Assembly: GCA_030683105.1 (NCBI GenBank) | Contig: JAUXMZ010000037.1 | Coordinates: forward strand, 767 to 64,766 | Reading direction: 5' to 3' | Length of the DNA stretch: 64,000 bases | From: Burkholderiales bacterium | GTDB taxonomy: Bacteria > Pseudomonadota > Gammaproteobacteria > Burkholderiales > SG8-41 | Part shown: positions 1 to 64,000 of the stretch, piece after piece | How the letters are laid out: the number at the start of each line of letters is the position of its first letter | Position numbering within the stretch: the first letter of the stretch is position 1 | Program-made: the position numbers and the translations under genes | The notes under the pieces: generated by a model | Seen by the model: the letters and a program-made list of their open reading frames with translations, nothing else | Told to the model about the DNA's origin: nothing | Databases searched by the model: none

Positions 1-234
1 GCTGTACCACACCTCGATCGGGCCCTGCGGATGACTGTCTTCGTTGCCCAGCGCAAGCAATGCGACCCGGCCCTCGATCGTGACTCTCAGGTAGCGAAAA
101 TTCGGATTCAGGCTGGCGCTGTCCACGCCTTGGCCCTTGACGGCATACTGCACGGTTTGCACGACCGCGTTCATGCCGGAAGTACAGGCAGAAAGCGCAC
201 AGACCAACAAGACTGCCGCGGCGGGATTACGCAT
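1..234 (-). CDS. YjbF/GfcB-family lipoprotein, N-terminal part (gene runs off the left edge)
   Basis: Not in the ORF track because no stop lies in the window. The reverse-strand ATG at 234 gives MRNPAAAVLLVCALSAC-TSG (signal peptide plus lipobox LSAC), then ...NFRYLRVTIEGRVALLALGNEDSHPQGPIEVWYS, which looks YjbF-like. It lies directly downstream of a YjbE-like gene. Confidence 0.5.
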   Translation of the reverse strand, partial: MRNPAAAVLLVCALSACTSGMNAVVQTVQYAVKGQGVDSASLNPNFRYLRVTIEGRVALLALGNEDSHPQGPIEVWYS

Positions 235-521
235 CTTCACTGCTGCTAAGCCAGGGCCAGGCGCGCAGCCCGAGCAGGCAGATAGCGTTGCGTCTTCCGT
301 ATCATTGCAATGACTTTTCCCCGGAGACCCAAGAAGGACGAAAAAACATGACGCGCGGCGGCACGGCATGCGCGATGGAAAATACTTCAACAGGAAGATA
401 TTTTACAACTATTGAGCGTTTCATAATGGATGACTCTCGAAACGCTCAATCCGAGTACGAACAACGCCATAAAAAAAGCCCTAACTCGCGTTAAGGCTTT
501 TTCAGCGTGCGTGTTGATGAA

Positions 522-833
522 TTACGGCGTGGTGCCGGTAGTTCCCGTGGTCGTGGATGAACTGCCCGACGCCACCGCAGCGACAACAGCCACGCCAATG
601 GCAATAGCGGCGATGGTGCCGACTGTCACTCCGCCAACCGCCGCACCGGTGGCGCCACTTGCGCCTGCAGAACCAGTGCCAGTACCCGTACCCTTACCCG
701 TAACATCATCAGTCTTGGCTTGGGCGACCTGGGCGTTGCCCTTGACCACAGCCTTCGGGGCTTGCTGCGCAAAGCCGAGCGAAGAGGTCGCAAAAAACCC
801 AGATAACGCAATGAACAATATTGTCTTTTTCAT
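522..833 (-). CDS. yjbE: YjbE-like small secreted Gly/Ser/Thr-rich protein (exopolysaccharide-associated)
   Basis: 103 aa. It has a signal peptide (MKKTILFIALSGFFATSSLGFA), low-complexity GTGTGTGSAGASGATGAA and a C-terminal SGSSSTTTGTTGTTP tail. Architecture is as recalled for E. coli YjbE. The overlapping plus-strand ORF 430..858 is its antisense shadow. Confidence 0.5.
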   Translation of the reverse strand: MKKTILFIALSGFFATSSLGFAQQAPKAVVKGNAQVAQAKTDDVTGKGTGTGTGSAGASGATGAAVGGVTVGTIAAIAIGVAVVAAVASGSSSTTTGTTGTTP

Positions 834-1087
834 GTTGACTTACTCCGTCATTTCTTAGGAAAGGTTTTATAATCAGTGCTAACACCACAAACGAATTATT
901 ATTTCGTTTTTGTTTTATTTTTTTGTAAGGCGCCTCTTCCCGTAAAAAATAACAACGAACACCATCCCGGACCCTTGATAATACACACTTTTAATAAAAA
1001 ATATAACCCCATTCCACCTCATGATAAATAGCCTGAAACAGGTATATTATTGAATAATATCAATAAGATACTCCAAATACTGAGAGC

Positions 1088-1277
1088 GTGATTCGTACCC
1101 TCCGGGTATTTGCTTTGCGGCATGGTTCGTTGTACGTGGTACGTGGCTCGTGACCGTCAAGCGTACCCGCTTGACGGGTACGACCCACGACCCACGACCT
1201 TTGACACTAATCACTAATCACCAGTCACCAATCACTGGGGTTAGCACGAGCCACGTACAACGAACCACGTACCACGT
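1088..1277. repeat. Composite repeat island (heptamer tracts, 27-nt P box, stem-loop) arranged as an imperfect large palindrome
   Basis: P box CCCTCCGGGTATTTGCTTTGCGGCATG at 1098-1124. Stem-loop GTACCCGCTTGACGGGTAC at 1163-1181. CGTGGTACGTGGCTCGTG (1134-1151) is mirrored by CACGAGCCACGTAC...CCACGTACCACG (1246-1277), and TAATCAC-type heptamers lie at 1207-1233. Confidence 0.9.
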
Positions 1278-1352
1278 TATTATGGTGTTTGCGGTGACGA
1301 TTAAACCTATAACCAGCAGCACTGCCCCTCTATCGCCGGCCTCCAGGTTCCC

Positions 1353-2939
1353 ATGAAAATACGCCTCCCATCATTCATCATCGCCGGCCTGCTGGTGGTC
1401 TTCTTCGCACTCGCCATCACCCAGCGCCCCCAGACCTTTTACCCTGAGGTTGATATCGATGTAGATGCTTCTGGCGGACCTCTCACGCTCAGCTTTCTCT
1501 TCAACAGCCGCCCAACATTACAGAACTGTGAAGCCCTTACCGGCAACATCGCGCGGGTGGTGCTCAAACAGTGCCCGCAATGCCGCGTCAAACTCATCCA
1601 ATGCGACAGCACCTTGGATCAAACCCAAATAAACCTGCTCAGCAACGACCCGCTGAGCACGCCTTCCGGGCGCATGGCCAACGGCGTCCTCATCTTCCGC
1701 TCCACCAACATGGATCTCGCCCTCGCGAGCTGCCAGGCCACCGAAAAACAGTCTGCCGCCGGGATCAATCCGGTCAAATGCTATCCCGCCAACACCCCGC
1801 GCATGAAGCCCGATGCCCGGTCAGTGCTCAGCCTATGGTCCCTGGTGGTCCTGTTTGCCGCGTTCGCCGCCGCCTGGTTCTCCGGCTGGCTCATCGTCAA
1901 ATACGAACACCTGCATGCCCATCTCTCGCATGACCACGTCGGCACCGGCCCGCAGAAAAATCACGCCCAACCCACGCCCCGCATCGGCGGGCTGGCGGTC
2001 ATGGTCGGCCTGCTGGTGGCCGGAGGAATCATGCTCTTCGCCGACGCCTTGCCGGGTGAACGCGAATTCGGGCTCCTGCTGATCGCTAGTGTTCCAGCCT
2101 TTGTCGGCGGCCTGGTCGAAGACATCATCAAGAAAGTCAGTGTGTCCGATCGCCTGCTGCTCACCATGCTCTCCGGTGCAGCCGCCGCCTGGCTGCTGGG
2201 AGCCGCGCTCAACCGGCTGGGTATCCCCGGCGTTGATCAGGCGCTATCGTGGCTGCCCTTCGCGGTGATATTCACCATTTTCGCCGTTGGCGGCATTGCC
2301 AACGCCATCAACATCATCGACGGCTACAACGGGCTGGCCACCGGATTCGCGATCATCGTGCTTGCCGCCATGGCTTTTGTTGCCCATCTGATCGGCGACA
2401 ACCTGATCTTTACTACTGCCCTGGCCATGGCCGGGGCCTTGTTCGGTTTTATGGCCTGGAACTGGCCCGGCGGCAAAATCTTTCTGGGGGATGCCGGCGC
2501 CTATCTGCTTGGCTTTATCCTGGCCGAGTTGTCTGTGCTGCTGGTCGTGCGCAACCCGGAAGTTTCGCCCTGGTTCCCGCTGGTGCTGTTGATCTACCCG
2601 GTGTTCGAGACCTTCTTTTCCATCTACCGTCGCAAGTTCATGCAGGGACTCTCCGCGATGCAGCCGGATAACAAGCACCTGCATCAACTGATCCACGACA
2701 ACGTAGTCCCGCGTGGTGTTCGCTCCGGCGCCCGCCTGAACAAGCTCGATGCCAACAACCGTGTTGCTAAGTATATTTGGTTGCATGCCATCGTCACTGC
2801 CGTGCTGGGTTGCCTCTTCTGGCAATCAACACCGGTGCTGATCGGCATCGCCATCGCCTACTGCGTCTTCTATTTCGTCAGCTATCGGCAGATCGTCCAA
2901 TGGAAAGCGGTGCCTGCCGGATCGCGGAAGCGGGTCTGA
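1353..2939 (+). CDS. Polyprenyl-phosphate sugar-phosphate transferase (MraY/WecA GT4 family) with an extra N-terminal domain
   Basis: 528 aa. The polytopic C-terminal part carries the family signature NAINIIDGYNGLATG and ...PTPRIGGLAV.... The first ~170 aa form a TM-flanked Cys-containing segment not expected in plain WecA. Confidence 0.8.
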   Translation: MKIRLPSFIIAGLLVVFFALAITQRPQTFYPEVDIDVDASGGPLTLSFLFNSRPTLQNCEALTGNIARVVLKQCPQCRVKLIQCDSTLDQTQINLLSNDPLSTPSGRMANGVLIFRSTNMDLALASCQATEKQSAAGINPVKCYPANTPRMKPDARSVLSLWSLVVLFAAFAAAWFSGWLIVKYEHLHAHLSHDHVGTGPQKNHAQPTPRIGGLAVMVGLLVAGGIMLFADALPGEREFGLLLIASVPAFVGGLVEDIIKKVSVSDRLLLTMLSGAAAAWLLGAALNRLGIPGVDQALSWLPFAVIFTIFAVGGIANAINIIDGYNGLATGFAIIVLAAMAFVAHLIGDNLIFTTALAMAGALFGFMAWNWPGGKIFLGDAGAYLLGFILAELSVLLVVRNPEVSPWFPLVLLIYPVFETFFSIYRRKFMQGLSAMQPDNKHLHQLIHDNVVPRGVRSGARLNKLDANNRVAKYIWLHAIVTAVLGCLFWQSTPVLIGIAIAYCVFYFVSYRQIVQWKAVPAGSRKRV

Positions 2940-2949
2940 AAAGGGGACG

Positions 2950-3246
2950 CTACTTGTAGCCGTCTTCTCGTTGGTGCTTGATAGCGAGAATCGTCACGAC
3001 ATCCAAAGAGGATTCGAAGCGGTACAAGGCAAGGTAGCCAGTGGCGCCAAAGTCGATCACAAGCTCACGAAGATCATCATAGTCTTCCACCGGCCTGCCT
3101 ATCATGTGAGATTGTTTGAGCGGCATAAACGCCTCGCGGATCGCAAGCACGGCCCGTTTCGCGGCGTTTGAATCTTTACCGAGCAGAAATGTGTGAAGCC
3201 GGTATATATCGGATTGCGCTCGTGCAGACAGTCTTACGTGTGGCAT
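2950..3246 (-). CDS. parE: ParE/RelE-fold type II toxin
   Basis: 98 aa. ...RLHTFLLGKD...RPVEDYDDLRELVIDFGATGYLALYRFESSLDVVTILAIKHQRE is typical of plasmid-stabilisation ParE toxins. It overlaps the upstream antitoxin gene. Confidence 0.8.
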   Translation of the reverse strand: MPHVRLSARAQSDIYRLHTFLLGKDSNAAKRAVLAIREAFMPLKQSHMIGRPVEDYDDLRELVIDFGATGYLALYRFESSLDVVTILAIKHQREDGYK

Positions 3247-3542
3247 GCCGTGATGGGCGCATCAGGATTCTGTTGTACGTCATCTACCCACGCGCTGAAC
3301 TCATCGAGCGTAATATGCAATCCCGTTTCCTTGTAGTGCTCGAAGGATTTATCGGCGGCCTTGATAAAATTTTGTCGCGCTTCTTCACGCTGCACGTATT
3401 CGAGAATGGCTTCCTTCATGAGGTAATGCGGGGTGCGCTTCTTCATGGCAGCCAGCGAAGCAATCCGGTCGCGGTCAGCAGGGTCGAGTTTGATCGTGAC
3501 CGTACCGGGAGAACGTGGTTTTTCGATAGCAGACGTTTTCAT
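3234..3542 (-). CDS. parD: Ribbon-helix-helix (CopG/ParD-like) antitoxin
   Basis: ORF 3234..3599 trimmed to the internal ATG at 3542 (MKTSAIEKPRSPGTVTIKLDPADRDRIASLAAMKKRTPHYLMKEAILEYV...). It has an RHH-type N-terminus and is paired with ParE. Confidence 0.7.
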   Translation of the reverse strand: MKTSAIEKPRSPGTVTIKLDPADRDRIASLAAMKKRTPHYLMKEAILEYVQREEARQNFIKAADKSFEHYKETGLHITLDEFSAWVDDVQQNPDAPITACHT

Positions 3543-3718
3543 GGCAGCACCAAGTGTTAAAAGGTAACACCATTTTAATTGGCAAGCCAGGTAAGTCAAG
3601 CAAAAACAAAGCTCCCCCTGTCATTGCGAGGAGCGACGCCGAGGACGGCTCCGCGGTGAAGGCGGAGTTCATGCCCTTTCAGGGCGGCGACCGGAAGGCA
3701 GCTTGACCGGGGTTCAAC

Positions 3719-3824
3719 GTATCACGAATCACGATTCACGAACCACGAACCACGTACCACGAACCATGCCGCAAAGCAAATACCCGGAGGGTACGAATCA
3801 CGATTCACGATTCACGAATCACGG
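3719..3824. repeat. Heptamer tract island with a reverse-oriented P box
   Basis: CACGAAT/CACGATT/CACGAAC units flank CATGCCGCAAAGCAAATACCCGGAGGG (3765-3791). Confidence 0.9.
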
Positions 3825-3910
3825 CGCAAATCATTGGGTAGCGTCCCCTATACAAGTGGAGTGGGAAATACCCACTTGACCAATAGCCCACAATAAGCGA
3901 GACTTACGAG

Positions 3911-4198
3911 ATGGCAACCCACACCCAAACCCGCCACAAAAACACCGATTCCAAGGGCCGAGTGACACTTGGCGGCCACTTCGCGAACCGCGCTGTTATC
4001 GTCGAGCACCGGAGCGCCGACGAGGTCGTAATCCGGCTCGCGCGCGTGATCCCGGAGCGCGAAGTATGGCTCTACGAAAACCCAAAAGCCCTGGCATCGG
4101 TGCGGCGTGGACTTGACCAGGCCCGCAAGGGCAACATCACGAAGAACCCGCCGGATCTGAAAGCGGCTGCGAAACTCGCCGAGCAGCTTAAGAGTTAA
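3911..4198 (+). CDS. AbrB/SpoVT-type antitoxin
   Basis: 95 aa. The N-terminal ...DSKGRVTLGGHFANRAVIVE... swapped-hairpin motif is present. It sits 6 nt upstream of a RelE-fold toxin gene. Confidence 0.65.
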   Translation: MATHTQTRHKNTDSKGRVTLGGHFANRAVIVEHRSADEVVIRLARVIPEREVWLYENPKALASVRRGLDQARKGNITKNPPDLKAAAKLAEQLKS

Positions 4199-4204
4199 GG
4201 ACTG

Positions 4205-4555
4205 ATGCCCTTTACGCTTGTCTGGCTTGAGGCGTCAGCGGACACCTTTCACGAGCTTGAAGCGGCGGCCCGGAAGTCGCTCGAGAACCGGCAGAAATCC
4301 AGGAAAGCAAAGACCTCGAAGCAGGAGGGTCTCTTCAAGCAAGTCGTAAAGTGCGTTGAACTCCTCCAGGCAAACCCGCGCCACCCGGGCCTCAAGACAC
4401 ACGAATACGACTCAATCGAGAACCCCTACGATCCTGACACGAAGGTCTTCGAGGCGTACGTTCAGAACCGCACGCCCGGCGCCTACCGCGTCTTCTGGTG
4501 CTACGGTCCAAAGAAGGACGAGATCACGATCATCGCCATCACGCCGCATCCGTGA
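4205..4555 (+). CDS. RelE/ParE-superfamily type II toxin
   Basis: 116 aa. The C-terminal ...FEAYVQNRTPGAYRVFWCYGPKKDEITIIAITPHP is typical of RelE-fold toxins. Confidence 0.7.
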   Translation: MPFTLVWLEASADTFHELEAAARKSLENRQKSRKAKTSKQEGLFKQVVKCVELLQANPRHPGLKTHEYDSIENPYDPDTKVFEAYVQNRTPGAYRVFWCYGPKKDEITIIAITPHP

Positions 4556-4608
4556 GGTAGACTACGGCTATAATCAGCAACTGATCGGCTGGCTTGAGGA
4601 GTGCTTCC

Positions 4609-4833
4609 ATGAATTATCGCGACATCATCACTATCGAGTCGGGCAAACGAAGCGGCAAACCCTGCATTCGCGGGATGCGCATCACGGTCTACGACGTGCT
4701 CGACTACCTTGCATCGGGCATGAGTATCGAGGACGTGCTGCGTGACTTCCCTTACCTGACGCGCGAGGACATCAATGCGTGCCTTGCCTACGCAGCTGAT
4801 CGCGAGCGCGGCCAGCTCGTTGCCAAGGCGTGA
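4609..4833 (+). CDS. DUF433 antitoxin-like protein
   Basis: MNYRDIITIESGKRSGKPCIRGMRITVYDVLDYLASGMSIEDVLRDFPYLTREDINACLAYA is the DUF433 signature. It has a 4-nt overlap with a DUF5615 gene. Confidence 0.8.
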   Translation: MNYRDIITIESGKRSGKPCIRGMRITVYDVLDYLASGMSIEDVLRDFPYLTREDINACLAYAADRERGQLVAKA

Positions 4834-5162
4834 AGCTGCTGTTCGACCAGAACCTCTCTCCGTTTCTTGCAAGCCGACTGGCGGACATTTTTCCCGAATC
4901 GGCGCACGTTCTGGATGTCGGACTGGACAGGGCCGACGACGCCGCCGTATGGAACTACGCCCGCGCCAACAGCTTCATCATCGTGTCGAAGGATTCCGAT
5001 TTCCACGAGCGCAGCGTGTTCTCGGGCGCGCCACCCAAGGTAGTATGGATCAGAAGGGGCAATTGCTCCACCGAAACCATCGAGCAGTTGATGCGCGTGC
5101 ATGCCGGTGATATCACGAACCTGTTGACCGATGATGCTGCGCGTTTTCTGATCCTCTTCTGA
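4830..5162 (+). CDS. DUF5615 (PIN-like/Mut7-C-like) putative toxin
   Basis: 110 aa. MKLLFDQNLSPFLASRLADIFPESAHV...IIVSKDSDF... It is the canonical partner of DUF433. Confidence 0.75.
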   Translation: MKLLFDQNLSPFLASRLADIFPESAHVLDVGLDRADDAAVWNYARANSFIIVSKDSDFHERSVFSGAPPKVVWIRRGNCSTETIEQLMRVHAGDITNLLTDDAARFLILF

Positions 5163-5317
5163 GCCGGATAGCGTGGGCTGAGCCCAACGAAATCGGCAGC
5201 AATGAGGATGCTGCGTCTCTCGTAGCGCCCGGTGGTATGAAATATCGCGTGGTGCGTGATAGGATGTACTTCACATGTTCAGCAAGCGCTTCGGGAAGTC
5301 GATAGTGATAACGGACC

Positions 5318-5491
5318 ATGAAGACAATTTACTATCCGCAGGACGACATTCTGGAAATCCACCTGAGTGACAAACCCGTTGCCCGTGAGGTGTCGCAAGA
5401 CTGAAATGTGAATGTCAGCTACGCCGAGGACGGTTCCGTCGTGGAACTGGTGATTCTGGACGCGGTGAAGGCGGGGTTCATGCCCCACTAA
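5318..5491 (+). pseudogene. DUF2283-family gene interrupted by an in-frame TGA
   Basis: ATG at 5318 gives MKTIYYPQDDILEIHLSDKPVAREVSQD. A TGA follows at 5402-5404, and the same frame then continues NVNVSYAEDGSVVELVILDAVKAGFMPH to the stop at 5489-5491. The two halves together match the DUF2283 layout. Confidence 0.6.
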
Positions 5492-5566
5492 TCACCAATT
5501 ATTCATTTCAATACCCCCTTGAGGGGTACTAATTACCAATCACTGGTTTTAATCGCCAATCACCAG
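5489..5566. repeat. Repeat island (AATCACC-type heptamers plus stem-loop module)
   Basis: TAATCACCAATTATTCATTTCAATACCCCCTTGAGGGGTACTAATTACCAATCAC.... The same module recurs at 6816-6870. Confidence 0.85.
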
Positions 5567-5581
5567 CCGCCGGAGACGGCC

Positions 5582-6118
5582 TCAGACGGCTAGCAGACGC
5601 TGCATATCCCGCTGGAAGGCCGGTTCCAAGTCCAGGTCATGCAACTCTTTGGCAAGATTGAACTGTCTGTTTGTCTTGGCCACCTCCAACAAACTATCCT
5701 CTATCTCATAGTTTCCGCGGCTCTTTAGCCAGTCGAGAACAGTTGCAAGGTGCCAGATAGTCGGCGTCCCTTCGTGTACCGGAGGAGGGAATACCGAATT
5801 CACCTGGATTGCCAACTTCCGAATGTTCTGCCGGCTGAAACCCAGGAGCTTCGCAATATCGGTCAGTCCAACAAAATCAGGAGCAGCCTCAACAAGTTCT
5901 GTATCCGGGATGGCTCGCTTGACATCAGCGAAGGCGCTTAGTACAGCTTCCGAAGCGGACTTTGCTTCTCGCGTGAAGTCGAGACCGATTCGACCTGGTT
6001 GTCCAATCCCCACCAAGGCATCTGTGCAGCCTGCTTCACCCAGACGCTCAACGAGCTCGTCAATGTTCGCCTCAGGGCTCTTGAGGGCTAATTTCAAGGT
6101 GAATTGATATTCAGTCAT
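5582..6118 (-). CDS. Helix-turn-helix DNA-binding protein of unknown function
   Basis: ORF 5582..6184 trimmed to the ATG at 6118 (MTEYQFTLKLALKSPEANIDELVERLGEAGCTDALVGIG...). The central ...GLTDIAKLLGFSRQNIRKLA... looks like an HTH. The family was not firmly recognised. Confidence 0.45.
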   Translation of the reverse strand: MTEYQFTLKLALKSPEANIDELVERLGEAGCTDALVGIGQPGRIGLDFTREAKSASEAVLSAFADVKRAIPDTELVEAAPDFVGLTDIAKLLGFSRQNIRKLAIQVNSVFPPPVHEGTPTIWHLATVLDWLKSRGNYEIEDSLLEVAKTNRQFNLAKELHDLDLEPAFQRDMQRLLAV

Positions 6119-6249
6119 CGTCGTTCTCCTGGCCGGTGGCACTGCCCTCCACCGCGCGATTGCGCGGGTTGCAATTATCGACATCCATTCGCTTCCGCAT
6201 GTCGCAGGGCGCCTTCTACTTCTTTCTTAGGGTGTGATGTTCTTGCCAT
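6111..6249 (-). pseudogene. Possible remnant of a small gene once coupled to the HTH gene
   Basis: ATG at 6249 reads MARTSHPKKEVEGALRHAEANGCR then stops. A +1 frame continues DVDNCNPRNRAVEGSATGQENDDD and ends in GATGACTGA, overlapping the downstream ATG. This suggests an internal deletion. Identification is weak. Confidence 0.2.
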
Positions 6250-6416
6250 GAACTCTCGATTCGAAAAGTAGCACTCGCCTGAAGAGTTGTCAAGTGACAA
6301 CTCTGCGCGTAAAGAGGACGCCACCCAATGGCACTACCTTGAGCAAAACACCTTTCCAATCAATTGGATAAGAAGTTTGAGCTTCCCTCTGTTTTTCGTC
6401 TCCCAAGGGTGCGGTC

Positions 6417-6611
6417 TCAAGCCGCCATTTTCTGCTCATACTGAGCCTTGATCCGGTCCTGCAGGAACCGAATCGGCGACTTGTAGCCGAGCGTGGAGTG
6501 GCGACGACTCCGGTTATAAAACACCTCGATGTAATCGAACAGACCGGCCATAGCCTCGGCGCGGGTCGCATAGCGCGTGACATGCACCCGTTCGTTCTTC
6601 AGGCTGTTGAA
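6417..6611 (-). mobile_element. IS3-family transposase C-terminal remnant
   Basis: ...FNSLKNERVHVTRYATRAEAMAGLFDYIEVFYNRSRRHSTLGYKSPIRFLQD... is the end of a DDE integrase-core OrfB. Upstream of it the sequence switches into the repeat island. Confidence 0.8.
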
Positions 6612-6614
6612 GGG

Positions 6615-6875
6615 TGCGCTCGACGGGTACGAACCATGCCGCAAAGCAAATACCCGGAGGGTGCCAATCACTAATTACCAATCACTGCCTTTAACACCAA
6701 TCACCGGTTCTAGTCACGATTCACGAACCATGCCGCAAAGCAAATACCCGGAGGGTACGAACCACGTAACACGAACCACGGCCTTTCTCACGAATCGCGG
6801 CCTTTGATTCACCAATCACCAATTATTCATTTCAATACCCCTTGGGAGGTACTAATTACCAATTACTAATCACGG
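6615..6875. repeat. Large composite repeat island (two reverse P boxes, heptamers, stem-loop module)
   Basis: P boxes at 6635-6661 and 6729-6755. CAATCAC/CACGAAC units are present, and CATTTCAATACCCCTTGGGAGGTACTAATTACC lies at 6826-6860. Confidence 0.9.
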
Positions 6876-6880
6876 CCCTT

Positions 6881-7005
6881 GATCTTCTGGCCATCAATCA
6901 CATAGTCTGTGGAGTAATGCACCAACACCGCACCAAGGGCCTGTCCCTCTTCGGCTAAAACTCCGGGGGCTGCGGCATTTACAGCGAGAGCAACAGAGTT
7001 GGCCC
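6881..7005 (-). pseudogene. Fragment resembling dTDP-4-dehydrorhamnose reductase (RmlD)
   Basis: Reverse translation gives ...VNAAAPGVLAEEGQALGAVLVHYSTDYVIDGQKI, matching the RmlD NAxAP...LA...GAxLVHxSTDYVFDG region. It is cut off by the repeat island. Confidence 0.35.
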
Positions 7006-7100
7006 CAAACGCCCACGCTCATTGCCTGCGTCGGTGCCTTCTGCGTGTTTTACGTGGCGCAATACCGGCAGCTTGAGCGGTGAGGATATCGCACAAGTGA

Positions 7101-7778
7101 TCAAATCCGCCCCCTGACCAAATACAAAATCCACGCCAGCGACTCGTAACAAACCGTTTGCCAGCGACCCAGACCTTTTACCAAGGAATACTTGGTCAGG
7201 CTCGTGCTTGCACCTGTTTGGTAGTCCACAGGATACGGAGTCACATTCCAGCCAGTATGCCGGAATGTCGCCAGGGCGCGCGGCATGTGGGCGGCAGAGG
7301 TCAACAACAACCAAGGTCGATGAATATCCATGCCAGGTAAGACCGCCGTGAATGTCGAGTTTTCGTACGTCGTAGTTGAGGTATGTTCATAAATCACACG
7401 AGGCTCCTCAATGCCCATTCCTTTGAAAAACAGCATTGCCTGCCTGGCCTGCGGCGCCTTGCCTGACTTGGGATCAACTTCCCCCCCGGTGTAGACCAAT
7501 TGCAAATGTGGAAACGCGCGTAGAAGCGCGACAGGTTCCGTCATGCGCTCAGCCGCCTCATTCAGCAGCACCGTTCTGCGTGTTTCCCAGATGCTGCCGG
7601 TATACAAGGCGCCACCCAGAACGACAATACCCGCATATGCGGCCAACGAGCTATCCGGCTTCGCGTGCCGATCTTCAAACAAGCGCAGGCATGCATCGGG
7701 TAACGGCAACCACCCGATCAAGAATACGAAGCCAAGCGCCCAGACCAAGCCGCGCGGGATAAATCGCTTAACGGCCAT
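7101..7778 (-). CDS. DUF218 (YdcF/ElyC/SanA-family) protein
   Basis: ORF 7101..7988 trimmed to MAVKRFIPRGLVWALGFVFLIGW.... It has ...GIVVLGGAL..., ...TGGEVDPK... and TSTTTYENS... motifs typical of DUF218. Confidence 0.65.
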   Translation of the reverse strand: MAVKRFIPRGLVWALGFVFLIGWLPLPDACLRLFEDRHAKPDSSLAAYAGIVVLGGALYTGSIWETRRTVLLNEAAERMTEPVALLRAFPHLQLVYTGGEVDPKSGKAPQARQAMLFFKGMGIEEPRVIYEHTSTTTYENSTFTAVLPGMDIHRPWLLLTSAAHMPRALATFRHTGWNVTPYPVDYQTGASTSLTKYSLVKGLGRWQTVCYESLAWILYLVRGRI

Positions 7779-8541
7779 CACCCAGAAAGCGCTGCCGGGC
7801 CGCTGCGCGCAATACATTCCATAAAAAAATGGGTGCCGAAACAAACATTCGCCGCCACAAACGCCGCGGTTCCTGCAGCAAACGCGGTAGCCACTCCAGC
7901 CCCAATCTCTGAAAAATTGGGTGAGATCGTTTAACTCGCCCAGTATAAAAATCAAAAACCGCACCAATCGCTGCTGCGAAGCGCACATCCAATCGATGCA
8001 AATTCTGATAAATCCACTTCTCCTGCTTTGGTGCCGTCATCCCAACCCAAAGAATATCTGGACTAACCCGATTGATAGCTGCGATCATCGTCTCCAACTC
8101 TTTCTCGGTGTAGTCTTGCTTAAATGGTGGCGAATAGCTTCCTGCGAATCGAACTTGTGGATAATCCCGTTCCATCCTTACCCGTATTTCCTCCAGGCGA
8201 TCTGGAGTGGAACCAAGAAAAAAAACACTAAGTCTGCCAAGCTCATTCGCTTTGGAATTCAACGCATAAAAAATGTCACTGCCCGTTATGCGCTGACGAA
8301 TATTCCCACCAAGTAAATAAGACGCAAGCACAATGCCGCTACCATCCGGAATCAACCAGTCAGCTCCGTGCAATGCATCTGAAAATTCACTTTCATCCAA
8401 TGCGGCCACATAGGAATGAGGATTGATACAAGCCAGCCAGCATGGAGAAACATTATTAGTGATCCGCGACACTACAGAATCCACACACTGCTCAAGCGAC
8501 CCGGAATAAACGGTGTAACTCAATATATTCCGATACGTCAT
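7768..8541 (-). CDS. WecG/TagA/CpsF-family glycosyltransferase (GT26)
   Basis: 257 aa. ...NPHSYVAA...ADWLIPDGSGIVLAS...FFLGSTP...ILWVGMTAPKQEKWI... is the GT26 pattern. Confidence 0.8.
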   Translation of the reverse strand: MTYRNILSYTVYSGSLEQCVDSVVSRITNNVSPCWLACINPHSYVAALDESEFSDALHGADWLIPDGSGIVLASYLLGGNIRQRITGSDIFYALNSKANELGRLSVFFLGSTPDRLEEIRVRMERDYPQVRFAGSYSPPFKQDYTEKELETMIAAINRVSPDILWVGMTAPKQEKWIYQNLHRLDVRFAAAIGAVFDFYTGRVKRSHPIFQRLGLEWLPRLLQEPRRLWRRMFVSAPIFLWNVLRAAARQRFLGDGR

Positions 8542-9548
8542 TGCACGCTCTTATCACTATATTGTTGCCATCGCCACAAATCACTACACATCTCATCCAA
8601 GCCGCGCGCTGCCACCCAGCCAAGCTCCGCCTTAGCCAGGCTAGCTTTGGCATAGCAAATGGCGATGTCACCTTCCCGTCTGCCCACGATGCGATAAGGC
8701 ACCGGCTGCCCCGTCGCACGCTCAAAAGCAGCGATCATTTCCAGCACGCTGTAGCCGCGCTCGGTACCGAGATTGTAGGTAAAGACACCCGCCGCTTGAC
8801 CGAGCTTTTCCAGTGCCTTTTTGTGGCCATTGGCTAAATCCGAAACATGGACGTAATCCCGCACCCCGGTGCCATCCGGGGTCGGCCAATCGTTGCCATA
8901 CACCGACAACACACTCAACTTGCCCGCTGCCACTTGCGACAGATACGGCATCAGATTATTGGGAACGCCGCTTGGGTCTTCACCGATCATGCCGCTCTCA
9001 TGCGCGCCCACCGGATTGAAATAACGCAGCATCGCGATATGCCAACGTTCATCGGACACGAACAGGTCGCGCAGGATTTCTTCATTTATCAGCTTCGACC
9101 TGCCGTAAGGATTAGTCGCCTTAAGCGGAAAATCCTCACTGACCGGAACGCTCGCCGGAACGCCATAAACGGTCGCGGACGAACTGAACACCAGTTTGAA
9201 CACATCAAACTCCGCCATCACCTGACACAGCGCTAAGGTGCTGCCGATGTTATTGTCGTAATACTGCAAGGGTTTCTGGACTGACTCACCCACTGACTTC
9301 AACCCCGCGAAATGGATCACCGCATCAACCTTGTGCTCAGTAAAAATACCACGCAAGGTTTCCCGGGTACGCACATCCGCCTTAACCAGCACCGGGCGTT
9401 TGCCTGAAACTGCCGCCACCCGATCCAGCACACTAGCTTTGCTGTTGAGCAGGTTGTCAACGATCACCACCTCATAACCCGAGCCCAATAACTCCACGCA
9501 GGTATGGCTACCGATGAACCCAGTCCCGCCCGTTACCAATATCTTCAT
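8538..9548 (-). CDS. galE: UDP-glucose 4-epimerase
   Basis: ORF trimmed to MKILVTGGTGFIGSHTCVELL.... It has ...SSSATVYG..., YGRSK and ...RDYVHVSDLA... motifs of GalE. Confidence 0.9.
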   Translation of the reverse strand: MKILVTGGTGFIGSHTCVELLGSGYEVVIVDNLLNSKASVLDRVAAVSGKRPVLVKADVRTRETLRGIFTEHKVDAVIHFAGLKSVGESVQKPLQYYDNNIGSTLALCQVMAEFDVFKLVFSSSATVYGVPASVPVSEDFPLKATNPYGRSKLINEEILRDLFVSDERWHIAMLRYFNPVGAHESGMIGEDPSGVPNNLMPYLSQVAAGKLSVLSVYGNDWPTPDGTGVRDYVHVSDLANGHKKALEKLGQAAGVFTYNLGTERGYSVLEMIAAFERATGQPVPYRIVGRREGDIAICYAKASLAKAELGWVAARGLDEMCSDLWRWQQYSDKSVQ

Positions 9549-9595
9549 GAACATTCGCCTCAACTCTACGCACTCACATAATTTCAATCTTCAGC

Positions 9596-10804
9596 TTACT
9601 TTTTTCTTGACGATCCAACTTCCTTTGCCTGCTCATAAATCGCCATCAACATCCGGTAATTCGCCTCTTCGGTATACAAAGCTTCAAAAGACCGCCGTGC
9701 CCCCGCAGCCAAACATTCCAGCTTTCCCGTCGACCCCCAGGCCGCGCGCACTGCCGCCAGCAGCGACTGCGGATCGTCCGGCGCAAACACCACGCCGTTC
9801 TCGCCTTGCTGCACAATCGAAGGCAACGGGCCGATATTTGACACCGCCACAGGTGTGCCAAAAGCAAACGCTTCCCGTACCACCATGGGGAAACCTTCGA
9901 AACATTCAGACGGCAATACCAGCAGGCGGGCACGGGCAATCTCGTCCCGTGCCGCAGCACCCGCCAACTGCCCGAGAAAGCGAATCGGCACCTCCGGCGC
10001 CATGGCGGCCAGTCGCTCCAGTTCGCGACGCAGGCCCCCATCACCCACGATGCGTAATTCCGGTGCCGATGCACCCCACATCAACCACGCCCGAACCAGC
10101 GCCAGCACCCCCTTCTCGGCCGTCAGTCGTCCGGCAAATATCACGCTCGGCCTGCGAGCTGCCCAGGGCACGATGGCTGGATCGCCGGGGTAAAAGTTCG
10201 GTTTGACATGCACCAGGTCGGCAGGCAAACCGGCTACGATCATCCGCTCACGTTGAAATTCAGTCAGCGCGACAAAGGCATCGACCTGCTTCGACCATGT
10301 GTTCAAGTGCCGGTGCAATGCCACTTTGGCCGCCAATGGCAGCGTTGCTAGGCGGCTGCCCCGATAACAGCCATGCCGCACAGCGGGCAGCACGGAGCGG
10401 CTGTCCAGACATTCGGTGCAGACCTGACCCGCCCGCATGGGAATGGCTGCTGGGCAAAACAGGCGGTAGTTATGCAGCGTCAACACCCGCGCTGCGCTGC
10501 TGCCAATTGCATAAAAAATAGCAGGCGAAATCAGAGGAAAGGTGTTATGCACATGCACTATGTCAGGCTGGAAGCTATCCACTATCCTGCGCGCAGCACG
10601 AACCATCCACGGGTTCCAGGGCGTTGCCAGTGCGCCCTGTACCGCGCCGACTAGGCCCTTCGCACGAATCTTGTCACTGTGGCGAGTAAATTCGGCGACA
10701 TCATGGCCCCGCTCCCGCAGCAAAGTCTTTTCCGCGTCAAACACCTGGTTCTCGCCTGATGGCGCAGATGAGCCATAATAATTATGTGCTAACAGGATCC
10801 GCAT
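9596..10804 (-). CDS. Glycosyltransferase family 4 (GT-B, group 1)
   Basis: 402 aa. MRILLAHNYYGSSAPSGEN... at the N-terminus and ...FAGRLTAEKG...LLVLPSECFEGFPMVVREAFAFGTPV... (E-x7-E region). GC-rich. Confidence 0.8.
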   Translation of the reverse strand: MRILLAHNYYGSSAPSGENQVFDAEKTLLRERGHDVAEFTRHSDKIRAKGLVGAVQGALATPWNPWMVRAARRIVDSFQPDIVHVHNTFPLISPAIFYAIGSSAARVLTLHNYRLFCPAAIPMRAGQVCTECLDSRSVLPAVRHGCYRGSRLATLPLAAKVALHRHLNTWSKQVDAFVALTEFQRERMIVAGLPADLVHVKPNFYPGDPAIVPWAARRPSVIFAGRLTAEKGVLALVRAWLMWGASAPELRIVGDGGLRRELERLAAMAPEVPIRFLGQLAGAAARDEIARARLLVLPSECFEGFPMVVREAFAFGTPVAVSNIGPLPSIVQQGENGVVFAPDDPQSLLAAVRAAWGSTGKLECLAAGARRSFEALYTEEANYRMLMAIYEQAKEVGSSRKK

Positions 10805-10834
10805 TTCATTCCCGAGTCTGCAGAGCCAATTTTC

Positions 10835-11731
10835 TTAGCGTGATTCCTTTAAAAGGATTTCATCTGCCGCTATACGTATCTGTTTCATAATCTGTCTATC
10901 ATAATAATCTCTCAAAAGCACTAGAATCGGACGAATCGGCTTGGCCATAGATTGCCCTGCTTTTAACAATAAACGCTGCCTTGTTGAAATGTTTTGCCTT
11001 TTCATTGAGTCATGACTTTGGAAACCATCCATAAGACCACTATGCCAAGCTTCTTTTGCATGCGTCTTTGCCATGGAGGATTCACCTCCAATCCAATGCT
11101 CAGCCCCCACACCAAGCCATGACTGTATCGCAGTAAGTTGCTCTGGAATTGATTCGTAGTCTACGGAATAAGTGATATCTATCGGAAGTCTTGAAAAAAT
11201 CGCCTCATAGCTCTCTTGAAAGGCTGCAAAGCGAAGAGGATTACGATTGTAATAGCCAAAATCCACTCGAAATTGTGACTCAAACACATTTAGCGGGTTC
11301 CGGCGCAAAACAAGAAAGCGTCCACCCGCCTCTGCAAACAATTTCCACCTGCTAACAATTCGAGTGGTTTTCCAAATAACAATCGCAACTTGAGACGGTT
11401 CACGATTGGTTTTAAGCGCACAAGCCAATCCCAGTCGGACTAGTGTTTTCGCGTGATCGGCTGGAACCATACATGCCTGCGCCTCTTCAAATGAAAGCAA
11501 TGATCCGGACGGGGAGCTAGCAAGAAAAAATGCAGCCAATCTGCTTGGATCGGACAATTCATCAGGGGAAAGCAATTCAAGTATTTGAGGAAAATAGGAT
11601 TCAGGAAGGCAAACAATACCTTTCAAGCGATCTAACTCCGTTATTAAGACGGTACTACCACTTCGTGGAAGTGAGTAAATGCAAGCAAGAGCAGGGCTTA
11701 TATTTTCAAAAGTCGCAAGGCCAATATTCAT
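10835..11731 (-). CDS. PAPS-dependent sulfotransferase-family protein
   Basis: 298 aa. It has a 5'-PSB-like motif LPRSGSTVL and a 3'-PB-like RRNPLNVFES. This is the first gene of the AT-richer block. Confidence 0.65.
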   Translation of the reverse strand: MNIGLATFENISPALACIYSLPRSGSTVLITELDRLKGIVCLPESYFPQILELLSPDELSDPSRLAAFFLASSPSGSLLSFEEAQACMVPADHAKTLVRLGLACALKTNREPSQVAIVIWKTTRIVSRWKLFAEAGGRFLVLRRNPLNVFESQFRVDFGYYNRNPLRFAAFQESYEAIFSRLPIDITYSVDYESIPEQLTAIQSWLGVGAEHWIGGESSMAKTHAKEAWHSGLMDGFQSHDSMKRQNISTRQRLLLKAGQSMAKPIRPILVLLRDYYDRQIMKQIRIAADEILLKESR

Positions 11732-11739
11732 AGACTCTC

Positions 11740-12936
11740 TTATTTAATTAGCGATTCATAAAACTTTAGATAGGCTAAAACTGTTTTTTCCGAGTCAAGC
11801 TTTACACTAAGCAAGCTTCGTGCCTTATCCACGATAGTTTGCGCATCTTCTAATGACGCCAATAAAGCTGAAACGTTATCAGCGAAACCTGACACATCAT
11901 TGTCATTAAATGGCGCCAGCCAAGGATAATCAGGGGAGAAAATCTCGGATAGGACTGGCAAACGAAATGCAGCAACAGGTATCCCCGTAAGAACCGCCTC
12001 GGCCGCCAAACGCCCATAACCCTCAAAGCGTGATGGAAATAGCAATATGTCAAAATCAGAAAGAAGCTCAACCAGATTTGGCAGGGGAGGAGCCAGTTGA
12101 ACTAGCCAACCGGGTGGAGGTGTGTCCCGAAGCTTTGACAACAGGCCTTCCTCGATCCCCTCACCATAAATAAACAGAGAAAACTGTGTATCAGGTGGTA
12201 CCTTAATCTGCCTTAGAATTGCAGGCAACAGATCACACCCTTTTTGAAACTCAAAACGGCCAGCAAACAATAGCCGAATATCTTTTTTTTGGACTCGTAA
12301 GTTAAATAGACGCTCGCGAGTTAATGGGACTGTAATTGGATTATAAATAGTCGAATCGCTAGTGACTGGTTTTAACCCACATGCGCTTCTCCATCTTTGG
12401 AAACTTTCGCGAACAGCATTACTTACATAAACTACAGGCGTATCACCAAGCCTACTCTCACACCACGCACCTAAACGTTCCCAACGAGACCAAAGAACAG
12501 TGTTATGAATCGTACGAACAACGGGAATACTCTTTAGCGATTTATCAATGGATAAACATAAAACATAAGCAAACTCAGGGATTTCTGTGTTGAGATGAAC
12601 GATATCGGGGCGAAATTCTCGAACTATGCGCCGCAATCTCCAAGCAGCAGCCAAAAAACCACCCAGTTTCCACGGTAACTTAACCCCGTTGAATACAGCA
12701 ATGCCTTTTCTTTTGGCCTCCCGAGTCATGCTCTGTCCAACAGCACTGCTGTCATCTCCTAAAACTGCAGCCACTCCCATTTCTACACGGCCATCAAAAA
12801 GACGCGCAAGTTCAAAGGTGCATTTCTCCGCACCGCCAAGCTCGTAATGAGATATCACGTGGAGGATTCTGAGTGTTTTACTATGGTTAGGAACTTTGTT
12901 CTGGAGTGCCAAAGTAATTTCCCTTTTATGAAACAA
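11740..12936 (-). CDS. Glycosyltransferase family 4
   Basis: 398 aa. ...ILHVISHYELGGAEK... and ...FAGRFEFQKG...LLFPSRFEGYGRLAAEAVLTGIPV.... Confidence 0.75.
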   Translation of the reverse strand: MFHKREITLALQNKVPNHSKTLRILHVISHYELGGAEKCTFELARLFDGRVEMGVAAVLGDDSSAVGQSMTREAKRKGIAVFNGVKLPWKLGGFLAAAWRLRRIVREFRPDIVHLNTEIPEFAYVLCLSIDKSLKSIPVVRTIHNTVLWSRWERLGAWCESRLGDTPVVYVSNAVRESFQRWRSACGLKPVTSDSTIYNPITVPLTRERLFNLRVQKKDIRLLFAGRFEFQKGCDLLPAILRQIKVPPDTQFSLFIYGEGIEEGLLSKLRDTPPPGWLVQLAPPLPNLVELLSDFDILLFPSRFEGYGRLAAEAVLTGIPVAAFRLPVLSEIFSPDYPWLAPFNDNDVSGFADNVSALLASLEDAQTIVDKARSLLSVKLDSEKTVLAYLKFYESLIK

Positions 12937-12953
12937 ATAAAATTACTGGGCCA

Positions 12954-13256
12954 TTAATTTACTGTGGTCGTTGGTATTATCTTTGTAATCCTAAGCATCC
13001 TTTGAATATCTTGGGTTTCAATGCCTGTTATGTGCCCAAAACTTTTCAGTGTCCCTGGGTCAGAAACTCTTAATCCGTTCTTAAAGCCAGCTTCGATGTA
13101 GAAATCTAACGACCTGTAAACGACGGGAAAACCTTGCCATTTTTCATCCGTAGCCGGCCCAACCAATTCATGTCGACGCTCTGCTTTTGATTGGAGTAAG
13201 AGCTTCAGTGGGTTTATTAAAGTTCTCAGTATAGATTTGAGCTGTGCCATTTTCAT
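12954..13256 (-). CDS. Hypothetical protein
   Basis: ORF 12954..13343 trimmed to MKMAQLKSILRTL.... It fits the tight operon spacing. No family was recognised. Confidence 0.35.
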   Translation of the reverse strand: MKMAQLKSILRTLINPLKLLLQSKAERRHELVGPATDEKWQGFPVVYRSLDFYIEAGFKNGLRVSDPGTLKSFGHITGIETQDIQRMLRITKIIPTTTVN

Positions 13257-13260
13257 TCCT

Positions 13261-14439
13261 CTATATACCACCGGCACGATGGCCCGGCTTACGCCCCAAT
13301 GCATCCAATATACCGCTAGTAACGTTGTACACCATGTTTTCAATGGTATAACGTGCCGCAGTTAGTCCGGCATTTATGGAAAGAAGCTTCAGTCGCTGTG
13401 TGTCGCGCAATAGCTCTACAACCCCATTCGCATATGCCTGGCTATCTCCTGACAACATTAGCCCGTTCACACCATTCTCCAAGTACGCAATTTCCGGGCT
13501 ATGCAATGCATCAACTGTTGTTATCAGCGGTAGATTCGCCGCAAAGCTATCTAAAATTGCCAGCCCCACTAAGCCTGGCATCAAGAAAACCTGGGCCATC
13601 CGAAAGCATACTGCCTTATCATTTCCCACAAGGGGGCCTAGATAACTCACATGCGGGCAGTATGCCGCATGAAGACTAATGAAATCGGCCTCAGGCCCGC
13701 CACCAATCACAATTAAATGGAATCCCGGTATTGCTGCAGCGATGAGGCCAGCGCAATCCAGCAAAAATGGCAAACGTTTTTCCCGGTAAAGTGCGCCACA
13801 ATAGAGTCCCACTGGATCATTATCTTTGATCCCTAATCGCATACGCATAGAAGCCAAATCCGCTGGCGTCACTGAGCTTACTTCTTTGCGAAAGCCGGCA
13901 GTGTCGATGGCATTTTCTATCACGCTAATTTTGCGCGGCAAAACTCCAATTGATACCAAGTGTTGTCGGGTGTCTACGGTATAAGCAAACCACCAGTCTG
14001 AGGCATTTGCGAGACGACGCTTGATGCGTTCACTAATGGAGCTTGGGTCGCCTTGAAGGTTTTTGCCATGACCCCAGAATGCGATGCGCTTGAGGCCAAG
14101 CGCCGATAGTGCCAACAATGGGTAGTTCAGTAAAATCCGTGTCGCCTGGACAACAATAATGAGGTCTGCTCGAAAGATTGCTGACAACGGCGGGAATTGA
14201 AGAAAGAGCCGATTATTGAACAAATACAAGCGGGGAATTTTTTTTCCTAGTGGCGGAGATAGGTCGACATCATCGCGTCTAAGAGCTACAAGCGTGTTTG
14301 AATCACTATACATGACTGTCAAGTCGACATCAGATGCAGCCAACGCCTCATAAAGCTGCTCATAAAACACCTTCCGATACTGTTTTACATTCGCAAGAAT
14401 CACTAAAACACTACGACGTTTATTTTTGGATATCTGCAT
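13261..14439 (-). CDS. Glycosyltransferase (GT-B, group 1-like)
   Basis: 392 aa. ...YCGALYREKRLPFLL...FLMPGLVGLAILDSFAANLPLI... has a GT4-like C-terminal domain. Confidence 0.65.
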   Translation of the reverse strand: MQISKNKRRSVLVILANVKQYRKVFYEQLYEALAASDVDLTVMYSDSNTLVALRRDDVDLSPPLGKKIPRLYLFNNRLFLQFPPLSAIFRADLIIVVQATRILLNYPLLALSALGLKRIAFWGHGKNLQGDPSSISERIKRRLANASDWWFAYTVDTRQHLVSIGVLPRKISVIENAIDTAGFRKEVSSVTPADLASMRMRLGIKDNDPVGLYCGALYREKRLPFLLDCAGLIAAAIPGFHLIVIGGGPEADFISLHAAYCPHVSYLGPLVGNDKAVCFRMAQVFLMPGLVGLAILDSFAANLPLITTVDALHSPEIAYLENGVNGLMLSGDSQAYANGVVELLRDTQRLKLLSINAGLTAARYTIENMVYNVTSGILDALGRKPGHRAGGI

Positions 14440-14442
14440 GAG

Positions 14443-15171
14443 TTACCTTCCCAACCTGCAACCTTCTGAAGATACTTCTAATACGGTCATAGATGCCGGT
14501 CGTAACGAAGACATTCTTTTCAGCATTTGTTCCAGTTTATTCCACAACCCATATTTTTCGACCTCCCAACTATGACCCCAGATATGCAGAACTCCATTAG
14601 TGTGAGCCATCGATTCTGCAATTACCGGAAGACGATCCCACCAGTTTTCAGCCTGAATTGCCAGCTTGAGCGTTGCTGCACGCCTAGACCACGAACCATA
14701 CCGTAAGAAATTTTTAACCAATATATCCTTTGTATGAGGAAAATATTGCAATGTGGTTGGTAAACTATAGGGGCTACCATTGCAATCGATGCGGAGATTC
14801 TCTATGGTGCGGCCATAACAAAATCCGGATTCAAGCACTGCGTCACGTATAGAAGCGTTCACACGTCCGCCCGGATAACAAAAACCTTTAATCTCACGGC
14901 CAAGATATTGCTCGACACCTTCTTTTCCACAGCGAATTTGGTGGTGCACTTCTTTTTTATCAAGGCCTGTCAGATAAACGTGATCCAAAGTGTGCCCACC
15001 AATCTCGAAAGAATGCGAGAGCCTGCGCAACGCTGAACCGCTTAAGACGGGGCGCCCTTCGCTGTTGCGGACCGGTACGAAGAACGTACCGCTAAAGCCA
15101 TACCGAGCAAGCATGTCGGCAATTCGCTCATCATGCGGGTGACCATCATCCCAAGACGTAACTAATATCAT
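14443..15171 (-). CDS. Polysaccharide deacetylase (NodB-homology) family protein
   Basis: 242 aa. MILVTSWDDGHPHDERIADMLARYGFSGTFFVP...IGGHTLDH.... Confidence 0.75.
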   Translation of the reverse strand: MILVTSWDDGHPHDERIADMLARYGFSGTFFVPVRNSEGRPVLSGSALRRLSHSFEIGGHTLDHVYLTGLDKKEVHHQIRCGKEGVEQYLGREIKGFCYPGGRVNASIRDAVLESGFCYGRTIENLRIDCNGSPYSLPTTLQYFPHTKDILVKNFLRYGSWSRRAATLKLAIQAENWWDRLPVIAESMAHTNGVLHIWGHSWEVEKYGLWNKLEQMLKRMSSLRPASMTVLEVSSEGCRLGR

Positions 15172-15932
15172 TTCTGCCGAATAATCTTGCGTGCAAAAAC
15201 GGCACCACCCATGTAGTAACCACCGGGGGGTAGAAAATAATCAATTCCAAGCGCAATCCATAAAAAAGGTTGCACGGGAACAGTTAATGCCATAACTAGT
15301 GCAGCGTGCGTAACACCCAACCAAGAACGGTTTGCGCGCCACCCCCTTCTCTGGCCAGGAATTAAATGTTGAATCGCCCAGGTAACAGCACATGCCACGG
15401 CAAAGAAGCCCCCCCCCCGGCGATCAGTATGGATCATCTCAAATCCTCTACTATTCAATGCATGTGTCATTCCTTCCATCGTCCAGCGACGAAAATCGTG
15501 TGCGTCACATTCTGGGTACAAAAACGGAAAGGTAAGCAGTACATAGCCATTGGGCAGAAGCACCCGTGTAATCTCATCCAACATCCGTTCAGGATCTGGC
15601 ACATGCTGAATCACATCAAAGGCCACCGCCAATTGTATCTGGCCATCTGGTATCGGCAATTGACATACGTCGGCGATCAGTTTTGTGCGCGTGGACGGAA
15701 CCAGATCAACAGGGATGTAGTGATTTATGTTAAACGACTTACGAATCTCAAACTCGTAGGGAGTAGTTCCTGCCCCAAGGTCCAAGCAACGCGGAGTCGG
15801 CACTGAAAAACAAACATCCCTGCCAGCTAGAGCTATGAAACGTCGTGCGATAAATGACACTGGACTTACAAAACGTTTATAAATACGAACAGCGCTCACC
15901 AAATGCGCCACAATTAAGGGGGCCGCATTCAT
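15168..15932 (-). CDS. Class I SAM-dependent methyltransferase
   Basis: 254 aa. Motif I-like CLDLGAGTTPY and ...AFDVIQHVPDPERMLDEITRVLLPNGYVLLTFP.... The C-terminal part is hydrophobic. Confidence 0.7.
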   Translation of the reverse strand: MNAAPLIVAHLVSAVRIYKRFVSPVSFIARRFIALAGRDVCFSVPTPRCLDLGAGTTPYEFEIRKSFNINHYIPVDLVPSTRTKLIADVCQLPIPDGQIQLAVAFDVIQHVPDPERMLDEITRVLLPNGYVLLTFPFLYPECDAHDFRRWTMEGMTHALNSRGFEMIHTDRRGGGFFAVACAVTWAIQHLIPGQRRGWRANRSWLGVTHAALVMALTVPVQPFLWIALGIDYFLPPGGYYMGGAVFARKIIRQK

Positions 15933-16735
15933 TTCGAACGCTTCGCAATCACACTGAGCGTTCCTGAAACCCTTAGTGCTTGCATCAGACGCACCGCTAC
16001 CAGAGTTTTCAAGCCCGGGCGCTGGACAGGACTAAACACAACGCGCCTGAGATCATGGAATCCCGCTGCTTCCAAGTGAAACTTCAGACTCGGCCAATCA
16101 AACAGGAACAAATGGAATTTTTTTTGTGCTTCGCGCCAATGTCCGTTTTCTATACGAGCCCGCAGGCCTTTCCGGTTGGGGGTTGTGACCAATAGACTTC
16201 CATCGGGAGCAATAACACGATGCAGCTGCACGAGCGTGCCCTGTAAGTCTGTGAGATGCTCAACCACCTCGATCATACTGACGGTATCGAAATGATCATT
16301 TGGAACTTCGTCAAGATTGCTCATCAGTGAGAACCCGCGCTTTTCCCTGCAGAAGCGCCGGGCATCGGAGGAAAATTCAATACCACTTGCCTCCACGCCA
16401 TTAGCACGAAGCCTCTCAACGAGAGCGCCACTACCCGCGCCGTAATCCAGCACCCGCGCACCAGTCCGCCACAAAGAGCGCCGAATAAATTCCGCATAGG
16501 ATCTTGCAGCATAACCACCAGACTCTTGGTTTGTATTGCCACTGCCAATCTTTTCTTCGACATAAGCTTGTCGATAAATTTCCTCGAGTTCACTCAGGGA
16601 AGGAAATCTCTCCCGGAAAGCGATGCCACACTCTGTGCAAACGCGAAAATCAATCTCCCCTTCTTCAAAGGCCTGCACCAGCTTTTTCCTGTGAGAAACG
16701 CAAGGGCACTGCATCATGCCAACTTCCAATGTCAT
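15929..16735 (-). CDS. Class I SAM-dependent methyltransferase with N-terminal Cys-rich (zinc-ribbon-like) segment
   Basis: 268 aa. VLDYGAGSGALVERL...MIEVVEHLTDLQGTLVQLHRVIAPDGSLLVTTPN. Confidence 0.75.
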   Translation of the reverse strand: MTLEVGMMQCPCVSHRKKLVQAFEEGEIDFRVCTECGIAFRERFPSLSELEEIYRQAYVEEKIGSGNTNQESGGYAARSYAEFIRRSLWRTGARVLDYGAGSGALVERLRANGVEASGIEFSSDARRFCREKRGFSLMSNLDEVPNDHFDTVSMIEVVEHLTDLQGTLVQLHRVIAPDGSLLVTTPNRKGLRARIENGHWREAQKKFHLFLFDWPSLKFHLEAAGFHDLRRVVFSPVQRPGLKTLVAVRLMQALRVSGTLSVIAKRSK

Positions 16736-16745
16736 TACGGCCCCC

Positions 16746-17594
16746 TCAAAAACGCAATAGCCCCTTGATCCAAAACTTCACATAAGGATTTATCCATAAT
16801 AGCGGCCACAACAAGCCGCCATGCCGATATGTAAAGACCAACCACTCTTTGGGAGGTAGTCCCTTGGGGCCCATCATCCGTTTCCACCGTTCTTGCACTG
16901 GCGAACGAACATCCGTCCACATTCCTTTCCCGGCATTCAAGTCACACGTCCCTACAAAACCGGGGGCAACCCATATCTTGCAGCCCAACTTTCGCGCCCG
17001 GAAACCGTAATCCATATCCCCCATGCTGTGCGTAAAACTGCCATCCAGATTTTTGGCAAGCTTCACAACGCCGCGTGAAAGCAAAACACAGTTGCCATTC
17101 ACTGTATCGCACAGTACCGCCTCACTCTGCGGCATCACCTTGACCATCTTCAGCGGGTTCCATTGGCTCACTTGCCGCCATCCACCATAAGTAAGCTGCC
17201 CGCTTTTTTGATCTTGTGTTGAGCCGACGATAATCAATAGGGCACGATCCGCCTTACTCAATCGCTCATGCGTTGAAATCAGGACACCGAGAGCATTCGG
17301 ATAAAGATGCGTATCATCGTTTAACAAAACGTAGTAATCAAAATCGCCCTCCATCGCCAAGCTCAATGCTTGTCGCATCGCACCATTCCAATAAAGGCTG
17401 CCAGAACCTCGAATCACCCTAATTGCCGGAAATTGCTCAAGCACCGCATCGGCCGTTCCATCTGTGCTTCCATCGTCAAGCAGGATCACACTCACCTCAA
17501 TCGAGGTATCCCTCACTTGCTGAACAATTGAAGCTATGCAATTTAGTGTTTTCTGTCGCCGGTTGTGGCAGGCGATAACAAAGCAGACGCGCAT
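16746..17594 (-). CDS. Glycosyltransferase family 2
   Basis: ORF 16746..17615 trimmed to MRVCFVIACHNRRQKTLNCIASI...ILLDDGSTDGT...YVLLNDDTHL.... The ATG sits 1 nt after the upstream stop. Confidence 0.75.
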   Translation of the reverse strand: MRVCFVIACHNRRQKTLNCIASIVQQVRDTSIEVSVILLDDGSTDGTADAVLEQFPAIRVIRGSGSLYWNGAMRQALSLAMEGDFDYYVLLNDDTHLYPNALGVLISTHERLSKADRALLIIVGSTQDQKSGQLTYGGWRQVSQWNPLKMVKVMPQSEAVLCDTVNGNCVLLSRGVVKLAKNLDGSFTHSMGDMDYGFRARKLGCKIWVAPGFVGTCDLNAGKGMWTDVRSPVQERWKRMMGPKGLPPKEWLVFTYRHGGLLWPLLWINPYVKFWIKGLLRF

Positions 17595-17595
17595 C

Positions 17596-18747
17596 TCATT
17601 GAACTGCACGAACATATTCCTGCTTTCTGGTCTCTTGCCTCAAGCGCTTCACGCTAATCGAGAGCTTTTTACCTAAAGAGGTCAGCATGAACAGGTAAAA
17701 GATAATAAAATCTACCAAGAACGAGGTGAAGTAATAGCCGTCAGTTGCAGCTCTAATCAAGCTGGCGAAATAAATCATAAATAGTATTTTGTTAATTCCA
17801 AATAAGGCGAAAGCAACGTAACCGATTAGCCCAAAATACAAGCAAGAAAAGATCCCCACTTTTTTGTATAGATTCAAGTACGAGTTATGTAGATTCTCAA
17901 CCTCTTTCAGGCTCACTTCATGATCGATAAAACTAGCCTCCTTGGGAAACCCAACGACAATGCTATGAGTGTCAAGTTTGTCGAAGAAATCTGTCCACAA
18001 TAAAGCTCTGCTCATAACGAACTGGCCCGATGTCAGCCGTTCGAACAAGAGCGTTGATTCTACCCATCGAGATGCCACAAGCCCAACCAGGGCAATAAAT
18101 ACCAAACCCAAGACACCGTGCTTCAGTCTTAACCTAAGATTTACCACAAGGTATCCAAACATCAGCGCGATTGCCACCACCGTTGATGAGACCCCGGCAG
18201 ACATGATTGCAATCATGGGCATTACAAACATTGGCCAGTGATGTGGTTTGATGCGATTGGTAATGCATACCGCGTAGTAGATAAGGTAATACTGCAACAG
18301 GACAACCCCAACAAAGTTTCTTGAAGCCCCAACAGTTTCGCCACTAATCGCTGTATATAGCGCCTCCTCTAAATTACCATTCCGCAAGTAATACAAAACG
18401 AGATACAGGCATAAAAAAACGAATACTCCAAGAAGTGGCATTGATAATTTGAAATACCGGAAAGCCACGAACCCAAGCAAACCGCTTAGAATAATTGCGA
18501 GAATGAATGAGTCGTATTCTTTTATGACAATGGGGACAATACATATCAACAGGGCAAAAAACAAAATATAGACAAGTATTTTTTCTGCTTCAGCACGCCT
18601 GGAATACCAAGCTAAGACAATAGAAAAAATGACAATGCCTATAGCAAGGCGCATCGTGATCGATGTGGAAATCGGGAGCGCGGGAAATAACGGTCCCAAC
18701 ACGAGCAAAGGAAACACCAATATCGAAATCAGCGGGATGTTAAACAT
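17596..18747 (-). CDS. Wzy-like polysaccharide polymerase / O-antigen ligase-like membrane protein
   Basis: 383 aa. It is AT-rich with about 10 predicted hydrophobic spans and no other motif. The position in the cluster fits Wzy. Confidence 0.55.
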   Translation of the reverse strand: MFNIPLISILVFPLLVLGPLFPALPISTSITMRLAIGIVIFSIVLAWYSRRAEAEKILVYILFFALLICIVPIVIKEYDSFILAIILSGLLGFVAFRYFKLSMPLLGVFVFLCLYLVLYYLRNGNLEEALYTAISGETVGASRNFVGVVLLQYYLIYYAVCITNRIKPHHWPMFVMPMIAIMSAGVSSTVVAIALMFGYLVVNLRLRLKHGVLGLVFIALVGLVASRWVESTLLFERLTSGQFVMSRALLWTDFFDKLDTHSIVVGFPKEASFIDHEVSLKEVENLHNSYLNLYKKVGIFSCLYFGLIGYVAFALFGINKILFMIYFASLIRAATDGYYFTSFLVDFIIFYLFMLTSLGKKLSISVKRLRQETRKQEYVRAVQ

Positions 18748-18749
18748 TT

Positions 18750-19742
18750 TCAGACTTGCGCATTCTCTTCATGCTCAACAACCTTTTTGAGTACAATTAA
18801 ATAACTGTCACCACGCCCAATGAAGTCTACAAATCTTGTTATCAACTGTGGCAACAGAATCAATTGGGTTGCCATTATGATTTTGTTCATCAACACCTTA
18901 GGTTGCCATAGACTACGTGGTTTCACGCTCCAGAATGAAGATGGGGCACCTTCCCCCGGGTAACTTAACAGATGAATCCACTGGTAACACAGCCAACTCG
19001 AAGAGGTCACGGTTTCAATTCTTTCCACAATCAGGCCTGCCTTCTCAGCCGCAAGTTCCAACGAGCGAATTGAAAAGAATTGCAAATGATAAGGCGTGTG
19101 CCAATTGATCCAGCGACTTCCAAATATCTTTGCTCCCCAACCATTTGCATTGGGAGTACTCAAAATTGCTGCCCCTCCGAGCCTTAGCACTTGGGCAATT
19201 CCGCGTAGTGTCTCCACTGGGTCAGTTACATGTTCTATCACTTGACTCATCGTAACGTAGTCAAACGAATTGGGAGCGTATAGTTTGGGATCAAACAGCC
19301 CCACATGAACTTTGAAACCAAACTTATCCGCCACACGACGTATGTTCATATCCGCTTCTACACCATACACGTCGCACCCACGAGCTTGGTGATATCCAAG
19401 GGACTCTCCAAAACCACAGCCAATATCGAGAACTCGAACGTTACGAGGAACCCAGCGAAATGCGCCACTTCTCGCCCCATTCAACCATGCCTTGAACCCA
19501 TGGGTTTCTTGATGCGGCTGAAAATCTTCCAGATTTAGTGCTGAGCGAGGGTAATAATTAGAGTAGAGATTGCCCAATAACTCAGGGGAAAAATCACCAT
19601 CCAAAAACACATGTCCGCAATTACGGCACTTTAACAGTTGAAATCTTCCCGGATAGCCATAGCGATCATCATAAAGTCTGAGGGTAGGCGATGGGGTCTG
19701 ATGATCACATATTGGGCAATTCATCTTATTCGTAATAACCAA
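18750..19742 (-). CDS. Class I SAM-dependent methyltransferase with N-terminal zinc ribbon
   Basis: 330 aa. CPICDH...CRNCGHVF, then VLDIGCGFGESLGY...MSQVIEHVTDPVETLRGIAQVLRLGGAAILSTPN. Confidence 0.75.
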   Translation of the reverse strand: MVITNKMNCPICDHQTPSPTLRLYDDRYGYPGRFQLLKCRNCGHVFLDGDFSPELLGNLYSNYYPRSALNLEDFQPHQETHGFKAWLNGARSGAFRWVPRNVRVLDIGCGFGESLGYHQARGCDVYGVEADMNIRRVADKFGFKVHVGLFDPKLYAPNSFDYVTMSQVIEHVTDPVETLRGIAQVLRLGGAAILSTPNANGWGAKIFGSRWINWHTPYHLQFFSIRSLELAAEKAGLIVERIETVTSSSWLCYQWIHLLSYPGEGAPSSFWSVKPRSLWQPKVLMNKIIMATQLILLPQLITRFVDFIGRGDSYLIVLKKVVEHEENAQV

Positions 19743-19744
19743 TT

Positions 19745-20611
19745 CTAAATTTTTCTCAAAACAACTAGCATGTGATCGGGGCCGAGCGCGGGCAACCCTT
19801 GGTAATTACCAAGTAATATTTTTTTTCTGAAGTATTGAGCCAATACCCAGAAAATGGATTTCATGTATCCAACAGAAGCGTACGTTCCGTCAATTGAAAG
19901 AAGTTCAAAATCATCTAACTCCCGGAAAAATTGCCTTGATGGGAAAACAATATGCTCAGGTGCCTTCAGATACCACCAATCATTTTTGGTCAAGCGCGCA
20001 CTGAGCGAATCTACGTCCCCTGTGAGAAGTATCAATACACCTCCCTCAACCAATAACTGTTTAAATTTTATAATAGACCCCAGTAGATCATGAAGATGCT
20101 CAACAAGATCAAATGCAGTGATGACATCAAATTGACCCCTTACCTCATCAATTGAAGAAAATGAGCGATGTCCCTTGTCACACAATATCGCCTGACTCGT
20201 TATTGATGGCTCGACCCCAAACGTATAACACCCCTTCGAACCCGCAAAATCTAATAATGAGCCAATATTACAACCAACATCCAGAACCCTTTTACCCTCA
20301 ATGAAATACTGCTTCAATCGATGAACAATATTTCTAGGCTTCTCTTCAACAAAGCCAGTTTGTCTCAACCACTTTGTGTTCGATTCCCCATTTTTATACA
20401 ACTCAAGTGCATCGTTCTCGTGCAGAATGTTCTGAGTGAACCAAGATTTGCATGATCCACATTGGCAAATTGATGAAACCTCCTGCAGTTCAATTAGGTG
20501 CGTTGAGAACATCACAGGTTTTCTGTAGTCAATCTTTCCCAAGTACTCAATATCTTTTGAAAGACATAATGGGCAAGCGCTCCATTTATGGTCATTTTTA
20601 ATAGTTAGCAT
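19745..20611 (-). CDS. Class I SAM-dependent methyltransferase
   Basis: 288 aa. CPLC...CGSC, then VLDVGCNIGSLLDF...AFDLVEHLHDLLGSIIKFKQLLVEGGVLILLTGD. Its ATG lies 2 nt from the inferred IS end. Confidence 0.7.
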   Translation of the reverse strand: MLTIKNDHKWSACPLCLSKDIEYLGKIDYRKPVMFSTHLIELQEVSSICQCGSCKSWFTQNILHENDALELYKNGESNTKWLRQTGFVEEKPRNIVHRLKQYFIEGKRVLDVGCNIGSLLDFAGSKGCYTFGVEPSITSQAILCDKGHRSFSSIDEVRGQFDVITAFDLVEHLHDLLGSIIKFKQLLVEGGVLILLTGDVDSLSARLTKNDWWYLKAPEHIVFPSRQFFRELDDFELLSIDGTYASVGYMKSIFWVLAQYFRKKILLGNYQGLPALGPDHMLVVLRKI

Positions 20612-20629
20612 CTCAGTAGTGTCCGGACG

Positions 20630-20873
20630 TTAGTCGAATAGATTCAACTGATTAGCGTCAAGGGACGGAATGTCTTCGGTGACGATGTGGTTAAGCAGTT
20701 GATCCAATGAGATTCTCTCGAACATGGTTAGGCTCAAAATTTGTAGCATTTCATAGAGGCTCGCCGAAAGGTTGAGCCGTTTTTTGACGATGACGACGAG
20801 CACATAGACCGAGACTGTGATCCTGATTTGAGTCTTGACTGCGTTCTCCGAGGTGCCGAAGAAGACTTTGATA
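20630..20873 (-). pseudogene. IS4-family transposase, C-terminal fragment
   Basis: Reverse translation gives KVFFGTSENAVKTQIRITVSVYVLVVIVKKRLNLSASLYEMLQILSLTMFERISLDQLL...NLFD then a stop. Confidence 0.8.
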
Positions 20874-20907
20874 TGGACTTGCCCCGCTTTCGTGGACGGT
20901 TGGTTTC

Positions 20908-21771
20908 CTAAACGATCGCAGTCTCGCGAGTCAGTAGTCTCCTCTCGTAGTTAACGGATAACAAGTAGCCCAGGGAAGAATGCCGACGATGTGGGTTGTA
21001 CCAGCCCTCGAGCCACTCGAACACCGCCATGCGGGCTTCGGTCTGCGTCTTGAACCGGCGCCGGTTCAGCAGTTCACGTTCCAGGGTAGCGAAGAAGCTC
21101 TCGGCCATGGCGTTATCGTACGCATCGCCGACCGATCCCATGGACGGCATGACGCCCATTTCACGGCACCGTTTGCCAAATGCGTAGCTGGTGTATTGGC
21201 AGCCCCGTTCGGAGTGGTGGATCACCCCCTGTGGCCGACGTTGCATCAGGGCCATGTTCAGCGCGCTCATCACCAGTTCGGTGCGCAGATGCGTTTCCAT
21301 CGCCCAGCCCACAATGCGGCGCGACCAGACATCCAGCACCACCGCCAGATACAGAAAGCCGTACCATGTCGGAATGTAGGTGATGTCGGCGACCCACAGA
21401 CAATCCGGCCCCGCGGCCGCAAACTGCCGCTCGACCAAGTCCACCGCGCGCCCCGTCGTCGGATCCACTATCGTGGTGCGCACAAAGCACTGAGGAGTGA
21501 CGCCGCACAAGTCAGCGGCCTGCATCAATCGCGCCACGCGCTTATGGCCAACGTGAATGCCGTGATCGTCGGCCAGTTCGGCATGAATCGAAGGTGCCCC
21601 GTACGCGCCTCGGGAGCGGCGATGAATACCGTGGATCAGTGCAGTCAGCGCAATATCCGCTCGCGCACGTGCTGACAGCGGCCGATATTCCCACGCGTAG
21701 AACCCGCTCTTGGAGACTTTGAGCAACCGGCACATGAGCGCCACCGGATTTCGGGCCTGGTTTGCCTTCAC
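20908..21771 (-). CDS. IS3-family OrfB (DDE integrase core)
   Basis: 287 aa. ...NPVALMCRLLKVSKSGFYAW...WVADITYIPT...HHSERGCQYTS...DNAMAESFF...YNPHRRHSSLGY.... Confidence 0.9.
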   Translation of the reverse strand: MKANQARNPVALMCRLLKVSKSGFYAWEYRPLSARARADIALTALIHGIHRRSRGAYGAPSIHAELADDHGIHVGHKRVARLMQAADLCGVTPQCFVRTTIVDPTTGRAVDLVERQFAAAGPDCLWVADITYIPTWYGFLYLAVVLDVWSRRIVGWAMETHLRTELVMSALNMALMQRRPQGVIHHSERGCQYTSYAFGKRCREMGVMPSMGSVGDAYDNAMAESFFATLERELLNRRRFKTQTEARMAVFEWLEGWYNPHRRHSSLGYLLSVNYERRLLTRETAIV

Positions 21772-22084
21772 GAATCCGAAGAGCGCTTCGGTGTCGCGGT
21801 GCTCTCTTTCGCAAAAACCGGGCCGCGGCTTTTGACAGGATCTCCCGCTCCAGCTTGAGCTGCCGGTTCTCGCGCCGCAGCCGGCTTAACTCCTGCCGAT
21901 CTTCGCTCGTCAGGCCGCCGTCTCCTCGACCCGCGTCCCGCTCGGCCTGTTTGACCCACTGCCGGATCGACCACCCCGTGCAGCCAAACTCCTGCTCCAG
22001 ATCGGCGAATTTACGCCCGGCCCGGACCAGCTCGACCATCTGGCGCCGGAACTCCGGCGGGTACTTCCGTTGCTTGTTTGCCAT
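21542..22084 (-). CDS. IS3-family OrfA (HTH/leucine zipper); only the first ~90 codons are OrfA-like
   Basis: ATG at 22084 gives MANKQRKYPPEFRRQMVELVRAGRKFADLEQEFG...LRRENRQLKLEREILSKAAA. After the T5 run (A5 on the plus strand, 21813-21817) the frame reads through non-homologous sequence. Confidence 0.75.
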   Translation of the reverse strand: MANKQRKYPPEFRRQMVELVRAGRKFADLEQEFGCTGWSIRQWVKQAERDAGRGDGGLTSEDRQELSRLRRENRQLKLEREILSKAAARFLRKRAPRHRSALRIREGKPGPKSGGAHVPVAQSLQERVLRVGISAAVSTCASGYCADCTDPRYSSPLPRRVRGTFDSCRTGRRSRHSRWP

Positions 22085-22138
22085 TTCGAACACCTCTCTT
22101 TGTGACAATGGAGTGTCCACTGAAACGGGTCAAGTCCA

Positions 22139-23064
22139 ATACGAAGATGCTGCTTTATCCATTTGAAAAACAACTCGACCTGCCACCGGTATCGATAGAG
22201 ATCGGCGATAGTGATCGCCGGCAGCGCGAAGTTGTTGGTCAGGAACACCCGCCGTTTGCCGGTCTTGGGGTCTTTGAACTTGATGCGGCGCAGTGGCCTA
22301 TTGAAGTCTTGGCGCGAGTAGAAACCGGCGAGCGCGATGGTTCGATCGCAAATCAAGCCAGTGCTTCGATCGACCGGATGGGAATAACGCCGATGGGCTT
22401 TGAGGTTGGATTTGGCGCGCGTCACAAAGATGCTGTCTGCTTCGTGCAGGCGATGGAGCCGTTCGAAATCGAGATAGCCTCGGTCCATGATGTAGAAGGC
22501 ACCCGGTTCTGGCAGCAACAGGTCCAGAGCATCGACGTCGTGAAGCTTGCCGTCGCTGATGTGCAGAAACGTGGGGATGTTGCCGCGCAGATCCAAGAGC
22601 GTGTGCAGCTTGATGGCTGCTTTGGTCGAGCGAAACGGTGCCCAAGGAAACACCGACATGCACAAATCGATGGTGCTGGCATCGAGCGCGTAGACCGTCT
22701 CCTTCTGATCGACGCCAAAGGGTTCCGCAGCATAAAGGGGGCGGGCTATTCCAATGAGCGATTGTGCAAACTCGGCATAGATGTGCCAGTCGCGCACTTC
22801 GTTGGCATCAGCCAACGTGCTGCGCGATACCCGGGTCTTGATCCCCATGTGGTACAGCTTGCTCGCTTGGGCTCGCAGACACGCTTCGATGTCGCGCAAG
22901 CTCTCGCGATAGGTCAGTTGGGCAAAGGCCATGCAAAGATATTGATCGAGGCAGGAAAAGCTCTTGACCTTGTGCTCGCCGCCATAGCGCGCCACGCAAC
23001 GGCGAAACGTCGTCAGCGGCAAATGCTGCGTGACTTGCGCGAACACCAATTTGCCCAAGTGCAT
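22139..23064 (-). pseudogene. IS4-family transposase, N-terminal fragment (DUF4372 + DDE)
   Basis: MHLGKLVFAQVTQHLPLTTFRRCVARYGGEHKVKSFSCLDQYLCMAFAQLTYRESLRDIE...YRYRWQVELFFKWIKQHLRI, then the IS3 end. Confidence 0.85.
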
Positions 23065-23186
23065 CGAAGTCCCCTGCGAGTAAGTTCCTCGCAGGATCGC
23101 AAATTGCCGCAGAGAAGTTCAAATCGAGACCAGAAAAAATCATGAGTTATCTATTTCAGATCAACCAATTATTGCGTTTCTGTCGT

Positions 23187-24104
23187 TCAACATCCGGACA
23201 GCAGTGATTTGGACAGATCAGTTAATATAGCGGAAATATTCTTTCTCCTATACGCATCAATGTAAGTTACCGAACTCGCATTAATGATTTCAACCTTTAG
23301 ATTTTTGGCGTAGTCCGCAACCCTCCTATGTCCTTCAAACATTTTACCAAGCACCTGAAAGAGGGTATCCATTGTAAATATTCTTTCATCTGAACCATCC
23401 ATGGAAAAAGGCTGCAGCCCGACATTCTTGTCATAAAAGTGCACATCTTTTATACAGACTCTGTTTTCATCATCCAGAGCCAATGTCTCATGCCAAGAAT
23501 GATCCGCGCCAAGGAGGAATATTTTTTTGTACCCGATTCGGAGCGCCAAAAAGAGGGCGGTGACCAACACCGTATGCGCAGGTGGCATACCTAAGTTGCG
23601 GTCAAAAAGCATATTCAGAACACTCTCTCTTCCCCAAAGCGGAACATTGTTATAGAACAACAAGCTGATATTCTGTGAATTTGAGAAAATCTCATTCAGG
23701 AATTCCTTGGCTTCGAATGGAACGCATACCAACAACGGCCAAGAGGTATCGCTAATCATTCGATCAAACAGGCGTTTCCTTATTAAAATGGTTTTATCCG
23801 GCGCCGCTGATGACCACCACATTGGATCGGCAATAACGTAGTACTTTGGCCGTACTATCCTGTATAAATCCGATTCAGGAAAGCGACCAACACAAAATGT
23901 GTCCAATTTTTGGATAACATCTAACTTGTCGCGAATATCTCCATCCAGTGATGGTCCATTTCCGAACACCACGCAAGGCACATTAGGCTTCGTCAGCTTC
24001 GGCATATTCACTCGAAAGCGCGAGCGCATCGCGACTCTCTTTAAAGACATCGCAGTCTTTAACAGCTCTTTCAAGTCAATGGCCATATTCCTAAGCTTGA
24101 GCAA
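23187..24104 (-). CDS. Putative nonulosonic-acid (sialyl-type) transferase, DUF115/GT42-like
   Basis: 305 aa. VVFGNGPSLDGDI resembles the GNGPSL motif of Cst/Maf-type enzymes. HTVLVTALFLALRIGYKKIFLLGADHSW resembles the second conserved block of CstII (...AVAIALGYKEIYLSGIDFY). The last 6 codons and the stop come from the IS terminal repeat. Confidence 0.55.
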   Translation of the reverse strand: MLKLRNMAIDLKELLKTAMSLKRVAMRSRFRVNMPKLTKPNVPCVVFGNGPSLDGDIRDKLDVIQKLDTFCVGRFPESDLYRIVRPKYYVIADPMWWSSAAPDKTILIRKRLFDRMISDTSWPLLVCVPFEAKEFLNEIFSNSQNISLLFYNNVPLWGRESVLNMLFDRNLGMPPAHTVLVTALFLALRIGYKKIFLLGADHSWHETLALDDENRVCIKDVHFYDKNVGLQPFSMDGSDERIFTMDTLFQVLGKMFEGHRRVADYAKNLKVEIINASSVTYIDAYRRKNISAILTDLSKSLLSGC

Positions 24105-24145
24105 GCATTGATTAAAACTGGACCAGATATTTTCAGCGTAAATTA

Positions 24146-26143
24146 CTATTTCTTCTTAAATTCAAAATGTTCGCGACGCGTACGTTGTTCTGGGGGCATA
24201 TATTTCAGAAATATCCCATCACTTTCAACCCGATTATTTTCCAGCAGGACACCTGACTCTGCGTCTTTATCGATACCGAATGGCTCTGACGCGACAAACA
24301 TATTGTTTCGCACAAGATTGTACTTCGGTGCAGCCGGTTCATCATCAATAATATTACTTAGGTGAGGATAGCGATCCGAATATGGCGCACGATTAAACGG
24401 CACCGAAGTTAATCGCTTTTGAAGCGTACCGTTGGGATCAAGTGCGCTTGCACGCGCCCAACCCAGGCCCCTTGCGTCAAGATGAATTGCCGGTGAGCTA
24501 AAATAGAACAAGTTGTTTTCCACCACATTATCTCTGCCACCACCAATAAATACCGGTTGCGAAACCCGAGCAAAAACGTTTCCACGAACCACGATTCCGC
24601 TCGCCATATCATCCAGATAGATACCCATCACTCCTTCTTTTGATTGAATCATTCCACCTATGTCATGAACGAAATTATCCTCAATGACCGTACCACGGGC
24701 AGTCCAGTCCCGGCCTGTATATATTGCGCCCGCGTCATCGGTTTCCAAAACGACTCTGGATATGTCATTGGACACAATCCGGTGATCGTTTCCCCAGAAC
24801 ATGATTGCGGCATGAGGTGCATCAGCGATCACATTGCCTTCTACTCTATTTCCGACACCTTCGATCGCGACTGCCGGTCGGTTGGTTCGGCCTAATCTGC
24901 TGAAACGTTGGATTTTGCTTTTTTCCACGAACAATCCGGCCGGTGTCAGTGTCTTTCGGTCTCCGCTATCTAATACGACGCCGCCCTCAGCTGTCTGATC
25001 GATCTCAACCTCTTTCAATCCGCTATTGCGCCCGCCGGAAATAACCATTGCTCGGTTGCCAACATTTCGAATGATGCAACGTTCAATCACTACGTTCTCG
25101 CTGTCCTTCAGCAGAATTGCATCACCACGTGCCTCTTCGAAAGTCAGATTTTCAACTCTCACGTTTTTTGCGGACTCAAAGCGCAGTAAAGTATCCGTTA
25201 CCGACACTTCCAAATCGCCATCCTTTACTTGTGCTAATGGCCAGAAATACAGAGTGGATGTCGTTCGGTCTAAGTACCATTCGCCTGGTTGATCCAACTC
25301 CGACAACGCATTCTGCACGCGAATTCTTTGCCCGGCGCGAATGCCACCACGTTTCGGTATAGCTCTCAATATGAGCACATTCATTGGGACATCAACCGCC
25401 TCCACACGAATCTCCTCGTCTGCCCAATCACGCGCAAAATATCCATAAGCTGATAGTTCCGGTTCGTCGGCCAGATCGATCAATGACTTACCATCCAGTC
25501 CGACGTAGCGCCCCATTCTCTCTTTGTCACGCGCAGTTGCAGGTATGTTGATGCGGGCAAATCCATCATTCGGCCACATGGCTATCGGCATCGGTTGCCC
25601 ACGAAAGAACAGCTCGGAGCGCGGAGCAATTGGATATCCGAAACCTCGTTCTATAGGGGAACCGAAAGATAAAACGAGCGTTTCGCTCAAGTGGATCGAT
25701 CCTACGTGGGATCGTGCCAGAACTGGCATTCGAGCTGGCATCTCACCGCCTTTAAGCTTGGTAAATCCACTCAGCACTTTTCCACCCGACAGAACCGCTG
25801 GTTCGCTCCCCTCTTGCTTGGGTCCGGTAATCGTAAGTCTCCCTACTGTTGCCTTGCCATTGCCCCAACGTATCAGCAGTGGAGCATCCAGCCGATACAC
25901 CCCGCCCTCAAGCATGATTCGAACATTCGGCATGTCACCCTCAATCTTCTGCCGCCATTCTCCACGATTGAGATAATTTATCGCTCCTTGCAAAGATAGC
26001 TTATCTAGGCATCGCACTCGAGTATCAGCGCACGGTATGGGAACATCGCCGCCATCGCGGGTCACCCTAAATTCCCAGTCCGAAGCCTCAGCGTATGAAA
26101 AAGAAAAGAGAAGGAATGATACTGAGACGAGTATGCGAAACAT
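24146..26143 (-). CDS. Secreted right-handed parallel beta-helix repeat protein (possible polysaccharide lyase/hydrolase)
   Basis: 665 aa. The signal peptide is MFRILVSVSFLLFSFSYAEA. Repeated PbH1-like turns are present (...NVVIERCIIRNVGNRAMVISGG..., ...HAAIMFWGNDHRIVSNDI..., ...GIVVRGNVFA...). Confidence 0.7.
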   Translation of the reverse strand: MFRILVSVSFLLFSFSYAEASDWEFRVTRDGGDVPIPCADTRVRCLDKLSLQGAINYLNRGEWRQKIEGDMPNVRIMLEGGVYRLDAPLLIRWGNGKATVGRLTITGPKQEGSEPAVLSGGKVLSGFTKLKGGEMPARMPVLARSHVGSIHLSETLVLSFGSPIERGFGYPIAPRSELFFRGQPMPIAMWPNDGFARINIPATARDKERMGRYVGLDGKSLIDLADEPELSAYGYFARDWADEEIRVEAVDVPMNVLILRAIPKRGGIRAGQRIRVQNALSELDQPGEWYLDRTTSTLYFWPLAQVKDGDLEVSVTDTLLRFESAKNVRVENLTFEEARGDAILLKDSENVVIERCIIRNVGNRAMVISGGRNSGLKEVEIDQTAEGGVVLDSGDRKTLTPAGLFVEKSKIQRFSRLGRTNRPAVAIEGVGNRVEGNVIADAPHAAIMFWGNDHRIVSNDISRVVLETDDAGAIYTGRDWTARGTVIEDNFVHDIGGMIQSKEGVMGIYLDDMASGIVVRGNVFARVSQPVFIGGGRDNVVENNLFYFSSPAIHLDARGLGWARASALDPNGTLQKRLTSVPFNRAPYSDRYPHLSNIIDDEPAAPKYNLVRNNMFVASEPFGIDKDAESGVLLENNRVESDGIFLKYMPPEQRTRREHFEFKKK

Positions 26144-26190
26144 ATCAGTAACCTAATAAATGTATGCAGTGGAGCGAGAACACTGACACC

Positions 26191-27453
26191 TCACCACTCA
26201 GTCAAAGCTTTTTTCCAGGGCATTGGCCATACTTTATTGGCAAGATACCATGTCCCCAGGAACAACACGGCTTGAGAACCCATAAAACCATACCCCGCAC
26301 CTGCCAGACCAAATTTACTGATCAGCAGGTAGGTCGCGACCACATTGATCACGCCTGAGGTAAGTGTGATGATAGCCAATCGGGCCGTTGCACCAGCCAA
26401 AAATACGTAGTTCGTCACCATGAAATACATTCCGCCGAACGCGAATCCAGCTGCCACGTATATTACGACTTCAGCGCCTGTACGAAACGCTTCGCCTACA
26501 AGCACGGAAAGAATTGCAGGCGCCAATAGACCTAGCGACAGTGCCATAACTATAAGTAAGAGAAAATAGAGGTAGGTGTAGCGAACGATTTGAATTTTTT
26601 GAGCGCCATCCCGGTTTTTAAGGTGCTCAAACAGCCACGGTGCATACGCCCGATTAAATGCACCTGTAAGAAGGCTCAACACCATCCCGATTTGCATAGC
26701 AACGGTATATATCCCGGTTTGAGAAACGCCCAGGATATTGGTGACCATGATCCGATCAACTGCCGCGATTAGCAAGCCTCCAAGCATATGTGGAATAAGC
26801 GGCACACCGAACCTAAGCGCATCCTTGATATATTCCAAGCTGATCGGCGACCGAATCCACCCGTCGCGCCACAAACTTGCAGCAGCAATGACCATTACGA
26901 TGGCTGAGGCTATCACGATACCTAATGTGCGACCCTCCCATGCAAGACCGATCACCAGGACTAACCAAAGAGACAGCCCCGCATTCAGCCCACTTTGTCC
27001 GATCTGCATGGCTCCATATTTCCACGCTTGCTTGGAAACCTGCCAAAGTAAAAGCCTGGCTAACACCACGAACTGCATGGCGGCAACCAATACCGCAATC
27101 ATTAACCAATCGCCGGGTACGCCGGACATGGACTCCAATATCCCCTTGGATAAGAAGGTACAAAGCAATACCATAGCCGTACTGGCCATCAGAATCAGCA
27201 AACAGCTTGCAGCATATCGAGGGAGATCGATTCTTTCCTGCTCAAAATAACGAACTTCCAACGCTCCTTGTGCTCCCAACCCGGTAAATGCGGAAAATAT
27301 GGAAACCATAATGCCGAACATGGCGACTATTCCGTAGTCAGCAGGACTTAATACACGGGTAAGTATAGGCAATAGCAAGAAGGGAATCGCCGCTGTAACG
27401 ATATTTGACCCTGTGTAGATACCGGCTGATTTCATCAGCCCTTTGGTCTTCAT
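26191..27453 (-). CDS. wzx: Wzx-type oligosaccharide flippase (MOP superfamily)
   Basis: 420 aa with about 12 hydrophobic spans. The N-terminus MKTKGLMKSAGIYTGSNIVTAAIPFLLLPILTRVLSPADYG is typical of polysaccharide-biosynthesis flippases. Confidence 0.75.
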   Translation of the reverse strand: MKTKGLMKSAGIYTGSNIVTAAIPFLLLPILTRVLSPADYGIVAMFGIMVSIFSAFTGLGAQGALEVRYFEQERIDLPRYAASCLLILMASTAMVLLCTFLSKGILESMSGVPGDWLMIAVLVAAMQFVVLARLLLWQVSKQAWKYGAMQIGQSGLNAGLSLWLVLVIGLAWEGRTLGIVIASAIVMVIAAASLWRDGWIRSPISLEYIKDALRFGVPLIPHMLGGLLIAAVDRIMVTNILGVSQTGIYTVAMQIGMVLSLLTGAFNRAYAPWLFEHLKNRDGAQKIQIVRYTYLYFLLLIVMALSLGLLAPAILSVLVGEAFRTGAEVVIYVAAGFAFGGMYFMVTNYVFLAGATARLAIITLTSGVINVVATYLLISKFGLAGAGYGFMGSQAVLFLGTWYLANKVWPMPWKKALTEW

Positions 27454-27514
27454 GCTCCTACTTTATTTACTGGCAGGAGGTCATCGTCACAATGACGAAA
27501 CCAAGTGCATAGGA

Positions 27515-28723
27515 TCATTCGGCCTGATGTTTCAATATCCACTTACCATCAACCTTTTCCCATAAGTGAGGTGAGCGAAATTTATCAACAGTCTCAAAGA
27601 ATTTTTCTTCTGAAATGTCGATGTAATCCAAGAATCCTTTGAAATACTTTTGCGGGAATTCTTGATCATATTTATGAACCAGATGCACCCCCTCTTCTCT
27701 TGTAATCTTTCCATTACGAATCTCCTGCGCTGCATCATAAGTTGCGCGACCGATACCGAACTTAATGAGTGTCGTGTAGTAGTGGAACATGTCTATACGG
27801 TCATCAATGCTGCTGTACTTTGAGTAGGTACCCTCCGTCCGCTCACTATTGGCCTGAAAACCAGTGTTCTCGACAGCATAGTAGTAGCATTCTTGCGGAT
27901 CCCACTTCAGGTAGTAACCGAGGTAGTGCACTTCAACACCTTTGCTTTCGAGATAATCCGCATTCGGTGGAATGTAGGGAACGAAATCGTTCAGCTGAAA
28001 CTGGCCATCGGAGATGATGTCTTTGACTGGCTTGCCACCCAATATCATTTCTTCTGGATTGCCGACTGAAAAGAACTTTCGATCCATGGTGGGAACATGG
28101 TTGTCATCGGGATTGTTGCCATACTCGGCTTGATTCTCACCATACATCACCAACTTCACACCAAACTTGGCTGCCATCAGCGGGCCGATGATGCGTTGGC
28201 CTACAATGAACGGCTGAAAAGGATGCAGCAGATTGAGAAATGCCTGTTGGGTCAAATAGCGATGCAGGCGTCCGTTCGGTGTAAACAGGATGTTGTCCAA
28301 GCCGCCGACATGCATCCAGTTTTCGAAATTTTTCCATCCAATCTCGGTGTACTCGTGCGGAGCCCAAGTGACCGTAAGCGGATTCATCCCATACTTGTAT
28401 TTGAGTATGTGCGAAGTGTAGGCGCTATCTTTTCCGCCACTCCCTGGAACGATCACATCATACCCTCCATCTTTACGACGGTGTTGATCCAGCAGTTCAA
28501 TCAACGCTTGCTCTCGCTTTTCCCAATTAATCTGCTTCTCTTTCACTTCATGGTAACGACACGCATCACACACACCCTCATCATCAAACCCTATCGTTGC
28601 TTTATTTTCTTCCTGCTTGTGCTTGAACTCCACCGTCGAACTTGGACGTTGGTTGGAAATCACACAGTGCTTACAAAATACTACGTTTTCAGGAAGTCCA
28701 TAATAGGCTTGACTCATTTTCAA
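27515..28723 (-). CDS. N-acetyl sugar amidotransferase (PP-loop ATPase; WbuX/PseA-like)
   Basis: 402 aa with the PP-loop VIVPGSGGKDSAY and an N-terminal Cys cluster. It is followed by HisH/HisF paralogues, as in wbuXYZ-type sets. Confidence 0.75.
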   Translation of the reverse strand: MKMSQAYYGLPENVVFCKHCVISNQRPSSTVEFKHKQEENKATIGFDDEGVCDACRYHEVKEKQINWEKREQALIELLDQHRRKDGGYDVIVPGSGGKDSAYTSHILKYKYGMNPLTVTWAPHEYTEIGWKNFENWMHVGGLDNILFTPNGRLHRYLTQQAFLNLLHPFQPFIVGQRIIGPLMAAKFGVKLVMYGENQAEYGNNPDDNHVPTMDRKFFSVGNPEEMILGGKPVKDIISDGQFQLNDFVPYIPPNADYLESKGVEVHYLGYYLKWDPQECYYYAVENTGFQANSERTEGTYSKYSSIDDRIDMFHYYTTLIKFGIGRATYDAAQEIRNGKITREEGVHLVHKYDQEFPQKYFKGFLDYIDISEEKFFETVDKFRSPHLWEKVDGKWILKHQAE

Positions 28724-29700
28724 TTTACCTTACGTCCAACAAATAAAAATTCAGTTGCGTTAAGCACACCAGTTTCAACAAGAATGCGGTCCATTTCTCT
28801 CAAGAATTTCGCAACAAGAGTATTAGTTTCTTCATCAAAACGAAGCCCTCCGATAAACTCATGGAAAAAAGCATATCGCCACTCAAATCGTTCTTGCTGA
28901 AAAAAACTGCTTAACTGGGGATACATTTCAGCATATCCAGCTTCATTGTCATTGATGGACTGGACCTTTTCACCATTTTCGTTTTCATACCTGAGTGAGT
29001 TGTATATTTTATCTACCTCTGCCATGAGTTGATTTCTGTCGACAGATAGCTCTTGATGCTTATAAAAGTTGCTGTTGATGGATAGTAGCGTGCTTAATAA
29101 ATGCACAAACGCGGCATTACCCGGAGTAACCCTATCCCGCACAGGTTCATGGGCAATGATTAATCCATTTGGCCGAATGAGTTCTTTTGCTCTTTGCAGC
29201 GTAGCTGTCTGATTTGGAAAATGATGGAGCGCTCCTAAGAACACCACGACATCAAATGAATCATTTTGCAGTTTTGGTGAGGAGTATAAATCACCTGAAA
29301 TGTAGTCGAGTGTTCCTCGCTGATCAACCCATGGATCTTGTGCTGAAAATTTGGATGCAATCTCAACGCATCTTGCAGAGATATCCAAGCCAATCACATT
29401 GAATCCATTACGCGCAAGCTCCAAGCTCAAATATCCGGGCCCACAGCCGACCTCCAATATCCGTATTTCGCCCGGTTTCTTATCAAGGGAACCGATGATC
29501 GAATCGCGAATAACTTCAAATTGCTCACCAAAATCAAGTTTCACATACGCCGGACGGCGCCAGGGGTTGTTGTAGAAATAGTCGCATGGCTCAGCAAGCC
29601 TGATATCCGGAACGTGTCCGTTAGCAATACGTTCTTCAATTTGACTATCGAAAGCCTCTGCTTCTTGATGAAGGTCGTTGTCAATATTCTGGATCTTCAT
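28720..29700 (-). CDS. Class I SAM-dependent methyltransferase
   Basis: 326 aa. ILEVGCGPGYLSLELARNGFNVIGLDIS...VVFLGALHHFPN.... Confidence 0.75.
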   Translation of the reverse strand: MKIQNIDNDLHQEAEAFDSQIEERIANGHVPDIRLAEPCDYFYNNPWRRPAYVKLDFGEQFEVIRDSIIGSLDKKPGEIRILEVGCGPGYLSLELARNGFNVIGLDISARCVEIASKFSAQDPWVDQRGTLDYISGDLYSSPKLQNDSFDVVVFLGALHHFPNQTATLQRAKELIRPNGLIIAHEPVRDRVTPGNAAFVHLLSTLLSINSNFYKHQELSVDRNQLMAEVDKIYNSLRYENENGEKVQSINDNEAGYAEMYPQLSSFFQQERFEWRYAFFHEFIGGLRFDEETNTLVAKFLREMDRILVETGVLNATEFLFVGRKVN

Positions 29701-30341
29701 AATTTTTGTCCATCGGAACTTGAAATAATATTTTGTAACACACGCAACCCTGACGGACCGCTTTTTTCAGGGTGGAATTGGGTACCCCAGACATTACCAT
29801 TTTGCACAGCCGCAACGATGTCGTGCCCCAAGTAAGATACGGTTGCACTGAGATTCTCTGTTTTCACGCCAGTTGCGGCGTAGCTGTGCAAGAAATAGAA
29901 ACGCATTTCTTTGTCGGAAAACCCGTCAAACATAGTCTCACGGCCCTGCTCGGATGGACGAATCGTAGTCCAAGCGATATGAGGCAACCGTCCTTCGTTA
30001 GGAAGGATCGGAATGATACTTACTGTACCGGGGATCAAACCTAAGCCATCGGTTGAAAAAAACTCAGTCCCCTTCTCGAACAGCAACTGCATACCCAAAC
30101 AGATGCCAAGCACGGGGCGCCCAGATTCAATGTATTTGCGTATCACAGGAATAAGTCCTGACTCCACCAAATTTGCCATACCATGTGGGAATGCACCGAC
30201 TCCGGGGATGATTAGGCCATCAGCACGCAAGATGGTGGCTTCATCGTGCGAAACCTCCGCACTAGCCCCGATCGCCCGTAATGCGTTGCTCACGCTTCGA
30301 ACATTGCCAAGTCCATAATCAAGAACAACGATGTTCTTCAT
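29697..30341 (-). CDS. Glutamine amidotransferase, HisH paralogue (WbuY-like)
   Basis: 214 aa. MKNIVVLDYGLGNVRSVSNAL...LIIPGVGAF...GICLGMQLLF...GTQFHPEKS. Confidence 0.85.
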   Translation of the reverse strand: MKNIVVLDYGLGNVRSVSNALRAIGASAEVSHDEATILRADGLIIPGVGAFPHGMANLVESGLIPVIRKYIESGRPVLGICLGMQLLFEKGTEFFSTDGLGLIPGTVSIIPILPNEGRLPHIAWTTIRPSEQGRETMFDGFSDKEMRFYFLHSYAATGVKTENLSATVSYLGHDIVAAVQNGNVWGTQFHPEKSGPSGLRVLQNIISSSDGQKL

Positions 30342-31087
30342 TTCACCCTGCTCGCTCTTGCTACCTCTATACTTTTTCGCAAGGCATCAACGGAAGTCGT
30401 TTTGTAATGCAGCACGGAAGCGAAACATAGCCCGCTCGGCTCAGTAACTTCGAGAAGGTCAGCGATGTGTCTGGGCTGTCCATAGCCTCCGCTGACAATG
30501 ACTGGAATTGAAACGGCCTCGTTCACCGCACGCACAAGTGGTACATCGAAACCTGATTTTGTGCCTTCCTGATCTACTGAGGTGAGCAGCAGTTCACCTG
30601 CACCAAGTTCTTGTAACCGCCTGACCCAATCAAGCACCTGCAACCCGGTTTTCTCTCGCCCCGTTTCCATGTACGCCTCCCAGCCGCTTGCTGTTCGCTT
30701 GGCTTGCACAGAGGCAACTACGCACTGGCTCCCATATCGCTTGGCCACTTTTTCAATCAATTCTGGTTCCCGGATGGCGGCGGTATTGAGCGCAACTTTA
30801 TCGGCCCCCGCATCTAACGCTTGCTCAATATCGGCCAGATTGCGCAAACCACCTCCGATAGTAATCGGCACGAAGACCTCTTCTGATGCCTTTCGAATCA
30901 CCGAGAATAGATTATTTCGGTTATACAAACTGGCTACCGCATCGATGAAAACGATCTCATCAATGCCTGCTTCGTAATAAGCTCTGGCCAACCGGTTTGG
31001 GTCTCCAACCTTGCGCAACCCTTCCAAATGAATTCCCTTGATGACGAACTCGTTCTTGACATCAAGTCGCGCAATAACCCTCATCAC
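30338..31087 (-). CDS. Cyclase subunit, HisF paralogue (WbuZ-like)
   Basis: 249 aa. ...RVIARLDVKN...GADKVALNTAA...LLLTSVDQEGTKSGFD...IPVIVSGGYG.... Confidence 0.85.
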   Translation of the reverse strand: MMRVIARLDVKNEFVIKGIHLEGLRKVGDPNRLARAYYEAGIDEIVFIDAVASLYNRNNLFSVIRKASEEVFVPITIGGGLRNLADIEQALDAGADKVALNTAAIREPELIEKVAKRYGSQCVVASVQAKRTASGWEAYMETGREKTGLQVLDWVRRLQELGAGELLLTSVDQEGTKSGFDVPLVRAVNEAVSIPVIVSGGYGQPRHIADLLEVTEPSGLCFASVLHYKTTSVDALRKSIEVARASRVK

Positions 31088-32232
31088 ACTACCTGATCCA
31101 CAAAGCTTTTCTGGGTTTCTATTTCCCAGAACTTCGGATTCTTAAGAATCTCATGGAAGCGCTCGTCGCTACCACCGTTCCCGAACAAGGCATGAGCCTG
31201 CCTAAGCATTGATCCGACATCTTCCAAGGCTTTTTTGATATGTGTTGGTTCAATTACTACGTTCAATACGCTATCGCACTTTACCCGATTGTTCTGCCGC
31301 GTTCCCAGGTTGATTGCCGGAACCCCAAAATGTGGGGCCTCTCGCACTCCAGCACTGGAATTACCCATGATGAAGCGGGCATTCTTCAGAAGAGTTAGAA
31401 AATACTCAAACCGCATAGAGGGGTATATCCGTATTTGTTTCAACCCTCTTAAGCGTTGGTACTCTCCAAGAATGATGTCGGTTCCAAAGTCATTGTTTGG
31501 GTAAATCACAACGTAGTTAAATCCAGACTCAATCACCCGATCAACTACTGTTCTGATCTGATGCTGCAAATTATCCGACTCTGTAGTCACGGGATGAAAC
31601 ATCAATATTCCGTATTCAGAAAAATCTAAACCGTAATACCTTTTCACCTCCTCGATCGTCGGTAAGGTTTCAGAATTCATCACATCAACGTCCGGTGAGC
31701 CAATGACGTGTATCGTCTCGCTGCGCTCGCCAAGCTGATTCAGCCTAATCTTTGCTGTCTCATTTGCAACGAAGTGAATGTGTGATAGTTTTGAAACCGC
31801 GTGGCGAATAAGCTCATCCACTGTTCCAGAAACCTCCCCCCCCTCGATATGCCCCACTAAAATATTGTTCAATGCCCCCACCGCTGCCCCTGCAAGTGCC
31901 TCGACTCGGTCTCCATGAACGATTATCAAGTCAGGCTTGATTTCCTTAACATAATCCGAAAGTCCAGATATGGTCTTCGACAATATGTGATCCATGCTGT
32001 CACTGGCATTCTGATTGATAAACTTATGTATGTTCCGGTAATAAGCTTTCTCAACCTCTTCGCAGGTGTAGCCATACTTGGATAGCATATGCATTCCTGT
32101 AACAAAGACGTGCAATTCAAAATCCACATCATTGCGAAGACGATTCATCAGCGATTTCAACTTACCGAAATCTGCGCGCGTCCCTGTCAAAAATACCACT
32201 TTCCGAATTTTTTGTACTGAAGACATGATCAA
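31084..32232 (-). CDS. neuC: UDP-N-acetylglucosamine 2-epimerase (hydrolysing), NeuC-type
   Basis: 382 aa. ...KVVFLTGTRADFGKL...IIVHGDRVEALAGA...GHIEGGEVSGT...GNSSAGVREAP.... Confidence 0.85.
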   Translation of the reverse strand: MIMSSVQKIRKVVFLTGTRADFGKLKSLMNRLRNDVDFELHVFVTGMHMLSKYGYTCEEVEKAYYRNIHKFINQNASDSMDHILSKTISGLSDYVKEIKPDLIIVHGDRVEALAGAAVGALNNILVGHIEGGEVSGTVDELIRHAVSKLSHIHFVANETAKIRLNQLGERSETIHVIGSPDVDVMNSETLPTIEEVKRYYGLDFSEYGILMFHPVTTESDNLQHQIRTVVDRVIESGFNYVVIYPNNDFGTDIILGEYQRLRGLKQIRIYPSMRFEYFLTLLKNARFIMGNSSAGVREAPHFGVPAINLGTRQNNRVKCDSVLNVVIEPTHIKKALEDVGSMLRQAHALFGNGGSDERFHEILKNPKFWEIETQKSFVDQVV

Positions 32233-33272
32233 GCCAAGATGATATCGGTTCTTTTTATTTGAAATCCACGACGGATGGGAGCCGTAGCGACTTTTCCAAG
32301 AAGCGATTCATAGTCCATCACCGTAAAATCGCCGCCACCAGGACGCTTAACCCAGATATTTTCTTCACTCAGTTTTTGTCCCGGGGCGATATCTTGTATA
32401 GCCACGACAGATGCAAATGCAAATGCAATCGTTGAAGCCTCCGCATCAACGGGCCCCTTCTCCCCCCCTCTAGCAGCGAAGATGATGTTAGAACCCTCAA
32501 TTAATTCCTTCAAAGCGACAGTATCCATAGAGCAAATAATATCTGGCCCATGACGATCCATCCGGTCCGTAAAGTGTCGCTCAAGAATCGAAGCGCCAAG
32601 TGCCACAGCACCCAAACAAGGATAATTCGACGTCGTGTGGTCTGATAGACCGACTACCGCATCAGGAAAGGCTTCTTTCAACTGTGTGATTGCACCAAGT
32701 CGAACAAGGTTAGGCGGTGTAGGATACACATTGGTACAGTGTAGTAGCGCAAATGGCACTTTGGCCTTTCGCAAAATTTCCACCGAAGGACGTACCGACT
32801 CAATCGAATTCATTCCCGTGCTGATAATGACAGGTTTGCCGGAACGAGCAATGTGTTTGATCAACGGATAGTTGTTGCACTCACCAGAGCCAACCTTAAA
32901 AGCCGGAATATCGAATTCGACCAGACGATCCACTGCTGCACGCGAAAATGGGGTGCTAATAAAAATTACCCCGCGCTGCTGAACGTGGTTCATCAGCGAT
33001 CTTTCTTCCTCCTCCGAAAGCGCACAACGGTCCATTATTTCATAGATAGAAACATCCGCATTACCTGGAATTACCGACTTGGCCTCGTCGGACATCTCAT
33101 CCTCGACGATGTGCGTCTGATGTTTGATTATCTCTGCACCAGCATCGATAGCAGCATCAACCATGGCAATAGCCGTTTCAAGCGAACCTTCATGGTTAAT
33201 ACCGATTTCAGCAACAACAACTGGGGGATGGCCATCACCGATCAAGCGATGAGCAATTTTAAATTCAGCCAT
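32229..33272 (-). CDS. neuB: N-acetylneuraminate (nonulosonate) synthase
   Basis: 347 aa. ...PVVVAEIGINHEGSL...AGAEIIKHQTH...STPFS...FKVGSGECNNYPL...LHCTNVYPTP..., with a C-terminal SAF-like end. Confidence 0.9.
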   Translation of the reverse strand: MAEFKIAHRLIGDGHPPVVVAEIGINHEGSLETAIAMVDAAIDAGAEIIKHQTHIVEDEMSDEAKSVIPGNADVSIYEIMDRCALSEEEERSLMNHVQQRGVIFISTPFSRAAVDRLVEFDIPAFKVGSGECNNYPLIKHIARSGKPVIISTGMNSIESVRPSVEILRKAKVPFALLHCTNVYPTPPNLVRLGAITQLKEAFPDAVVGLSDHTTSNYPCLGAVALGASILERHFTDRMDRHGPDIICSMDTVALKELIEGSNIIFAARGGEKGPVDAEASTIAFAFASVVAIQDIAPGQKLSEENIWVKRPGGGDFTVMDYESLLGKVATAPIRRGFQIKRTDIILA

Positions 33273-33972
33273 TACTTGTCTCCAGAATATTTTTCAAGCG
33301 GTGGATGTCTTCTTCAGTATCGACATCAACACTATCCTTTTCGCTCATTATAAAAGGCAGACTTCCGTTCGACGGAAACCCTCCACGCTCAATGAAGTCC
33401 GATACCCGAAACACATAAATCGCACCATTCGGAATGTACACACTAGGTAAATCTTGACGCTGCGCGTTCGACAATTTCTCATCGAACAAGGATTGAAGGC
33501 GCCTATTGGAATCTAATACGAAAGATTTGAAAGGAGATGCCTTTAGCTCTGTCACGCTTACAAGCGTATGCGCTTTCTGAGCAACCATCATCTCTAGCGC
33601 TTCATCAATGTGACTGGCAGTTCGTAATGGCGAAGTAGGCTGTAAATACACAATATAGGGGTCCTGCTTGCGTAGCTGCCTTGGAATCACAGTCAAGAAG
33701 TGGTTTACAACCTCTACTGCAGAGGCTGTGTCGGAAGCATATTCCGCTGGACGTACAACTGTATTGGCACCTAATGCACGCCCACAGCCTAGTATTTCGT
33801 CATCATCCGAAGAGACATGAACACTATCGATGTAATGAGATTTACTAGCAGCCATTAAAGTGAACTCAATGAGCGGGCGCCCTGCTACAACACGAAGATT
33901 TTTTCTTTTAACTCCCCTTGAACCTCCTCGCGCTGGAATAAGCGCAACAACCGTCCTTCCACAAATTGGCAT
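33265..33972 (-). CDS. neuA: Acylneuraminate cytidylyltransferase (CMP-nonulosonate synthetase)
   Basis: 235 aa. VVALIPARGGSRGVKRKNLRVVAGRPLIEFT...LQPTSPLR.... Confidence 0.85.
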   Translation of the reverse strand: MPICGRTVVALIPARGGSRGVKRKNLRVVAGRPLIEFTLMAASKSHYIDSVHVSSDDDEILGCGRALGANTVVRPAEYASDTASAVEVVNHFLTVIPRQLRKQDPYIVYLQPTSPLRTASHIDEALEMMVAQKAHTLVSVTELKASPFKSFVLDSNRRLQSLFDEKLSNAQRQDLPSVYIPNGAIYVFRVSDFIERGGFPSNGSLPFIMSEKDSVDVDTEEDIHRLKNILETSNG

Positions 33973-34029
33973 TATTTAACTCCTACAGAATCAATGGCAT
34001 ACAATGTTATTTCCGTCCCCAATCCCGTA

Positions 34030-34440
34030 TTACTCGAACCCCAGTGCATTGATGTCGGCAGGCTCAAACGGATTGCGTCCGTCGAAGATCACCGGGTTCT
34101 TCAGGCGTGAATTGATGACACTGAAGCCTGAGCTCTTGAAGGCTTTCCACTTAGTCACGATGATGAGTGCATCGGCGTTGTTAAGAACATCCCGCGGGGT
34201 TGCAACGAAATTAAGTTGGCGTTCTCCCTCAATGTCGGCAGTGAAGCGCAGCCGGCCGACGGCGACGTTCTTTTGCACCATGTGCTCAAGGCCGAGTTCG
34301 TAGAACGGAATATCGCTTTCCGGAAGGATACGGATCTTGTTGGCGCCGACGTCGAGACAGAGGACGTCGTTGTCGACCTCCGCGAGACAGGTGCCAGAGA
34401 CAAGGCTGACGTAGCCGGTGCCGTTGACGGTGATTTTCAA
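34030..34440 (-). pseudogene. ugd: UDP-glucose/GDP-mannose dehydrogenase gene with a large internal deletion
   Basis: The 136-aa ORF joins an N-terminal Rossmann part (MKITVNGTGYVSLVSGTCLAEVDNDVLCLDV...GRLRFTADI) directly to a C-terminal tail (...ALIIVTKWKAF...IFDGRNPF...). About 300 aa of a normal enzyme are missing, and the GxGxxG motif is degraded (NGTGYVS). Confidence 0.75.
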
Positions 34441-34482
34441 TGCTTATTGGGTGCTTGAAAGTCGGCGCTGGCGAGACGGCAC

Positions 34483-34545
34483 TCACTCGTGGTAATCCAT
34501 GGCCTTCTAACCATGCTTCTTGAGGAGTTCGTCGCGTTAGACGGA
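34483..34545 (-). pseudogene. Decayed duplicate of the gmd 3' end
   Basis: TCACTCGTGGTAATCCATGGCCTTCTAACCATGCTTCTTGAGGAGTTCGTCGCG aligns with 35160-35222 (TCATTCGTGATAATCCATGGCCTTGTAGCCATGGTGCTTGACGAGTTCGTCGCG). It translates as RDELLKKHG*KAMDYHE* against gmd's [17 protein letters not shown]. Confidence 0.8.
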
Positions 34546-35163
34546 CATCTTTGGCGAAGCGATGATGCCGCGGACCTGGATGCATGCCATCACAGTTGCC
34601 ACGCTCTCTTCCACCGACATGCTGACACTGTTGATGACGATTTCCGCGTTGTCCGGTTCTTCATAGGGCGAACTGATGCCGGTGAATTCCTTAATTTCGC
34701 CTGTACGTGCTTTGCTGTAGAGACCTTTAACGTCTCGCGCTTCGCACACTTCGATGGGGCAGCGGCAGTAGATTTCCACAAAGTCGGCGCCGACGAGACG
34801 ACGAACACGATCGCGGTCGGCGCGAAGGGGGGAGATAAATGCGCTGAGGACAATGATACCTGCATCTGCGAGGAGCTTGGTCATTTCCCCAATACGGCGG
34901 ATGTTTTCATGGCGATCCTCGATGGAAAAACCCAAGTCGCCGCACAGGCCATGGCGGACATTGTCGCCATCGAGAACGTAGGTGTGGCAGCCAAGTTGGT
35001 GCAGATGCTCTTCGACAGCGTGAGCGATAGTCGATTTTCCGGCGCCGGAAAGGCCGGTAAACCAGACTACGGCACCCTTGTGGCCGCTCAACTGCTCGCG
35101 ACGAGCGCGGGTCACGGTGGCGTGATGCCAGACAGTGTGAAAACTCCGGGGGCTATGGGTCAT
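34537..35163 (-). CDS. cysC: Adenylyl-sulfate (APS) kinase
   Basis: ORF 34537..35283 trimmed to the ATG at 35163, which overlaps the gmd stop (ATGA). It has the P-loop GLSGAGKST and ...[12 protein letters not shown]...ENIRRIGE...FISP.... Confidence 0.85.
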
Positions 35164-36296
35164 TCGTGATAATCCATGGCCTTGTAGCCATGGTGCTTGA
35201 CGAGTTCGTCGCGCTCGGCGGATTTGAGGTCTTCGCGGACCATTTCGGCGACGAGTTCGTCGAAGGTGGTCTTGGGCGTCCAACCTAACTTCTCGCGTGC
35301 TTTGGAAGCGTCACCCAATAGCGTCTCTACCTCTGTTGGCCTGTAATAGCGGGGATCAACGCGAACGATTATATTTCCGGTGATTGGTGATTCGTGATTA
35401 GTGATTGGTAAAGACTTGGCACTGAGTGCCGAGTCAAGAATGCCGATCTCGTTTACGCCCTCGCCTTCCCAGCGGATTTTCATGCCGAGTTCTTTCGCGG
35501 CGGCGTTGACGAAGTCGCGCACGCTGTATTGCACGCCGGTGGCGATGACGAAGTCTTCGGGTTTGTCCTGTTGCAACATTAGCCACTGCACCTCGACGTA
35601 GTCGCGGGCGTGGCCCCAGTCCCGTAACGAATTCATGTTGCCGAGGTAGAGGCAGTCTTGCAGGCCAAGTTTGATTCGGGCGAGTGCTCTGGTGATTTTG
35701 CGGGTGACGAAGGTTTCGCCGCGGACGGGGGACTCGTGGTTGAAGAGGATGCCGTTGCAGGCGTAGATGCCGTAGGCCTCGCGGTAGTTGACGGTGATCC
35801 AGTAGGCGTAAAGCTTGGCGACGGCATAGGGGCTGCGCGGGTAGAAAGGAGTGGTTTCCTTCTGGGGAGTCTCCTGAACGAGGCCGTAGAGTTCGGAGGT
35901 GCTGGCCTGGTAGAAGCGGGTTTTCTTTTCGAGGCCGAGGATGCGGATGGCTTCGAGCAGGCGCAGGGTGCCCATGCCGTCCACATCAGCGGTGTATTCG
36001 GGGGACTCAAAGCTGACCGCCACGTGAGACTGGGCGCCCAGGTTGTAAATTTCATCAGGCTGCGTTTCTTGCACGATGCGCACGAGGTTGCTGGTGTCGG
36101 TGAGGTCACCGTAATGCAGCTTGAAGCGCGCGTTCTGGATATGCGGGTCTTGGTAGATATGGTCTACCCGCTGAGTGTTAAACGAGCTGGCGCGCCGCTT
36201 GATGCCGTGGACGACGTACCCTTTGCCCAGCAAAAATTCGGCAAGATAGGCACCGTCCTGGCCGGTAATTCCTGTAATGAGCGCAACCTTTTGCAT
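35160..36296 (-). CDS. gmd: GDP-mannose 4,6-dehydratase
   Basis: 378 aa. [23 protein letters not shown]...YNLGAQSHV...ASTSELYG...[10 protein letters not shown].... It contains a heptamer-repeat-encoded loop (see 35379..35409). Confidence 0.9.
35379..35409. repeat. Heptamer tract inside the gmd coding sequence
   Basis: GGTGATT GGTGATT CGTGATT AGTGATT GGT on the plus strand. On the coding strand it is translated as ...[12 protein letters not shown].... Confidence 0.9.
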
Positions 36297-36321
36297 GCGT
36301 GGATCCTTTACTTTTTTTTGA

Positions 36322-37257
36322 TCAGTTCAAAGTTGAAAGGTAGCTAGCATAAGCTTTAGCAATACCTTCTTTGAGTTGCGTTTTAGCTTTCCAGCCCAGG
36401 TTCGTCATCCTCGAAACATCCAGCAACTTTTGTGGAGTGCCATCAGGCTTGGTGCTATCAAACACGATTTTCCCCTTGAATCCGACGACATCCATAATAA
36501 TTTCAGCTAATTCCCGGATGGGAACGTCGGTTCCGATGCCAATGTTGTAGATGCCGTCGCCAATTCCTTGTTCCATCAGGAAAATGCAGGCATCCGCCAT
36601 ATCGTCGACGTAAAGGAACTCACGCCTCGGTGTACCGGTACCCCAGATAACGAGTTCACTTTTACCATTCTGTTTTGCCTCCAACGTCTTTCGAATGAGC
36701 GCGGGCAGCACATGACTATTCGCAAGATCGTAGTTGTCGTTGGGGCCGTAAAGATTATTAGGCATAACAGTAACGTATCGAGTACTGTATTGGTGGTTGC
36801 AGCTCTCGCAAGCTTTTAGCCCAGCGATCTTGGCGATAGCATAGGGTTCATTTGTCGGCTCCAGTGGGCTGGTAAGGAGGTATTCCTCTTTGATCGGCTG
36901 GGGACAGTCGCGCGGGTAAATGCAGCTCGAACCGAGAAAACAGAGATCCTTTACACCTGCTTTGAGAGCACCGAGGATAAGATTATTCTGGATGGTGAGG
37001 TTCTCTAAGATGAAGTCAGCGCGGTAGGTGTTATTGGCAAGGATGCCCCCCACTTTGGCAGCGGCGATGAAGATGTAATCGGGTTTTTCCAACTGAAGGA
37101 AATCAAAGGCGGCTCGCTGATCAAGGAGATCGAGTTCCTTCCTGGTTCGGGTAATTAAGCGAGTGTAATCGCCTTGCTGAAGTCGGCGCACCAGAGCGGA
37201 ACCGACCATGCCGCGATGGCCGGCGACGTAAATTTTAGCGTTCTTGCCAATGGTCAT
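36322..37257 (-). CDS. fcl: GDP-L-fucose synthase (GDP-4-keto-6-deoxymannose epimerase/reductase)
   Basis: 311 aa. ...[19 protein letters not shown]...AAKVGGI...GSSCIYP...YAIAKIAG.... Confidence 0.9.
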
Positions 37258-38729
37258 TACTTACTCCGACCGTAGTTATCTTCGAATCGAACGATATCGT
37301 CTTCGCCCAGATAGCTGCCCGACTGGACTTCGATCATCTCCAATGGGGTCTTGCCGGGGTTCTCCAGACGGTGAGCGGTGCCCAGTGAGATGTAGGTGGA
37401 TTGGTTCTCGGACAACAGGAATGTTTCTTCCCCACGAGTGACCTTGGCCGTACCCTTGACCACGATCCAATGCTCTGCACGGTGGTGGTGCATTTGCAAA
37501 CTAAGTTTGGCGCCGGGCTTGACAGTGATACGCTTGACCTGGAAGCGCTCGCCCACATCAACGCAATCGTATGCCCCCCATGGTCGGGCGGCGCGGCGGT
37601 GTTGCGTGGCTTGGGGAGCGCCGGTTGCCTCCAATTCAGCAACCACCGTCTTGACCAGCTCAGCATGGCTGCAGGCCGCAACCAGAAGTGCGTCCGGGCT
37701 GTCTATGATAAGGAGATCCCGGGTCCCCAGCGCGACCACGGGTCGATGTGGGGCATGGATGTAGGTATTGTTGGCTTGCACTGCCCTGCCTTGACCATGA
37801 ATGCGGTTGGCCATTTCATCGGCAGGGGTGAGCTCTGCCACGGCGTTCCAACTCCCCACGTCGCTCCACTGACCGGTAAAGGGCACCATGGCGACCTTGT
37901 CGTGATGCTCAAGCACGGCGTAATCGATGGAATCGCTTGGGCAGGCGGCAAAGGCCTCTGGGTCCAGCCGGATAAAGAGGCCGTCCTCGGTTTGCTGCGC
38001 CGTGGCCAGGCGGCAGGCCGTAAGGATGTCGGGGGCGTGCTGTTCAAGCGCCATGATGATGGTGCTGGCCTTGGCCAGGAAGATGCCGGCGTTCCAATAA
38101 TGACCGCCGGCCAGGAGAAGTTGCCGGGCGCTGTCGGCGTCCGGCTTTTCGATGAAGCGGGCGACATTGAAAACCGGTGGTTCGTGGTTCGTACCCGTCG
38201 AGCGGGTATTGAAAAGAATGCTTCGTTGGTCGTTGTTCGTTGATCGTGGATCGTGATTCACGACTTTTATGTATCCATAGGCAGTGCTGGGAAACGTGGG
38301 CAGCACCCCGAAGGTGACTATGTAACCCGCCTGGGCAGAAGGCACACCTTTCTGAATTGTGGCTGCAAACGCTTGTGCATCGGGAATATGGTGGTCTGCC
38401 GGAGCGAACAGCAAAAGCTGATCCGGCTGGGCATTGAGCGCCGCAACCGCCATAGCGGGTGCCGTGTTGCGGCCGACGGGTTCCAGTATGTGTCGCGCGC
38501 TGACGCCCGCGGCCTCTGCTGCCTCCTGCACGAGGAAGCGGTGCTCGTCGCTCGCCACGGTTTGCATCTGCGGCGAGATGTGCTTTACGCGCTCCAGCGT
38601 CAGTTGCAGCAAGCTTTTGCCATTGATCAGCGGCACGAATTGCTTGGGAAAAGCTTTGCGCGACAATGGCCACAGGCGCGTACCCGAGCCACCGCAAAGC
38701 AGGACAGGAAGGATGTTCGTCACACTCAT
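37257..38729 (-). CDS. manC: Mannose-1-phosphate guanylyltransferase / mannose-6-phosphate isomerase
   Basis: 490 aa. ...VLLCGGSGTRLWPLSR...GRNTAPA...WSDVGSW...QVKRITVKPGAKLSLQMHHHRAEHWIVVKGTA.... It contains an in-frame composite repeat (38176..38258). Confidence 0.9.
   Translation of the reverse strand: MSVTNILPVLLCGGSGTRLWPLSRKAFPKQFVPLINGKSLLQLTLERVKHISPQMQTVASDEHRFLVQEAAEAAGVSARHILEPVGRNTAPAMAVAALNAQPDQLLLFAPADHHIPDAQAFAATIQKGVPSAQAGYIVTFGVLPTFPSTAYGYIKVVNHDPRSTNNDQRSILFNTRSTGTNHEPPVFNVARFIEKPDADSARQLLLAGGHYWNAGIFLAKASTIIMALEQHAPDILTACRLATAQQTEDGLFIRLDPEAFAACPSDSIDYAVLEHHDKVAMVPFTGQWSDVGSWNAVAELTPADEMANRIHGQGRAVQANNTYIHAPHRPVVALGTRDLLIIDSPDALLVAACSHAELVKTVVAELEATGAPQATQHRRAARPWGAYDCVDVGERFQVKRITVKPGAKLSLQMHHHRAEHWIVVKGTAKVTRGEETFLLSENQSTYISLGTAHRLENPGKTPLEMIEVQSGSYLGEDDIVRFEDNYGRSK
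38176..38258. repeat. Composite repeat (heptamers + stem-loop + heptamers) inside the manC coding sequence
   Basis: GGTGGTT CGTGGTT C-GTACCCGTCGAGCGGGTAT-TGAAAAGAATGCTT CGTTGGT CGTTGTT CGTTGAT CGTGGAT CGTGATT. It is translated as NHDPRSTNNDQRSILFNTRSTGTNHEPP. The same composite is intergenic at 45494-45627 and 49576-49690. Confidence 0.9.
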
Positions 38730-38852
38730 GGTTCGTGATTGGTGTTAAGGGCGGTGATTAGTGTTAAGGGCGGTGATTAGTAACTAGAATCAGTGATTAG
38801 TGACTGGTAATTGGTGAATCAAACAACCGTGGCTCATTGATCGTGGTTCGTG
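38730..38852. repeat. Repeat island (heptamers plus two GTGTTAAGGGCGGTGATT boxes)
   Basis: It begins immediately after the manC start codon. K boxes start at about 38741 and 38760. Confidence 0.9.
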
Positions 38853-38858
38853 TCGCCA

Positions 38859-39368
38859 CTATCCTTCTCGTTTTTTTTCGGAGCGGAGGATGGCCATGCG
38901 CTTCGACACGGGTCGCGCTTCTCTGAGCAGGGTGTCCCAATCTTCGGGCGGATGGCCAGAATCGAGCATTTTGCGGAACACGCGATAGGCATCGTTGCTG
39001 CTCTCGTAGGCTCGTTTGGTGTCTTCGTCATTGACCCATGCGTAGACGATAATGCGTTGCGCCGCGTGGAACCGGAAAAACAATCGGTACTGCTGATAGA
39101 ACCTGGCGCGAAACCAGTGCTTGCGGTCGGCGCCCAGAGTATCGCCCTGACGGTATTCCGGACGCGTGGGATCTGCGGGGATGACTTCAAGCGCGAGCCT
39201 GGCGATCGCCGCCAGGCGCTTGGTGCTGTTTTTCTGCTTGTTGGTCTTGGGGTCCCTGGCCTTGAGGGCTTCAACCCTGGAGATCAGTTCTTCGACCTGG
39301 TGGAGAAACAAAGGATGGGCAAACAGGCTCCAGCCATTAACAATCAACGGGGCCTCCGGCAGACTCAT
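38859..39368 (-). CDS. yhaV: YhaV-family type II toxin (ribonuclease)
   Basis: 169 aa. ...NGWSLFAHPLFLHQVEELI...YRQGDTLGADRKHWFRARFYQQYRLFFRFHAAQRIIVYAWVNDEDTKRAY.... Confidence 0.8.
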   Translation of the reverse strand: MSLPEAPLIVNGWSLFAHPLFLHQVEELISRVEALKARDPKTNKQKNSTKRLAAIARLALEVIPADPTRPEYRQGDTLGADRKHWFRARFYQQYRLFFRFHAAQRIIVYAWVNDEDTKRAYESSNDAYRVFRKMLDSGHPPEDWDTLLREARPVSKRMAILRSEKKREG

Positions 39369-39688
39369 TCGTCTGCGGGATTCAGCGCGGCCTCGAGATC
39401 GACCTTGACCCCCTTGGTCAGAGCGCGCATGCGCTTGGCCAAATCGGTATCGATGGCGCGCAAATGCTGCGGATGTTCAGCGATATTCCGGGCCAGGAAA
39501 TCCAGAAAAGAGCCCAGAACCGGGTCGTCACTCTGTTCGGCACGCTGCAAAATCACGGAGCCGTTGCTCTGCACGACATAGCGAATGCGGTCGCGCTTGC
39601 CGAGCTTGAGCGCGCGACGCACGGCATCCGGCACGGTCGTTTGATAGCGATCGGTCAGCGTGGATTCGAGTTCAAAGGTAGCAGACAT
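39365..39688 (-). CDS. prlF: PrlF/SohA-type (AbrB-fold) antitoxin
   Basis: ORF trimmed to MSATFELESTLTDRYQTTVPDAVRRALKLGKRDRIRYVVQSNGSVIL.... An AGGAA lies 7 nt upstream, and the gene has a 4-nt overlap with yhaV. Confidence 0.8.
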   Translation of the reverse strand: MSATFELESTLTDRYQTTVPDAVRRALKLGKRDRIRYVVQSNGSVILQRAEQSDDPVLGSFLDFLARNIAEHPQHLRAIDTDLAKRMRALTKGVKVDLEAALNPADE

Positions 39689-39718
39689 GACCATTTCCTT
39701 TCTGAACAGATACAGAAG

Positions 39719-39744
39719 CATGGTAATGCACACGCATTACCATG
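39719..39744 (-). promoter_or_regulatory. Perfect palindrome upstream of prlF (candidate operator)
   Basis: CATGGTAATGC-ACAC-GCATTACCATG has 11-bp perfect arms and lies 31 nt upstream of the prlF start. Confidence 0.5.
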
Positions 39745-39780
39745 TCAATGTCGCTCAAAGGCCGGGGCGGGCTTACCCCA

Positions 39781-39960
39781 GTGATTAGTGATTGGTGATT
39801 AGTGATTGGCACCCGCCGGGTATTTGCTTTGCGGCATGGTTCGCACCCTCCGGGTATTTGCTTTGCGGCATGGTTTGTACCCGTCTAGCGCACCCCTCGA
39901 GGGGGTATTGAAAAGAAGGTATTAAAGTGAATGGGTCGTGGGTCGTGAGTCGTTGTTCGT
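39781..39960. repeat. Composite repeat island (heptamers, tandem P boxes, stem-loop modules)
   Basis: P boxes lie at 39812-39838 and 39846-39872, a 34-nt pitch. GTACCCGTCTAGCGCACCCCTCGAGGGGGTATTGAAAAGAAGGTATT and CGTGGGT CGTGAGT CGTTGTT units are also present. Confidence 0.9.
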
Positions 39961-40344
39961 CTATTGCTGTTCTTGTAAGCGCATTAGCAGTAGCTTTTGC
40001 TCCGGCAGGAAATGACTGAGACGGTCGTACACCGCTAATGCGTGCTTGGCATTGTATGTATGAGACATCCGATTCCTCGCCTCGAGCATTTCCAGCCAAG
40101 TCTCCTCGTCACTAATCCAGCCGAGGCTGAATGCTTGCTTTAAGCATGCCTTGGGAGATGCACATTCCGGCAAGCCTTGCGACAACGATGCGAGTTTGAT
40201 CGATTTCCATGCGAGTTCAAAGGAAAATTCAAAGTACTGGATGCATCCGGCCTTGATCAAATCGCTGTCTGCAGGCACCGATAAGGCGCTCTCCAGTTGT
40301 GACAGGGCTGTTTCATAATCCGCGAGGATCCAGTTCTCACTCAT
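39961..40344 (-). CDS. Nucleotidyltransferase substrate-binding protein, HI0074 family (HEPN-type toxin partner)
   Basis: MSENWILADYETALSQLESAL...IQYFEFSFELAWKSIK...ARNRMSHTYN.... It has an 8-nt overlap with the MNT gene. Confidence 0.75.
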   Translation of the reverse strand: MSENWILADYETALSQLESALSVPADSDLIKAGCIQYFEFSFELAWKSIKLASLSQGLPECASPKACLKQAFSLGWISDEETWLEMLEARNRMSHTYNAKHALAVYDRLSHFLPEQKLLLMRLQEQQ

Positions 40345-40651
40345 ATAAAACCTCAATGTGCTCCATTGCCCGTTCTCTGAATTCGGGATTGACTCGATTT
40401 AGATCCACCCAATCAATTTTATAAAGAGTGGGCAAATCGTCAAACGTGTCCTCTATCGCAAAAAATGTTTTCAAAGGCAGCGGTTCGTCACCATACGCGC
40501 CTACGTCGAAATCGGAGCGTGGGCGCGCTTTCCCGGTCGCTCGCGATCCAAACAGAAAAACCCGATGCCCTTTTAACTCGGTCTTATATCGGAGCAATTG
40601 CTGCTTGAGCATAGCCTTGATTTGTACGGCTCGTTGGTCGTTGGTCGGCAT
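40337..40651 (-). CDS. Minimal nucleotidyltransferase (MNT) domain protein
   Basis: 104 aa. ...VFLFGSRATGKARPRSDFDVGAY.... The first ~7 codons (MPTNDQR) are written in heptamer units. An alternative start is at MLKQQL. Confidence 0.75.
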   Translation of the reverse strand: MPTNDQRAVQIKAMLKQQLLRYKTELKGHRVFLFGSRATGKARPRSDFDVGAYGDEPLPLKTFFAIEDTFDDLPTLYKIDWVDLNRVNPEFRERAMEHIEVLYE

Positions 40652-40700
40652 TCGTTGTTCGTTGTTCGTTGTTCGTTGTTCGTGTTAAGGGCGGTGATTA
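40632..40700. repeat. Heptamer tract (CGTTGGT x2, TCGTTGT x4) plus K box
   Basis: It overlaps the MNT start codon at 40651. Confidence 0.9.
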
Positions 40701-40878
40701 GAACTCATCTCAAAAACCCCTCTACCCCGATTTTGGGGGAGAGGGCAGGGTGAGGGGGGCAGGAAAACATTGGCATATTGCACCGTGAAATTGACTGGCT
40801 TATTGCCCCTCTCCCCAACCCTCTGGCCCTAGGCCACCCCGTCCCCATCAGTGCGGGGAGAGGGAGTATTTTTGAGAC
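40701..40878. repeat. GC-rich CCCCTCT...AGAGGG hairpin repeats in an inverted pair enclosing only ~44 bp
   Basis: GAACTCATCTCAAAAACCCCTCTACCCCGATTTTGGGGGAGAGGGCAGGGTGAGGGG ... CCCCTCTCCCCAACCCTCT...GCGGGGAGAGGGAGTATTTTTGAGAC. The same family occurs at 51578-51665, 52581-52665 and around the DUF559 gene. Confidence 0.8.
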
Positions 40879-40898
40879 ACGCTCTAGTAACTGGCGGC

Positions 40899-41228
40899 CT
40901 AGAGTTCCAGCACCGTGCGCAAGCTCTGCTCTACGGCCGCCATCTCCGCGCGGTTGAGTTTTCCCAAGGTTGCGCCGATTCGAGATTTATCGACCGCACG
41001 GATCTGATCGATCCGCGCATTCGAATTCGCGCCGGCCGAAGGCACGGATACTACGAGCGGTGGCCGAGGCGTACTGCTGCTCGAAAGTGGAACCACCACC
41101 ACCGTGAGCCGCTTGTCGTTGAGTACCGAGCGGGACACGATGACGCAAGGCCGCTGTTTCCTGATCTCCGCTCCTACCGTGGGATCCAGGTTGACCCACA
41201 CCACGTCACCGCGCTCGAGGCTTTTCAT
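40899..41228 (-). CDS. mazF: MazF/PemK-family type II toxin
   Basis: ORF trimmed to MKSLERGDVVWVNLDPTVGAEIRKQRPCVIVS...VVVVPLSS.... Confidence 0.75.
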   Translation of the reverse strand: MKSLERGDVVWVNLDPTVGAEIRKQRPCVIVSRSVLNDKRLTVVVVPLSSSSTPRPPLVVSVPSAGANSNARIDQIRAVDKSRIGATLGKLNRAEMAAVEQSLRTVLEL

Positions 41229-41478
41229 TCGCAGCATGTTCTTCCATGCCATCGCCTATGGTCGCCTCCCAGTCGCGCATCTCCTGCGCGAGCTCAGGAT
41301 TGCGCAGTTCCTCGTCGGTGACGGCAGCGGCGATCCGGGTCAGTTCGTCCTCTTGGCGCGCGACCGCTTTTGCCACCAGATCGGCAATGAACTTATTGCG
41401 CTGGCGCGCGGGAACTGCCGCTTTGAACCGGGCGGCGACGTCTTCGGGGAGCCTGATCAAGATTTGTTGGGTTGACAT
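41206..41478 (-). CDS. Ribbon-helix-helix antitoxin
   Basis: 90 aa. MSTQQILIRLPEDVAARFKAAVPARQRNKFIADLVAKAV.... It overlaps the MazF-like gene. Confidence 0.6.
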   Translation of the reverse strand: MSTQQILIRLPEDVAARFKAAVPARQRNKFIADLVAKAVARQEDELTRIAAAVTDEELRNPELAQEMRDWEATIGDGMEEHAANEKPRAR

Positions 41479-41514
41479 ATTCCATGCCTCATTTGCCTTG
41501 CTCTATTTTAACAA

Positions 41515-41531
41515 TTGATATCATATATCAA
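41515..41531 (-). promoter_or_regulatory. Palindrome upstream of the RHH antitoxin (candidate operator)
   Basis: TTGATAT-CAT-ATATCAA is nested in an outer CCTTGC...GCAAGG symmetry, about 40 nt upstream of the start at 41478. Confidence 0.4.
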
Positions 41532-41717
41532 TAGGCAAGGTACACCACATCATAACTAATGGCCAACAAAATCATCGCGCTAGGTCGAGGTTCGCAGGCC
41601 GTTGTTCGTTGTTCGTGTTAAGGGCAGTAATCCATATTATGGATAGTTGTAAAGCCCGCAGCTTCTGCGGCAGGCGTAACCCAATTTCTGCCACTGGTCG
41701 CGGCCGGGGCGCCGCCG

Positions 41718-42929
41718 CTATCTGCCCAGGAGATAGCGGCGCAGGAGGTCCAGCCGTGCGGCTTGCTCGGGATTTTGGCGGGCTTTTTGGCCGGCCTCCT
41801 TAATAAATGCCCATATGACGGCCAGGAAGCCTGCCACAAGGGCGGTCAGTATCACGATAAGCGCGCGTTTGGGACTGGACCTGCGATCAGGTTCGATGGC
41901 CTTATCCATGACCTGGATGATGGAGGAATCCTTGGCTTCGTCGATCTTGGCAAGCCCATACTGCTGCGCGAGCAGTTCGTAGACCGTTTCGTTGTACTTC
42001 AGATCGCGCAACAGACCCAGGTTGTCGATGCCTTCGCTATTGGTTTTCTGAGCATCTTCAGGTTTGCCAGCGGCACCCTCTATTTTCGCAAGCTGGCGTT
42101 TCATCGCTTCCAGCTCCTGCTGTGCCATCAACAGGTCAGGGTTGCGCTCGGCGGCAAAGGTTCGCATGGCGCCGATCTGCACTTCCTTGACGGTGATCTG
42201 TGCCCGCAATCGGGCGCTGCTTTCCGCCATGCTGCGGCCCTGGCCTTCGACCTGGACGAGGCCGCCTTTTTCCAGCGCCTGCCGGGCAGTCGCTTCGGAT
42301 TTGGTGAGATTGACCTTGGCCTGCTCCAACTGGCGTTCGAAAAACAGGCGACGCTGGGCGGCTTCGGTCACTGCCAGCACATTGGTCAGTTTATCGAGCT
42401 CCTCCACATAGGCATTGGCGAGGGTGGCCGCGCGCTTTGGATCCTTGTCGTCCACGGCGATGGAAATTATGCCGTCCTTGCCGGAGGTGATCGTCGACAC
42501 GTTCTCCAGTTGTTTACGGGTGTGGGATTGGTATTCCTTCCCGTAAAGCTTGTTCAGATCGAAGCGCTGGATCAGGTTGTCCGCCACAGTACGGCTCTTG
42601 AGCATAGCGACGTACATGTCGTTGGGGTTCTTGATGCCAGCCACTCCGCCAGCCAACCCGGCAACGGCGCCGAGCTGGTTCAGCATGGCGGAAGCGGTCG
42701 ACTGGCTTTGCTGCGGCGGCAGGATCTTCGTCGTCGCCGTGAAGATAGGGGTCATCAGCAAGCTGACGATCACGGCGAGAACCGCGGCCAGGAAGGGAAG
42801 GCCGAGGATTAGCTTCTTATGCTTCGCCAGGACGATGGCGAGATCAATAAGATTGATCTCGTCATCGTCTGGTGGCTCAACACTTGTGATTGGTGATTGG
42901 TGATTGGTGATTAGTGATTCTTCGCTCAT
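41718..42929 (-). CDS. Wzz/chain-length-determinant family protein (no kinase domain)
   Basis: 403 aa. It has an N-terminal TM (LILGLPFLAAVLAVIVSLLM), a long coiled-coil periplasmic part and a C-terminal TM (ALIVILTALVAGFLAVIWAFI). Residues 5-16 ([12 protein letters not shown]) are encoded by heptamer units. Confidence 0.75.
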   Translation of the reverse strand: MSEESLITNHQSPITSVEPPDDDEINLIDLAIVLAKHKKLILGLPFLAAVLAVIVSLLMTPIFTATTKILPPQQSQSTASAMLNQLGAVAGLAGGVAGIKNPNDMYVAMLKSRTVADNLIQRFDLNKLYGKEYQSHTRKQLENVSTITSGKDGIISIAVDDKDPKRAATLANAYVEELDKLTNVLAVTEAAQRRLFFERQLEQAKVNLTKSEATARQALEKGGLVQVEGQGRSMAESSARLRAQITVKEVQIGAMRTFAAERNPDLLMAQQELEAMKRQLAKIEGAAGKPEDAQKTNSEGIDNLGLLRDLKYNETVYELLAQQYGLAKIDEAKDSSIIQVMDKAIEPDRRSSPKRALIVILTALVAGFLAVIWAFIKEAGQKARQNPEQAARLDLLRRYLLGR

Positions 42930-43051
42930 GATTGGTGATTAGCGTTAAAAACAGTGATTGGCGAACGGCGGTGATTGGTAACTAGAACCAGTGATTAGTA
43001 ATTAGTAATTGGTGTTAAGGGCAGTGATTAGTAACTGGTAATTAGTGATTA
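42883..43051. repeat. Repeat island spanning the wzz-like start codon
   Basis: TTGTGAT TGGTGAT x3 TAGTGAT lies at 42884-42918, inside the CDS. Heptamers and K-box variants then run up to 43051. Confidence 0.9.
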
Positions 43052-43736
43052 GCAAGGCTTGGTGTTGGTTAGCGCGGCTGAGCACCCTATCGTCGTCAGC
43101 GCCAGGCTCCATTTCGGCAACGTAATCCACCTCGTGGCCGTCTTCCCGGAGCCGCAGCACAATCGGCCTGTCAACGCCTTCGTGAAGAGTCCCTAACATA
43201 GTGAAACACGTGTGCGTTGCGAGTCAAAATTGGTGATGACGCGAAGGATGGCGCAGAGCATATCGCGAATATGGTCAAGCCGGCCGACAAAGTGTCCCGT
43301 GCAGGGCGGAGCAGGTTCCAAGTGTTCTATGCTTGGATGCGACCCCGGAGCGGGACGAAAGCGCGCCATCATGTACGGGCCTAATGCACGCCTGCGCGGT
43401 CGCATCCCCGCAAGCGGGGCCCCTGCTCCACGCTTCGGCGCGCCGCCGATTTTGATCGCAACCCTTCGGGCTGACACGAGTTTTGGCCTGTCGCCCCCGG
43501 CTCTCGGCGAGCGCAGCTTTGGGGCGGAGACGGGGGCCGGGGGGTGCCGCAACTCCCGCAACCGGGGCTTGGGCGCCGTTCCCGCAAACGGGCCTGCGGC
43601 AAACGAGTCACGGCGCCCCCTTGTCGCTCCCCTTGCCCATATTCGCGATATGGCCTGCGGAAAGCTTCGCGTCCTGAGCCAAAATCGTGCCAGCGCATCT
43701 CGCGTTTCACTATGTTAGGGACTCAAAGAGCTTCAC
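43002..43736 (-). pseudogene. DUF5615 (PIN-like) toxin gene, interrupted by a MITE and 3'-truncated by heptamer repeats
   Basis: The GTG at 43736 overlaps the DUF433 stop. Deleting 43187-43724 plus one AA restores GTG AAG CTC TTT CAC GAA GGC... = MKLFHEGVDRPIVLRLREDGHEVDYVAEMEPGADDDRVL.... After ~50 codons the frame runs into repeats (...ALLITNYQLLITALNTNY*). Confidence 0.7.
43187..43724. mobile_element. MITE-like non-autonomous element (538 bp) with 21-bp perfect terminal inverted repeats
   Basis: GAGTCCCTAACATAGTGAAAC lies at 43187-43207 and its reverse complement at 43704-43724. The imperfect IR extends to ~95 bp and includes CATATCGCGAATATGG in both arms. The element is flanked by AA/AA and has three CCCGCAANCGGG hairpins inside. 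Confidence 0.8.
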
Positions 43737-43969
43737 GCAGCCTTATCGGCAATCGGATAGATCACATCCCCTCGAAGTGCTTGCGCAGCAAATTCGAGTG
43801 CCGCCAATATGTCGTCTTGTTTCAGGCGCGGATGCGCTTCCAGGATTTGCTCCGTAGACTCCCCGTGCGCGAGTTTTTCCAGGATGCTTTCCACGGTAAT
43901 ACGGGTGCCAGCAATAACCGGTTTACCCATCATCACAGTCGGATTGGATTCAATATGTGCTTGATTCAT
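43733..43969 (-). CDS. DUF433 antitoxin-like protein
   Basis: MNQAHIESNPTVMMGKPVIAGTRITVESILEKLAHGESTEQILEAHPRLKQDDILAALEFA.... Confidence 0.75.
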   Translation of the reverse strand: MNQAHIESNPTVMMGKPVIAGTRITVESILEKLAHGESTEQILEAHPRLKQDDILAALEFAAQALRGDVIYPIADKAA

Positions 43970-44043
43970 ATAGACCTCCGTAGAATTATTATTATACACA
44001 CCCTACTCGACAGCCTTGGGGCGCGGCTTAATGGCCGTGACTG

Positions 44044-44087
44044 GTGTCAAAAAACAGTGATTAGTGATTAGTGATTGGTGATTAGTA
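44044..44087. repeat. Heptamer tract with K-box variant
   Basis: GTGTCAAAAAACAGTGATTAGTGATTAGTGATTGGTGATTAG. Confidence 0.9.
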
Positions 44088-44091
44088 GTCA

Positions 44092-44412
44092 TCAACTGCC
44101 AGCCTGGCTTTTTATGGAGCGGATCAGGCCTTGAAGCATTTTCGATATTGTTTCCAGATGATTCTGTAATTCGTCAAGTTTGCGGCTATCACCTAATCCT
44201 ATTTTTCTTGATATCTCGATCTGCGTATCCAGTTCACTGGCCGAACCCAGGGCAATGTAGAGGAACTGCAGAAATTCCTTGTTGCCTTGCCGCGCTGCGC
44301 CTTCCGCGATGTTGCTCGCGATCGAGACAGCACTTCGTTTCATTTGGCTGACAATACCGTATTGCTCGTCCTTCGGATATGCCTTGGTCAGTTCGTAGGT
44401 GTCCCGTGCCAA
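44092..44412 (-). pseudogene. Four-helix-bundle protein (23S rRNA IVS-protein family), N-terminally truncated copy
   Basis: ...ARDTYELTKAYPKDEQYGIVSQMKRSAVSIASNIAEGAARQGNKEFLQFLYIALGSASELDTQIEISRKIG.... It lacks the first ~16 residues of the neighbouring paralogue. The upstream end is a repeat tract. Confidence 0.6.
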
Positions 44413-44448
44413 AGGCAGTGATTAGTGATTAGTAACTGGTGATTGGTA
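44405..44448. repeat. Heptamer tract with K-box variant
   Basis: CGTGCCAAAGGCAGTGATTAGTGATTAGTAACTGGTGATTGG. Confidence 0.9.
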
Positions 44449-44452
44449 GCCA

Positions 44453-44818
44453 TCAACTGCTAGCCTGGCTCTTTACGGAGCGGATCAGGCCCTGAATCAT
44501 TTTCGATATCGATTCCAAATTCTCTTGCACTTCAAGAAGCTCCTTGGTGTCCCCTAAGCCTATTTCCCTTGACACCTCGATTTGTGTATCTAACTCGCTT
44601 GCCGAACCAAGAGCAATGTACAAAAACTGTATAAATTCCTTGTTGCCCTGCCGTGCCGCGCCTTCAGCTATGTTGCTAACCACCGACACGGCGGCGCGGC
44701 GCATTTGGGAAGCCAAACCATACATTTCCTCTTTAGGATAGCCGTTCGTGGCATGGTATACCGCTTTGACCAACTGGATACCGTGTTTCCAGACTTCTAG
44801 GTCTTTGTGCGATTTCAT
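44453..44818 (-). CDS. Four-helix-bundle protein (23S rRNA IVS-protein family)
   Basis: 121 aa. MKSHKDLEVWKHGIQLVKAVYHATNGYPKEEMYGLASQMRRAAVSVVSNIAEGAARQGNKEFIQFLYIALGSASELDTQIEVS.... Confidence 0.8.
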   Translation of the reverse strand: MKSHKDLEVWKHGIQLVKAVYHATNGYPKEEMYGLASQMRRAAVSVVSNIAEGAARQGNKEFIQFLYIALGSASELDTQIEVSREIGLGDTKELLEVQENLESISKMIQGLIRSVKSQASS

Positions 44819-44822
44819 AAAT

Positions 44823-44937
44823 CGGTGATTGGTGTTAAGGGCGGTGACTGGTGACTGGTGATTGGTGATTAGTGACTGGTAATTGGTGAATCAACAACCG
44901 TGGCTAGTGGTTCGCGGATCGGGGGTCGTTGGTCGTG
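44823..44937. repeat. Repeat island (K box, GTGACTG/GTGATTG units, CGTTGGT units)
   Basis: It overlaps the 3' end of the parE pseudogene, whose tail ...NRTTNDPRSANH* is repeat-encoded. Confidence 0.9.
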
Positions 44938-45219
44938 CGGTTCTTCCAGTAACCTGGCCTTCTGCTAGTGTGGGCGATTGCTACAACGAGGAATTCGTCG
45001 CGGTACTCAAGGTAAATGATTGCATAGGGGAACCGGTTGGTCACGCCGCATCCGATTCCCGATAGATCTCCCTGAGGCCGGAAACTGCTGAACAAATTGG
45101 GTTGCCTTCACGAACTCCGAGAGGAACGCTGCGCCAAGTCCAACCTGCCGTTCATCATAGAACCCAGCCGTCTCAACCAGTTCGACATCAGCCTCCGCCG
45201 ACAGCCGTACCGGCTTCAC
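44904..45219 (-). pseudogene. parE: ParE/RelE-family toxin gene with a 1-nt frameshift
   Basis: Frame A reads MKPVRLSAEADVELVETAGFYDERQVGLGAAFLSEFVKATQFVQQFPASGRSIGNRMRR.... Frame B reads ...VTNRFPYAIIYLEYRDEFLVVAIAHTSRRPGYWKNR. The two join around 45040-45046. Confidence 0.7.
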
Positions 45220-51671: not shown

Positions 51672-52184
51672 TTACGCGGCGGCTAACAGCCAGTCGCGGT
51701 CGACTTTCAGGCGGTTCATTTTGCCCAGCATCTCTAGCAGGACGATCACCCGCTCTTCGCCGGTTTCCTGGCTGAATACGCCTTCCAGGCCGGTGAACGG
51801 GCCGTCCACGAATTTCACCGTCGCGCCGGGCTGGAACACCGTGCGCTGCAAGTGCATCCCGGCGGCAGCGTCCTGCCGCGCCCGCAGTTCTTCAATCAAT
51901 GCATCCGGCACCACCGCCGGTTGCCCGCCGAACCTGACCAGGCCAGAGACGCCGAAAGTAGAGCGCACCGGGGCCAGGCTTTGCGTCTCATCCCGCGGCC
52001 TGAGAAACAGATACCTTGGAAACAGCGGCTCGATCCGTTCCACCCATTTGCCCAGGCGCCGGTGCCGGCCCATCAGGCGCGGCAGGTAGACCGCATAGCC
52101 CTGGTTCTCAAGATGAGTCACTGCAAGCTCTTCGCCGCGGGGCTTGCAGAATACGATATACCATTGATTATCATGGTTTTTCAA
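51672..52184 (-). CDS. rfaH: RfaH/NusG-paralogue transcription antiterminator
   Basis: 170 aa. ...WYIVFCKPRGEELAVTHLENQGYAVYLP...EPLFPRYLFL...VKFVDGPFTGLEGVFS (NGN + KOW). Confidence 0.8.
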   Translation of the reverse strand: MKNHDNQWYIVFCKPRGEELAVTHLENQGYAVYLPRLMGRHRRLGKWVERIEPLFPRYLFLRPRDETQSLAPVRSTFGVSGLVRFGGQPAVVPDALIEELRARQDAAAGMHLQRTVFQPGATVKFVDGPFTGLEGVFSQETGEERVIVLLEMLGKMNRLKVDRDWLLAAA

Positions 52185-52189
52185 TGTAA

Positions 52190-52504
52190 TCAGCCCTCCA
52201 CTTCCCGCTTCAGTTCTTCGATCTCGTGCTTCAGCGCATCGTATTCCGCCATCTTGCGCCGCAGAAAATTCACGGTAAGCGTTGCTTTTTGCTCGATGCC
52301 GCTCGGAGTAAGCAGATAGGCATAGCTGAGTTTGTCGCGGTTGTTGCGGAAATTGCGCGCCTTGATCCAGCCCTTTTCGATCAGCGCGGCGAGGCAGTAA
52401 TTGATTTTGCCCAAGCTGACGCCCAGCTCACGCGCCAGTTCCCGCTGGCTCAGGTTAGGCTGTACCTCGAGCAACTTGAGTAATCGGTAGTGCGATTCGT
52501 CCAT
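52190..52504 (-). CDS. MarR-family EPS-associated transcriptional regulator
   Basis: 104 aa. MDESHYRLLKLLEVQPNLSQRELARELGVSLGKINYCLAALIEKGWIKARNF...YLLTPSGIEQK.... Confidence 0.8.
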   Translation of the reverse strand: MDESHYRLLKLLEVQPNLSQRELARELGVSLGKINYCLAALIEKGWIKARNFRNNRDKLSYAYLLTPSGIEQKATLTVNFLRRKMAEYDALKHEIEELKREVEG

Positions 52505-52520
52505 AGCAGCAGGTCTTGCT

Positions 52521-52584
52521 AGTGATTGGTGATTGGTGATTGGTGATTAGTGTTAAGGGCAGTGATTGGTAACTAGTGATTAGA
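52521..52584. repeat. Heptamer tract plus K box
   Basis: AGTGATT GGTGATT GGTGATT GGTGATT AGTGTTAAGGGCAGTGATTGGTAACTAGTGATTAG. Confidence 0.9.
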
Positions 52585-52665
52585 ACTCATCTCAAAATCC
52601 CCTCTCCCCCCGTGCTCAGGGGGACCTCGGTGCCGCTCGACGGTAGAGGGCAGGGTGAGGGGGCA
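52581..52665. repeat. GC-rich hairpin repeat, right member of the inverted pair bracketing marR-rfaH
   Basis: GAACTCATCTCAAAATCCCCTCTCCCCCCGTGCTCAGGGGGACCTCGGTGCCGCTCGACGGTAGAGGGCAGGGTGAGGGGGCAG. It has the same 5' leader as the copy at 40701. Confidence 0.85.
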
Positions 52666-52832
52666 GTAGTGCGGGAATCCCTTCCCGCCGAGGTGTCGGC
52701 AAGGATTGCCGACCTACGCTATGGGGCAGCATCTCCAGCAACTCTCGTTTAGCGGCAAAATTACTGGCTTACCCTCTTGTACATGGCCTGTTCAATCGTT
52801 GAACGGTGATTCAAACAAATCCCAGGGAGAAT

Positions 52833-52871
52833 GTCAAATTAAATGGGCCCCGAGGACCGGGGGCATTTAAT
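52833..52871 (+). repeat. 38-bp GC-hairpin repeat, copy 1 (direct repeat flanking the phd-PIN module)
   Basis: GTCAAATTAAATGGGCCCCGAGGACCGGGGGCATTTAAT. Confidence 0.85.
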
Positions 52872-53017
52872 CAGTAATTGGTGATTAGTGATTGGCACCC
52901 TCCGGGTATTTGCTTTGCGGCATGATTGGTGTCAAAGGCCGTGGTTCGTACCCGTCAAGCGAGTGTTGAAAAGAAGGTATTGAAAGGAAGGTATTGTGAA
53001 GAATGGGTCGTGCGTGG
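52872..53017. repeat. Composite repeat island (heptamers, P box, stem-loop module)
   Basis: The P box lies at 52898-52924. GTACCCGTCAAGCGAGTGTTGAAAAGAAGGTATTGAAAGGAAGGTATTGTGAAGAATGGGTCGTGCGTGG ends at the PIN gene stop. Confidence 0.9.
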
Positions 53018-53449
53018 TTATCTAGCGGGGGCGATCACGTTGAATCCCTCCCGCTGCACTGCGGCCGTAAGCCGCTCATCCAGGCACACAAAATCAAGGG
53101 AGGAAGGCCGGTGGTCGCTCGCCAGGATCGCCGCAGCCAGTTGCAGCGAATCGGCAACGCGAAGATTATGCACGCGCAACAAGCGTATTGCTGTTTCCTT
53201 AAGCGCCTCGACCGGCTGCACCTCTTGCCATCCGGATGTCAGCGCCCGCAAACGCGTCAACGCCTCTGCAAGAGAATCCGGCGATATTGCGCCCTGCCGC
53301 TCAAGACGCGCCAATGCGGAAATGCATTCCACACCAGTACCCCACCAAGCGATTATCAATGGGTCTTCCCGGTACAAGTCAACGACGAAGGAAGTAGCCG
53401 GCTCCTCTGCCAGAAGCGGGACAATCGCGGAACTGTCCCAGAACTTCAC
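53018..53449 (-). CDS. vapC: PIN-domain toxin
   Basis: GTG at 53449 overlaps the antitoxin stop (GTGA). It reads VKFWDSSAIVPLLAEEPATS...VADSLQLAAAILAS...FVCLDERL.... Confidence 0.7.
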   Translation of the reverse strand: MKFWDSSAIVPLLAEEPATSFVVDLYREDPLIIAWWGTGVECISALARLERQGAISPDSLAEALTRLRALTSGWQEVQPVEALKETAIRLLRVHNLRVADSLQLAAAILASDHRPSSLDFVCLDERLTAAVQREGFNVIAPAR

Positions 53450-53745
53450 CGGCTTTCGTCGCGTTCGGAAAACAGTGCCTGAAGGATACTCGCCCCCTCC
53501 TTGACCTTGGGCGGGCGCTTCTCCCAAAGCAGGTTCGAGGGTTTGCTGCTCGCGCGCCGAATGATCCCGTTGCGCTCAAGGTGCGCCAGGCATCCTTTGA
53601 GATCAGCTTGATCGTCATTGCCGACAGGCTCCAGCCGCGCCACTGGACGATCCCGATCCGTGATAAGTATGGTTTCACCGTGACGCACTTTATCAAGCAG
53701 TGCGCTCAATTGGTTTTTTGTTTCGGTTATTGAGGCTATTTTCAT
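53446..53745 (-). CDS. phd: Phd/YefM-type antitoxin
   Basis: 99 aa. MKIASITETKNQLSALLDKVRHGETILITDRDRPVARLEPV.... Confidence 0.75.
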   Translation of the reverse strand: MKIASITETKNQLSALLDKVRHGETILITDRDRPVARLEPVGNDDQADLKGCLAHLERNGIIRRASSKPSNLLWEKRPPKVKEGASILQALFSERDESR

Positions 53746-53775
53746 AAAGCTATAATAGCCTTTTGCTGAAAGGCC

Positions 53776-53813
53776 GTCAAATTAAATGGCCCCGAGAGCC
53801 GGGGGCATTTAAT
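53776..53813 (+). repeat. 38-bp GC-hairpin repeat, copy 2
   Basis: GTCAAATTAAATGGCCCCGAGAGCCGGGGGCATTTAAT, in the same orientation as copy 1. Confidence 0.85.
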
Positions 53814-53814
53814 T

Positions 53815-54031
53815 CGTGGGGCGTGGCTTAAAACCAGTGATTAGTGACTCAAGAACAGTGATTGGTGAATCAACAACCGTGATTGGTGATTAGTGATTGG
53901 TGATTGGCGAATCGTGGCTTAAAACCAGTGACAGTTACTGGTGATTAGTGATTGGTGAATCAAACCCAGTGCCTGGTAATTTGGTTTAAACGACCAACCA
54001 CTAATCACTAATCACTAATTACCAATCACGG
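53815..54031. repeat. Long heptamer/K-box-variant island ending in a reverse-oriented tract
   Basis: GGCTTAAAACCAGTGATTAG occurs twice. GTGATTG/GTGATTA units follow, then CCACTAATCACTAATCACTAATTACCAATCACGG abuts the export-protein stop. Confidence 0.9.
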
Positions 54032-54033
54032 AA

Positions 54034-56790
54034 TCAAAATCCTTTCAGGACTTTGATCCCCGCCACGCCCAGCGCGAACTGGTAGAAGATCTGCGACCAG
54101 TCTTTCAATTCTTTGGTGAGACGGAATTTCTCGAGCCGCACCGGCACCACAACCGTGTCGCCCGGCATCAGGCGTTCGCCCTGGAAGCTGCCGCCAAAGA
54201 ACCAGCCGCCCGATTGGCGGCGGCTGATGACCGAGCCATCGGCCCGGATCACGTACAGGCTGTCGGTTTCCGCATCGACAGTAGGCCCGCCAGCCTGGGC
54301 CAGATAATCCGAGACCCGCTTGTCGGGCTGGAAAATGAACGCGTTTTCGTTGTACACCTCGCCGATGACGTTGACGATGGACGGCCGCGAGGGCACGACG
54401 AAACGGTCGCCGTCTTCCAGGGCGAGGTCAGGCAAGGCGCCGGGATGGGTCGCCTCCGGGCCGGGCAGTTCGAGCACGATGCGCCCGGTCGCACGCACCT
54501 GGCGCAGCCGGGCGATCAGTGCCTGCTGCGCGGCCGTATCTGCCTTCACAGCCGATGTGTCTGCGTCCGAAATTACGTTTTGACTCCCGGTAATGGCAAT
54601 GCGTTGCATCTCACGTTCCAGGCGACTGACGGCTTCTTCGAGTTTCTTTTGCTGGAAGGCGCGGGTCGATTCGCGTGTGAACTCCGCCCCGAACAGGTAG
54701 GCATTCGGGGTGAGGCCGCCTATCCGCGTGATCAATTGACGCAACGTCTCGCCGGGCAGCGCCTGATACATACCCGCATGGTTGAATTCACCCTCTGTCC
54801 GGATGTAAACCCTTTGCTTGGCCAGCGGGACCTGGATCTCGCTCTTGGAAAAAATCGTGATTTCATCGCCCGCGCTGAGCAACAGGTTGTTCTGCGCGTC
54901 ACCCTCGATGACAGCTTTGCCCAGGTTGAACGGCACCAGCGTCCGGGTAAGATCGATGGGTTGCAGCCGCACCAGGTTGGCATAGTCCCAGGTGATTTCG
55001 TTATTGCCTGTCACGGCGCCGGTGTGCAGCCAGTAACTGTAGTAGTCGATCAGCCATTGCGCGCTGGGAATGACATCGCGCACGCGCATGCCTTCGCGCC
55101 AGGCAAAGCGCCGCGGGTTGCCGCCGATGACGCTGCCGCGCAGCAGCACGTCGTTCTCGGTTTTCGGCAGCGCATCCTCGAAGGAATAGATGGTGACCAC
55201 ATCGCCCTGTTCGAGCATGACGTTCTCGCGCGCGTCGCCGCGGATGGCCTTGCCCAGGTTGAAGGCATACATGCGCGTCACGAGATCCTTGCGGTCAAGG
55301 CGCTGAATCGTGGCGTAGTCGAAGTTCACTTCACGCCGGTTGTAGTTGGCGTACAACCCGCCGCTATTCTGCCGCTGCCAATAGGCGGTGGTGATGAGGG
55401 CGTTCTGATCGACGAGAAGATCGGTGACGCGCATGCCCTGGCGCCACGGGTAGCGCGCCGCCGCCGCGACATTGCCCTGCAGGCGCACGGCATTGTCGAA
55501 GCGCGGCGTGATCGAGGCGACAGTAATCACGTCGCCGTCCTGCAGTTTCCGCGCGAGGCCGGCCTGGTCCAGTGCGAACTCGTCCACCCTGCGCACGGTG
55601 CGATCCACGATGCGTTCGACGATGGCTTTCTGGCCCTGCGCCGTGGTGGTGAAGCCGCCGGCGAGCTTGATGAGCTCCGCGAAGGTGGTCGTGTCCTTGA
55701 GCTCGAAGATCGCCTGCGTGTTCACGCTGCCCGAGAGCGCGGCGAGTTGGCCGACGGGGGGTATGTAGATCACATCGCCGGGCAGGAGCCGGGCGTCTTT
55801 GGATTTGTCGCCGTTTACCAGCAGGTCGTACATGTCGAATTCCGCGACAATCTGGGTGCCGCGCTTGAGCTGGATGCGGCGCATGGAGCCCTTGGCCGAT
55901 GGGCCGCCGGAGGCAAACAGCGCATTGACCAGGGTCGAGAGCGAACTCACCGTGTACACGCCGGGGCGGGCAGCTTGACCGACGACGAACACCTGGATCG
56001 AGCGCAGTTCACCCATCGTGACATTGAGTTCGAAGTTGCGGAAGTTCCGGCCGATCGCCGTCTTCAGAAATCCGTGCAAGTCCTGGAACCGCAAGCCCGC
56101 TACAGACAGCGTGCCCACTTTCGGGATATTGATCTGCCCATTGCGATCAACGACGGCGGTGTACTGGACATCGATCTGGCCCCAGGCCTGAATGACGATG
56201 CTGTCGCCGGGCCCGATCACATAGTCTGATGTGACGGGAATACGGTCCACCGGCGCGAACGTACTCGGCGCGCCCTGGAACAGGTTGTAGCCGAACAGGG
56301 GGAGCACGAGGCCGGTCGATTGGGCAACGAAGTCCTGGAACTGGTTGCGCTCATTGATGTCGACGAACCCCGGGGCTTGGGGCTGGGCCTGTATTTGCGG
56401 CTGGGTTTGCGTATCAGGCTGCGCGGCGGCAGCGGCAGGTATGGCAGTGGGCGCGGACACGCCCGGGACGGTCGCTCCGGGGGCAGTCGCTCTGGGAGCG
56501 GTCGCTCCGGGGGCAGTCGATGCCGCGCCGGGCCGGGAGGCGGCTGGCGCCTGTGCAGGAGAAACCGGAGTTCCCGGGATAGACGCACCGGAGGCAGGAC
56601 GACCCGCCGGGGTGGCGGCTGGTTGATTGGTAATGACAGGGGTTTGAACAGGGGCGGCGGGGGCCGGGGCTGCCGATGAGGCGGGAGCGGCGGATGAGCC
56701 CGCGCCGGTGCCGCCTCCGAGGTCTTGCGCCTGCGCCAGCGCGGGCAGGAACAGCAAAACGAACAGTAGTCGATGCAATCCTGAGGTCAT
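54034..56790 (-). CDS. Polysaccharide export protein (Wza-like, multiple SLBB domains) with Ala/Pro-rich N-terminal region
   Basis: 918 aa. It has the signal peptide MTSGLHRLLFVLLFLPALAQA, ~130 aa of low-complexity A/P/T/Q sequence, and then repeated ...GDVIxI...V.V.GEV..PG-type SLBB units. The long plus-strand ORFs here are antisense shadows. Confidence 0.8.
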   Translation of the reverse strand: MTSGLHRLLFVLLFLPALAQAQDLGGGTGAGSSAAPASSAAPAPAAPVQTPVITNQPAATPAGRPASGASIPGTPVSPAQAPAASRPGAASTAPGATAPRATAPGATVPGVSAPTAIPAAAAAQPDTQTQPQIQAQPQAPGFVDINERNQFQDFVAQSTGLVLPLFGYNLFQGAPSTFAPVDRIPVTSDYVIGPGDSIVIQAWGQIDVQYTAVVDRNGQINIPKVGTLSVAGLRFQDLHGFLKTAIGRNFRNFELNVTMGELRSIQVFVVGQAARPGVYTVSSLSTLVNALFASGGPSAKGSMRRIQLKRGTQIVAEFDMYDLLVNGDKSKDARLLPGDVIYIPPVGQLAALSGSVNTQAIFELKDTTTFAELIKLAGGFTTTAQGQKAIVERIVDRTVRRVDEFALDQAGLARKLQDGDVITVASITPRFDNAVRLQGNVAAAARYPWRQGMRVTDLLVDQNALITTAYWQRQNSGGLYANYNRREVNFDYATIQRLDRKDLVTRMYAFNLGKAIRGDARENVMLEQGDVVTIYSFEDALPKTENDVLLRGSVIGGNPRRFAWREGMRVRDVIPSAQWLIDYYSYWLHTGAVTGNNEITWDYANLVRLQPIDLTRTLVPFNLGKAVIEGDAQNNLLLSAGDEITIFSKSEIQVPLAKQRVYIRTEGEFNHAGMYQALPGETLRQLITRIGGLTPNAYLFGAEFTRESTRAFQQKKLEEAVSRLEREMQRIAITGSQNVISDADTSAVKADTAAQQALIARLRQVRATGRIVLELPGPEATHPGALPDLALEDGDRFVVPSRPSIVNVIGEVYNENAFIFQPDKRVSDYLAQAGGPTVDAETDSLYVIRADGSVISRRQSGGWFFGGSFQGERLMPGDTVVVPVRLEKFRLTKELKDWSQIFYQFALGVAGIKVLKGF

Positions 56791-56837
56791 GCAGAATTAT
56801 CCGGAAACGTTACAAGAAGGAAAAGATTTTTCAGTGC

Positions 56838-57179
56838 CTAGGGCCTGTTAACAATTACCGCGTGAGATGCGTTGTGGCCAAAATTGTCGATGGCAAGACG
56901 CTAGTCGCAGCCAATATCGCGAATATTGGCAAGACGAGCAACGAAGCAAGCGGCGATTTTGGCCACAACCCGGAGGGACGGGACGCTGAGCAACGGCTTT
57001 GCCGTTGCGCGTCCCATAATGGGCCAGAATACGGACCGCGAGCGCGTAGCGCCCGCTCGGGGCCCATGGCGTTGTCGCACCTTCGCTTATTTGCCATGGG
57101 GCAAACCGCGCTCGGCGCTCCTAGCCCTGAGCCCAAATCGCCTCCGTCGCACTCATGTGGTAATTGTTAACAGGCCCTA
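56838..57179. mobile_element. MITE-like element related to the one at 43187..43724, 47 bp upstream of the export-protein start
   Basis: The 22-bp perfect inverted termini are CTAGGGCCTGTTAACAATTACC (56837-56858) and GGTAATTGTTAACAGGCCCTAG (57159-57180). If TA is a target duplication within CTAG, the element proper is 56840-57177. Its interior is homologous to the first MITE (GCGTTG..CAAAATTG...ATATCGCGAATAT...CGATTT(T/G)GGCTCAGG). Confidence 0.75.
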
Positions 57180-57364
57180 GAAACCGAGAGAAGTATAGCT
57201 TTTTCCCTTTTGGGCGTCTATTGGGCATCACGCCAAAACGGCCCATATGGTTCCCATGTCGCAGTGTGATCGCGGGTGTCATGGCACGCGTTGCGGTGGC
57301 GTTGTCCAGCACAGCGCAGGTCATGTTGGCGCTTGAACGTCATGCATGGAGCTTTGGACAACGC

Positions 57365-57555
57365 AAAGCAATTCTTATTCCCTCTCCCCCAACCCCTCTG
57401 ATGAAGCCCCTACGCTTCGGTATCCCACACGTGGGAGGGGAGCTATCTTATTTATTACAACGCGTGGGAGAGGGGAGCTATCTTATTCCCAGCCAGCCTT
57501 TACTCCCCTCTCCCGCTTGCGGGAGAGGGGCCGGGGGAGAGGGTGCAGCGTATCT
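57365..57555. repeat. GC-rich CCCCTCTCCC/GGGAGAGGGG hairpin repeats flanking the DUF559 gene (left)
   Basis: ...CCCTCTCCCCCAACCCCTCT...CGTGGGAGGGGAGCTATCTTA...CCCCTCTCCCGCTTGCGGGAGAGGGGCCGGGGGAGAGGGT.... The last unit encodes the DUF559 C-terminal tail SPGPSPASGRGE. Confidence 0.8.
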
Positions 57556-57856
57556 GTTCCAATACCCCTTCCAACTGCTGCATGACGTCGTTATTCCAGA
57601 AACGCAGCACCGTATAGCCTTGGCTGCGCAACCACGCATCCCGGTGCCGATCATAGGCCACCTGTTCGGCATGTTGGCCGCCGTCGAGCTCGATAATCAG
57701 CCGGCGCTCCAGACAAACAAAATCCGCAATGTAGCGGCCCACTGGCTTCTGCCGCTTGAATTTCAAACCCATGAAACGATGCGCACGCAGGTGATACCAC
57801 AGCCGTTGCTCGGCTTCGGTCTGGTTACTCCGCAAGACTTTCGCTTTCTCCAGCAT
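57500..57856 (-). CDS. DUF559 endonuclease-domain protein
   Basis: 118 aa. ...LRSNQTEAEQRLWYHLRAHRFMGLKFKRQKPVGRYIADFVCLERRLIIELDGGQHAEQVAYDRHRDAWLRSQGYTVLRFWNNDV.... Confidence 0.85.
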   Translation of the reverse strand: MLEKAKVLRSNQTEAEQRLWYHLRAHRFMGLKFKRQKPVGRYIADFVCLERRLIIELDGGQHAEQVAYDRHRDAWLRSQGYTVLRFWNNDVMQQLEGVLEQIRCTLSPGPSPASGRGE

Positions 57857-57864
57857 TCACGCGG

Positions 57865-58015
57865 CCCTCGATTCCCTCTCCCCCAACCCCTCTCCCACAC
57901 GCGTGGGAGAGGGGAGCTATCTCACTTATTCTCACGCGCTTGGAAGAGGGGAGTCCTTGCTTCTTTCCGCCCTCCCCCATCTCCACCCTGCCCTCCCCTT
58001 TGAAGAGGGGGGTTT
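57865..58015. repeat. GC-rich hairpin repeats flanking the DUF559 gene (right)
   Basis: GATTCCCTCTCCCCCAACCCCTCTCCCACACGCGTGGGAGAGGGGAGCTATCTCA...CCCTCCCCTTTGAAGAGGGGGG. Confidence 0.8.
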
Positions 58016-58194
58016 GCAATTCAAGTCAACTCATGAGTGATTCCAGCGCGGCGAGGTGCGCCAGCCCGGTGTCGACGCCGGCCACAGCATTCACCCGGCC
58101 CTCGGCTCCCTCTCCCGGCACCTTGCACTGCACGCCCACCAGCATCAGCTAGCCTGCGCACGGTATTCGCGCCGCTCAACAGTTGTTCCCAGAC

Positions 58195-59349
58195 TCAGCG
58201 CTCGCCCAGGGACTCGTTGATGGTCTTGGTGATCGGCTTGGTGAGATAGCGCCATACTGTATTGCTGCCGGTCAGGATCTCCACCGTGGCGGTCATGCCC
58301 GGCTGGATGTCGATGCGCTGGTTGCGCCGGCTGACCAGACTGTGCGCGCCCGTCTTGATCTGCACCCGGTAGTAGGGCTGGTCGTTGCCGCGCACCTCTT
58401 CGTTCAGGGTGTCGGCGCTGATGTAGATCACCTCGCCCATGAGCGTGCCGTAGATGGTGTAGTCGTAGGCATCGAGTTTGACGGTCGCGGGCAGGCCGGG
58501 TCTGACGAAGGCGATATCTGCGGGCTTGACCTTGACCTCGATGATCATGTCGTCGTTCAGCGGCACGATCTGCATGATCTCCTCACCCGGTTTGGCCACG
58601 CCGCCCAGTGTCGTCAGGCGCACGTTGCGCACCACCCCGTCCATGGGTGAGCGGATCTCGGTGTAGTCGAGTTGCTCCTTGCGCTGGGCGAGGACTTGCA
58701 GGACGCTGGCGAGATCTTCCTGGGCCTTGGCCAGATCGGTCTGGATGTCCTGCAGGTACTTGTTGCGCCGGTTGGTGATCTGGCCCTGGATGTCCGCGGC
58801 CTGGCGCTGGAGTTTGAGTATTTCGGCCCGGCTCACATCGCCGGTCTTGACCAGAGGCAGGTTCATCTCGAGTTCCGCGTTGATCAGCGTCCGGGACTGC
58901 TCCAGCGCGCTGATTTCCTCGCGCACGGCGGCCTGCCGCTTGTTGAACAGCGCCAACTGGGTAGTGCGAAACTCCGGGTATTTGGCCAGCTCCGGCGGAA
59001 ACCTGGGTTCGCCGCCGAATATCTCGGCATTCAGCCGGGCGACGGCAGCCCTGAGCGCCGCCGCTTTGGAGGCGCTTTCCAGGTAACCGGCTTCGGACCG
59101 GGTCTTGTCAAAGCGCGCCAGGAGTTCCCCGCGCTTGACCTGAGCGCCTTCACGCACCGGCAGCGCAGCCAGCACGCCGCCATCCGGCGCCTGGATGACC
59201 TGGTTGCGCGAGCTGGCAATGACCTGGCCGCTGGCGCGCGTGATCTGGTCCAGTTTCGCCCAGTTGGCCCAAATCAGGAATCCGACGATGGCCAGGGCGG
59301 ACCCCCAGATTAACATCCGGCCTGATCCCGCTGTCTGATAGGTCGTCAT
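58195..59349 (-). CDS. HlyD-family type I secretion periplasmic adaptor
   Basis: 384 aa with an N-terminal TM, a long coiled coil (...LQRQAADIQGQITNRRNKYLQDIQTDLAKAQEDL...) and the C-terminal ...TAHSLVSRRNQRIDIQPGMTATVEILTG... pattern. Confidence 0.85.
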   Translation of the reverse strand: MTTYQTAGSGRMLIWGSALAIVGFLIWANWAKLDQITRASGQVIASSRNQVIQAPDGGVLAALPVREGAQVKRGELLARFDKTRSEAGYLESASKAAALRAAVARLNAEIFGGEPRFPPELAKYPEFRTTQLALFNKRQAAVREEISALEQSRTLINAELEMNLPLVKTGDVSRAEILKLQRQAADIQGQITNRRNKYLQDIQTDLAKAQEDLASVLQVLAQRKEQLDYTEIRSPMDGVVRNVRLTTLGGVAKPGEEIMQIVPLNDDMIIEVKVKPADIAFVRPGLPATVKLDAYDYTIYGTLMGEVIYISADTLNEEVRGNDQPYYRVQIKTGAHSLVSRRNQRIDIQPGMTATVEILTGSNTVWRYLTKPITKTINESLGER

Positions 59350-61430
59350 GCCAGCTTCTCCTGGGGGGCGGGCTGGGGCCGGCCCGAAAGTTTCGCCAGC
59401 ACGGCGTCCCGTGGGCCGTCCAGCAGAATGCGTCCGGCCTGCAGCACAATCAGCCGGTCGAGCAGCGGCAGCAAGGCGGTTTTATGCGTCGCCGCCACCA
59501 GGGTTGTGCCTGCGGCGGTGATTTCGCGCAGCAGGCTGACGATGCGCGCCTCGGTCACCGAATCCATGGCCCCGGTCGGTTCATCCAGCAGCCACACTTT
59601 GGGTCCGGCTATCAGGGTGCGGGTCAGCATGATCAGCTGCTTCTGCCCGCCCGACACGCCCTGCCCGCCCTCCGTGATCGCCAGCGCCAGCCCCTTGGGC
59701 TGTCCGCCGATGAACTCGATCAGCCCGGTGCGGCGCGCGGCCTGCAATATCGCCTCGTCGCCGGGATCGGGCAGGCCCATCAGCAGGTTGTCGCGCAGTG
59801 TGCCGCTGAACAGGCGCGAGTCCTGGGGCAGGTAGCCAACTGTTTCGCGCGCCACCGCCGGATCGAGCAGTGCGAGGTCCACCCCTCCCAGAAATATCTT
59901 GCCTTCGACCGGCCGATACAGCCCGGAGGACAGCTTGAGCAGCGTGCTCTTGCCCGAACCTATGGCGCCGAGCAGGCCCACGCGCTCGCCCGGCTTGATC
60001 TCCAGGCGTTCCACCTCGAGGGCCGGGCGAGTGGCCATGCCGTAAGCAAAGCGCACGCGCTCGAAACGCAGCCCGCCTTCCAGCGCCTGCGGCGCCAGCG
60101 CATGCGCCGCGTCGTCCGTTTCGCTGGGCAGGGCGATGATCTGGTCCAGCCCCTCGATGGCGGCACGGGCGTGAGCCCACTGCACCATCACACCCGGCAG
60201 TTGGACGATGGGCATCATCGCCCGGTTGCTGATGATGGTGCATGCCAGCAGGCCGCCCATGGTCAACTCGTTTATGGTGACGAAATAGGCGCCCAGCGCC
60301 ACCAGGGCGACATAGCTGAACTGCTGGAGCGCGACCGTGAGGTTTTGCGCCAGGGCCGAATAGGTGCGGATGCTCTGATCCGACTCGGCCGTTTCAGCAA
60401 CCAGGCGATTCCAGCGCGCCTGCACTTTCCATTCCGCGCTGTTTGCCTTGAGTGATTCTGCGCCGTCCACCGCCTCCACCAGCAGCCCGGCCTTGCGGTT
60501 GTTGCCGGCCAGGTTAAGCCGGGTGTGCCGTTGTATGGCGCGCTGGAACATCAGCCCCGCCACCAGGGCGATCGGCAGCGCGATGATCGGCACGGCCACC
60601 ACCCAGCCCCCCACCAGCGCGATCACAAAAATGAAGAACACCGCGAAAGGGATATCGGCGAGCACGAACAAAGAGGTCGACGCGAGCACCCCGCGCACCA
60701 TCTCGAAGCCCTTGACCTGCGAGGCCAGCGTACCTACCGAGGCGGGGCGGGCTTCCATGCGGATGCCCATCATGCGGCTGAAAAACCATTCGGACAGCTG
60801 CTGATCGATGGCGTTGCAGGTCCGGTCCACTGTGTGGCTGCGCACCTGCTTGAGCAAAAATTCCAGGCCCACGGCCAGCGCCACGCCCACACTCAGCACC
60901 CACAGGGTCTGAAAGCCCTGGTTGGGAATCACGCGGTCGAAGATTTGCATGGCGTAAAGGGAAGTCGCCAGGGTCAGCAGGTTGATCAGCCCTGTCGCCA
61001 GCACCGCCTCCAGGAACACGCTCTTGCGCGCCATCAGTGCCCGCCAGACCAGGCGCATGGCACGGGGCGCGGAGACGGAGATCTCCGAACGGCGGGGCAG
61101 GGAAAGGCATTCCACGTCGTCGAGCCGTTCCAGAGACAAGGCGGAACCGTCCAGCCGTTGGGCGCGCCACAGACCATCCGCGCCCCGGCTCTGAACCAGA
61201 AGCCAGCCCAGATCGGCGCGCCAGCCGGCCAGCGGCAGGTTGGCCGGCGTCGGGCCGCGCAACCGCGCGGGGTCGCCATCGAGCCCCGCGGCGCGCCAGG
61301 CCTCGGCGAACAGCGCTGCCGCGCTCAACCCCTCGGGCAGATTGGCGAGGTCGCCGAGGCGCCCGCCTGAAACACGCTGGCCCGCCAGGCGCGCGGTCTT
61401 GTCGATCAGCGTGGCAATGTCGTCGTTCAT
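59346..61430 (-). CDS. Type I secretion system permease/ATPase (ABC exporter, LssB-like)
   Basis: 694 aa with a ~130-aa N-terminal extension, six TM segments, Walker A GAIGSGKST, signature VSGGQKQ and Walker B WLLDEPT. Confidence 0.85.
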   Translation of the reverse strand: MNDDIATLIDKTARLAGQRVSGGRLGDLANLPEGLSAAALFAEAWRAAGLDGDPARLRGPTPANLPLAGWRADLGWLLVQSRGADGLWRAQRLDGSALSLERLDDVECLSLPRRSEISVSAPRAMRLVWRALMARKSVFLEAVLATGLINLLTLATSLYAMQIFDRVIPNQGFQTLWVLSVGVALAVGLEFLLKQVRSHTVDRTCNAIDQQLSEWFFSRMMGIRMEARPASVGTLASQVKGFEMVRGVLASTSLFVLADIPFAVFFIFVIALVGGWVVAVPIIALPIALVAGLMFQRAIQRHTRLNLAGNNRKAGLLVEAVDGAESLKANSAEWKVQARWNRLVAETAESDQSIRTYSALAQNLTVALQQFSYVALVALGAYFVTINELTMGGLLACTIISNRAMMPIVQLPGVMVQWAHARAAIEGLDQIIALPSETDDAAHALAPQALEGGLRFERVRFAYGMATRPALEVERLEIKPGERVGLLGAIGSGKSTLLKLSSGLYRPVEGKIFLGGVDLALLDPAVARETVGYLPQDSRLFSGTLRDNLLMGLPDPGDEAILQAARRTGLIEFIGGQPKGLALAITEGGQGVSGGQKQLIMLTRTLIAGPKVWLLDEPTGAMDSVTEARIVSLLREITAAGTTLVAATHKTALLPLLDRLIVLQAGRILLDGPRDAVLAKLSGRPQPAPQEKLA

Positions 61431-61502
61431 TATCGGGTTCCTGTGGGTGCAGCCGTCGAAGAGGTAATACGCCGTGTCATTGAAACTAAAAAATATCGAC
61501 TA

Positions 61503-61641
61503 GCCACAGAGAACACAGAGTTCACAGAGTTCACAGAGAAAAAACAGTACGTTACATCGGGTTTGTCATTCACCCGGCGGGTGATCCTTGCAAATGTGGA
61601 CAAGACAATGGTTTCTCTGTGTTCTCTGTGGCCTCTGTGGC
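61503..61641. repeat. Inverted arrays of 9-nt units (NNCACAGAG) flanking a ~70-nt spacer, between tolC and the ABC gene
   Basis: The left arm is GCCACAGAG AACACAGAG TTCACAGAG TTCACAGAG (61503-61538). The right arm is TTCTCTGTG TTCTCTGTG GCCTCTGTG GC (61613-61641). The spacer holds the palindrome TCACCCGGCGGGTGA. Confidence 0.85.
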
Positions 61642-61656
61642 TTGAACTGTTTTTTT

Positions 61657-62874
61657 TCAAGGTTGAACGGCTCCCGAGGCGATGGTCAACGTCCCGGTCA
61701 GCGCGCGCAGCCGCAGACTGGAGGCCAGCATCTGGGCGCGCGCATCGTCCGCCGCCAGCTCCGATTGCGTGGCCTCGCGCACCGCGTTCAGCACGTCGAT
61801 CCAGGTCTTGCGGCCGGTGGTGTACTGGCGGGCGTAGGACTCGGACACCTCGATGGACATGGCGCGCGCCTGATTGGCGTTTTCCAGGCGCAGGCGGGCC
61901 GCCACCCACTCGTTCCAGTCGAACGTGATGCGCTCGCGCGCATCGCGTTCGGCCGCCTCGCGCGCCAGGCGCGCGGCCTCGCGCCGGGCAACGGCCGCAT
62001 CCACGCCGGATTTTGCGGACAGGCCCGCGCCGGGCTGTGCCGACAGCACCAGCATGGCGCGATTGTCCGTCGTCTGCCCCGCGCTGCTTTCCAGGCGCAA
62101 AACCAGTTGCGGCATGTAGGCCGCGCGTTTGGAGGCGATATCGGCGTCGGCGACCTCCTCTTCGCGGGTCAGTCGCCGCAGCGTCGGCGAATGTGCCAGC
62201 ATCTGGGTCAGGGCGGCATCCAGGCCTGCGGGGGCGCCGGCTTCGCTCAAGCCCTGCTCGGTGATTGCCGTCACCGGCTGACCGGCCAATTGCGTCAGTT
62301 GCGCCAGGGCATTGTTGAGCGCCTGGGTGGTCACAGACAGCTCATTGGCACTCGCATACAAACGCGATGCCGCCAGACGCTGGTCCGCCAGCGGGCTGAC
62401 CTCCTGCGTGACGCGCCGCCGGATCATCGCGAGCAATTTCTCGTGTTCCTTCACGCCGGCCACACCGTGTTGCTGCCGCGCCTGCTGGCGCAGCGCCTCG
62501 GTGGTCGCGGCGATAACCTTGATGGCCAGTTCCTGCCTGGCCTCATCCAAAGCCGCGCCGGCGGCATCGAGCCGGCTGCCCGCTGCATCGATGCCGGCAG
62601 TGATGCGCCCGCCGGTCCACAGGGGTTGATCGAGGCGCAGCAGGCCAGCTCCGCCGCTTTGCGTGCTCGCCTCCAGAGTGGGCGTAGGGTAGCGCTGCCA
62701 TTCGGCGCCTTCCCGCTCCGCCTGGGCGGCATCCTGGGCGGAGCGCTTACCCAGCACCAGCGGATGGTTGGCCAGGGCCTCCTGCAAAACCTTCCCAAAG
62801 GTCCAAGGCTGTTGAGCCTGGGCAGTTGCTGCCACAAAGCTCAGGGCGGCGATGGCCAGGATTCTGAATTTCAT
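61657..62874 (-). CDS. tolC: TolC-family outer membrane efflux protein
   Basis: ORF 61657..62916 trimmed to MKFRILAIAALSFVAATAQAQ (signal peptide). It has two repeated coiled-coil/beta halves typical of TolC. Confidence 0.8.
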   Translation of the reverse strand: MKFRILAIAALSFVAATAQAQQPWTFGKVLQEALANHPLVLGKRSAQDAAQAEREGAEWQRYPTPTLEASTQSGGAGLLRLDQPLWTGGRITAGIDAAGSRLDAAGAALDEARQELAIKVIAATTEALRQQARQQHGVAGVKEHEKLLAMIRRRVTQEVSPLADQRLAASRLYASANELSVTTQALNNALAQLTQLAGQPVTAITEQGLSEAGAPAGLDAALTQMLAHSPTLRRLTREEEVADADIASKRAAYMPQLVLRLESSAGQTTDNRAMLVLSAQPGAGLSAKSGVDAAVARREAARLAREAAERDARERITFDWNEWVAARLRLENANQARAMSIEVSESYARQYTTGRKTWIDVLNAVREATQSELAADDARAQMLASSLRLRALTGTLTIASGAVQP

Positions 62875-62915
62875 TGCAATTTTCCTGTTGAACTCGAGCC
62901 TGCTCTTATCCGCCA

Positions 62916-63191
62916 TCAGTCCCGCTTCAAATCCCGATAGAAGTTTTCATGCGAACCCAAGGACAGGAGCTTGATCGCATCCTCGTCCTGGGCTACGCGG
63001 TAGGCGACCAGGACAAGCTGGGCCTTGACCCGGTACTTGTAGACCCGCACCCCCGCCAAGTCGCCCTTCTTCATTTCGCCGGCATCTGGATCGGCAACAA
63101 TAACGCGTGCCGCCGTATCCAAGGACTCCTTCTCACTTGGATGCAACTTCTTCGCCGCCCGCGAAAAACGCGGCGTGGCGATCAGCTTCAT
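62916..63191 (-). CDS. RelE/ParE-family type II toxin
   Basis: 91 aa. ...DPDAGEMKKGDLAGVRVYKYRVKAQLVLVAYRVAQDEDAIKLLSLGSHENFYRDLKR. Confidence 0.75.
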   Translation of the reverse strand: MKLIATPRFSRAAKKLHPSEKESLDTAARVIVADPDAGEMKKGDLAGVRVYKYRVKAQLVLVAYRVAQDEDAIKLLSLGSHENFYRDLKRD

Positions 63192-63418
63192 CCGAATTTG
63201 TATTCACTGCCCATGCCGGCGCGGTCTTCCTCGATGCCCACCAGGGTATCGACGATGAACCCTATCGACAGGTCGGGGTTTTCCTCCGCCGCCCGCCCAA
63301 TCCGCGCCCAATACTCGATTTGCTTGGGTACCGAGCGTTGCATAGCGGCGGCATAAGGCTTGGCCGCCTCCACCAGCGCATCAGACAGCTTCAATGTGGT
63401 CGCCATGAGAGACTCCAT
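63188..63418 (-). CDS. ParD-like antitoxin
   Basis: 76 aa. ...TLKLSDALVEAAKPYAAAMQRSVPKQIEYWARIGRAAEENPDL.... It has a 4-nt overlap with the toxin gene. Confidence 0.65.
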   Translation of the reverse strand: MESLMATTLKLSDALVEAAKPYAAAMQRSVPKQIEYWARIGRAAEENPDLSIGFIVDTLVGIEEDRAGMGSEYKFG

Positions 63419-63600
63419 TACACGTTAAGAAGTTTCATAATAGCGCAATAGGCGATAAAAAGAAACCGAACACAACAAAAGGAAACGACACTCAGCACGA
63501 ACGGGGTGGCCCCCATTTTGGTGGGAGACCGTTCGCCCTGAGAGCAAAGCGTTGCCGCGCCTGCTGCCGCAGCATGAGAAGCCTTTTATATTGAAGCGGG

Positions 63601-63987
63601 TCAAACCTTCCGCACCGGGCCGGGATACTGCGCCACAAAGGAATCGGCGGTCAGCAGGGTGATGCCCTCTACCATCGCCTGAGCAACCAGCATGCGGTCA
63701 AAGGGATCCTTGTGGATGGACGGCAAGCCGTCGACAGCGACGGCATGTTCGCTGCCAATGGGAAGCTCGCTATAGCCGTTGTCCAGCAACCCTCGGCGCA
63801 GCAGTCGTGCATCTACCTGAAAATCGCCGCGGCCCAGCCCGCGTTTGATCGCGATCTCCCACAGGCTGGCCGCGCTAAAAAACAACTCATTCTCCGGCGC
63901 CTCGATCAGGGCGCGGGCGTCCCCGGATAGCCGATCCGGCGCCCCTGCCGCCCACAGCAGTAGATGCGTGTCCAGCAGCAGTTTCAT
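63601..63987 (-). CDS. vapC: PIN-domain toxin (VapC/FitB-like)
   Basis: 128 aa. MKLLLDTHLLLWAAGAPDRLS...ASLWEIAIKRGLGRG...HKDPFDRMLVAQAMVEGITLLTAD.... It is a paralogue of 49764..50150. Confidence 0.8.
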   Translation of the reverse strand: MKLLLDTHLLLWAAGAPDRLSGDARALIEAPENELFFSAASLWEIAIKRGLGRGDFQVDARLLRRGLLDNGYSELPIGSEHAVAVDGLPSIHKDPFDRMLVAQAMVEGITLLTADSFVAQYPGPVRKV

Positions 63988-64000
63988 GCGTCACCGCCGA
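63984..64000 (-). CDS. 3' end of an upstream (presumed antitoxin) gene, cut by the window edge
   Basis: The stop TGA at 63984-63986 overlaps the PIN ATG (ATGA). Only 4-5 codons are visible. Confidence 0.3.

Follow-up and report, generated by a model that had tools for sequence, protein, structure and literature searches.

Intergenic arrays of heptamers have already been described in Xanthomonas (GGGAATC; PMC4692102), Beggiatoaceae (TAACTGA; PMC4679880) and Geobacter (PMC2700814), and for the Beggiatoaceae repeats a role as translational regulators has been proposed (PMC4679880). REP elements, of which REPINs are inverted doublets (PMC3116915), are known to occur within genes as well (PMC3733652). 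Here, we analysed a window of 64,000 nt (the whole stretch of DNA under study) from a metagenome-assembled genome with the NCBI source name 'MAG: Burkholderiales bacterium'; the repeat analysis of the host genome is that of one contig. The initial annotation had claimed a dense, STRR-style heptamer repeat system in a non-cyanobacterial host, with a module set not recognised as a described repeat family. The host agrees with the NCBI name, and the repeat system is genuine, its module counts being far above those expected from shuffled sequences. The modules P, S and K are indeed unmatched in Rfam, GTDB species representatives, JGI metagenomes, IMG/VR and PLSDB and absent from the fetched loci (3.1 Mb in total), and the islands themselves have no counterpart among Rfam families. 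Heptamer arrays as such were already described outside cyanobacteria, and the examples from Xanthomonas, Beggiatoaceae and Geobacter make the proteobacterial setting less unprecedented.

All modules are held in a single heptamer register, TGxTTxG, with two classes of unit, TGATTRG (h) and TGKKTCG (c). The 59 in-register runs taken for unit counts comprise 205 units (1435 nt); a separate tally gave 1449 nt in register versus 5.6 nt in shuffles. Heptamer-periodic tracts number 22, and TRF returned dozens of 7-nt tandem arrays with a maximum of 9.6 perfect copies (46907-46973), in line with the nine claimed before. K (12 nt) and J (14 nt) lie in the same register. The K 18-mer was matched 11 times with up to three mismatches (0.06 expected; about ten close copies had been claimed), and 16 K-like cores of 11-13 nt and four J copies are in register. 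P (YACCCKCCGGGTATTTGCTTTGCGGCA) and S (TACCCGTCGAGCGGGTATTGAAAAGAA) are related 27-nt hairpin elements. The single-register parse accounts for 81% of 3178 island bases. The islands are as follows:

1086-1150, plus: c-P-cccc; left arm of hairpin 1128-1277
1151-1280, minus: inverted island cccc, hhhh, cc and S hairpin half (1164-1180); right arm of hairpin 1128-1277
3715-3830, minus: ccccc-P-ccccccc
5480-5581, minus: hh-S-hh, S variant TACCCCTCAAGGGGGTA with compensated stem pair
6600-6885, minus: hhh..S-tail..ccc-P-cch..h-K-hhh-P-c-S5' half
35375-35412, plus: intragenic array of 4-5 units in Gmd (35160-36296, minus strand)
38170-38262, plus: intragenic island cc-S-ccccc in ManC (37257-38729, minus strand)
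38727-38858, plus: c-h-K-h-K-hh..hhh-J..cc, gap between ManC and YhaV-PrlF
39775-39962, plus: hhhh-P-c-P-c-[S nested in S]-cccc
40625-40700, plus: cc..cccc-K, adjoining a MITE-like element
41595-41635, plus: small island, cc and K-like core
42880-43060, plus: hhhh..hh-K-h..hh..hhh-K-hhhh, overlapping the mechanical Wzz ORF start
44035-44091, plus: h-K-hhhh, downstream of S23p gene B
44405-44452, plus: K-hhhh, occupying the entire 40-nt gap between two S23p genes
44822-44935, plus: h-K-hhhhhh-J-h-c, upstream of S23p gene A
45490-45640, plus: cc-S-cc-S5'-S-cchcc
45775-45815, plus: array ccccc
46900-46990, plus: longest perfect array, (TCGTTGT) x 9.6; an independent contig ends within it
47770-47930, plus: K-hhhh-K-hhh-P-c-P-cc, immediately after the VapC stop codon
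49415-49695, plus: largest island, h-P-h-K-hhh-P-h-K-c-P-c-[S nested in S]-cccccccc
50436-50540, plus: ccch..hhh..cccc; left arm of hairpin 50510-50605
50541-50645, minus: inverted island c-S-cccccccch; right arm of hairpin 50510-50605
51310-51405, plus: hhhh-K-hhhh.ch
51486-51525, minus: inverted array hhhhc
52515-52585, plus: hhhhh-K-hhh, adjoining a MITE-like element
52866-53020, plus: hhhh-P-h-K-c-S5'-(S tails x3)-ch
53820-53990, plus: ..J-hhhh..hhh-J-hc
53991-54033, minus: inverted array hhhhh, ending at the Wza stop codon

The modules, previously regarded as freely shuffled, are instead insertions fixed at a single phosphodiester of a single heptamer register and follow the grammar [h/K]n-P-c-S-[c]n. 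In the parse, K is found only among h units and P mostly at the h|c boundary, and P-heptamer-S adjacency recurs. Blocks of 91-139 nt are common to different islands (91 nt at 95% and 139 nt at 84% identity); each site has its own number and sequence of units and its own module content. For P, the 12 copies counted earlier were recovered with up to three mismatches allowed (11 exact, one with a single mismatch; 0.00 expected from shuffles):

1096-1122, plus: P copy
3767-3793, minus: P copy
6637-6663, minus: P copy
6731-6757, minus: P copy
39810-39836, plus: P copy, the sole one with a mismatch (CCCGCC)
39844-39870, plus: P copy
47850-47876, plus: P copy
47884-47910, plus: P copy
49427-49453, plus: P copy
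49494-49520, plus: P copy
49547-49573, plus: P copy
52896-52922, plus: P copy

The insertion site of P is ...xG^TG...; all copies keep one orientation with respect to the array, and a target duplication is lacking. In-phase heptamers stand on both sides of all 12 copies, and cutting out exactly 27 nt gives back a seamless array in each case. The copies are near-identical, yet the neighbouring heptamer units vary, which suggests a recent spread of P. S has the same length and insertion site, its orientation relative to the array is likewise fixed, and a target duplication is absent. The stem-loop with its tail TTGAAAAGAA occurs in about nine copies, among them:

5502-5528, minus: S copy, variant TACCCCTCAAGGGGGTA, compensated stem pair G-C to C-G
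38192-38218, plus: S copy within ManC
39878-39931, plus: nested S pair, outer S split 13 + 14 nt, inner S at 39891-39917
45510-45536, plus: S copy
45564-45590, plus: S copy, with a 13-nt S 5' half just before (45551-45563)
49581-49634, plus: nested S pair, outer S split 13 + 14 nt, inner S at 49594-49620
50604-50630, minus: S copy in inverted array

The nesting of S within S at 39878 and 49581 explains an apparent 14-nt GGTATTGAAAAGAA tandem. S is surrounded by c units only, except for the variant at 5502-5528 between h units. Its stem is paired in 98.3% of cells, two pairs are altered on both sides, the paired fraction or covariation score was matched by only 5 of 500 shuffles, and the fold z is -3.3. 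The hairpins of P are weak (z about -0.6), an observation counted against the explanation favoured below.

Arrays are found at 1-7 kb and 38.7-54.0 kb, and only here does the claim hold that modules make up nearly all gaps between genes (1.1-54 kb); it fails for 6872-35381, where there are no runs, and the low-GC polysaccharide block at 6.9-35.3 kb (45-50% GC, with IS elements) carries no arrays. Nor are the modules purely intergenic: the Gmd array is read in frame as 10 residues in a variable loop, and the ManC island is read in frame in a loop that exceeds those of six homologues by about 21 aa. Between ManC and Wza, arrays occupy 17 of 17 inter-operon gaps. The array-bearing gaps separate small, independently transcribed operons, toxin-antitoxin (TA) operons among them, and within TA pairs in the window no arrays were seen. 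TA promoters sit between array and gene, not within the array, and neither promoter-like nor terminator-like sites were enriched in the islands. Cassettes of TA pairs and small genes take up about 11 kb between Wza and Wzz. Arrays bound each of them, and nearly all the cassettes are co-oriented; in relatives, Wza and Wzz are adjacent, 148 bp apart. One S23p gene is duplicated in tandem along with its array. The S23p family was first discovered in rRNA intervening sequences. Heptamer arrays also tightly flank S23p four-helix-bundle genes in several unrelated contigs, where inverted arrays bracket these genes.

The TGxTTxG strand contains 12.4 stop codons per 100 nt, confirming one half of the strand asymmetry noted initially; the complement, described as mostly open, is ordinary rather than specially open (3.7 versus a window background of 3.4), and AGTGATT units give this complement TAA codons. 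From 35 to 54 kb the stop-rich strand is antisense to the minus-strand genes in all but three runs, which upholds the earlier view of 38-54 kb that the other strand is the coding one apart from a few tracts. The inverted half-arrays fold as the long hairpins predicted for them, with -41.1 kcal/mol (z -7.2) at 1128-1277 and -35.8 kcal/mol (z -6.0) at 50510-50640.

Elsewhere, metagenomes commonly contain arrays in this style, and these lack P, S and K. The islands are missing from relatives whose ABC protein is 86-92% identical. In a relative that carries a VapC from the same 90%-identity cluster, no more than two heptamers follow the VapC stop, and GTGG-tagged REP-like palindromes stand in other gaps.

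On balance, and with moderate confidence, we favour the explanation that STRR-like slippage arrays were colonised by lineage-specific micro-elements and are probably mainly selfish or neutral. The arrays would lengthen and shorten through replication slippage, and island DNA would build up over residence time where spacer DNA is free. Within transcription units, the orientation that adds no sense-strand stops, GUG starts or Shine-Dalgarno-like GGUGAU runs would persist. P and S may have spread with the help of an enzyme that is encoded elsewhere, acts in trans and inserts them strand- and site-specifically, or alternatively by gene conversion between arrays with the heptamers as homology. The missing target duplication and fixed orientation would fit an HUH/Y1-type single-strand mechanism; since the search for a RAYT-type or otherwise suitable transposase in the window returned only DDE-type IS genes, the mobilising activity is entirely inferred. 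The long hairpins would be a by-product that may act as RNA or DNA structural sites. Against this explanation, recombination alone could yield the shared multi-module blocks and the P-heptamer-S adjacency without transposition, and the operon-junction association, strict orientation and conserved S hairpin are also expected of a functional element.

Misassembly had been raised as a concern, and the metagenomic origin as well as the breaks of an independent assembly within the arrays 44056-44086 and 46907-46973, whose copy number is uncertain for this reason, would fit an artefact of low-complexity reads in the bin. However, two independent Logan contigs of run SRR13727541 match the window exactly at 44056-46936 and 57851-62893, reproducing 7.9 kb base for base with four internal islands and 9-mer inverted arrays; open reading frames run through the intragenic arrays, and so strict a register is not expected from chimeric joins. 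The islands are thus not misassembly, an artefact being very improbable. A functional role is unlikely but deserves more weight. Transcribed tracts and hairpins would bind a post-transcriptional regulator or be cut by an RNase: minus-strand operon transcripts would show (AAUCACY)n and (AACCACG)n tracts with small hairpins, the sense-orientation P hairpin would expose a GGA loop of the kind bound by CsrA, and the inverted half-arrays would form stems for RNase III that separate cassette transcripts, comparable to 23S rRNA intervening sequences. The arrays at every operon junction with their strict orientation to transcription at 35-54 kb, the compensated S pairs, the very stable inverted-array hairpins, the bracketed S23p genes in unrelated contigs and the proposal for the TAACTGA repeats (PMC4679880) all point this way, whereas the site-to-site variation in units and modules, the absence of islands from relatives with the same genes, the arrays inside two enzyme genes and the position of TA promoters outside the arrays argue against it; a regulator gene was not identified, and the CsrA idea is based on the GGA triplet only.

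Rather unlikely is a BIME-like mosaic in which P and S are REP elements moved by a RAYT (Y1 HUH transposase) encoded elsewhere and the heptamers are accompanying motifs. P and S are imperfect palindromes of 27 nt that lie mostly outside genes, reach high local copy numbers, form mosaics with other motifs and insert without target duplication, intragenic REPs are known (PMC3733652), and the relative with classical GTGG-tagged palindromes carries them in equivalent gaps; but neither element ends in a GTAG or CGTC tag, the copies are mostly direct, unlike REPIN doublets (PMC3116915), and the window contains no RAYT gene. It is quite improbable that the arrays are recombination substrates by which small gene cassettes (TA pairs, S23p) are taken up and rearranged; such a system would work by homologous recombination and otherwise be analogous to the cassette array of an integron or to the minimal mobile elements of Neisseria. 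The array-bounded and nearly all co-oriented cassettes between Wza and Wzz, which are adjacent genes in relatives, the heptamers after the stop of a same-cluster VapC among different neighbours in another genome and the S23p duplication speak for such capture. Against it, no integrase was found, attC-like R''/R' core pairs number 0 versus 1.5 expected, the cassettes carry their own promoters, and arrays occur without a cassette upstream of the glycosyltransferase gene at 1353, in Gmd and in ManC.

The favoured explanation of colonised slippage arrays involves two comparisons. The islands, tandem arrays built from a single short degenerate heptamer, are of the STRR or heptameric-SSR kind, and the lineage-specific micro-elements in them resemble SDR, REP and BIME. 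From REPs, P and S differ in lacking the GTAG or CGTC tag at their ends, the junctions being CG|TACCC or GG|CACCC (compare PMC3733652), and from the inverted doublets of REPINs in their mostly direct orientation (PMC3116915). Judged from the sequences compared, the P, S and K set appears to be lineage-specific, and the array style itself belongs to a known class of bacterial repeat DNA.

Two contigs assembled by Logan from run SRR13727541 are identical to the window at every base, one over 44056-46936 with four internal islands included (L308), the other over 57851-62893 (L309). Since the Logan assemblies reproduce the window together with these four islands, the islands are real sequence, and it is exceedingly improbable that they are an assembly artefact. 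Both ends of L308 fall within arrays (44056-44086 and 46907-46973), and the copy number of these two arrays is therefore uncertain. Eight window proteins have exact database records, seven of them at NCBI (including MDP2240460.1, MDP2240461.1 and MDP2240494.1) and the eighth from Logan only. The anatomy described in the following is that of one contig of one MAG.

Tandem 7-nt units with up to nine perfect copies had been reported in the initial annotation, and TRF indeed detects dozens of period-7 arrays with a maximum of 9.6 perfect copies. The listed units cover 1449 nt in in-register runs as compared to 5.6 nt in shuffled sequences; a count of units gives 205 in 59 runs (1435 nt in total). 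Two unit classes, here called h and c, share the single register TGxTTxG, namely TGATTRG (111 units) and TGKKTCG with its variants (94 units), and TAACTGG and TAACTAG are present as minor units. Within the 64-kb window the arrays form 28 island segments, which are dispersed and mostly non-coding. The claim that nearly every gap from 1.1 to 54 kb contains arrays holds for 1-7 kb and for 38.7-54.0 kb, but 6872-35381 is devoid of any run. Inverted half-arrays are predicted to fold as hairpins, as had been proposed, both at 1128-1277 (-41.1 kcal/mol, z -7.2) and at 50510-50640 (-35.8 kcal/mol, z -6.0). One array strand had been described as closed by stops and its complement as mostly open. The TGxTTxG strand does carry 12.4 stops per 100 nt, 3.4-fold the number on its complement, but the latter is open only at background level (3.7 stops per 100 nt versus 3.4 for the window). 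Between 35 and 54 kb the stop-rich strand is antisense to the genes in all runs but three.

The 27-nt box P (YACCCKCCGGGTATTTGCTTTGCGGCA) is present in 12 copies at three or fewer mismatches, with 0 expected, and an 18-mer containing the K module in 11 copies at the same threshold, with 0.06 expected; both had been noticed as repeated. P is exactly 27 nt long and its copies are nearly identical to one another. In 12/12 copies a complete heptamer ends on the left side and another begins on the right side, and the array closes without a seam once these 27 nt are deleted; the units on either side vary between copies. The second 27-nt element, S (YACCCSTCNAGSGGGTRTTGAAAAGAA), occupies the same bond as P, xG^TG. 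At its ends, P reads xG|YACCC...GGCA|TG, and S reads ...AGAA|TG. Nesting of one S in another is seen at 39878-39931 and 49581-49634, with the inner S placed after GCG, and this nesting accounts for the apparent 14-nt tandem GGTATTGAAAAGAA. K (12-nt core TGYYAARRRCNG, 16 copies) and J (14 nt, TGAATCAACAACCG, 4 copies) both keep the heptamer register. None of P, S, K and J shows a target duplication or terminal inverted repeats, and each keeps a fixed orientation with respect to the array. A MITE identity of P, S and K was considered and rejected, as their excision is seamless and leaves no duplication.

The modules had been described as shuffled in order and number; instead, they keep one register and follow the grammar [h/K]n-P-c-S-[c]n. 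A single-register parse accounts for 81% of the 3178 island bases and confines K to h units and S to c units, with the variant at 5502-5528 between h units as the exception for S, and places P mostly at the h|c boundary. Furthermore, larger blocks recur: the islands at 39788 and 47828 have 91 nt in common at 95% identity, those at 39837 and 49540 139 nt at 84%. The 6-bp stem of S is paired in 98.3% of cells, with two pairs changed on both sides, and S folds better than its shuffles (z -3.3); the two small hairpins of P fold no better than theirs (z about -0.6).

The islands between 38 and 54 kb lie in a run of small operons on the minus strand. The genes concerned are as follows.

35160-36296, minus: Gmd
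37257-38729, minus: ManC
38.8-53.7 kb, minus, small operons: YhaV-PrlF; HEPN-MNT; MazEF (twice); MqsRA
38.8-53.7 kb, minus, small operons: several VapBC/PIN-Phd pairs; two S23p four-helix-bundle genes (A and B, within 44092-44818)
38.8-53.7 kb, minus, small operons: a wHTH-NusG-like pair; Wzz

Relatives (L082-L084) have Wza directly next to Wzz at a distance of 148 bp, whereas about 11 kb separate the two genes here (window 41718-56790), and this stretch consists of toxin-antitoxin (TA) and small-gene cassettes together with repeat islands. Arrays stand in 17/17 inter-operon gaps from ManC to Wza, and none was seen within the toxin-antitoxin pairs. Sigma-70-like TA promoters lie between array and gene. 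A promoter or terminator role of the islands was rejected, because promoter-like and terminator-like sites are not enriched and their counts stay near the shuffle means (13 versus 9.8 +/- 3.0, and 25 versus 18.2 +/- 4.2); the terminator pattern is matched by just one or two copies of P. Mechanically called ORFs for Wzz, an antitoxin and VapB (42880-42929, 45462-45716, 48571-48759) extend upstream through the stop-poor array strand, and start codons called within arrays are probably wrong. The ORF at 45216-45716 has 166 aa, as compared to 81 aa in the Logan gene call. On the plus strand, a small ORF at 5318-5480, DUF2283-type-like by eye, appears to be broken by a frameshift or a stop shortly before the island 5480-5581.

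Arrays also occur in frame inside genes. ManC contains an 83-84-nt block of the form cc-S-ccccc, owing to which the loop past the conserved STAYGYI motif is about 21 residues longer than in six homologues. In Gmd, an in-frame array of four to five units codes for a variable-loop peptide. The array-encoded stretch ITNHESP (window 35377-35411, residues about 295-306) can be aligned to VTGHDAP in the GMD of E. coli (1db3). The Gmd array may have expanded from native sequence instead of having been inserted, or the match may be due to chance. The low-GC polysaccharide block (10-34 kb, 45-50% GC) carries IS3-like and IS4-like transposase genes and no arrays, which fits an accumulation of arrays by residence time in the genome. 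At 20908-23064 of this block, IS3-like genes (HTH_Tnp_1 and rve) overlap an IS4-like gene (DUF4372 and DDE_Tnp_1).

In the window, both S23p genes have arrays on either side. Direct repetition of 300 nt (44050-44349 versus 44411-44710, 77% identity) shows a tandem duplication of the S23p gene that included the array next to it. In gene B, about 12 profile positions are missing at the N-terminus, and its mechanically called start directly adjoins an array. S23p-like ORFs (PF05635, Avd-like, 23S-rRNA-IVS four-helix-bundle) lie within 0-15 nt of an array in 7/7 cases in unrelated metagenome contigs (L216, L217, L219, L229 and L248), the loci having been selected for arrays. Several of these genes have inverted upstream and downstream arrays, and the heptamer differs from contig to contig; in L219, an operon for a sugar ABC transporter harbours the S23p cassette. 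As a control, 1.4 Mb of loci from ManC-based relatives (identity at most 66%) were used, because they are array-free, and no S23p was found in them. Scans that started from S23p returned no relatives with a one-protein query and one locus with a two-sequence alignment.

Some further repeats of the window are of other kinds. The spacer that separates the ABC gene from the TolC-like gene (61505-61641) contains inverted 9-mer half-arrays, CACAGAGAA/CACAGAGTT in four copies followed by CTCTGTGKY in three, which enclose a CACCCGGCGGGTG hairpin and have the architecture of a heptamer island, but with period 9. The predicted fold has -32.6 kcal/mol (z -5.1), the sequence is confirmed by the independent assembly, and an unrelated hairpin occupies this place in a relative whose ABC protein is 92% identical. 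MITE-like elements with the inverted repeats CCCCTCTCCCC...GGGGAGAGGG are found at 40700-40880, 51570-51665 and 52585-52700; two of them begin directly behind a TGATTAG unit (TGATTAG|AACTCATCTCAAAA), and a similar element is present in a related MAG (L137:16020-16440). Finally, a GC-rich hairpin flanked by AT-rich sequence, GTCAAATTAAATGGSCCCCGAG..CCGGGGGCATTTAAT, occurs twice, at 52833-52875 and 53768-53806, and is terminator-like on both strands.

Contigs that encode an 86-92% identical ABC protein contain no islands and at most one unrelated array, (GGTTGAT)4. A VapC of the same 90%-identity cluster occurs in contigs from a RIFCSPLOWO2 betaproteobacterial MAG and others, where only two heptamers (ACGAACA ACGAACC) right behind the VapC stop and one mini inverted array are present, and where other gaps contain GTGG-tagged REP-like palindromes; in the betaproteobacterial MAG (L311, 2190-2600 and 3399-3440) one gap is filled by such palindromes in tandem, GGTGTGGGAGCGAGCTTGCTCGCGAAC. 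At the same time, the JGI metagenomes contain over 120 contigs with (CGTGGTT)3, many of them with 55-66% GC, which share the style of multiple variants and inverted half-arrays, and IMG/VR contigs contain arrays of AGTGATT and AGTGGTT, in some of which a central hairpin module recurs. The 3.1 Mb of loci that were fetched contain no P or S (four or fewer mismatches) and no J (two or fewer). As exact patterns, the P core has no match in GTDB representatives, JGI metagenomes and IMG/VR, and the S core none in IMG/VR. K is likewise absent from the collection scans apart from five matches in IMG/VR, the only ones in the fetched loci, which were rejected as chance because all lie inside AT-rich coding sequence without arrays. 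An island gave no blastn match in PLSDB, and a protein database search with the translation of an island-spanning ORF returned only (CGTGGTT)n translations, without P or S. On sequence grounds, the scaffold is a widespread kind of repeat and the inserts P, S, K and J appear lineage-specific, because arrays are common in metagenomes and the inserts had no more than chance matches in the loci and collections scanned.

In summary of the anatomy, the elements use a single register and a single bond with fixed polarity, leave no duplication and can be nested, the P copies are near-identical, and whole blocks are paralogous between islands. We infer that the arrays originate and vary by slippage, and that the micro-elements would spread via site- and strand-specific insertion, via gene conversion between arrays, or via both. 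For the insertion route, a single-strand mechanism of the HUH/Y1 type would fit, but no such gene was found among the window ORFs scanned. The orientation bias within transcription units plausibly reflects selection against sense RNA that is rich in GGUGAU/GUG and in stops. Overall, we consider it rather likely that arrays and inserts are mainly selfish or neutral.

A functional role in RNA or protein binding appears unlikely to us. Less probable still is a REP/RAYT system: the RAYT that the initial annotation had suggested looking for was not seen, no Y1/HUH domain was found in the window ORFs scanned, and P and S are not GTAG/CGTC-tagged REPs because the tag is absent. That the arrays serve as cassette-recombination sites is the reading to which we give even less credence. 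Beside the mainly selfish or neutral reading we put forward, as a possible but doubtful pair of linked ideas, that P and S would be among the smallest homing DNA elements known (27 nt, strand-specific, inserted duplication-free at one phosphodiester by a putative trans-acting enzyme, with the arrays serving a hidden class of micro-transposons as landing pads), and that heptamer arrays with S23p (Avd-like) genes would be IVS-like cassettes in many phyla.

To our knowledge, decades of cataloguing bacterial heptamer arrays have revealed neither a mechanism nor a function. The anatomy of this locus is unusually clean, with one register, one insertion bond, nested and un-nested 27-nt elements and in-frame intragenic copies, and an array-saturated stretch of native GC adjoins an array-free low-GC block. 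The question of origin (insertion versus gene conversion, and the search for an enzyme) is therefore testable, and this with already existing reads and genomes. Short-read assemblies break in the arrays, which affects the quality of MAGs, and annotation is affected as well, because stop-free array strands lengthen ORFs artificially, as at the Wzz start and in ORF 45216-45716. If general, the association of S23p with arrays would provide an initial genomic approach to a large, functionally uncharacterised protein family.

Among known systems, the short tandemly repeated repetitive (STRR) heptamers of heterocystous cyanobacteria, with units such as CCCCAGT, TTGGTCA and CAACAGT, share with the islands (as do heptameric SSRs) tandem heptamers in several variants, a mostly intergenic location and occasional inverted half-arrays; the AGTGATT, AGTGGTT and CGTGGTT units of IMG/VR and metagenome contigs are STRR-like in style as well. 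Here, however, the host is a Burkholderiales MAG, the density is extreme, with arrays in all inter-operon gaps, and the inserts are register-locked. None of CCCCAGT, TTGGTCA, CAACAGT, TAACTGA, GGGAATC, GGGGAYT and GGGACCG is tandem in the window, where TAACTGA occurs twice. Units and host both differ, and the system therefore falls outside the canonical STRR families. The SDRs of Nostoc punctiforme are reportedly 21-27 nt long, dispersed, mostly non-coding, patchy and nestable, and are said by Elhai et al. 2008 to resemble mobile DNA in behaviour; we know of no enzyme for them. P and S are similar in their 27 nt, in S-in-S nesting and in being lineage-specific, but belong to another phylum, have other sequences and target one bond of a heptamer repeat.

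An integron cassette array was rejected, since 38.7-54.0 kb contains 0 attC-like R''(RYYYAAC)...R'(GTTRRRY) pairs versus 1.5 expected and the window ORFs scanned contain no integrase domain. REP, BIME and REPIN sequences are short extragenic imperfect palindromes in intergenic mosaics, with some copies intragenic, and are thought to be non-autonomous mobile DNA (PMC3733652, PMC3116915); at one end a REP carries a tag, GTAG or CGTC, that stays unpaired (PMC3733652). S and P resemble them as short imperfect palindromes of 20-40 nt, extragenic and in high copy, with weak hairpins in the case of P, but have neither this tag nor REPIN doublets, and BIMEs are without a tandem heptamer scaffold. Rickettsia palindromic elements (RPEs) are palindromes of 100-150 bp that are tolerated in frame inside genes. 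Borg tandem repeats arise locally and also occur in frame in genes (PMC9879509). ManC and Gmd are comparable to both in that in-frame repeat DNA adds loop or disordered residues, but most copies here are intergenic and heptamer-based.

No gathering-score match to Rfam 15 was found in the window, in line with the earlier impression that the modules form no described family; at E<=1 the sole match within 38.7-54.05 kb is a chance miRNA, and the window has no tRNA or tmRNA genes. This impression stands for the register-locked 27-nt nesting, which we did not find described, but not for the scaffold, as heptamer arrays in Proteobacteria have already been published: GGGAATC repeats of Xanthomonas, inverted pairs included (PMC4692102), TAACTGA direct repeats close to start codons in marine Beggiatoaceae (PMC4679880) and heptanucleotide elements of Geobacter metallireducens (PMC2700814). 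These arrays are likewise intergenic and occasionally intragenic, but consist of essentially one heptamer and are short, with nested elements not described, whereas the islands here combine P, S, K and J with heptamers of two classes, each in many variants. For the register-locked nesting of 27-nt elements in arrays, the SDR families of Nostoc are what we take to be the closest precedent. By analogy, the system works like STRR-type heptamer arrays to which micro-elements similar to SDRs, REPs or BIMEs have been added.

Follow-up and report, generated by a model that had tools for sequence, protein, structure and literature searches.

Known phase switches are long, near-perfect repeat tracts near the 5' end of a gene, with ON and OFF alleles among close strains. 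Intragenic repeats of bacteria also include the Rickettsia palindromic elements (RPEs) and other repeats of the MITE/REP type (ERIC, BOX, Anabaena MITEs), which have been reviewed (PMC10969869). Dispersed heptamer SSRs have been described with the unit GGGAATC in Xanthomonas and GGGGAYT in Nostoc (Rehm et al. 2015, PMC4692102), and TAACTGA heptamer repeats have been described in Beggiatoaceae (PMC4679880). The repeat analyzed here likewise has a 7-nt unit. It lies inside gmd, the gene for GDP-mannose 4,6-dehydratase (Gmd), in a 64,000-nt stretch of DNA from a Burkholderiales bacterium (GCA_030683105.1); the whole stretch is referred to below as the window. The tract is quite probably a tolerated, translated repeat, one copy of a dispersed family that stands at the permissive tip of a Gmd hairpin. 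The features of the window that are needed for the argument are the following.

35379-35409, minus strand: the heptamer tract, coding strand ACC AATCACT AATCACG AATCACC AATCACC
35413-35435, minus strand: a 23-nt imperfect palindrome, GACTCGGCACTCAGTGCCAAGTC, directly 5' of the tract
35373-35441, minus strand: the lineage-specific hairpin-tip segment, residues 286-308 (23 aa), from alignments and model pLDDT
35325-35360, minus strand: the conserved 12-residue block of Gmd, residues 313-324
35160-36296, minus strand: gmd, GDP-mannose 4,6-dehydratase, intact, 378 aa (P0001), from TIGR01472, structure and alignments
34537-35163, minus strand: cysC (APS kinase)
36322-37257, minus strand: an fcl-like gene (GDP-L-fucose synthase) that lies upstream of gmd, both in one operon-like run, from NF047922
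37257-38729, minus strand: manC, with an in-frame composite repeat of its own at about 38176-38258

On the plus strand, positions 35379-35409 read GGTGATT GGTGATT CGTGATT AGTGATT GGT; the first-pass annotation had given this sequence, its coordinates and its location in gmd correctly in every detail. TRF reported a period of 7, 4.4 copies, 87% matches and a score of 48. The tract is a direct tandem array and has no palindromic or MITE-like architecture. Translation of the minus-strand ORF gave the peptide P297-I-T-N-H-E-S-P-I-T306, encoded at 35379-35408. The tract had been placed just upstream of the conserved 12-residue block, and this was confirmed, with a spacing of 7 residues from the end of the peptide to the block.

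Since 7 equals 1 modulo 3, the reading frame changes from each unit to the next through all three frames, which gives a period of 7 residues; a translated AATCACN array yields the peptide SPITNH(E/Q) with a 21-nt period. Every unit on the GTGATT strand contains TGA, so three units close all frames and only the AATCACN strand can be coding. All ten in-ORF AATCACN arrays were found in the sense orientation. The sole possible stop on this strand is TAA, formed when N is T in the NAA codon. In the unit of the gmd tract that forms this codon, N is G (GAA, Glu), and relatives carry E or Q there. The G agrees with keeping the frame open and is weak evidence on its own. As evidence of selection it was set aside as too weak, since 75% of all units have a base other than T anyway.

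The palindrome directly 5' of the tract has a single copy in the genome and is also present in a related contig, L001. It looks like the remnant of a CTCAGYC-type heptamer array. A dispersed "stem-loop module" was considered for it and rejected on account of its single occurrence in the genome.

Gmd scored 601.7 bits against the NCBIfam equivalog TIGR01472, above the cutoff of 415, and the match placed residues 3-359 over 341 profile positions, leaving 16 extra residues. The comparison with E. coli Gmd (1db3) gave E = 1e-190. The Rossmann GxxGxxG motif is GITGQDG at residues 9-15, and the catalytic residues T133, E135, Y157 and K161 are all there, with little or no variation among the aligned sequences. 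The cysC ATG and the gmd stop overlap as ATGA at window positions 35160-35163 (GAATGACC), which suggests translational coupling of the two genes. The stand-alone APS kinase in a GDP-fucose cluster is a hint of a sulfated glycan. Upstream, the Fcl-like protein scored 465.8 bits on NF047922 (GDP-L-fucose synthase), just below the curated 500-bit cutoff, so the assignment to a "fucose branch" is probable and not at equivalog level. The composite repeat of manC consists of heptamers, the core TTCTTTTCAATACCCGCTCGACGGGTAC and heptamers again, in that order and in frame; the 14-nt start of the core has 145 copies in the genome when one mismatch at most is allowed. GC content is 44-50% at window positions 10000-34000 and about 52-57% over the rest of the glycan cluster (34-54 kb), with 60% for the genome. 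The low-GC region is consistent with a horizontally acquired polysaccharide island.

The assembly examined comprises 4.12 Mb in 78 contigs at 60% GC. In the window, GGTGATTNGTGATT occurs 46 times with at most one mismatch (0.06 expected) and GTGATT 135 times (35 expected), and TRF reported some 40 period-7 arrays. Over the genome, exact tracts of at least three units number 221 for period 7, compared with 0-52 for periods 4-12. The TRF heptamer arrays of the genome number 721 and are of many unit types, with AATCACC, AATCACT and AATCACG among the commonest. Strict AATCACN arrays of at least three units were found 63 times, mostly with three (28) or four (22) units and more rarely with five (7) or six to eight (6), so the gmd copy is of ordinary size. 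The 3-unit AATCACN pattern gave 122 matches in this genome, 0-11 in six same-genus genomes and almost none in other members of the family and order. The gmd tract is one copy of this dispersed AATCACN heptamer family and is not specific to gmd, a directly observed membership on which the first-pass annotation was silent.

A home-made ORF caller, crude and in places wrong (as at cysC), was used to place the arrays relative to genes. On this basis, 58% of the 537 arrays of three or more copies are intergenic, compared with 13% of sites chosen at random. A further 23% touch the end of a gene, and about 30 (6%) lie deep in strongly coding ORFs. Two of the AATCACN arrays are of this last kind, namely the gmd tract and an array on contig C55. 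The latter (C55:1420-1475) has eight AATCACC units deep in a 1426-aa ORF and encodes 18 residues. Two further heptamer arrays stand near the start of this ORF, which is a putative single gene. A fixed orientation of AATCACN arrays to transcription was also considered and found to be unsupported (21 opposite on both sides, 15 the same).

Gmd was modeled with AF2 from a diverse alignment of 82 rows; a model from 50 sequences, each at least 79% identical to the query, had a pLDDT of 61.8 and was discarded. The Gmd model had a mean pLDDT of 89.7 and a pTM of 0.88. Its TM values against solved Gmd structures were 0.91/0.95 for 7kf3, 0.88/0.97 for 5uzh and 0.81/0.91 for 1db3, and it also superposes on the human enzyme. 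The sole internal segment with a pLDDT below 50 was 297-304, in the tract peptide, between the strands 284-287 and 309-313. In sequence alignments, the solved homologues are shorter exactly at the tract, 7kf3 and 5uzh by 16 residues and 1db3 by 8. As modeled, the tract is at the tip of a length-variable, solvent-exposed β-hairpin in the C-terminal domain of Gmd, and its peptide is probably disordered. In the alignments, segment 286-308 stands in place of the native tip of 6-17 residues of other Gmd proteins. Structural modeling of the loop had been proposed in the first-pass annotation; the model put the tract directly at the hairpin tip, in the internal segment of lowest confidence.

The same annotation had proposed an alignment with other Gmd sequences. 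This was run, and most orthologues have a short, non-periodic loop without the tract. Across about 100 genomes, the stretch from WxGxG to VDPRYFRP takes either a conserved 28-residue form (GxDxxGRxIV) or a conserved 39-residue form, which is E. coli-like (GIVxxVxGDxAPALKVGDVVV). No DNA periodicity was found in either form in these genomes. The short, non-periodic hairpin of most orthologues marks the tract, whose absence from them was observed directly, as a lineage-specific insert or replacement.

Within the genus, genomes G004 and G005 have the short native loop and show 0 and 2 matches of the AATCACN pattern, respectively. A third genome, G002 (L102), shows 6 matches and has a 68-residue loop full of CCAATCA/CCAGTCA units. 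The G002 loop also holds the core TTCTTTTCAATACCCCCTTGAGGGGTAC, which is dispersed in the genome of the window (145 copies) and is found in manC there as well. Taken with the repeat counts, the loops of these three genomes indicate that loop content tracks the repeats of the host genome itself.

The host is an uncultured proteobacterium, and the named organisms with the closest Gmd belong to the Betaproteobacteria (Rhodocyclaceae, Gallionellaceae, Rhodoferax). The loop is hypervariable among the 120 closest homologues, which are 79-89% identical and mostly metagenomic; named among them are Gallionella, Ferrigenium, Nitrosomonadales and Hydrogenophaga. Loop DNA was examined for nine of the 120 and for one further locus, L039, from the scan of named genomes. 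The loops of these relatives carry the following repeats.

L001: about 20 units of CACCAGT/CACCAAT
L002: CCACGAA, four units
L003: GCCCTCA, four units, and TCACCAG, 4.6 units
L004: about eight units of CGAATCA/CGAACAA/CCAATCA
L107: CAGTACT, 7.1 units
L108: CAGTCCT, six units; CAGTCCT is also found between genes of this contig, in arrays of 10 copies
L109: a G-rich REP-like palindrome (SPSGRGAGGEG)
L110 and L039: a different dispersed element (…GGKADAAIQ… / …VIASEARQS…)

In all relatives examined at the DNA level the loop repeats were in frame, as was directly observed. The 5' part of the insert is nearly base-for-base alike in the window and in L001, CTTGACTCGGCACTCAGTGC(C/T)(A/G)AGTCTT(T/C)ACCA. 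This common part indicates that the two loops are homologous and that their arrays later diverged in the type and number of units. Differences in loop length are not multiples of 21 nt, so whole-unit slippage is not the sole process. The range from 4 to about 20 units among relatives indicates that slippage or recombination does act on the arrays at this site.

Outside the loop, the Gmd of the window is closest (90%) to short-loop proteins. Sliding nucleotide identity, calculated against L111 and L001-L004, showed gmd codons 1-120 to be nearest the short-loop gene (78-81% versus 60-73%), and codons 121-210 and the loop region to be nearest the heptamer-loop genes. The pattern is a hint only that gmd may be a mosaic gene produced by recombination. 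In a loop-free protein tree, the heptamer-type loops did not form one clade, and at least four changes were forced by well-supported branches; the loops were labeled by rough regular expressions, and the resolution of the tree is weak. This again hints, and does no more than hint, at repeated gain and loss or at recombination.

Translated arrays in this lineage are found beyond the Gmd loop. On the related groundwater contig L001 (L001:3001-3120 and L001:4369-5364), AATCAC-type arrays are translated in two loops of Fcl, …KQAPNHQSPITNHQPPVV… and …YQSLITSHDSPPL… (NHQSPITNHQ, QSLITSHDSPP), and Gmd has an N-terminal extension that comes from a translated AATCAC-type array, MESPITNHQSPITAVESPVT…. 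Translated arrays are thus a lineage-wide feature and no device of gmd. The degenerate motif ATYCTTGAYTCRGCMCTCAG (ILDSALS) was found at 15 loci in a metagenome scan, of which L123 alone is gmd. The other loci (within the set L113-L126) are intergenic CTCAGCA-type arrays or unrelated ORFs and are mostly non-coding, and in these non-gmd contigs the motif stands at the start of CTCAGCA-type heptamer arrays. Because the motif recurs outside gmd, the 5' part of the gmd insert also looks repeat-derived.

According to the favored explanation, a tolerated translated repeat, an AATCACN array occupies the tip of a hairpin that is naturally variable in length. The whole insert, a multiple of three, adds a short Ser/Pro/Thr-rich tip and leaves the enzyme intact, and selection would filter away out-of-frame versions. 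The insert itself would be functionally neutral. It may have come, or changed, by recombination or slippage with the genome's own arrays, and frameshifted variants would arise at low, near-background rates and then be lost.

The first-pass annotation had left a tolerated loop and a potential frame switch side by side. The former was borne out by the position at the hairpin tip, the absence from most orthologues and the low pLDDT; for the latter the arithmetic held, and there was no evidence that a switch works. A contingency locus would be a slipped-strand phase switch: gaining or losing one unit would switch Gmd off, and GDP-fucose and the fucosylated surface glycan would be lost too. The coupled cysC may be affected by the premature stop as well, and variants able to escape phages or grazers would result. 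As had been claimed, a change of one unit does shift the gmd frame; it leads to a premature stop. Changes of one or two units give products of 301-308 aa and would remove the last ~70 residues, which are conserved and include the 12-residue block; loss of three units gives an in-frame protein of 371 aa. A switch is further favored by the presence of a single gmd copy in the whole genome and by the overlap of its stop with the cysC start, where a premature stop might lower cysC translation. The surface-glycan cluster, in which other genes have arrays too, is a setting of the sort in which contingency loci occur, and unit number differs widely among relatives. Heptanucleotide switches are known elsewhere, for example the neuO poly-Psi tract (PMC9659370). 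Nevertheless, the tract has just 4.4 units at 87% matches, with no more than two perfect units in a row. It stands 78% of the way into the ORF, whereas SSRs of the switch type concentrate near the N-terminal end of coding regions according to Lin and Kussell as cited in PMC4692102. It is also a typical-sized copy of an overwhelmingly intergenic family that has no tie to surface genes. All relatives were found in frame, although protein databases would under-report out-of-frame alleles. Contigs L001 and L123, both from one groundwater well, share 99.1% identity over 2.6 kb and differ at 27 sites. Their five heptamer arrays (about 45 units) showed no difference in unit number in this one strain pair, which argues against hypermutability of array length over such a time span. 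Ten of the 27 differences fall in the 189-nt gmd loop (L001:3940-4128), about 5% versus 0.7% elsewhere and without change of length, and the loop looks like a hotspot of substitution or gene conversion within the array. Metagenomes were also scanned for near-identical alleles in which the spacing of the tract flanks could vary, with 0 matches. The unit number of the tract is known here from the assembly consensus, which would hide minority frameshifted alleles. Judged from the sequences compared, a contingency locus is an unlikely explanation, and a working phase switch at the gmd tract is unlikely.

It is highly improbable that the Ser/Pro/Thr-rich tip is a functional peptide recruited for oligomer contacts, partner binding or regulation. 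The tip is in frame across several related lineages and a related motif, SPIT(D/E/T)HSSPI, is found again in a different group of homologues, as such a role might predict; but close relatives differ freely in the sequence, the length and even the type of repeat at this site, disorder is predicted for the tip, and the tip is missing from the same-genus genomes G004 and G005 and from all solved Gmd structures. The same peptide also appears in unrelated proteins wherever the array is translated (C55, and Fcl and the Gmd N-terminus of L001). A role for the array as a cis-acting element in gmd mRNA or DNA, acting as intergenic arrays do through protein binding, mRNA processing or stability and so regulating the distal operon including cysC, is very unlikely. 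It would fit with the numerous arrays placed non-randomly between genes, with the C/A-rich AATCACN run, which is predicted to be unpaired and hence accessible, and with the regulatory roles proposed for the heptamer repeats of Xanthomonas and Nostoc (PMC4692102) and for TAACTGA in Beggiatoaceae (PMC4679880). No function is known for the heptamer family, however, and the orientation of the arrays to flanking genes is mixed genome-wide (21 opposite against 15 the same on both sides). No Rfam family was matched over 33-40 kb of the window, scans at the tract found no promoter-like site or terminator, and the RNA fold around it was not significant (z = -0.57). In the same-genus genomes G004 and G005, gmd has no such array. 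Across lineages, at least five unrelated types of repeat are found at the Gmd hairpin: AATCACN/CACCAGT, CCACGAA and CTCAGYC heptamers, G-rich REP-like palindromes and the "DAAIQ/VIASEARQS" element. The tip might therefore be a recurrent landing pad for the dispersed repeats of the host that goes beyond a filter by selection, either through targeted integration or recombination or through repeat-driven evolvability with occasional switching of fucosylated glycans in groundwater proteobacteria; this is rather unlikely.

For annotation, peptides of the SPITNH(E/Q) type in conserved enzymes of this lineage are to be read as translated simple-sequence DNA, neither new domains nor sequencing errors, and a phase-variable label for the gmd tract is not warranted from sequence alone. 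Tandem repeats with a non-triplet unit can persist in enzymes with an essential fold when they stand on a permissive hairpin. The different repeat families in one Gmd hairpin provide a natural map of an insertion-tolerant site, and the hairpin is a small model of how dispersed repeats generate variation in protein length. The results add modestly to what is known of bacterial heptamer repeats, whose biology is poorly understood.

Compared with known switches, the gmd tract has four imperfect units near the 3' end, and no OFF allele was seen among its relatives. It shares with the neuO poly-Psi tract of E. coli K1 (PMC9659370) an intragenic 7-nt repeat, a surface-glycan gene and a full-length product that depends on the frame. 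By analogy, the dispersed heptamer SSR families are its closest counterpart in the kind of element. Those of Xanthomonas, Nostoc, Beggiatoaceae and the heterocystous-cyanobacterial STRR are likewise genome-wide 7-nt repeats that are rich between genes, poor in coding regions and lineage-specific, and the Xanthomonas and Nostoc heptamers prefer about four units, as in this genome. Unlike the Xanthomonas and Nostoc SSRs, the gmd tract has an AATCACN unit that does not form G-quadruplexes, and it is intragenic and translated. In how the tract works, the closest analogue would be the in-frame intragenic dispersed repeats, of which the RPEs are best known. Both are selfish or neutral dispersed repeats standing in frame in housekeeping or metabolic genes, with the peptide at a permissive place and a protein that survives. 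An RPE, however, is a palindromic element of ~150 bp with a conserved peptide, whereas the gmd tract is a short 7-nt tandem array read in three alternating frames, without inverted termini, whose unit type and number turn over between relatives.

Follow-up and report, generated by a model that had tools for sequence, protein, structure and literature searches.

An in-frame copy of a dispersed heptamer-hairpin repeat inside manC of an uncultured Burkholderiales bacterium

How does a short repeat that is otherwise scattered between genes come to lie, in frame, inside a conserved metabolic gene, and does its presence there reflect adaptation, damage or tolerance? This question is raised by the manC gene in a 64,000-nucleotide stretch of contig JAUXMZ010000037.1 from a Burkholderiales bacterium (hereafter the window, meaning this whole stretch of DNA). 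The evidence assembled here leads us to propose that a dispersed repeat recently entered manC and that it is most likely a translated, tolerated, selfish or neutral passenger and not an adapted feature, a reading to which we assign a probability of roughly three in four.

Anatomy of the manC repeat and its family in the window

The analysis of the manC coding region reveals a full copy of a mosaic repeat at 38179-38261, which consists of heptamers, a 6-bp hairpin, a spacer and further heptamers. The gene lies in a surface-polysaccharide cluster that also includes Wzz and Wza. The host gene, the parts of the repeat and the related copies in the window are as follows.

37257 to 38729, minus strand: manC, open reading frame for a mannose-1-phosphate guanylyltransferase / mannose-6-phosphate isomerase (bifunctional) of 490 aa, the host gene of the repeat
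38179 to 38192, plus strand: two perfect GGTTCGT heptamers, reading ACGAACC ACGAACC on the coding strand and translated within TNHEP
38191 to 38209, plus strand: hairpin module GTACCCG-TCGAG-CGGGTAT, with a 6-bp stem and a 5-nt loop
38210 to 38226, plus strand: spacer module TGAAAAGAATGCTTCGT, which comes after the hairpin in the family consensus
38227 to 38261, plus strand: five degenerate heptamers (TGGTCGT, TGTTCGT, TGATCGT, GGATCGT, GATTCAC), with the minus-strand translation VNHDPRSTNNDQ
38730 to 38860, plus strand: 5' leader of manC, composed mostly of repeat modules (heptamers plus two GTGTTAAGGGCGGTGATTA units), in which a heptamer directly adjoins the ATG
45494 to 45627, plus strand: intergenic composite copies with two hairpin cores flanked by heptamers, of the same architecture as the manC copy
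49576 to 49690, plus strand: intergenic composite copy of the same architecture, followed by five GGTTCGT units

Translated on the minus strand, 38175-38258 gives exactly NHDPRSTNNDQRSILFNTRSTGTNHEPP in the manC frame, and the peptides STNNDQR, SILFNTR and STGTNHEPPVFNVAR are obtained by translation across the loop. This insert is strongly hydrophilic, with a mean Kyte-Doolittle hydropathy of -1.81 against -0.16 for the whole protein. A sequence-only reading of this DNA had equated the segment with the composites at 45494-45627 and 49576-49690 and had described it as an in-frame reading free of stops; the translation is identical to the one it gave, and this identity is borne out both by the shared architecture and by a 36-nt core of the manC copy, which recurs at 45509 with three mismatches and at 45563 with one, giving 3 matches in the window where shuffles predict 0.00. 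The identity of the repeat was further strengthened by an alignment with seven intergenic copies, in which the manC copy fits the family consensus across the heptamer-hairpin-spacer block.

The term stem-loop, when applied to this composite, refers to just the 6-bp hairpin, since the full composite does not form a stable structure. It folds no better than shuffled sequences as either RNA (z = -0.8) or DNA (z = -0.6), the interval 38150-38290 contains no inverted-repeat pairs of at least 8 nt, and the heptamers that flank the hairpin are direct repeats with the same orientation on both sides.

The manC copy is one member of an abundant mosaic system in the window that includes GGTTCGT-type and GTGATTR-type heptamer arrays, a hairpin-plus-spacer module and further modules; ACCCGTCRAGCGGGT, CCGGGTATTTGCTTTGCGGCATG and GTGTTAAGGGCGGTGATTA are among the module sequences. 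The 15-nt hairpin module has 8 matches in the window (0.13 expected), 7 of them outside manC, and its hairpins occur singly or as direct duplicates. Double GGTTCGT-type heptamers reach 48 matches (0.36 expected) and triple NAATCAC units 30 (0 expected), while one 23-nt module is present in 12 identical copies and a 19-nt module in 9 copies. There are 18 period-7 arrays, 2 of which lie within real genes; a double heptamer at 24584-24597 in a beta-helix protein gene reads as the native GIVVRG and was judged a chance match. The modules crowd the region of 38.8-54 kb, which is the toxin-antitoxin-rich part of the window. In GTDB genome contigs, more than 88 stretches contain the hairpin module, and most of them carry labels of uncultured betaproteobacterial or Burkholderiales MAGs. 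No Rfam family matched anywhere in the window, a transposase was not seen in its annotated part, and neither the repeat sequences nor a prior description of this family and lineage was found in the literature searched.

The native loop and the ManC fold

The product of the host gene matches NCBI MDP2240462.1 ('MAG: Burkholderiales bacterium') at 100%. Its Pfam domains are all present, each as a single stretch: NTP_transferase (PF00483) at residues 8-304 (E=3e-40), ManC_GMP_beta-helix (PF22640) at 317-366, and MannoseP_isomer (PF01050) at 373-484 (E=4e-57), with Cupin_2 at 401-468. In an alignment of 120 sequences, ManC retains every invariant family column, including the nucleotidyltransferase signature GGxGxRLWPLS, present as LCGGSGTRLWPLS at residues 11-23, the F-x-EKP motif (F192-E194-K195-P196), and the isomerase motif QxHxHRAEHW (Q412, H414, R417, A418, E419, H420 and W421). 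Judged by these domains and motifs, the predicted product is a type II bifunctional PMI-GMP of the ManC/CpsB/AlgA type.

Comparison with relatives shows that the repeat stands where the family carries a short loop. Between I154 and V189, 109 of the 120 homologues have 12-14 residues and all 119 homologues other than the window ManC have 24 aa or fewer, the maximum elsewhere being 24; the window protein has 34. Four sister ManC proteins (P0002, P0121-P0123), with ~95% identity outside the loop, all carry the 12-aa QQGKKRDEHSHT in its place. At the DNA level, the alignment with the sister gene on contig L001 delimits the following segment.

38166 to 38268, minus strand: 103-nt segment without counterpart in the sister gene, encoding residues 155-188, KVVNHDPRSTNNDQRSILFNTRSTGTNHEPPVFN

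The flanks of manC and its sister align up to GGATACAT and resume at GTCGCC, and opposite the 103 nt the sister has 37 unrelated nt that encode its 12-residue loop, for a net difference of +66 nt or +22 aa. Similarity between the two stretches is absent (p=0.54), and microhomology between the repeat and the native loop DNA of the sister was rejected. A duplicated flank is likewise not visible around the manC segment relative to the sister site, bearing in mind that the sister is not an exact pre-insertion allele. Because 103 nt stand for 37 unrelated nt, the event is a replacement and not a clean insertion of 28 codons, and ManC has gained 22 aa and not 28, since the native 12-aa loop was lost simultaneously. 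The claims of the sequence-only reading about this site can thus be refined: its placement of the loop between GYGYI and FNVARFIEKP agrees with the alignments, as does its figure of about a dozen residues for the usual length, and the comparison with orthologues that it proposed finds the segment absent from them; its 28-residue insertion stands as a 28-residue reading of the repeat but not as the net change in the protein.

A relative of manC closer than the P0002 cluster was found neither in the JGI contigs nor in a set of 5.8 billion proteins, and when JGI metagenome contigs were searched for such a relative or for an allele with an empty site, no match exceeded 66% identity. With the 34-aa loop as query, phmmer found 0 matches among 1.84 billion representative proteins, a result that is uninformative for so short a query against clusters built at 50% identity.

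The position of the repeat in the protein was examined with AlphaFold2 models. In the sister ManC, two strands, 153-159 and 165-171, are joined by a turn at 160-164 and modelled as a tight beta-hairpin, for which block-mean pLDDT values are 94-96. The model of the window ManC, which is confident overall (mean pLDDT 89.1, pTM 0.87) and superposes on the solved GDP-mannose pyrophosphorylases 2cu2, 2x65, 2x5s and 2qh5 with Foldseek TM-scores of 0.86-0.89, keeps strands 153-156 and 187-193, and pLDDT drops below 50 at residues 161-170 and 172-181. Roughly half of a well-ordered hairpin has been lost in the model, rather than the hairpin being just lengthened. Sequence alignments with PDB entries are interrupted at the same spot, between residues 154 and 158 of the 2x5s chain, and for this reason the repeat appears to take the place of the distal end of a hairpin that varies in length across the family. 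According to the models, then, a surface beta-hairpin in the nucleotidyltransferase domain has its distal part replaced by the repeat, with the remaining fold left intact; the repeat sits at the hairpin tip and not in the catalytic core, which answers the structural check suggested beforehand, and the motifs on both sides are intact, as had been claimed. The F-x-EKP motif, a substrate-binding element of the nucleotidyltransferase fold, lies intact at the far end of the returning hairpin strand.

These observations bear directly on whether the enzyme still works. The insertion could impair ManC, and manC might be an inactivated or crippled early pseudogene, or a second manC elsewhere might supply the activity. 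A hairpin that is predicted with confidence has lost its distal part, and the repeat equals the family consensus, leaving little time for decay to show. The selection estimate is of limited help here: dN/dS against the sister manC is 0.10 on either side of the loop (dS 0.24), but as the repeat still matches the family consensus, this value mostly reflects the time before insertion and cannot resolve the period after it. We nevertheless consider damage unlikely, given that the 490-codon frame is intact without a stop, that all invariant residues and domains are kept, that the loop naturally varies from 12 to 24 aa among homologues, and that the remaining fold is modelled confidently; similar translated repeats in gmd, fcl and a DnaE2-type polymerase, considered below, are also hard to square with each abolishing function.

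Recurrence in other genes and comparison with known systems

The manC copy is not the sole instance of a repeat within a coding sequence. A further array was found in the same operon.

35378 to 35409, minus strand: four NAATCAC units inside gmd (35160 to 36296), a second translated repeat in the operon, with an 11-residue reading

The gmd loop that bears this array exceeds its counterpart in the sister contig's gmd by 17 aa and that in 7kf3 by 16 aa. A perfect GCACTCA x4.6 array lies in fcl of sister contig L001, where its translation is HSALSTQHSA; the fcl of the window lacks this array. In a related MAG (L031), the hairpin core lies in frame inside the PHP domain of a DnaE2-type polymerase that contains, in addition, two period-7 arrays and one more repetitive stretch. 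The core is read as SILFNTRSTG in manC, on the strand opposite to the consensus, and as KGTRRAGIEKK in this DnaE2, on the consensus strand. Across 564 kb of related loci, the DnaE2 case is the 1 of 92 core copies that falls in a Pfam-validated gene, and coding insertions can consequently be regarded as rare survivors and not as the rule. Nine more long stop-to-stop ORFs across core copies in the related loci are devoid of Pfam domains and resemble non-coding or antisense frames; in L037 and L068 the core copies are positioned upstream of probable starts.

The recurrence of such repeats is relevant to the concern that the manC copy was wrongly threaded into the gene during metagenome assembly. 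The contig comes from a MAG built from short reads, assemblers of such reads may join sequences wrongly at repeats, and this repeat family is an abundant one. A mis-join, however, would seldom yield two flanks of the same gene in the correct order, orientation and frame, the native loop is missing and not duplicated, and comparable intragenic repeats appear in the independent assemblies L001 (JGI) and L031 (NCBI), all of which makes an artefact extremely improbable in our view.

Since the tracts are built of 7-nt units, slippage-driven on/off switching is conceivable: 7 is not a multiple of three, and a tract longer or shorter by one unit would put the gene out of frame, which might toggle GDP-mannose synthesis and, through it, surface polysaccharide. 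Two perfect ACGAACC units lie in manC and further perfect units in the sister fcl array, the genes lie within the polysaccharide cluster mentioned above, and slippage of longer simple-sequence repeats has been discussed in connection with phase variation (PMC4679880). The tract in manC, however, has just two perfect units, the other five heptamers differ from each other, which suppresses slippage, and no length variants were seen in the single allele at hand, so that we hold a contingency switch of this kind to be highly unlikely.

A second adaptive possibility is that the new loop has been co-opted. It might, for instance, offer ManC a surface for interaction or regulation, or its mRNA hairpin might tune how the operon message is translated or how stable it is. 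Repeat modules also build the manC leader, and three genes of one pathway, manC, gmd and fcl, bear translated repeats in two lineages. Against this, the loop peptide is predicted to be disordered, DnaE2 uses the other strand and frame of the core such that no peptide is conserved, the composite RNA folds no better than shuffles, and sister lineages manage without a repeat loop. Selection for translatability of the composite was also considered and rejected: although its consensus is open in 5 of 6 frames, 11.5% of composition-matched shuffles equal it. Co-option is accordingly very unlikely in our assessment.

The system that the manC case most readily recalls is that of the Rickettsia palindromic elements (RPEs), which, as far as the summary of Ogata et al. 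2000 in PMC10969869 goes, are ~100-150 bp long with one conserved peptide per family and, in three of ten RPE families, are nearly half inside ORFs. The likeness lies in a short multi-copy repeat that stands in frame in a conserved metabolic gene at a fold-compatible site with the ORF preserved, and in the recurrence of insertions in several unrelated genes of a lineage. The differences are substantial. The manC element is ~83 nt and consists of 7-nt tandem units around a 6-bp hairpin; this hairpin is its sole pairing, and palindromy over the full length is absent; manC and DnaE2 translate the core from opposite strands and in different frames, and it yields no conserved peptide; about 1 in 92 core copies lies in a validated gene; and the host is a free-living uncultured Burkholderiales in place of an obligate intracellular alphaproteobacterium. 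The manC element thus behaves like an RPE and yet is not one, by its size, its limited palindromy and its lack of a conserved peptide. The sequence-only reading, which had invoked RPE behaviour, was right about the in-frame presence in a gene; the resemblance does not extend to membership in that family.

The same reading knew of no such behaviour among heptamer-type repeats, and this was too strong, as translated heptamer arrays (PMC4679880) and intragenic repeat units (PMC2759123) are already published; the in-frame manC repeat is nonetheless real. The TAACTGA-type heptamer direct repeats of Beggiatoaceae and cyanobacteria form translated arrays in ORFs, mostly at protein termini (MacGregor 2015, PMC4679880). 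As in that system, heptamer arrays in the window are abundant between genes, often directly upstream of starts, and occasionally translated in a stop-free orientation, a rule which the NAATCAC array of gmd obeys. Over-represented, mainly intergenic and found in stop-free orientations, the window heptamers fall within the tandem arrays known as LSSR, STRR or TAACTGA-type. What sets them apart is that the units are GGTTCGT and GTGATTR, joined with a hairpin and other fixed modules into mosaics, and that the manC repeat takes the place of an internal hairpin in a catalytic domain.

Two further groups of elements invite comparison. The enterobacterial RU-1/ERIC, RU-2 and RU-3 units are MITE-like, 103-168 bp long, with inverted termini, and occur intragenically in frame (Delihas 2007, PMC2759123), and in-frame fusions of MITEs with genes are on record more generally (PMC10969869). 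They share with the present case small intergenic repeats with open frames that are fused in frame within annotated genes, but the manC composite has direct heptamer flanks and no evident target-site duplication, and because inverted termini are absent it is not a MITE. REP and REPIN elements associate with RAYT transposases (PMC3116915). Their resemblance is to the hairpin: a very short, dispersed, multi-copy module, predominantly extragenic and set in larger mosaics, which makes the manC hairpin REP-like as far as its sequence suggests, with the differences that the hairpin is single and not arranged in inverted doublets and that in manC it lies within a gene. Small dispersed repeats of cyanobacteria, as Elhai and colleagues reportedly described in 2008 (Elhai et al. 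2008), are likewise short hairpin modules, mostly extragenic, in larger mosaics.

Origin and meaning of the manC insertion

Returning to the tolerated passenger as the preferred reading, the most plausible course of events would begin with the recent entry into manC of a copy of this dispersed, non-autonomous mosaic repeat of tandem heptamers, a 6-bp hairpin, a spacer and again tandem heptamers. The core keeps the consensus and is one base off the copy at 45563, and for this reason the insertion probably happened long after the sister lineage had split off. The incoming copy would have displaced the DNA for the distal part of a solvent-exposed beta-hairpin, presumably through recombination or template switching with another copy, which is more probable than cut-and-paste transposition given that neither terminal inverted repeats nor a clear target duplication are present. 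The gene still reads through because the change of +66 nt is a multiple of three and both orientation and frame are free of stops. The repeat is probably translated, as its uninterrupted frame suggests, and would form a hydrophilic, disordered surface loop of ~28 residues that ManC tolerates, with enzyme activity likely retained. Its survival is best attributed to the length change being a multiple of three, to the stop-free frame, and to a site that tolerates variable disordered sequence, and the repeat may in this way have survived purifying selection as a selfish or neutral passenger.

A broader and more speculative proposal is that the heptamer/hairpin mosaics of this clade systematically colonise the surface loops of housekeeping enzymes and of enzymes for polysaccharide synthesis, with manC, gmd, fcl and dnaE2 as examples, possibly as slippage on/off switches for surface polysaccharide. 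We regard this as unlikely, though worth stating; if true, it would constitute a free-living counterpart of the Rickettsia RPE phenomenon.

Overall, the manC repeat extends the phenomenon of selfish DNA within genes, best known from Rickettsia, to a free-living environmental betaproteobacterial lineage and to another kind of element, a mosaic of heptamer arrays and a hairpin. Insertions of this type also affect the annotation of MAGs through inflated protein lengths, spurious low-complexity segments and mis-called starts. The cases in manC, gmd, fcl and DnaE2 can be viewed as natural experiments on how enzyme loops tolerate disordered foreign sequence and on the origin of new loops.

Distribution of repeats along the window

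The mosaic repeats occupy almost all intergenic gaps of a toxin-antitoxin-type small-gene island that separates manC from the Wza-like exporter of the polysaccharide cluster. The minus-strand polysaccharide operon is densely packed and its intergenic repeats are nearly absent; only two repeat copies were detected there, both intragenic, one in the coding sequence of gmd and the other in that of manC.

Window 7100-38729, minus strand: polysaccharide operon
Window 38800-54000: island with YhaV/PrlF, HEPN-like/MNT, MqsA, two PIN, MazE-like and two 23S_rRNA_IVP genes
Window 38730-38860, and about 1480-1607 of the sister contig L001: manC leader, mostly repeat modules

In the window and L001 lineages alike, the manC ATG is immediately preceded by a CACGAxC-type heptamer, and no obvious Shine-Dalgarno sequence was found in either leader. 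This placement of a heptamer against the ATG resembles the Beggiatoaceae TAACTGA arrays, which lie close to starts.

Additional modules and range of the hairpin module

Two further fixed modules were recognized in the window, a 23-nt module, CCGGGTATTTGCTTTGCGGCATG, with 12 copies and 0 mismatches, and a 19-nt module, GTGTTAAGGGCGGTGATTA, with 9 copies that are as a rule joined to GTGATTR heptamer arrays. The perfect conservation of the former suggests that it either spread very recently or serves as a functional site.

CCGGGTATTTGCTTTGCGGCATG, window: 1102, 3765, 6635, 6729, 39816, 39850, 47856, 47890, 49433, 49500, 49553, 52902
GTGTTAAGGGCGGTGATTA, window: 38742-38779, 40682, 43012, 44832, 47776, 47816, 49460, 52550

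The hairpin module was also observed in MAGs that carry the labels Streptomycetaceae, Desulforhopalus and Nevskiaceae (loci L012-L014 and others, CAYIRZ01; L022/L060, WTAT01; L040, JBBIVG01); this probably reflects mislabelling or bin contamination and not the true range of the module.

Repeats within coding sequences

Window 35378-35409: NAATCAC x4 array inside gmd (35160..36296, minus strand), translated as 11 residues
L001 4291-4370: ACTCAGC heptamer array coding for the gmd N-terminus as called, MPSKLSTQHPAPTTEPSALSTQHS
L001 6502-6533: perfect GCACTCA x4.6 array inside an fcl-like gene (5978..6910, plus strand), translated as HSALSTQHSA
L031 4846-7998, plus strand: DnaE2/PolIII-alpha-like gene on contig JBBPIT010000010.1 of a related MAG

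In GDP-mannose 4,6-dehydratase, the product of the window's gmd, the translated array falls within a loop that is variable; this loop is shorter by 17 aa in the gmd of the sister contig, by 16 aa in 7kf3 and by 8 aa in E. coli 1db3. The start of the sister gmd was probably mis-called, owing to the stop-free ACTCAGC repeat. In the L031 protein, the hairpin core lies in frame inside the PHP domain, and an HDIHDIHDIHD/YGSYGSYG stretch precedes the polymerase core; the HHH region of the gene carries two period-7 arrays, GAGGCGA and CGCCTCA, which are complementary to each other. Finally, HSALSTQHSA constitutes an insertion of ~8 aa in the L001 fcl-like protein relative to the window's fcl, and the underlying GCACTCA tract, perfect and built of a 7-nt unit, presents as a candidate frameshift switch.

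Follow-up and report, generated by a model that had tools for sequence, protein, structure and literature searches.

The question raised by this locus is whether a short tract of heptamers, lying directly behind the start codon of a predicted polysaccharide chain-length gene, acts as a slipped-strand switch, or whether it is one member of a dispersed class of repeats that is translated here. The window, i.e. the whole 64-kb stretch of DNA analysed, was mapped using our own ORF calls together with Pfam and NCBIfam, as an exact look-up of its Wzz protein gave no record. The Wzz-like protein matches the Pfam families Wzz (4.1e-17, residues 23-121) and GNVR (4.8e-11, residues 304-379), with weak matches to the EpsF, Wzc and FepE models and weak similarity to the Wzc and FepE structures, and its AF2 model shows helices at residues 27-58 and 355-385 with long helices between them. 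The N-terminal Wzz domain, the C-terminal GNVR region and two predicted TM helices around a long helical periplasmic region would together make it a Wzz/polysaccharide co-polymerase. It is identical to the NCBI MAG protein, with the same start, and the nearest other homologue in a protein collection of ~5.8 billion clustered sequences shares 73% identity. The window's genome is not among the 80 best GTDB loci, and no relative more than 73% identical was found for the exact wzz locus; all strain-level evidence given below comes from relatives and not from the window locus or its population.

Table 1. Coordinates of the wzz-like gene, its heptamer tract and other heptamer arrays discussed in the text
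Feature	Position in window	Strand	Remarks
Wzz/PCP-type polysaccharide chain-length (co-polymerase) gene, predicted	41718..42929	-	403 aa, without kinase domain
Five translated heptamer units AATCACT, AATCACC x3, AATCACA	42885..42919	-	codons 4-15; perfect block 42892-42912 in gene-strand register
Start island ATGAGCGAAGA (Met-Ser-Glu-Glu)	42919..42929	-	ATG at 42927-42929; conserved
Heptamer units directly 5' of the wzz ATG (sense TAATCACCAATC)	42930..42941	-	same family, in register with downstream units
Composite leader element upstream of wzz: array + GCCCTTAACAC (43012-43022) + array	42989..43052	-	also tail and stop of the shortened DUF5615 ORF
Array around the MNT start, (ACAACGA)n	40631..40686	-	ATG 40649-40651 in register inside the array; two ACCAACG units follow
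Array in gmd, translated in frame (residues 296-307)	35378..35409	-	variable loop
Array in manC, translated in frame (HDPRSTNNDQRS, residues 159-170)	38222..38255	-	~22 extra residues compared with PDB 2x5s
Longest perfect array of the window, (ACAACGA) 9.6 copies, 100% match	46907..46973	-	non-coding, upstream of mqsR/mqsA
Array between parE and the full 23S-IVP gene	44841..44935	-	degenerate 5' units form the parE tail and stop

The five heptamers which the preliminary description had placed directly after the start codon were confirmed by the sequence of both strands and by Tandem Repeats Finder (42886-42919, period 7, 4.9 copies, 96% matches, score 61). On the gene strand, ATG AGC GAA G is followed by AATCACT, three copies of AATCACC and AATCACA, which read on the plus strand as TTGTGAT (42884-42890), three TGGTGAT (42891-42911, the three units described as identical) and TAGTGAT (42912-42918). 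With up to one mismatch, GTGATTNGTGATTNGTGATT has 30 occurrences in the window, whereas 100 shuffles give an expectation of 0.00, and the repeat is therefore not due to chance.

Judged from sequence comparison, the true wzz start lies upstream of the tract, at ATG 42929, because ATGAGCGAAGA is conserved and repeat-free relatives share the start position. This 11-nt stretch (on the plus strand TCTTCGCTCAT, its reverse complement, at 42919-42929) is identical at the wzz start in the window and in four other loci (L162, L166, L167 and L092), and its only exact copy in the window is the one at wzz, while repeat-free wzz relatives begin with ATG ACC GAA at the equivalent place. The same 11 nt also open an unrelated MNT gene in L168 and L169. 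A start downstream of the tract, which would turn the heptamers into a stop-free untranslated leader and the N-terminus into an artefact of ORF extension, does have precedents. Sense-strand units are C/A-rich, nearly G-free and stop-free, so that a ribosome can read through them and ORFs are readily extended too far; the spurious ORFs 39672-39812 and 39785-40099 run through arrays, as does the ORF 46750-46980, and in L161 a mutated unit, CCAATGA, provides the called ATG. At wzz, however, codon 1 is the only in-frame ATG, GTG or TTG before codon 53, which falls inside TM1, in agreement with the earlier claim that no rescue start precedes the first TM segment. Moreover, the start island is preserved between genomes down to its nucleotides, array-free relatives share the start, and the Pfam Wzz domain is already recognised from residue 23. 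Taken together, an artefact of this kind is hardly credible.

Given this start, the consequences of unit gain and loss can be read off directly. In silico changes of -1, -2, +1 and +2 units leave ORFs of 37, 12, 19 and 44 aa, as expected from the statement that one unit more or less destroys the frame, whereas three units fewer or more keep the frame (396 and 410 aa). The heptamers encode part of residues 1-25, which have pLDDT below 50 and no secondary structure in the AF2 model and are thus predicted to be disordered.

The tract is far from being alone. The window contains 25-26 heptamer arrays amounting to 923 nt, all of them within toxin-antitoxin islands at 1-7 kb and 35-54 kb, and with many sites per genome that are mostly intergenic they correspond to the dispersed STRR/LSSR type of repeat. 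Arrays lie inside confident genes in three cases only, wzz, gmd and manC, and since arrays of the same kind occur in frame in gmd and manC as well as in most intergenic gaps, they form a genome-wide class and are not a device of wzz. In an alignment with the L163 orthologue the loop of gmd that carries the array is replaced and 6 aa longer. The MNT gene, as had been noted, starts within repeat units, its ATG (40649-40651) lying between (ACAACGA)4 upstream and two ACCAACG downstream. It has 31 residues before the FLFGS motif, where 61 of the 94 listed motif-bearing homologues of the family have 27, and its closest homologues carry longer heptamer-encoded N-extensions.

The proposal that repeats create gene ends in this region was borne out at DUF5615, at the IVP copy and at parE. 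The DUF5615 ORF (43002-43199) fits profile positions 7-54 of 110 and then runs into an array, which supplies its tail. The second 23S-IVP gene (44092-44412), the shortened four-helix-bundle copy, begins at profile position 13 and adjoins an array at 44417-44437. The parE gene is broken into two frames (45007-45219 and 44904-45095), and degenerate units of the ACGACC type code for its tail, TTNDPRSANH. The leader region at 42989-43052 aligns with stretches upstream of manC, IVP, MNT, MarR and DUF6364, and its core GCCCTTAACAC recurs at 44832-44842, 14 nt before the IVP ATG, while it is absent from the other 171 loci. Five matches to GCCCTTAACAC in viral contigs were dismissed as chance occurrences in AT-rich coding sequence without arrays.

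The reading put forward in the preliminary description was that gain or loss of a heptamer at replication turns Wzz off and on and makes chain length or the capsule phase-variable, in the manner of neuO of E. coli K1. Several features of the locus fit such a contingency locus: the unit length is not a multiple of three, the repeat lies in frame directly after the sole usable start, a change of one or two units truncates the ORF to 12-44 aa without rescue, and wzz belongs to a glycan locus. Heptanucleotide switches are also known, as in neuO (E. coli K1, CUS-3 prophage; PMC9659370) and pglE (Neisseria meningitidis; PMC7157529), where 7-nt units stand in the coding region of a surface-glycan gene, as they do here, and the tracts vary between isolates. 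The tract of the window differs from these in having three perfect units, in being one of a genome-wide family and in being free of length variation among near-identical homologues. The neuO and pglE tracts are much longer, with tens of units in neuO. Within the window itself, the wzz tract with its 3 perfect units (4.9 when imperfect ones are counted) is surpassed by non-coding arrays of up to 9.6 perfect units. PhasomeIt asks for 5 units or more in the case of tetra- and pentanucleotides and has no rule for heptamers.

Variation in unit number among close strains, including OFF alleles, is what a switch would be expected to leave behind, and relatives of the gene provide a means of looking for it at the level of homologues. 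Heptamer-encoded N-terminal tails are present in 48 of the 120 closest Wzz homologues, in each case preceded by a conserved start (ATGAGCGAAGA), and are built from seven unit types, chiefly AATCACC (20), ACGAACC (14) and GCACTCA (8). Tail lengths do differ between species; however, within seven clusters of near-identical homologues (0-10 differences per ~400 aa) the tail length is constant. Changes in the wzz tail were seen only at ~90% protein identity, and always with the frame kept: P0006 and P0018 (90.5% identical) differ by 7 aa in the tail, and in the pairs P0055/P0131 and P0029/P0070 (both ~90% identical) the unit families themselves differ. No OFF allele was found among the heptamer-bearing wzz loci read as DNA (~11 loci checked), all of which are in frame; the absence of such alleles among called proteins is weak evidence, as protein databases under-represent them. 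Two candidates for unusual starts were examined and set aside. L146 has an MT-type ATG that is out of frame by 1, yet it carries no heptamers and is an unrelated frameshift or sequencing error, and P0055, which seemed to lack a proper start (no MSEES), begins at a mutated unit, CCAATGA, that is in frame.

Comparison of close strains at the nucleotide level gives a similar picture for L163 and L164: their 17,966 nt, 4-5 arrays among them, are 99.73% identical, with 49 substitutions and no gap. In the pair L168 and L169 there are only 3 substitutions in 1.5 kb, but exactly one 7-nt unit and a block of ~80 nt of array also distinguish the two, both in non-coding arrays, so that one-unit changes between strains do occur. 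From these two pairs (2 indels in ~10 arrays against 52 substitutions in ~19.5 kb), a rough per-array indel rate of ~75 times the per-base substitution rate is obtained, which would be orders of magnitude below that of known contingency loci. Slippage in the tract is possible in principle, but it is probably too rare to serve as a switch. With constant tails among near-identical homologues, no OFF allele and arrays spread over the genome, phase variation of capsule chain length by this tract is unsupported and we regard it as very doubtful. The earlier interpretation as a whole is partly supported.

Two observations weigh against the reading as a slowly evolving repeat that is preferred below. 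The indels between L168 and L169 run counter to the idea of inert arrays, and wzz is located in a surface-polysaccharide locus, the classic home of contingency genes.

Orientation provides a different kind of clue. The C-rich strand of the arrays is the sense strand of the flanking genes in 21 of 26 cases in the window, and in the loci of five relatives for which database gene calls exist, 33 of 37 arrays are sense-oriented and 30 of 37 intergenic. In L163, L166 and L168 the distance from array end to start is 6-9 nt, and in the window an array stops 14 nt short of the MarR-like gene. Such a bias suggests that the arrays have some function, and to call them neutral passengers may be too weak. 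A tentative alternative, on the unlikely side, is that G-poor arrays flanking the ATG hold the initiation region in single-stranded form, or are bound by a single-strand RNA-binding protein, for instance S1 or a cold-shock protein, in support of initiation without a Shine-Dalgarno sequence, the encoded peptide being a by-product. Positions -30 to -1 of wzz contain no Shine-Dalgarno match and only 2 G, the situation upstream of manC is similar, and of 200 shuffles of the wzz RNA from -71 to +80, 198 are more structured than the original (z = +1.94). A comparable proposal has been made for TAACTGA repeats, near which Shine-Dalgarno sequences are also rare (PMC4679880). On the other hand, many repeat-free genes of the window also lack a clear Shine-Dalgarno sequence in what was a crude scan that did not discriminate, repeat-free wzz relatives likewise start without one, and arrays also occur after stop codons, within genes and as inverted pairs. 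No sigma-70 promoters or terminators were found in the leader elements on the gene strand between 41500 and 45300, and the window has no Rfam matches.

The gene ends found at arrays can also be viewed from the side of recombination. Arrays might be sites at which toxin-antitoxin cassettes are inserted, deleted or fused, with the start island and its array forming a portable 5' end, a leader-start-array module (ATGAGCGAAGAATCAC...) that could be fused in frame with genes as unrelated as wzz and MNT. In L166 an orphan leader followed by ATGAGCGAAGAATCAC and an array is found at 2563, with a 15-codon ORF; toxin-antitoxin genes separate this copy from the real wzz start 1.4 kb further downstream, and a 3' fragment of wzz is located downstream. 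L162 has a degenerate upstream copy that is out of frame, and the MNT genes of L168 and L169 open with the same 17 nt, ATGAGCGAAGAATCACC. In the window DUF5615, the second IVP copy and the parE tail end or begin at arrays, and between genomes the toxin-antitoxin content around wzz varies while the arrays persist. If true, such junctions would explain the orphan starts, the genes cut at arrays and the change of unit family at ~90% identity, and the occurrence of the same units in Nostocales, Chlorobi and Xanthomonadaceae would be a sign of a common and possibly enzyme-driven route by which arrays are made or spread. No recombinase or defined site was found for the array junctions, however; the few loci sampled would look no different if short repeats recombined by the ordinary homologous or illegitimate route, and the shared MSEES start could be convergent. 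We consider array junctions of this kind, and likewise the portable module, improbable.

The explanation that we prefer, with a probability of roughly 0.6, is that the wzz tract is a dispersed, STRR-like heptamer repeat that was taken into a tolerant tail and now evolves slowly as a translated microsatellite, and is not a high-frequency switch. According to this explanation, 7-bp arrays would fill the spacers and 5' leaders between genes in a betaproteobacterial lineage, and one such array surrounds the true wzz start, with translation from ATG 42929. The five units would then be read into a disordered cytoplasmic tail ahead of TM helix 1, where extra residues may be tolerated, as in the variable loops of gmd and manC that also carry arrays in frame, and units would be gained, lost and replaced slowly with preservation of the frame. 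The Wzz tail itself would be functionally neutral.

Dispersed heptamers have been described in several other settings. Cyanobacterial STRR are dispersed 7-bp tandem repeats of unknown function that sometimes form hairpins (PMC2670836), and according to Mrazek (2007), as summarised in PMC4679880, heptanucleotides are the most abundant LSSR class (5-11 nt) and Burkholderia is rich in them. The unit AATCACC/GGTGATT itself forms long arrays in Nostocales, which belong to the cyanobacteria, the group for which STRR were defined. The translation of AATCACC arrays, (ITNHQSP)n, appears in small ORFs of Nostocales (Sphaerospermopsis, Dolichospermum, Anabaena and Nostoc), Prosthecochloris, Xanthomonadaceae and others. 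The arrays of the window differ from STRR and LSSR by their uncultured betaproteobacterial host, their tight association with toxin-antitoxin genes and a glycan locus, and a start island in the array that is shared by unrelated genes.

TAACTGA repeats of marine Beggiatoaceae, cyanobacteria and Bacteroidetes occur in 2-6 copies at hundreds of sites per genome (MacGregor 2015, PMC4679880), mostly in intergenic regions a few nt upstream of starts, with a patchy phylogeny and occasional copies in ORFs at the periphery of proteins. By unit sequence the present arrays do not belong to this family. TAACTGA has stops in all three forward frames, so that its forward copies are untranslatable, whereas units of the present arrays lack stops in sense orientation and are read into protein at N-termini and in loops. 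Several unit families (AATCACY, ACGAACC, ACAACGA, CCACGAA) are found side by side here, in contrast to Beggiatoa, where heptamers related to the main unit are rare. Elements of Geobacter metallireducens (GGACCGG x4, MTYCTGA x5), which occur both in genes and between them and for which a regulatory role has been proposed (PMC2700814), resemble the arrays of the window in being multicopy and in having four or five tandem heptamers; they differ in being GC-rich and of fixed copy number, and no translation into tails of proteins was described for them.

Were the switch real, an environmental betaproteobacterium would vary the chain length of its surface polysaccharide in the manner of neuO, which the evidence makes unlikely. 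As it stands, the locus offers a clear case of STRR-like arrays outside cyanobacteria that are oriented with transcription, stop-free, located around starts and translated across a clade of Wzz proteins. For annotators, ORF ends that adjoin such arrays need checking. With its short arrays, many loci and several unit families, the lineage may also provide a tractable system in which the function and the spread of dispersed heptamers can be studied.

On the gene strand, the wzz ORF (403 aa), a chain-length-type gene, opens with ATG AGC GAA G and then runs through AATCACT, three copies of AATCACC and AATCACA; re-reading of the sequence bore out the coordinates, units and translation reported for this tract in the preliminary description. 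Tandem Repeats Finder scored it at 4.9 copies and 96% matches, with three perfect units, and a three-unit pattern of its family, for which shuffles give an expectation of 0, is present at 30 places in the window. Pfam places a Wzz domain at residues 23-121 of the product (E = 4e-17) and a GNVR segment at residues 304-379; the protein matches the EpsF, Wzc and FepE models only weakly, and is encoded in a polysaccharide locus that also has genes for a Wza-like exporter and a NeuB-type synthase as well as manC, fcl and gmd. An identical NCBI MAG protein ('Burkholderiales bacterium') is annotated with the same start. As had been claimed, there is no in-frame ATG, GTG or TTG between codons 1 and 53, and codon 53, the next candidate, lies within the first transmembrane helix. 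The start island ATGAGCGAAGA (Met-Ser-Glu-Glu) is identical in the relatives' loci L162, L166, L167 and L092, and repeat-free relatives start with ATG ACC GAA at equal distance from the conserved DDDEISLLDL motif; this comparison confirms the annotated start and so rules out a true start downstream of the tract. Separately, in the repeat-free locus L146 the MT-type wzz ATG is one base out of frame with the conserved domain, a shift unrelated to heptamers which may reflect a pseudogene or a sequencing error.

Translations of heptamer arrays match the N-terminal tails of 48 of the 120 closest Wzz homologues, which are 61-73% identical; the units are AATCACC (translated ITNHQSP, 20 homologues), ACGAACC (NHEPRTT, 14), GCACTCA (STQHSAL, 8) and four other unit types (6). 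Arrays flank the wzz start codon on both sides in the DNA of L001, L029, L081, L083, L084, L092 and L161-L167, usually with the same unit family upstream and downstream, and in the window the start does not break the register of the unit lattice (AATCACC / AATCATG / AGCGAAG / AATCACT). AlphaFold2, run with a 40-sequence alignment, predicted no secondary structure over Wzz residues 1-25 and scored them below 50 in pLDDT. Arrays are also translated in frame within gmd and manC, where they sit in variable loops, as seen when gmd is aligned with an orthologue and manC with PDB 2x5s; the manC array is part of a ~22-aa insertion relative to the latter. Such disorder and variable loops indicate that arrays persist where protein structure tolerates them; MacGregor noted TAACTGA copies at protein peripheries (PMC4679880). 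The three coding arrays have 4.4-4.9 copies at 87-96% match, as against up to 9.6 perfect copies in non-coding DNA, a difference to be expected if selection acts against unstable tracts in genes. The best explanation, with a probability of about 0.6, is that a dispersed array resembling the cyanobacterial short tandemly repeated repetitive sequences (STRRs) was absorbed into the tolerant N-terminal tail of Wzz; translation would initiate at 42929 and the ribosome would read through the heptamers to give a disordered cytoplasmic tail.

The preliminary description proposed instead that heptamer gain or loss could make chain length phase-variable by slipped-strand mispairing. Its frame logic and start codon hold, but the hypervariability was not seen in the relatives compared. 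In the comparison of unit counts between strains or MAGs that it suggested, tail length is the same throughout each of seven clusters of near-identical Wzz proteins (0-10 differences per ~400 aa; P0024/121/122/123, P0046/125, P0062/127, P0011/128, P0058/130, P0109/132 and P0033/133), and among the heptamer-bearing loci examined every wzz is in frame. P0016 recurs without change on 8 contigs, which come from several samples, and the alignment of L163 with L164 over 17,966 nt, four or five arrays included, has 49 substitutions and no gap. Tail change was found only at ~90% protein identity: between P0006 and P0018 it amounts to 7 aa, equal to three units, and P0055/P0131 and P0029/P0070 carry wholly different unit families. 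The arrays are not frozen: L168 and L169, with three substitutions in 1.5 kb, differ in non-coding arrays by one 7-nt unit and a ~80-nt composite array block. Pooling both pairs of loci gives ~2 indels in ~10 arrays against 52 substitutions in ~19.5 kb, from which, as a rough inference on a small sample, the per-array indel rate is ~75x the per-base substitution rate and falls far short of the rates by which contingency loci are defined. PhasomeIt sets its threshold at >=5 units for tetra- and pentanucleotides (PMC6321876), the wzz tract having only its three perfect heptamers. Slipped-strand switching of wzz is, on balance, quite improbable.

About 26 heptamer arrays, totalling 923 nt, occur in the window, all within two toxin-antitoxin-rich islands (1-7 kb and 35-54 kb); the closely spaced genes of the glycan operon (7-34 kb) and the DNA beyond 54 kb have none. 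The islands hold MqsRA, four PIN genes, Phd/YefM, two MazEF pairs, MNT/HEPN (MNT, nucleotidyltransferase) and PrlF, as well as DUF433/DUF5615 and two 23S-IVP (four-helix-bundle) genes, interspersed with conserved locus genes (MarR-like, RfaH/NusG-like, wzz, manC). The units form a continuum around CAC-N-W-A-Y (AATCACY, ACGAACC, ACGAATC, ACAACGA, ACGTACC, CCACGAA). In 21/26 window arrays the strand rich in C and almost free of G is also the sense strand of adjacent genes, and most exceptions belong to an inverted pair as one of its arms. At five loci of relatives for which the database has gene calls, 33/37 arrays are in sense orientation and 30/37 are intergenic. Units in sense orientation lack stop codons, except TAA in one frame of AATCACT, whereas the antisense unit GGTGATT yields TGA; therefore only sense copies are translatable and ORFs are easily lengthened through them. 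Long hairpins could arise from the inverted pairs, as with CGTGGTACGTGGTACGTG and CACGTACCACGTACCACG. The G+C of the glycan-synthesis operon, much lower than that of its flanks, and its absence of arrays suggest that it was acquired horizontally in recent times.

Coordinates of the features discussed (L numbers, loci of relatives with their own numbering)
Feature	Locus	Position	Remark
wzz ORF	window	41718-42929	minus strand
TTGTGAT	window	42884-42890	plus-strand reading
TGGTGAT x3	window	42891-42911	plus-strand reading
TAGTGAT	window	42912-42918	plus-strand reading
TCTTCGCTCAT	window	42919-42929	plus-strand reading; reverse complement of ATGAGCGAAGA
gmd array	window	35378-35409
manC array	window	38222-38255	translated as HDPRSTNNDQRS
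MNT ATG	window	40649-40651
parE, two overlapping frames	window	45007-45219, 44904-45095
Unstab_antitox antitoxin	window	45216-45716	parE partner
Wza-like exporter	window	54034-56790
(ACAACGA) array	window	46907-46973	9.6 copies, 100% match; non-coding, upstream of mqsRA
(CCACGAA) array	window	49638-49684	6.7 copies, 97% match; non-coding, between PIN modules
Inverted array pairs	window	50513-50541/50545-50604; 51327-51347/51491-51514; 53878-53910/53993-54026; 1125-1152/1257-1277
GCCCTTAACAC sites	window	38742-38771, 40682-40692, 41615-41625, 43012-43022, 44832-44842, 47776-47826, 49460-49470, 52550-52560, 6687-6697	gene-sense
Composite element, five copies	window	39770-39965, 47810-47935, 49440-49670, 52860-52995, 6600-6720	last copy reverse
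Glycan-synthesis operon	window	10000-34000	G+C 0.44-0.53, flanks 0.54-0.65
UDP-glucose 6-dehydrogenase fragment	window	34030-34440	N-terminal 136 aa; edge of heptamer-rich island
rve integrase core fragment	window	6417-6671	84 aa; edge of heptamer-rich island
MNT start	L168	2103-2130
MNT start	L169	660-690
7-nt unit	L168	1997-2003
Composite array block	L168	~2930
Orphan leader, ATGAGCGAAGAATCAC and array	L166	2520-2622	1.4 kb upstream of real wzz start
wzz 3' (GNVR) fragment	L166	6054-6377	downstream
Start-island copy ATGAGCGTAGAC	L162	1187-1256	degenerate, out of frame; 70 nt upstream of wzz start
MT-type wzz start	L146	1940-2040	repeat-free

The (ACAACGA) and (CCACGAA) arrays, the longest and most perfect, are the window's best candidates for real length polymorphism.

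In at least six modules (manC, MNT, wzz, IVP, MarR and DUF6364) the first gene comes after a conserved core, ...AGTTACTAATCACYGCCCTTAACACYAATCAC..., and a run of units that varies in number, and the wzz tract is most likely a piece of this dispersed leader element and not a device evolved for wzz. An RNA-level role in which arrays keep the initiation region open or bind a single-strand-binding protein, already proposed for TAACTGA repeats, would fit the wzz start, which has no Shine-Dalgarno nearby and 2 G in 30 nt, and around which the RNA folds worse than 198/200 shuffles. The motif GCCCTTAACAC, observed 11 times in the window against 0.8 expected, always has heptamer arrays on its flanks and is located 12-100 nt upstream of the gene that opens each of these same modules. 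It may be a leader, promoter or binding element specific to this genome; none of the 171 related loci has it. Another dispersed intergenic element is composite, built of an array, one or two 34-nt units (GCACCCTCCGGGTATTTGCTTTGCGGCATGGTTC), ACCCGTCAAGCG...GTTGAAAAGAAGGTATTGAAA and a second array, with no match in Rfam.

Repeats were said to create gene ends, which is a fair description given four cases. The MNT start codon indeed lies in register in an (ACAACGA)n array; 27 residues precede F[LIV]FGS in 61 of the 94 MNT homologues listed with this motif and 31 in the window MNT, making the upstream ATG plausible, and the closest homologues have longer heptamer-encoded extensions. DUF5615 is truncated at profile position 54/110 and ends in an array, and the second IVP copy, without its first 12 profile positions, adjoins one. 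The parE tail is likewise array-encoded, but parE itself is split by a frameshift, which marks either a pseudogene or an error of assembly; the antitoxin that partners it looks intact. Several array-associated gene ends are scars of truncation.

A start module common to MNT and wzz, together with orphan copies in L166 and L162, has led us to consider that arrays are recombination junctions and the start island transferable between genes, which we regard as unlikely. The MNT genes of L168 and L169 (proteins P0138-P0140) start with ATGAGCGAAGAATCACC (MSEESPIT...), 17 nt with which wzz of L162 also begins, and in L166 toxin-antitoxin genes lie between the orphan start copy and the real wzz.

Only 1/80 loci from GTDB representative genomes is heptamer-rich, which restricts the habit to a small group close to Georgfuchsia, Sterolibacterium and Rhodocyclaceae, most of it uncultured. 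Long arrays of the AATCACC unit also occur elsewhere, among others in Nostocales, Prosthecochloris and Pseudoxanthomonas; the (ITNHQSP)n 'hypothetical proteins' of 40-84 aa (P0254-P0373) from many Nostocales, Prosthecochloris, Pseudoxanthomonas/Xanthomonas, Chitinophagales, Sulfuriflexus and Citrobacter, which are translations of such arrays, are probably spurious ORFs. The wzz tract resembles the neuO and pglE heptanucleotide switches in logic, but the strain-level variability that defines them was not seen in the relatives compared. In anatomy it is like the dispersed heptamer arrays of cyanobacterial STRRs (7-bp repeats of unknown function, PMC2670836), the TAACTGA repeats, the Geobacter heptanucleotide elements and the heptanucleotide long simple-sequence repeats (Mrazek 2007, cited in PMC4679880). 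Of added interest are the stop-free sense units, which are translated across a protein family, the embedding of a start codon in the array lattice, and the tight tie between arrays and toxin-antitoxin cassettes.
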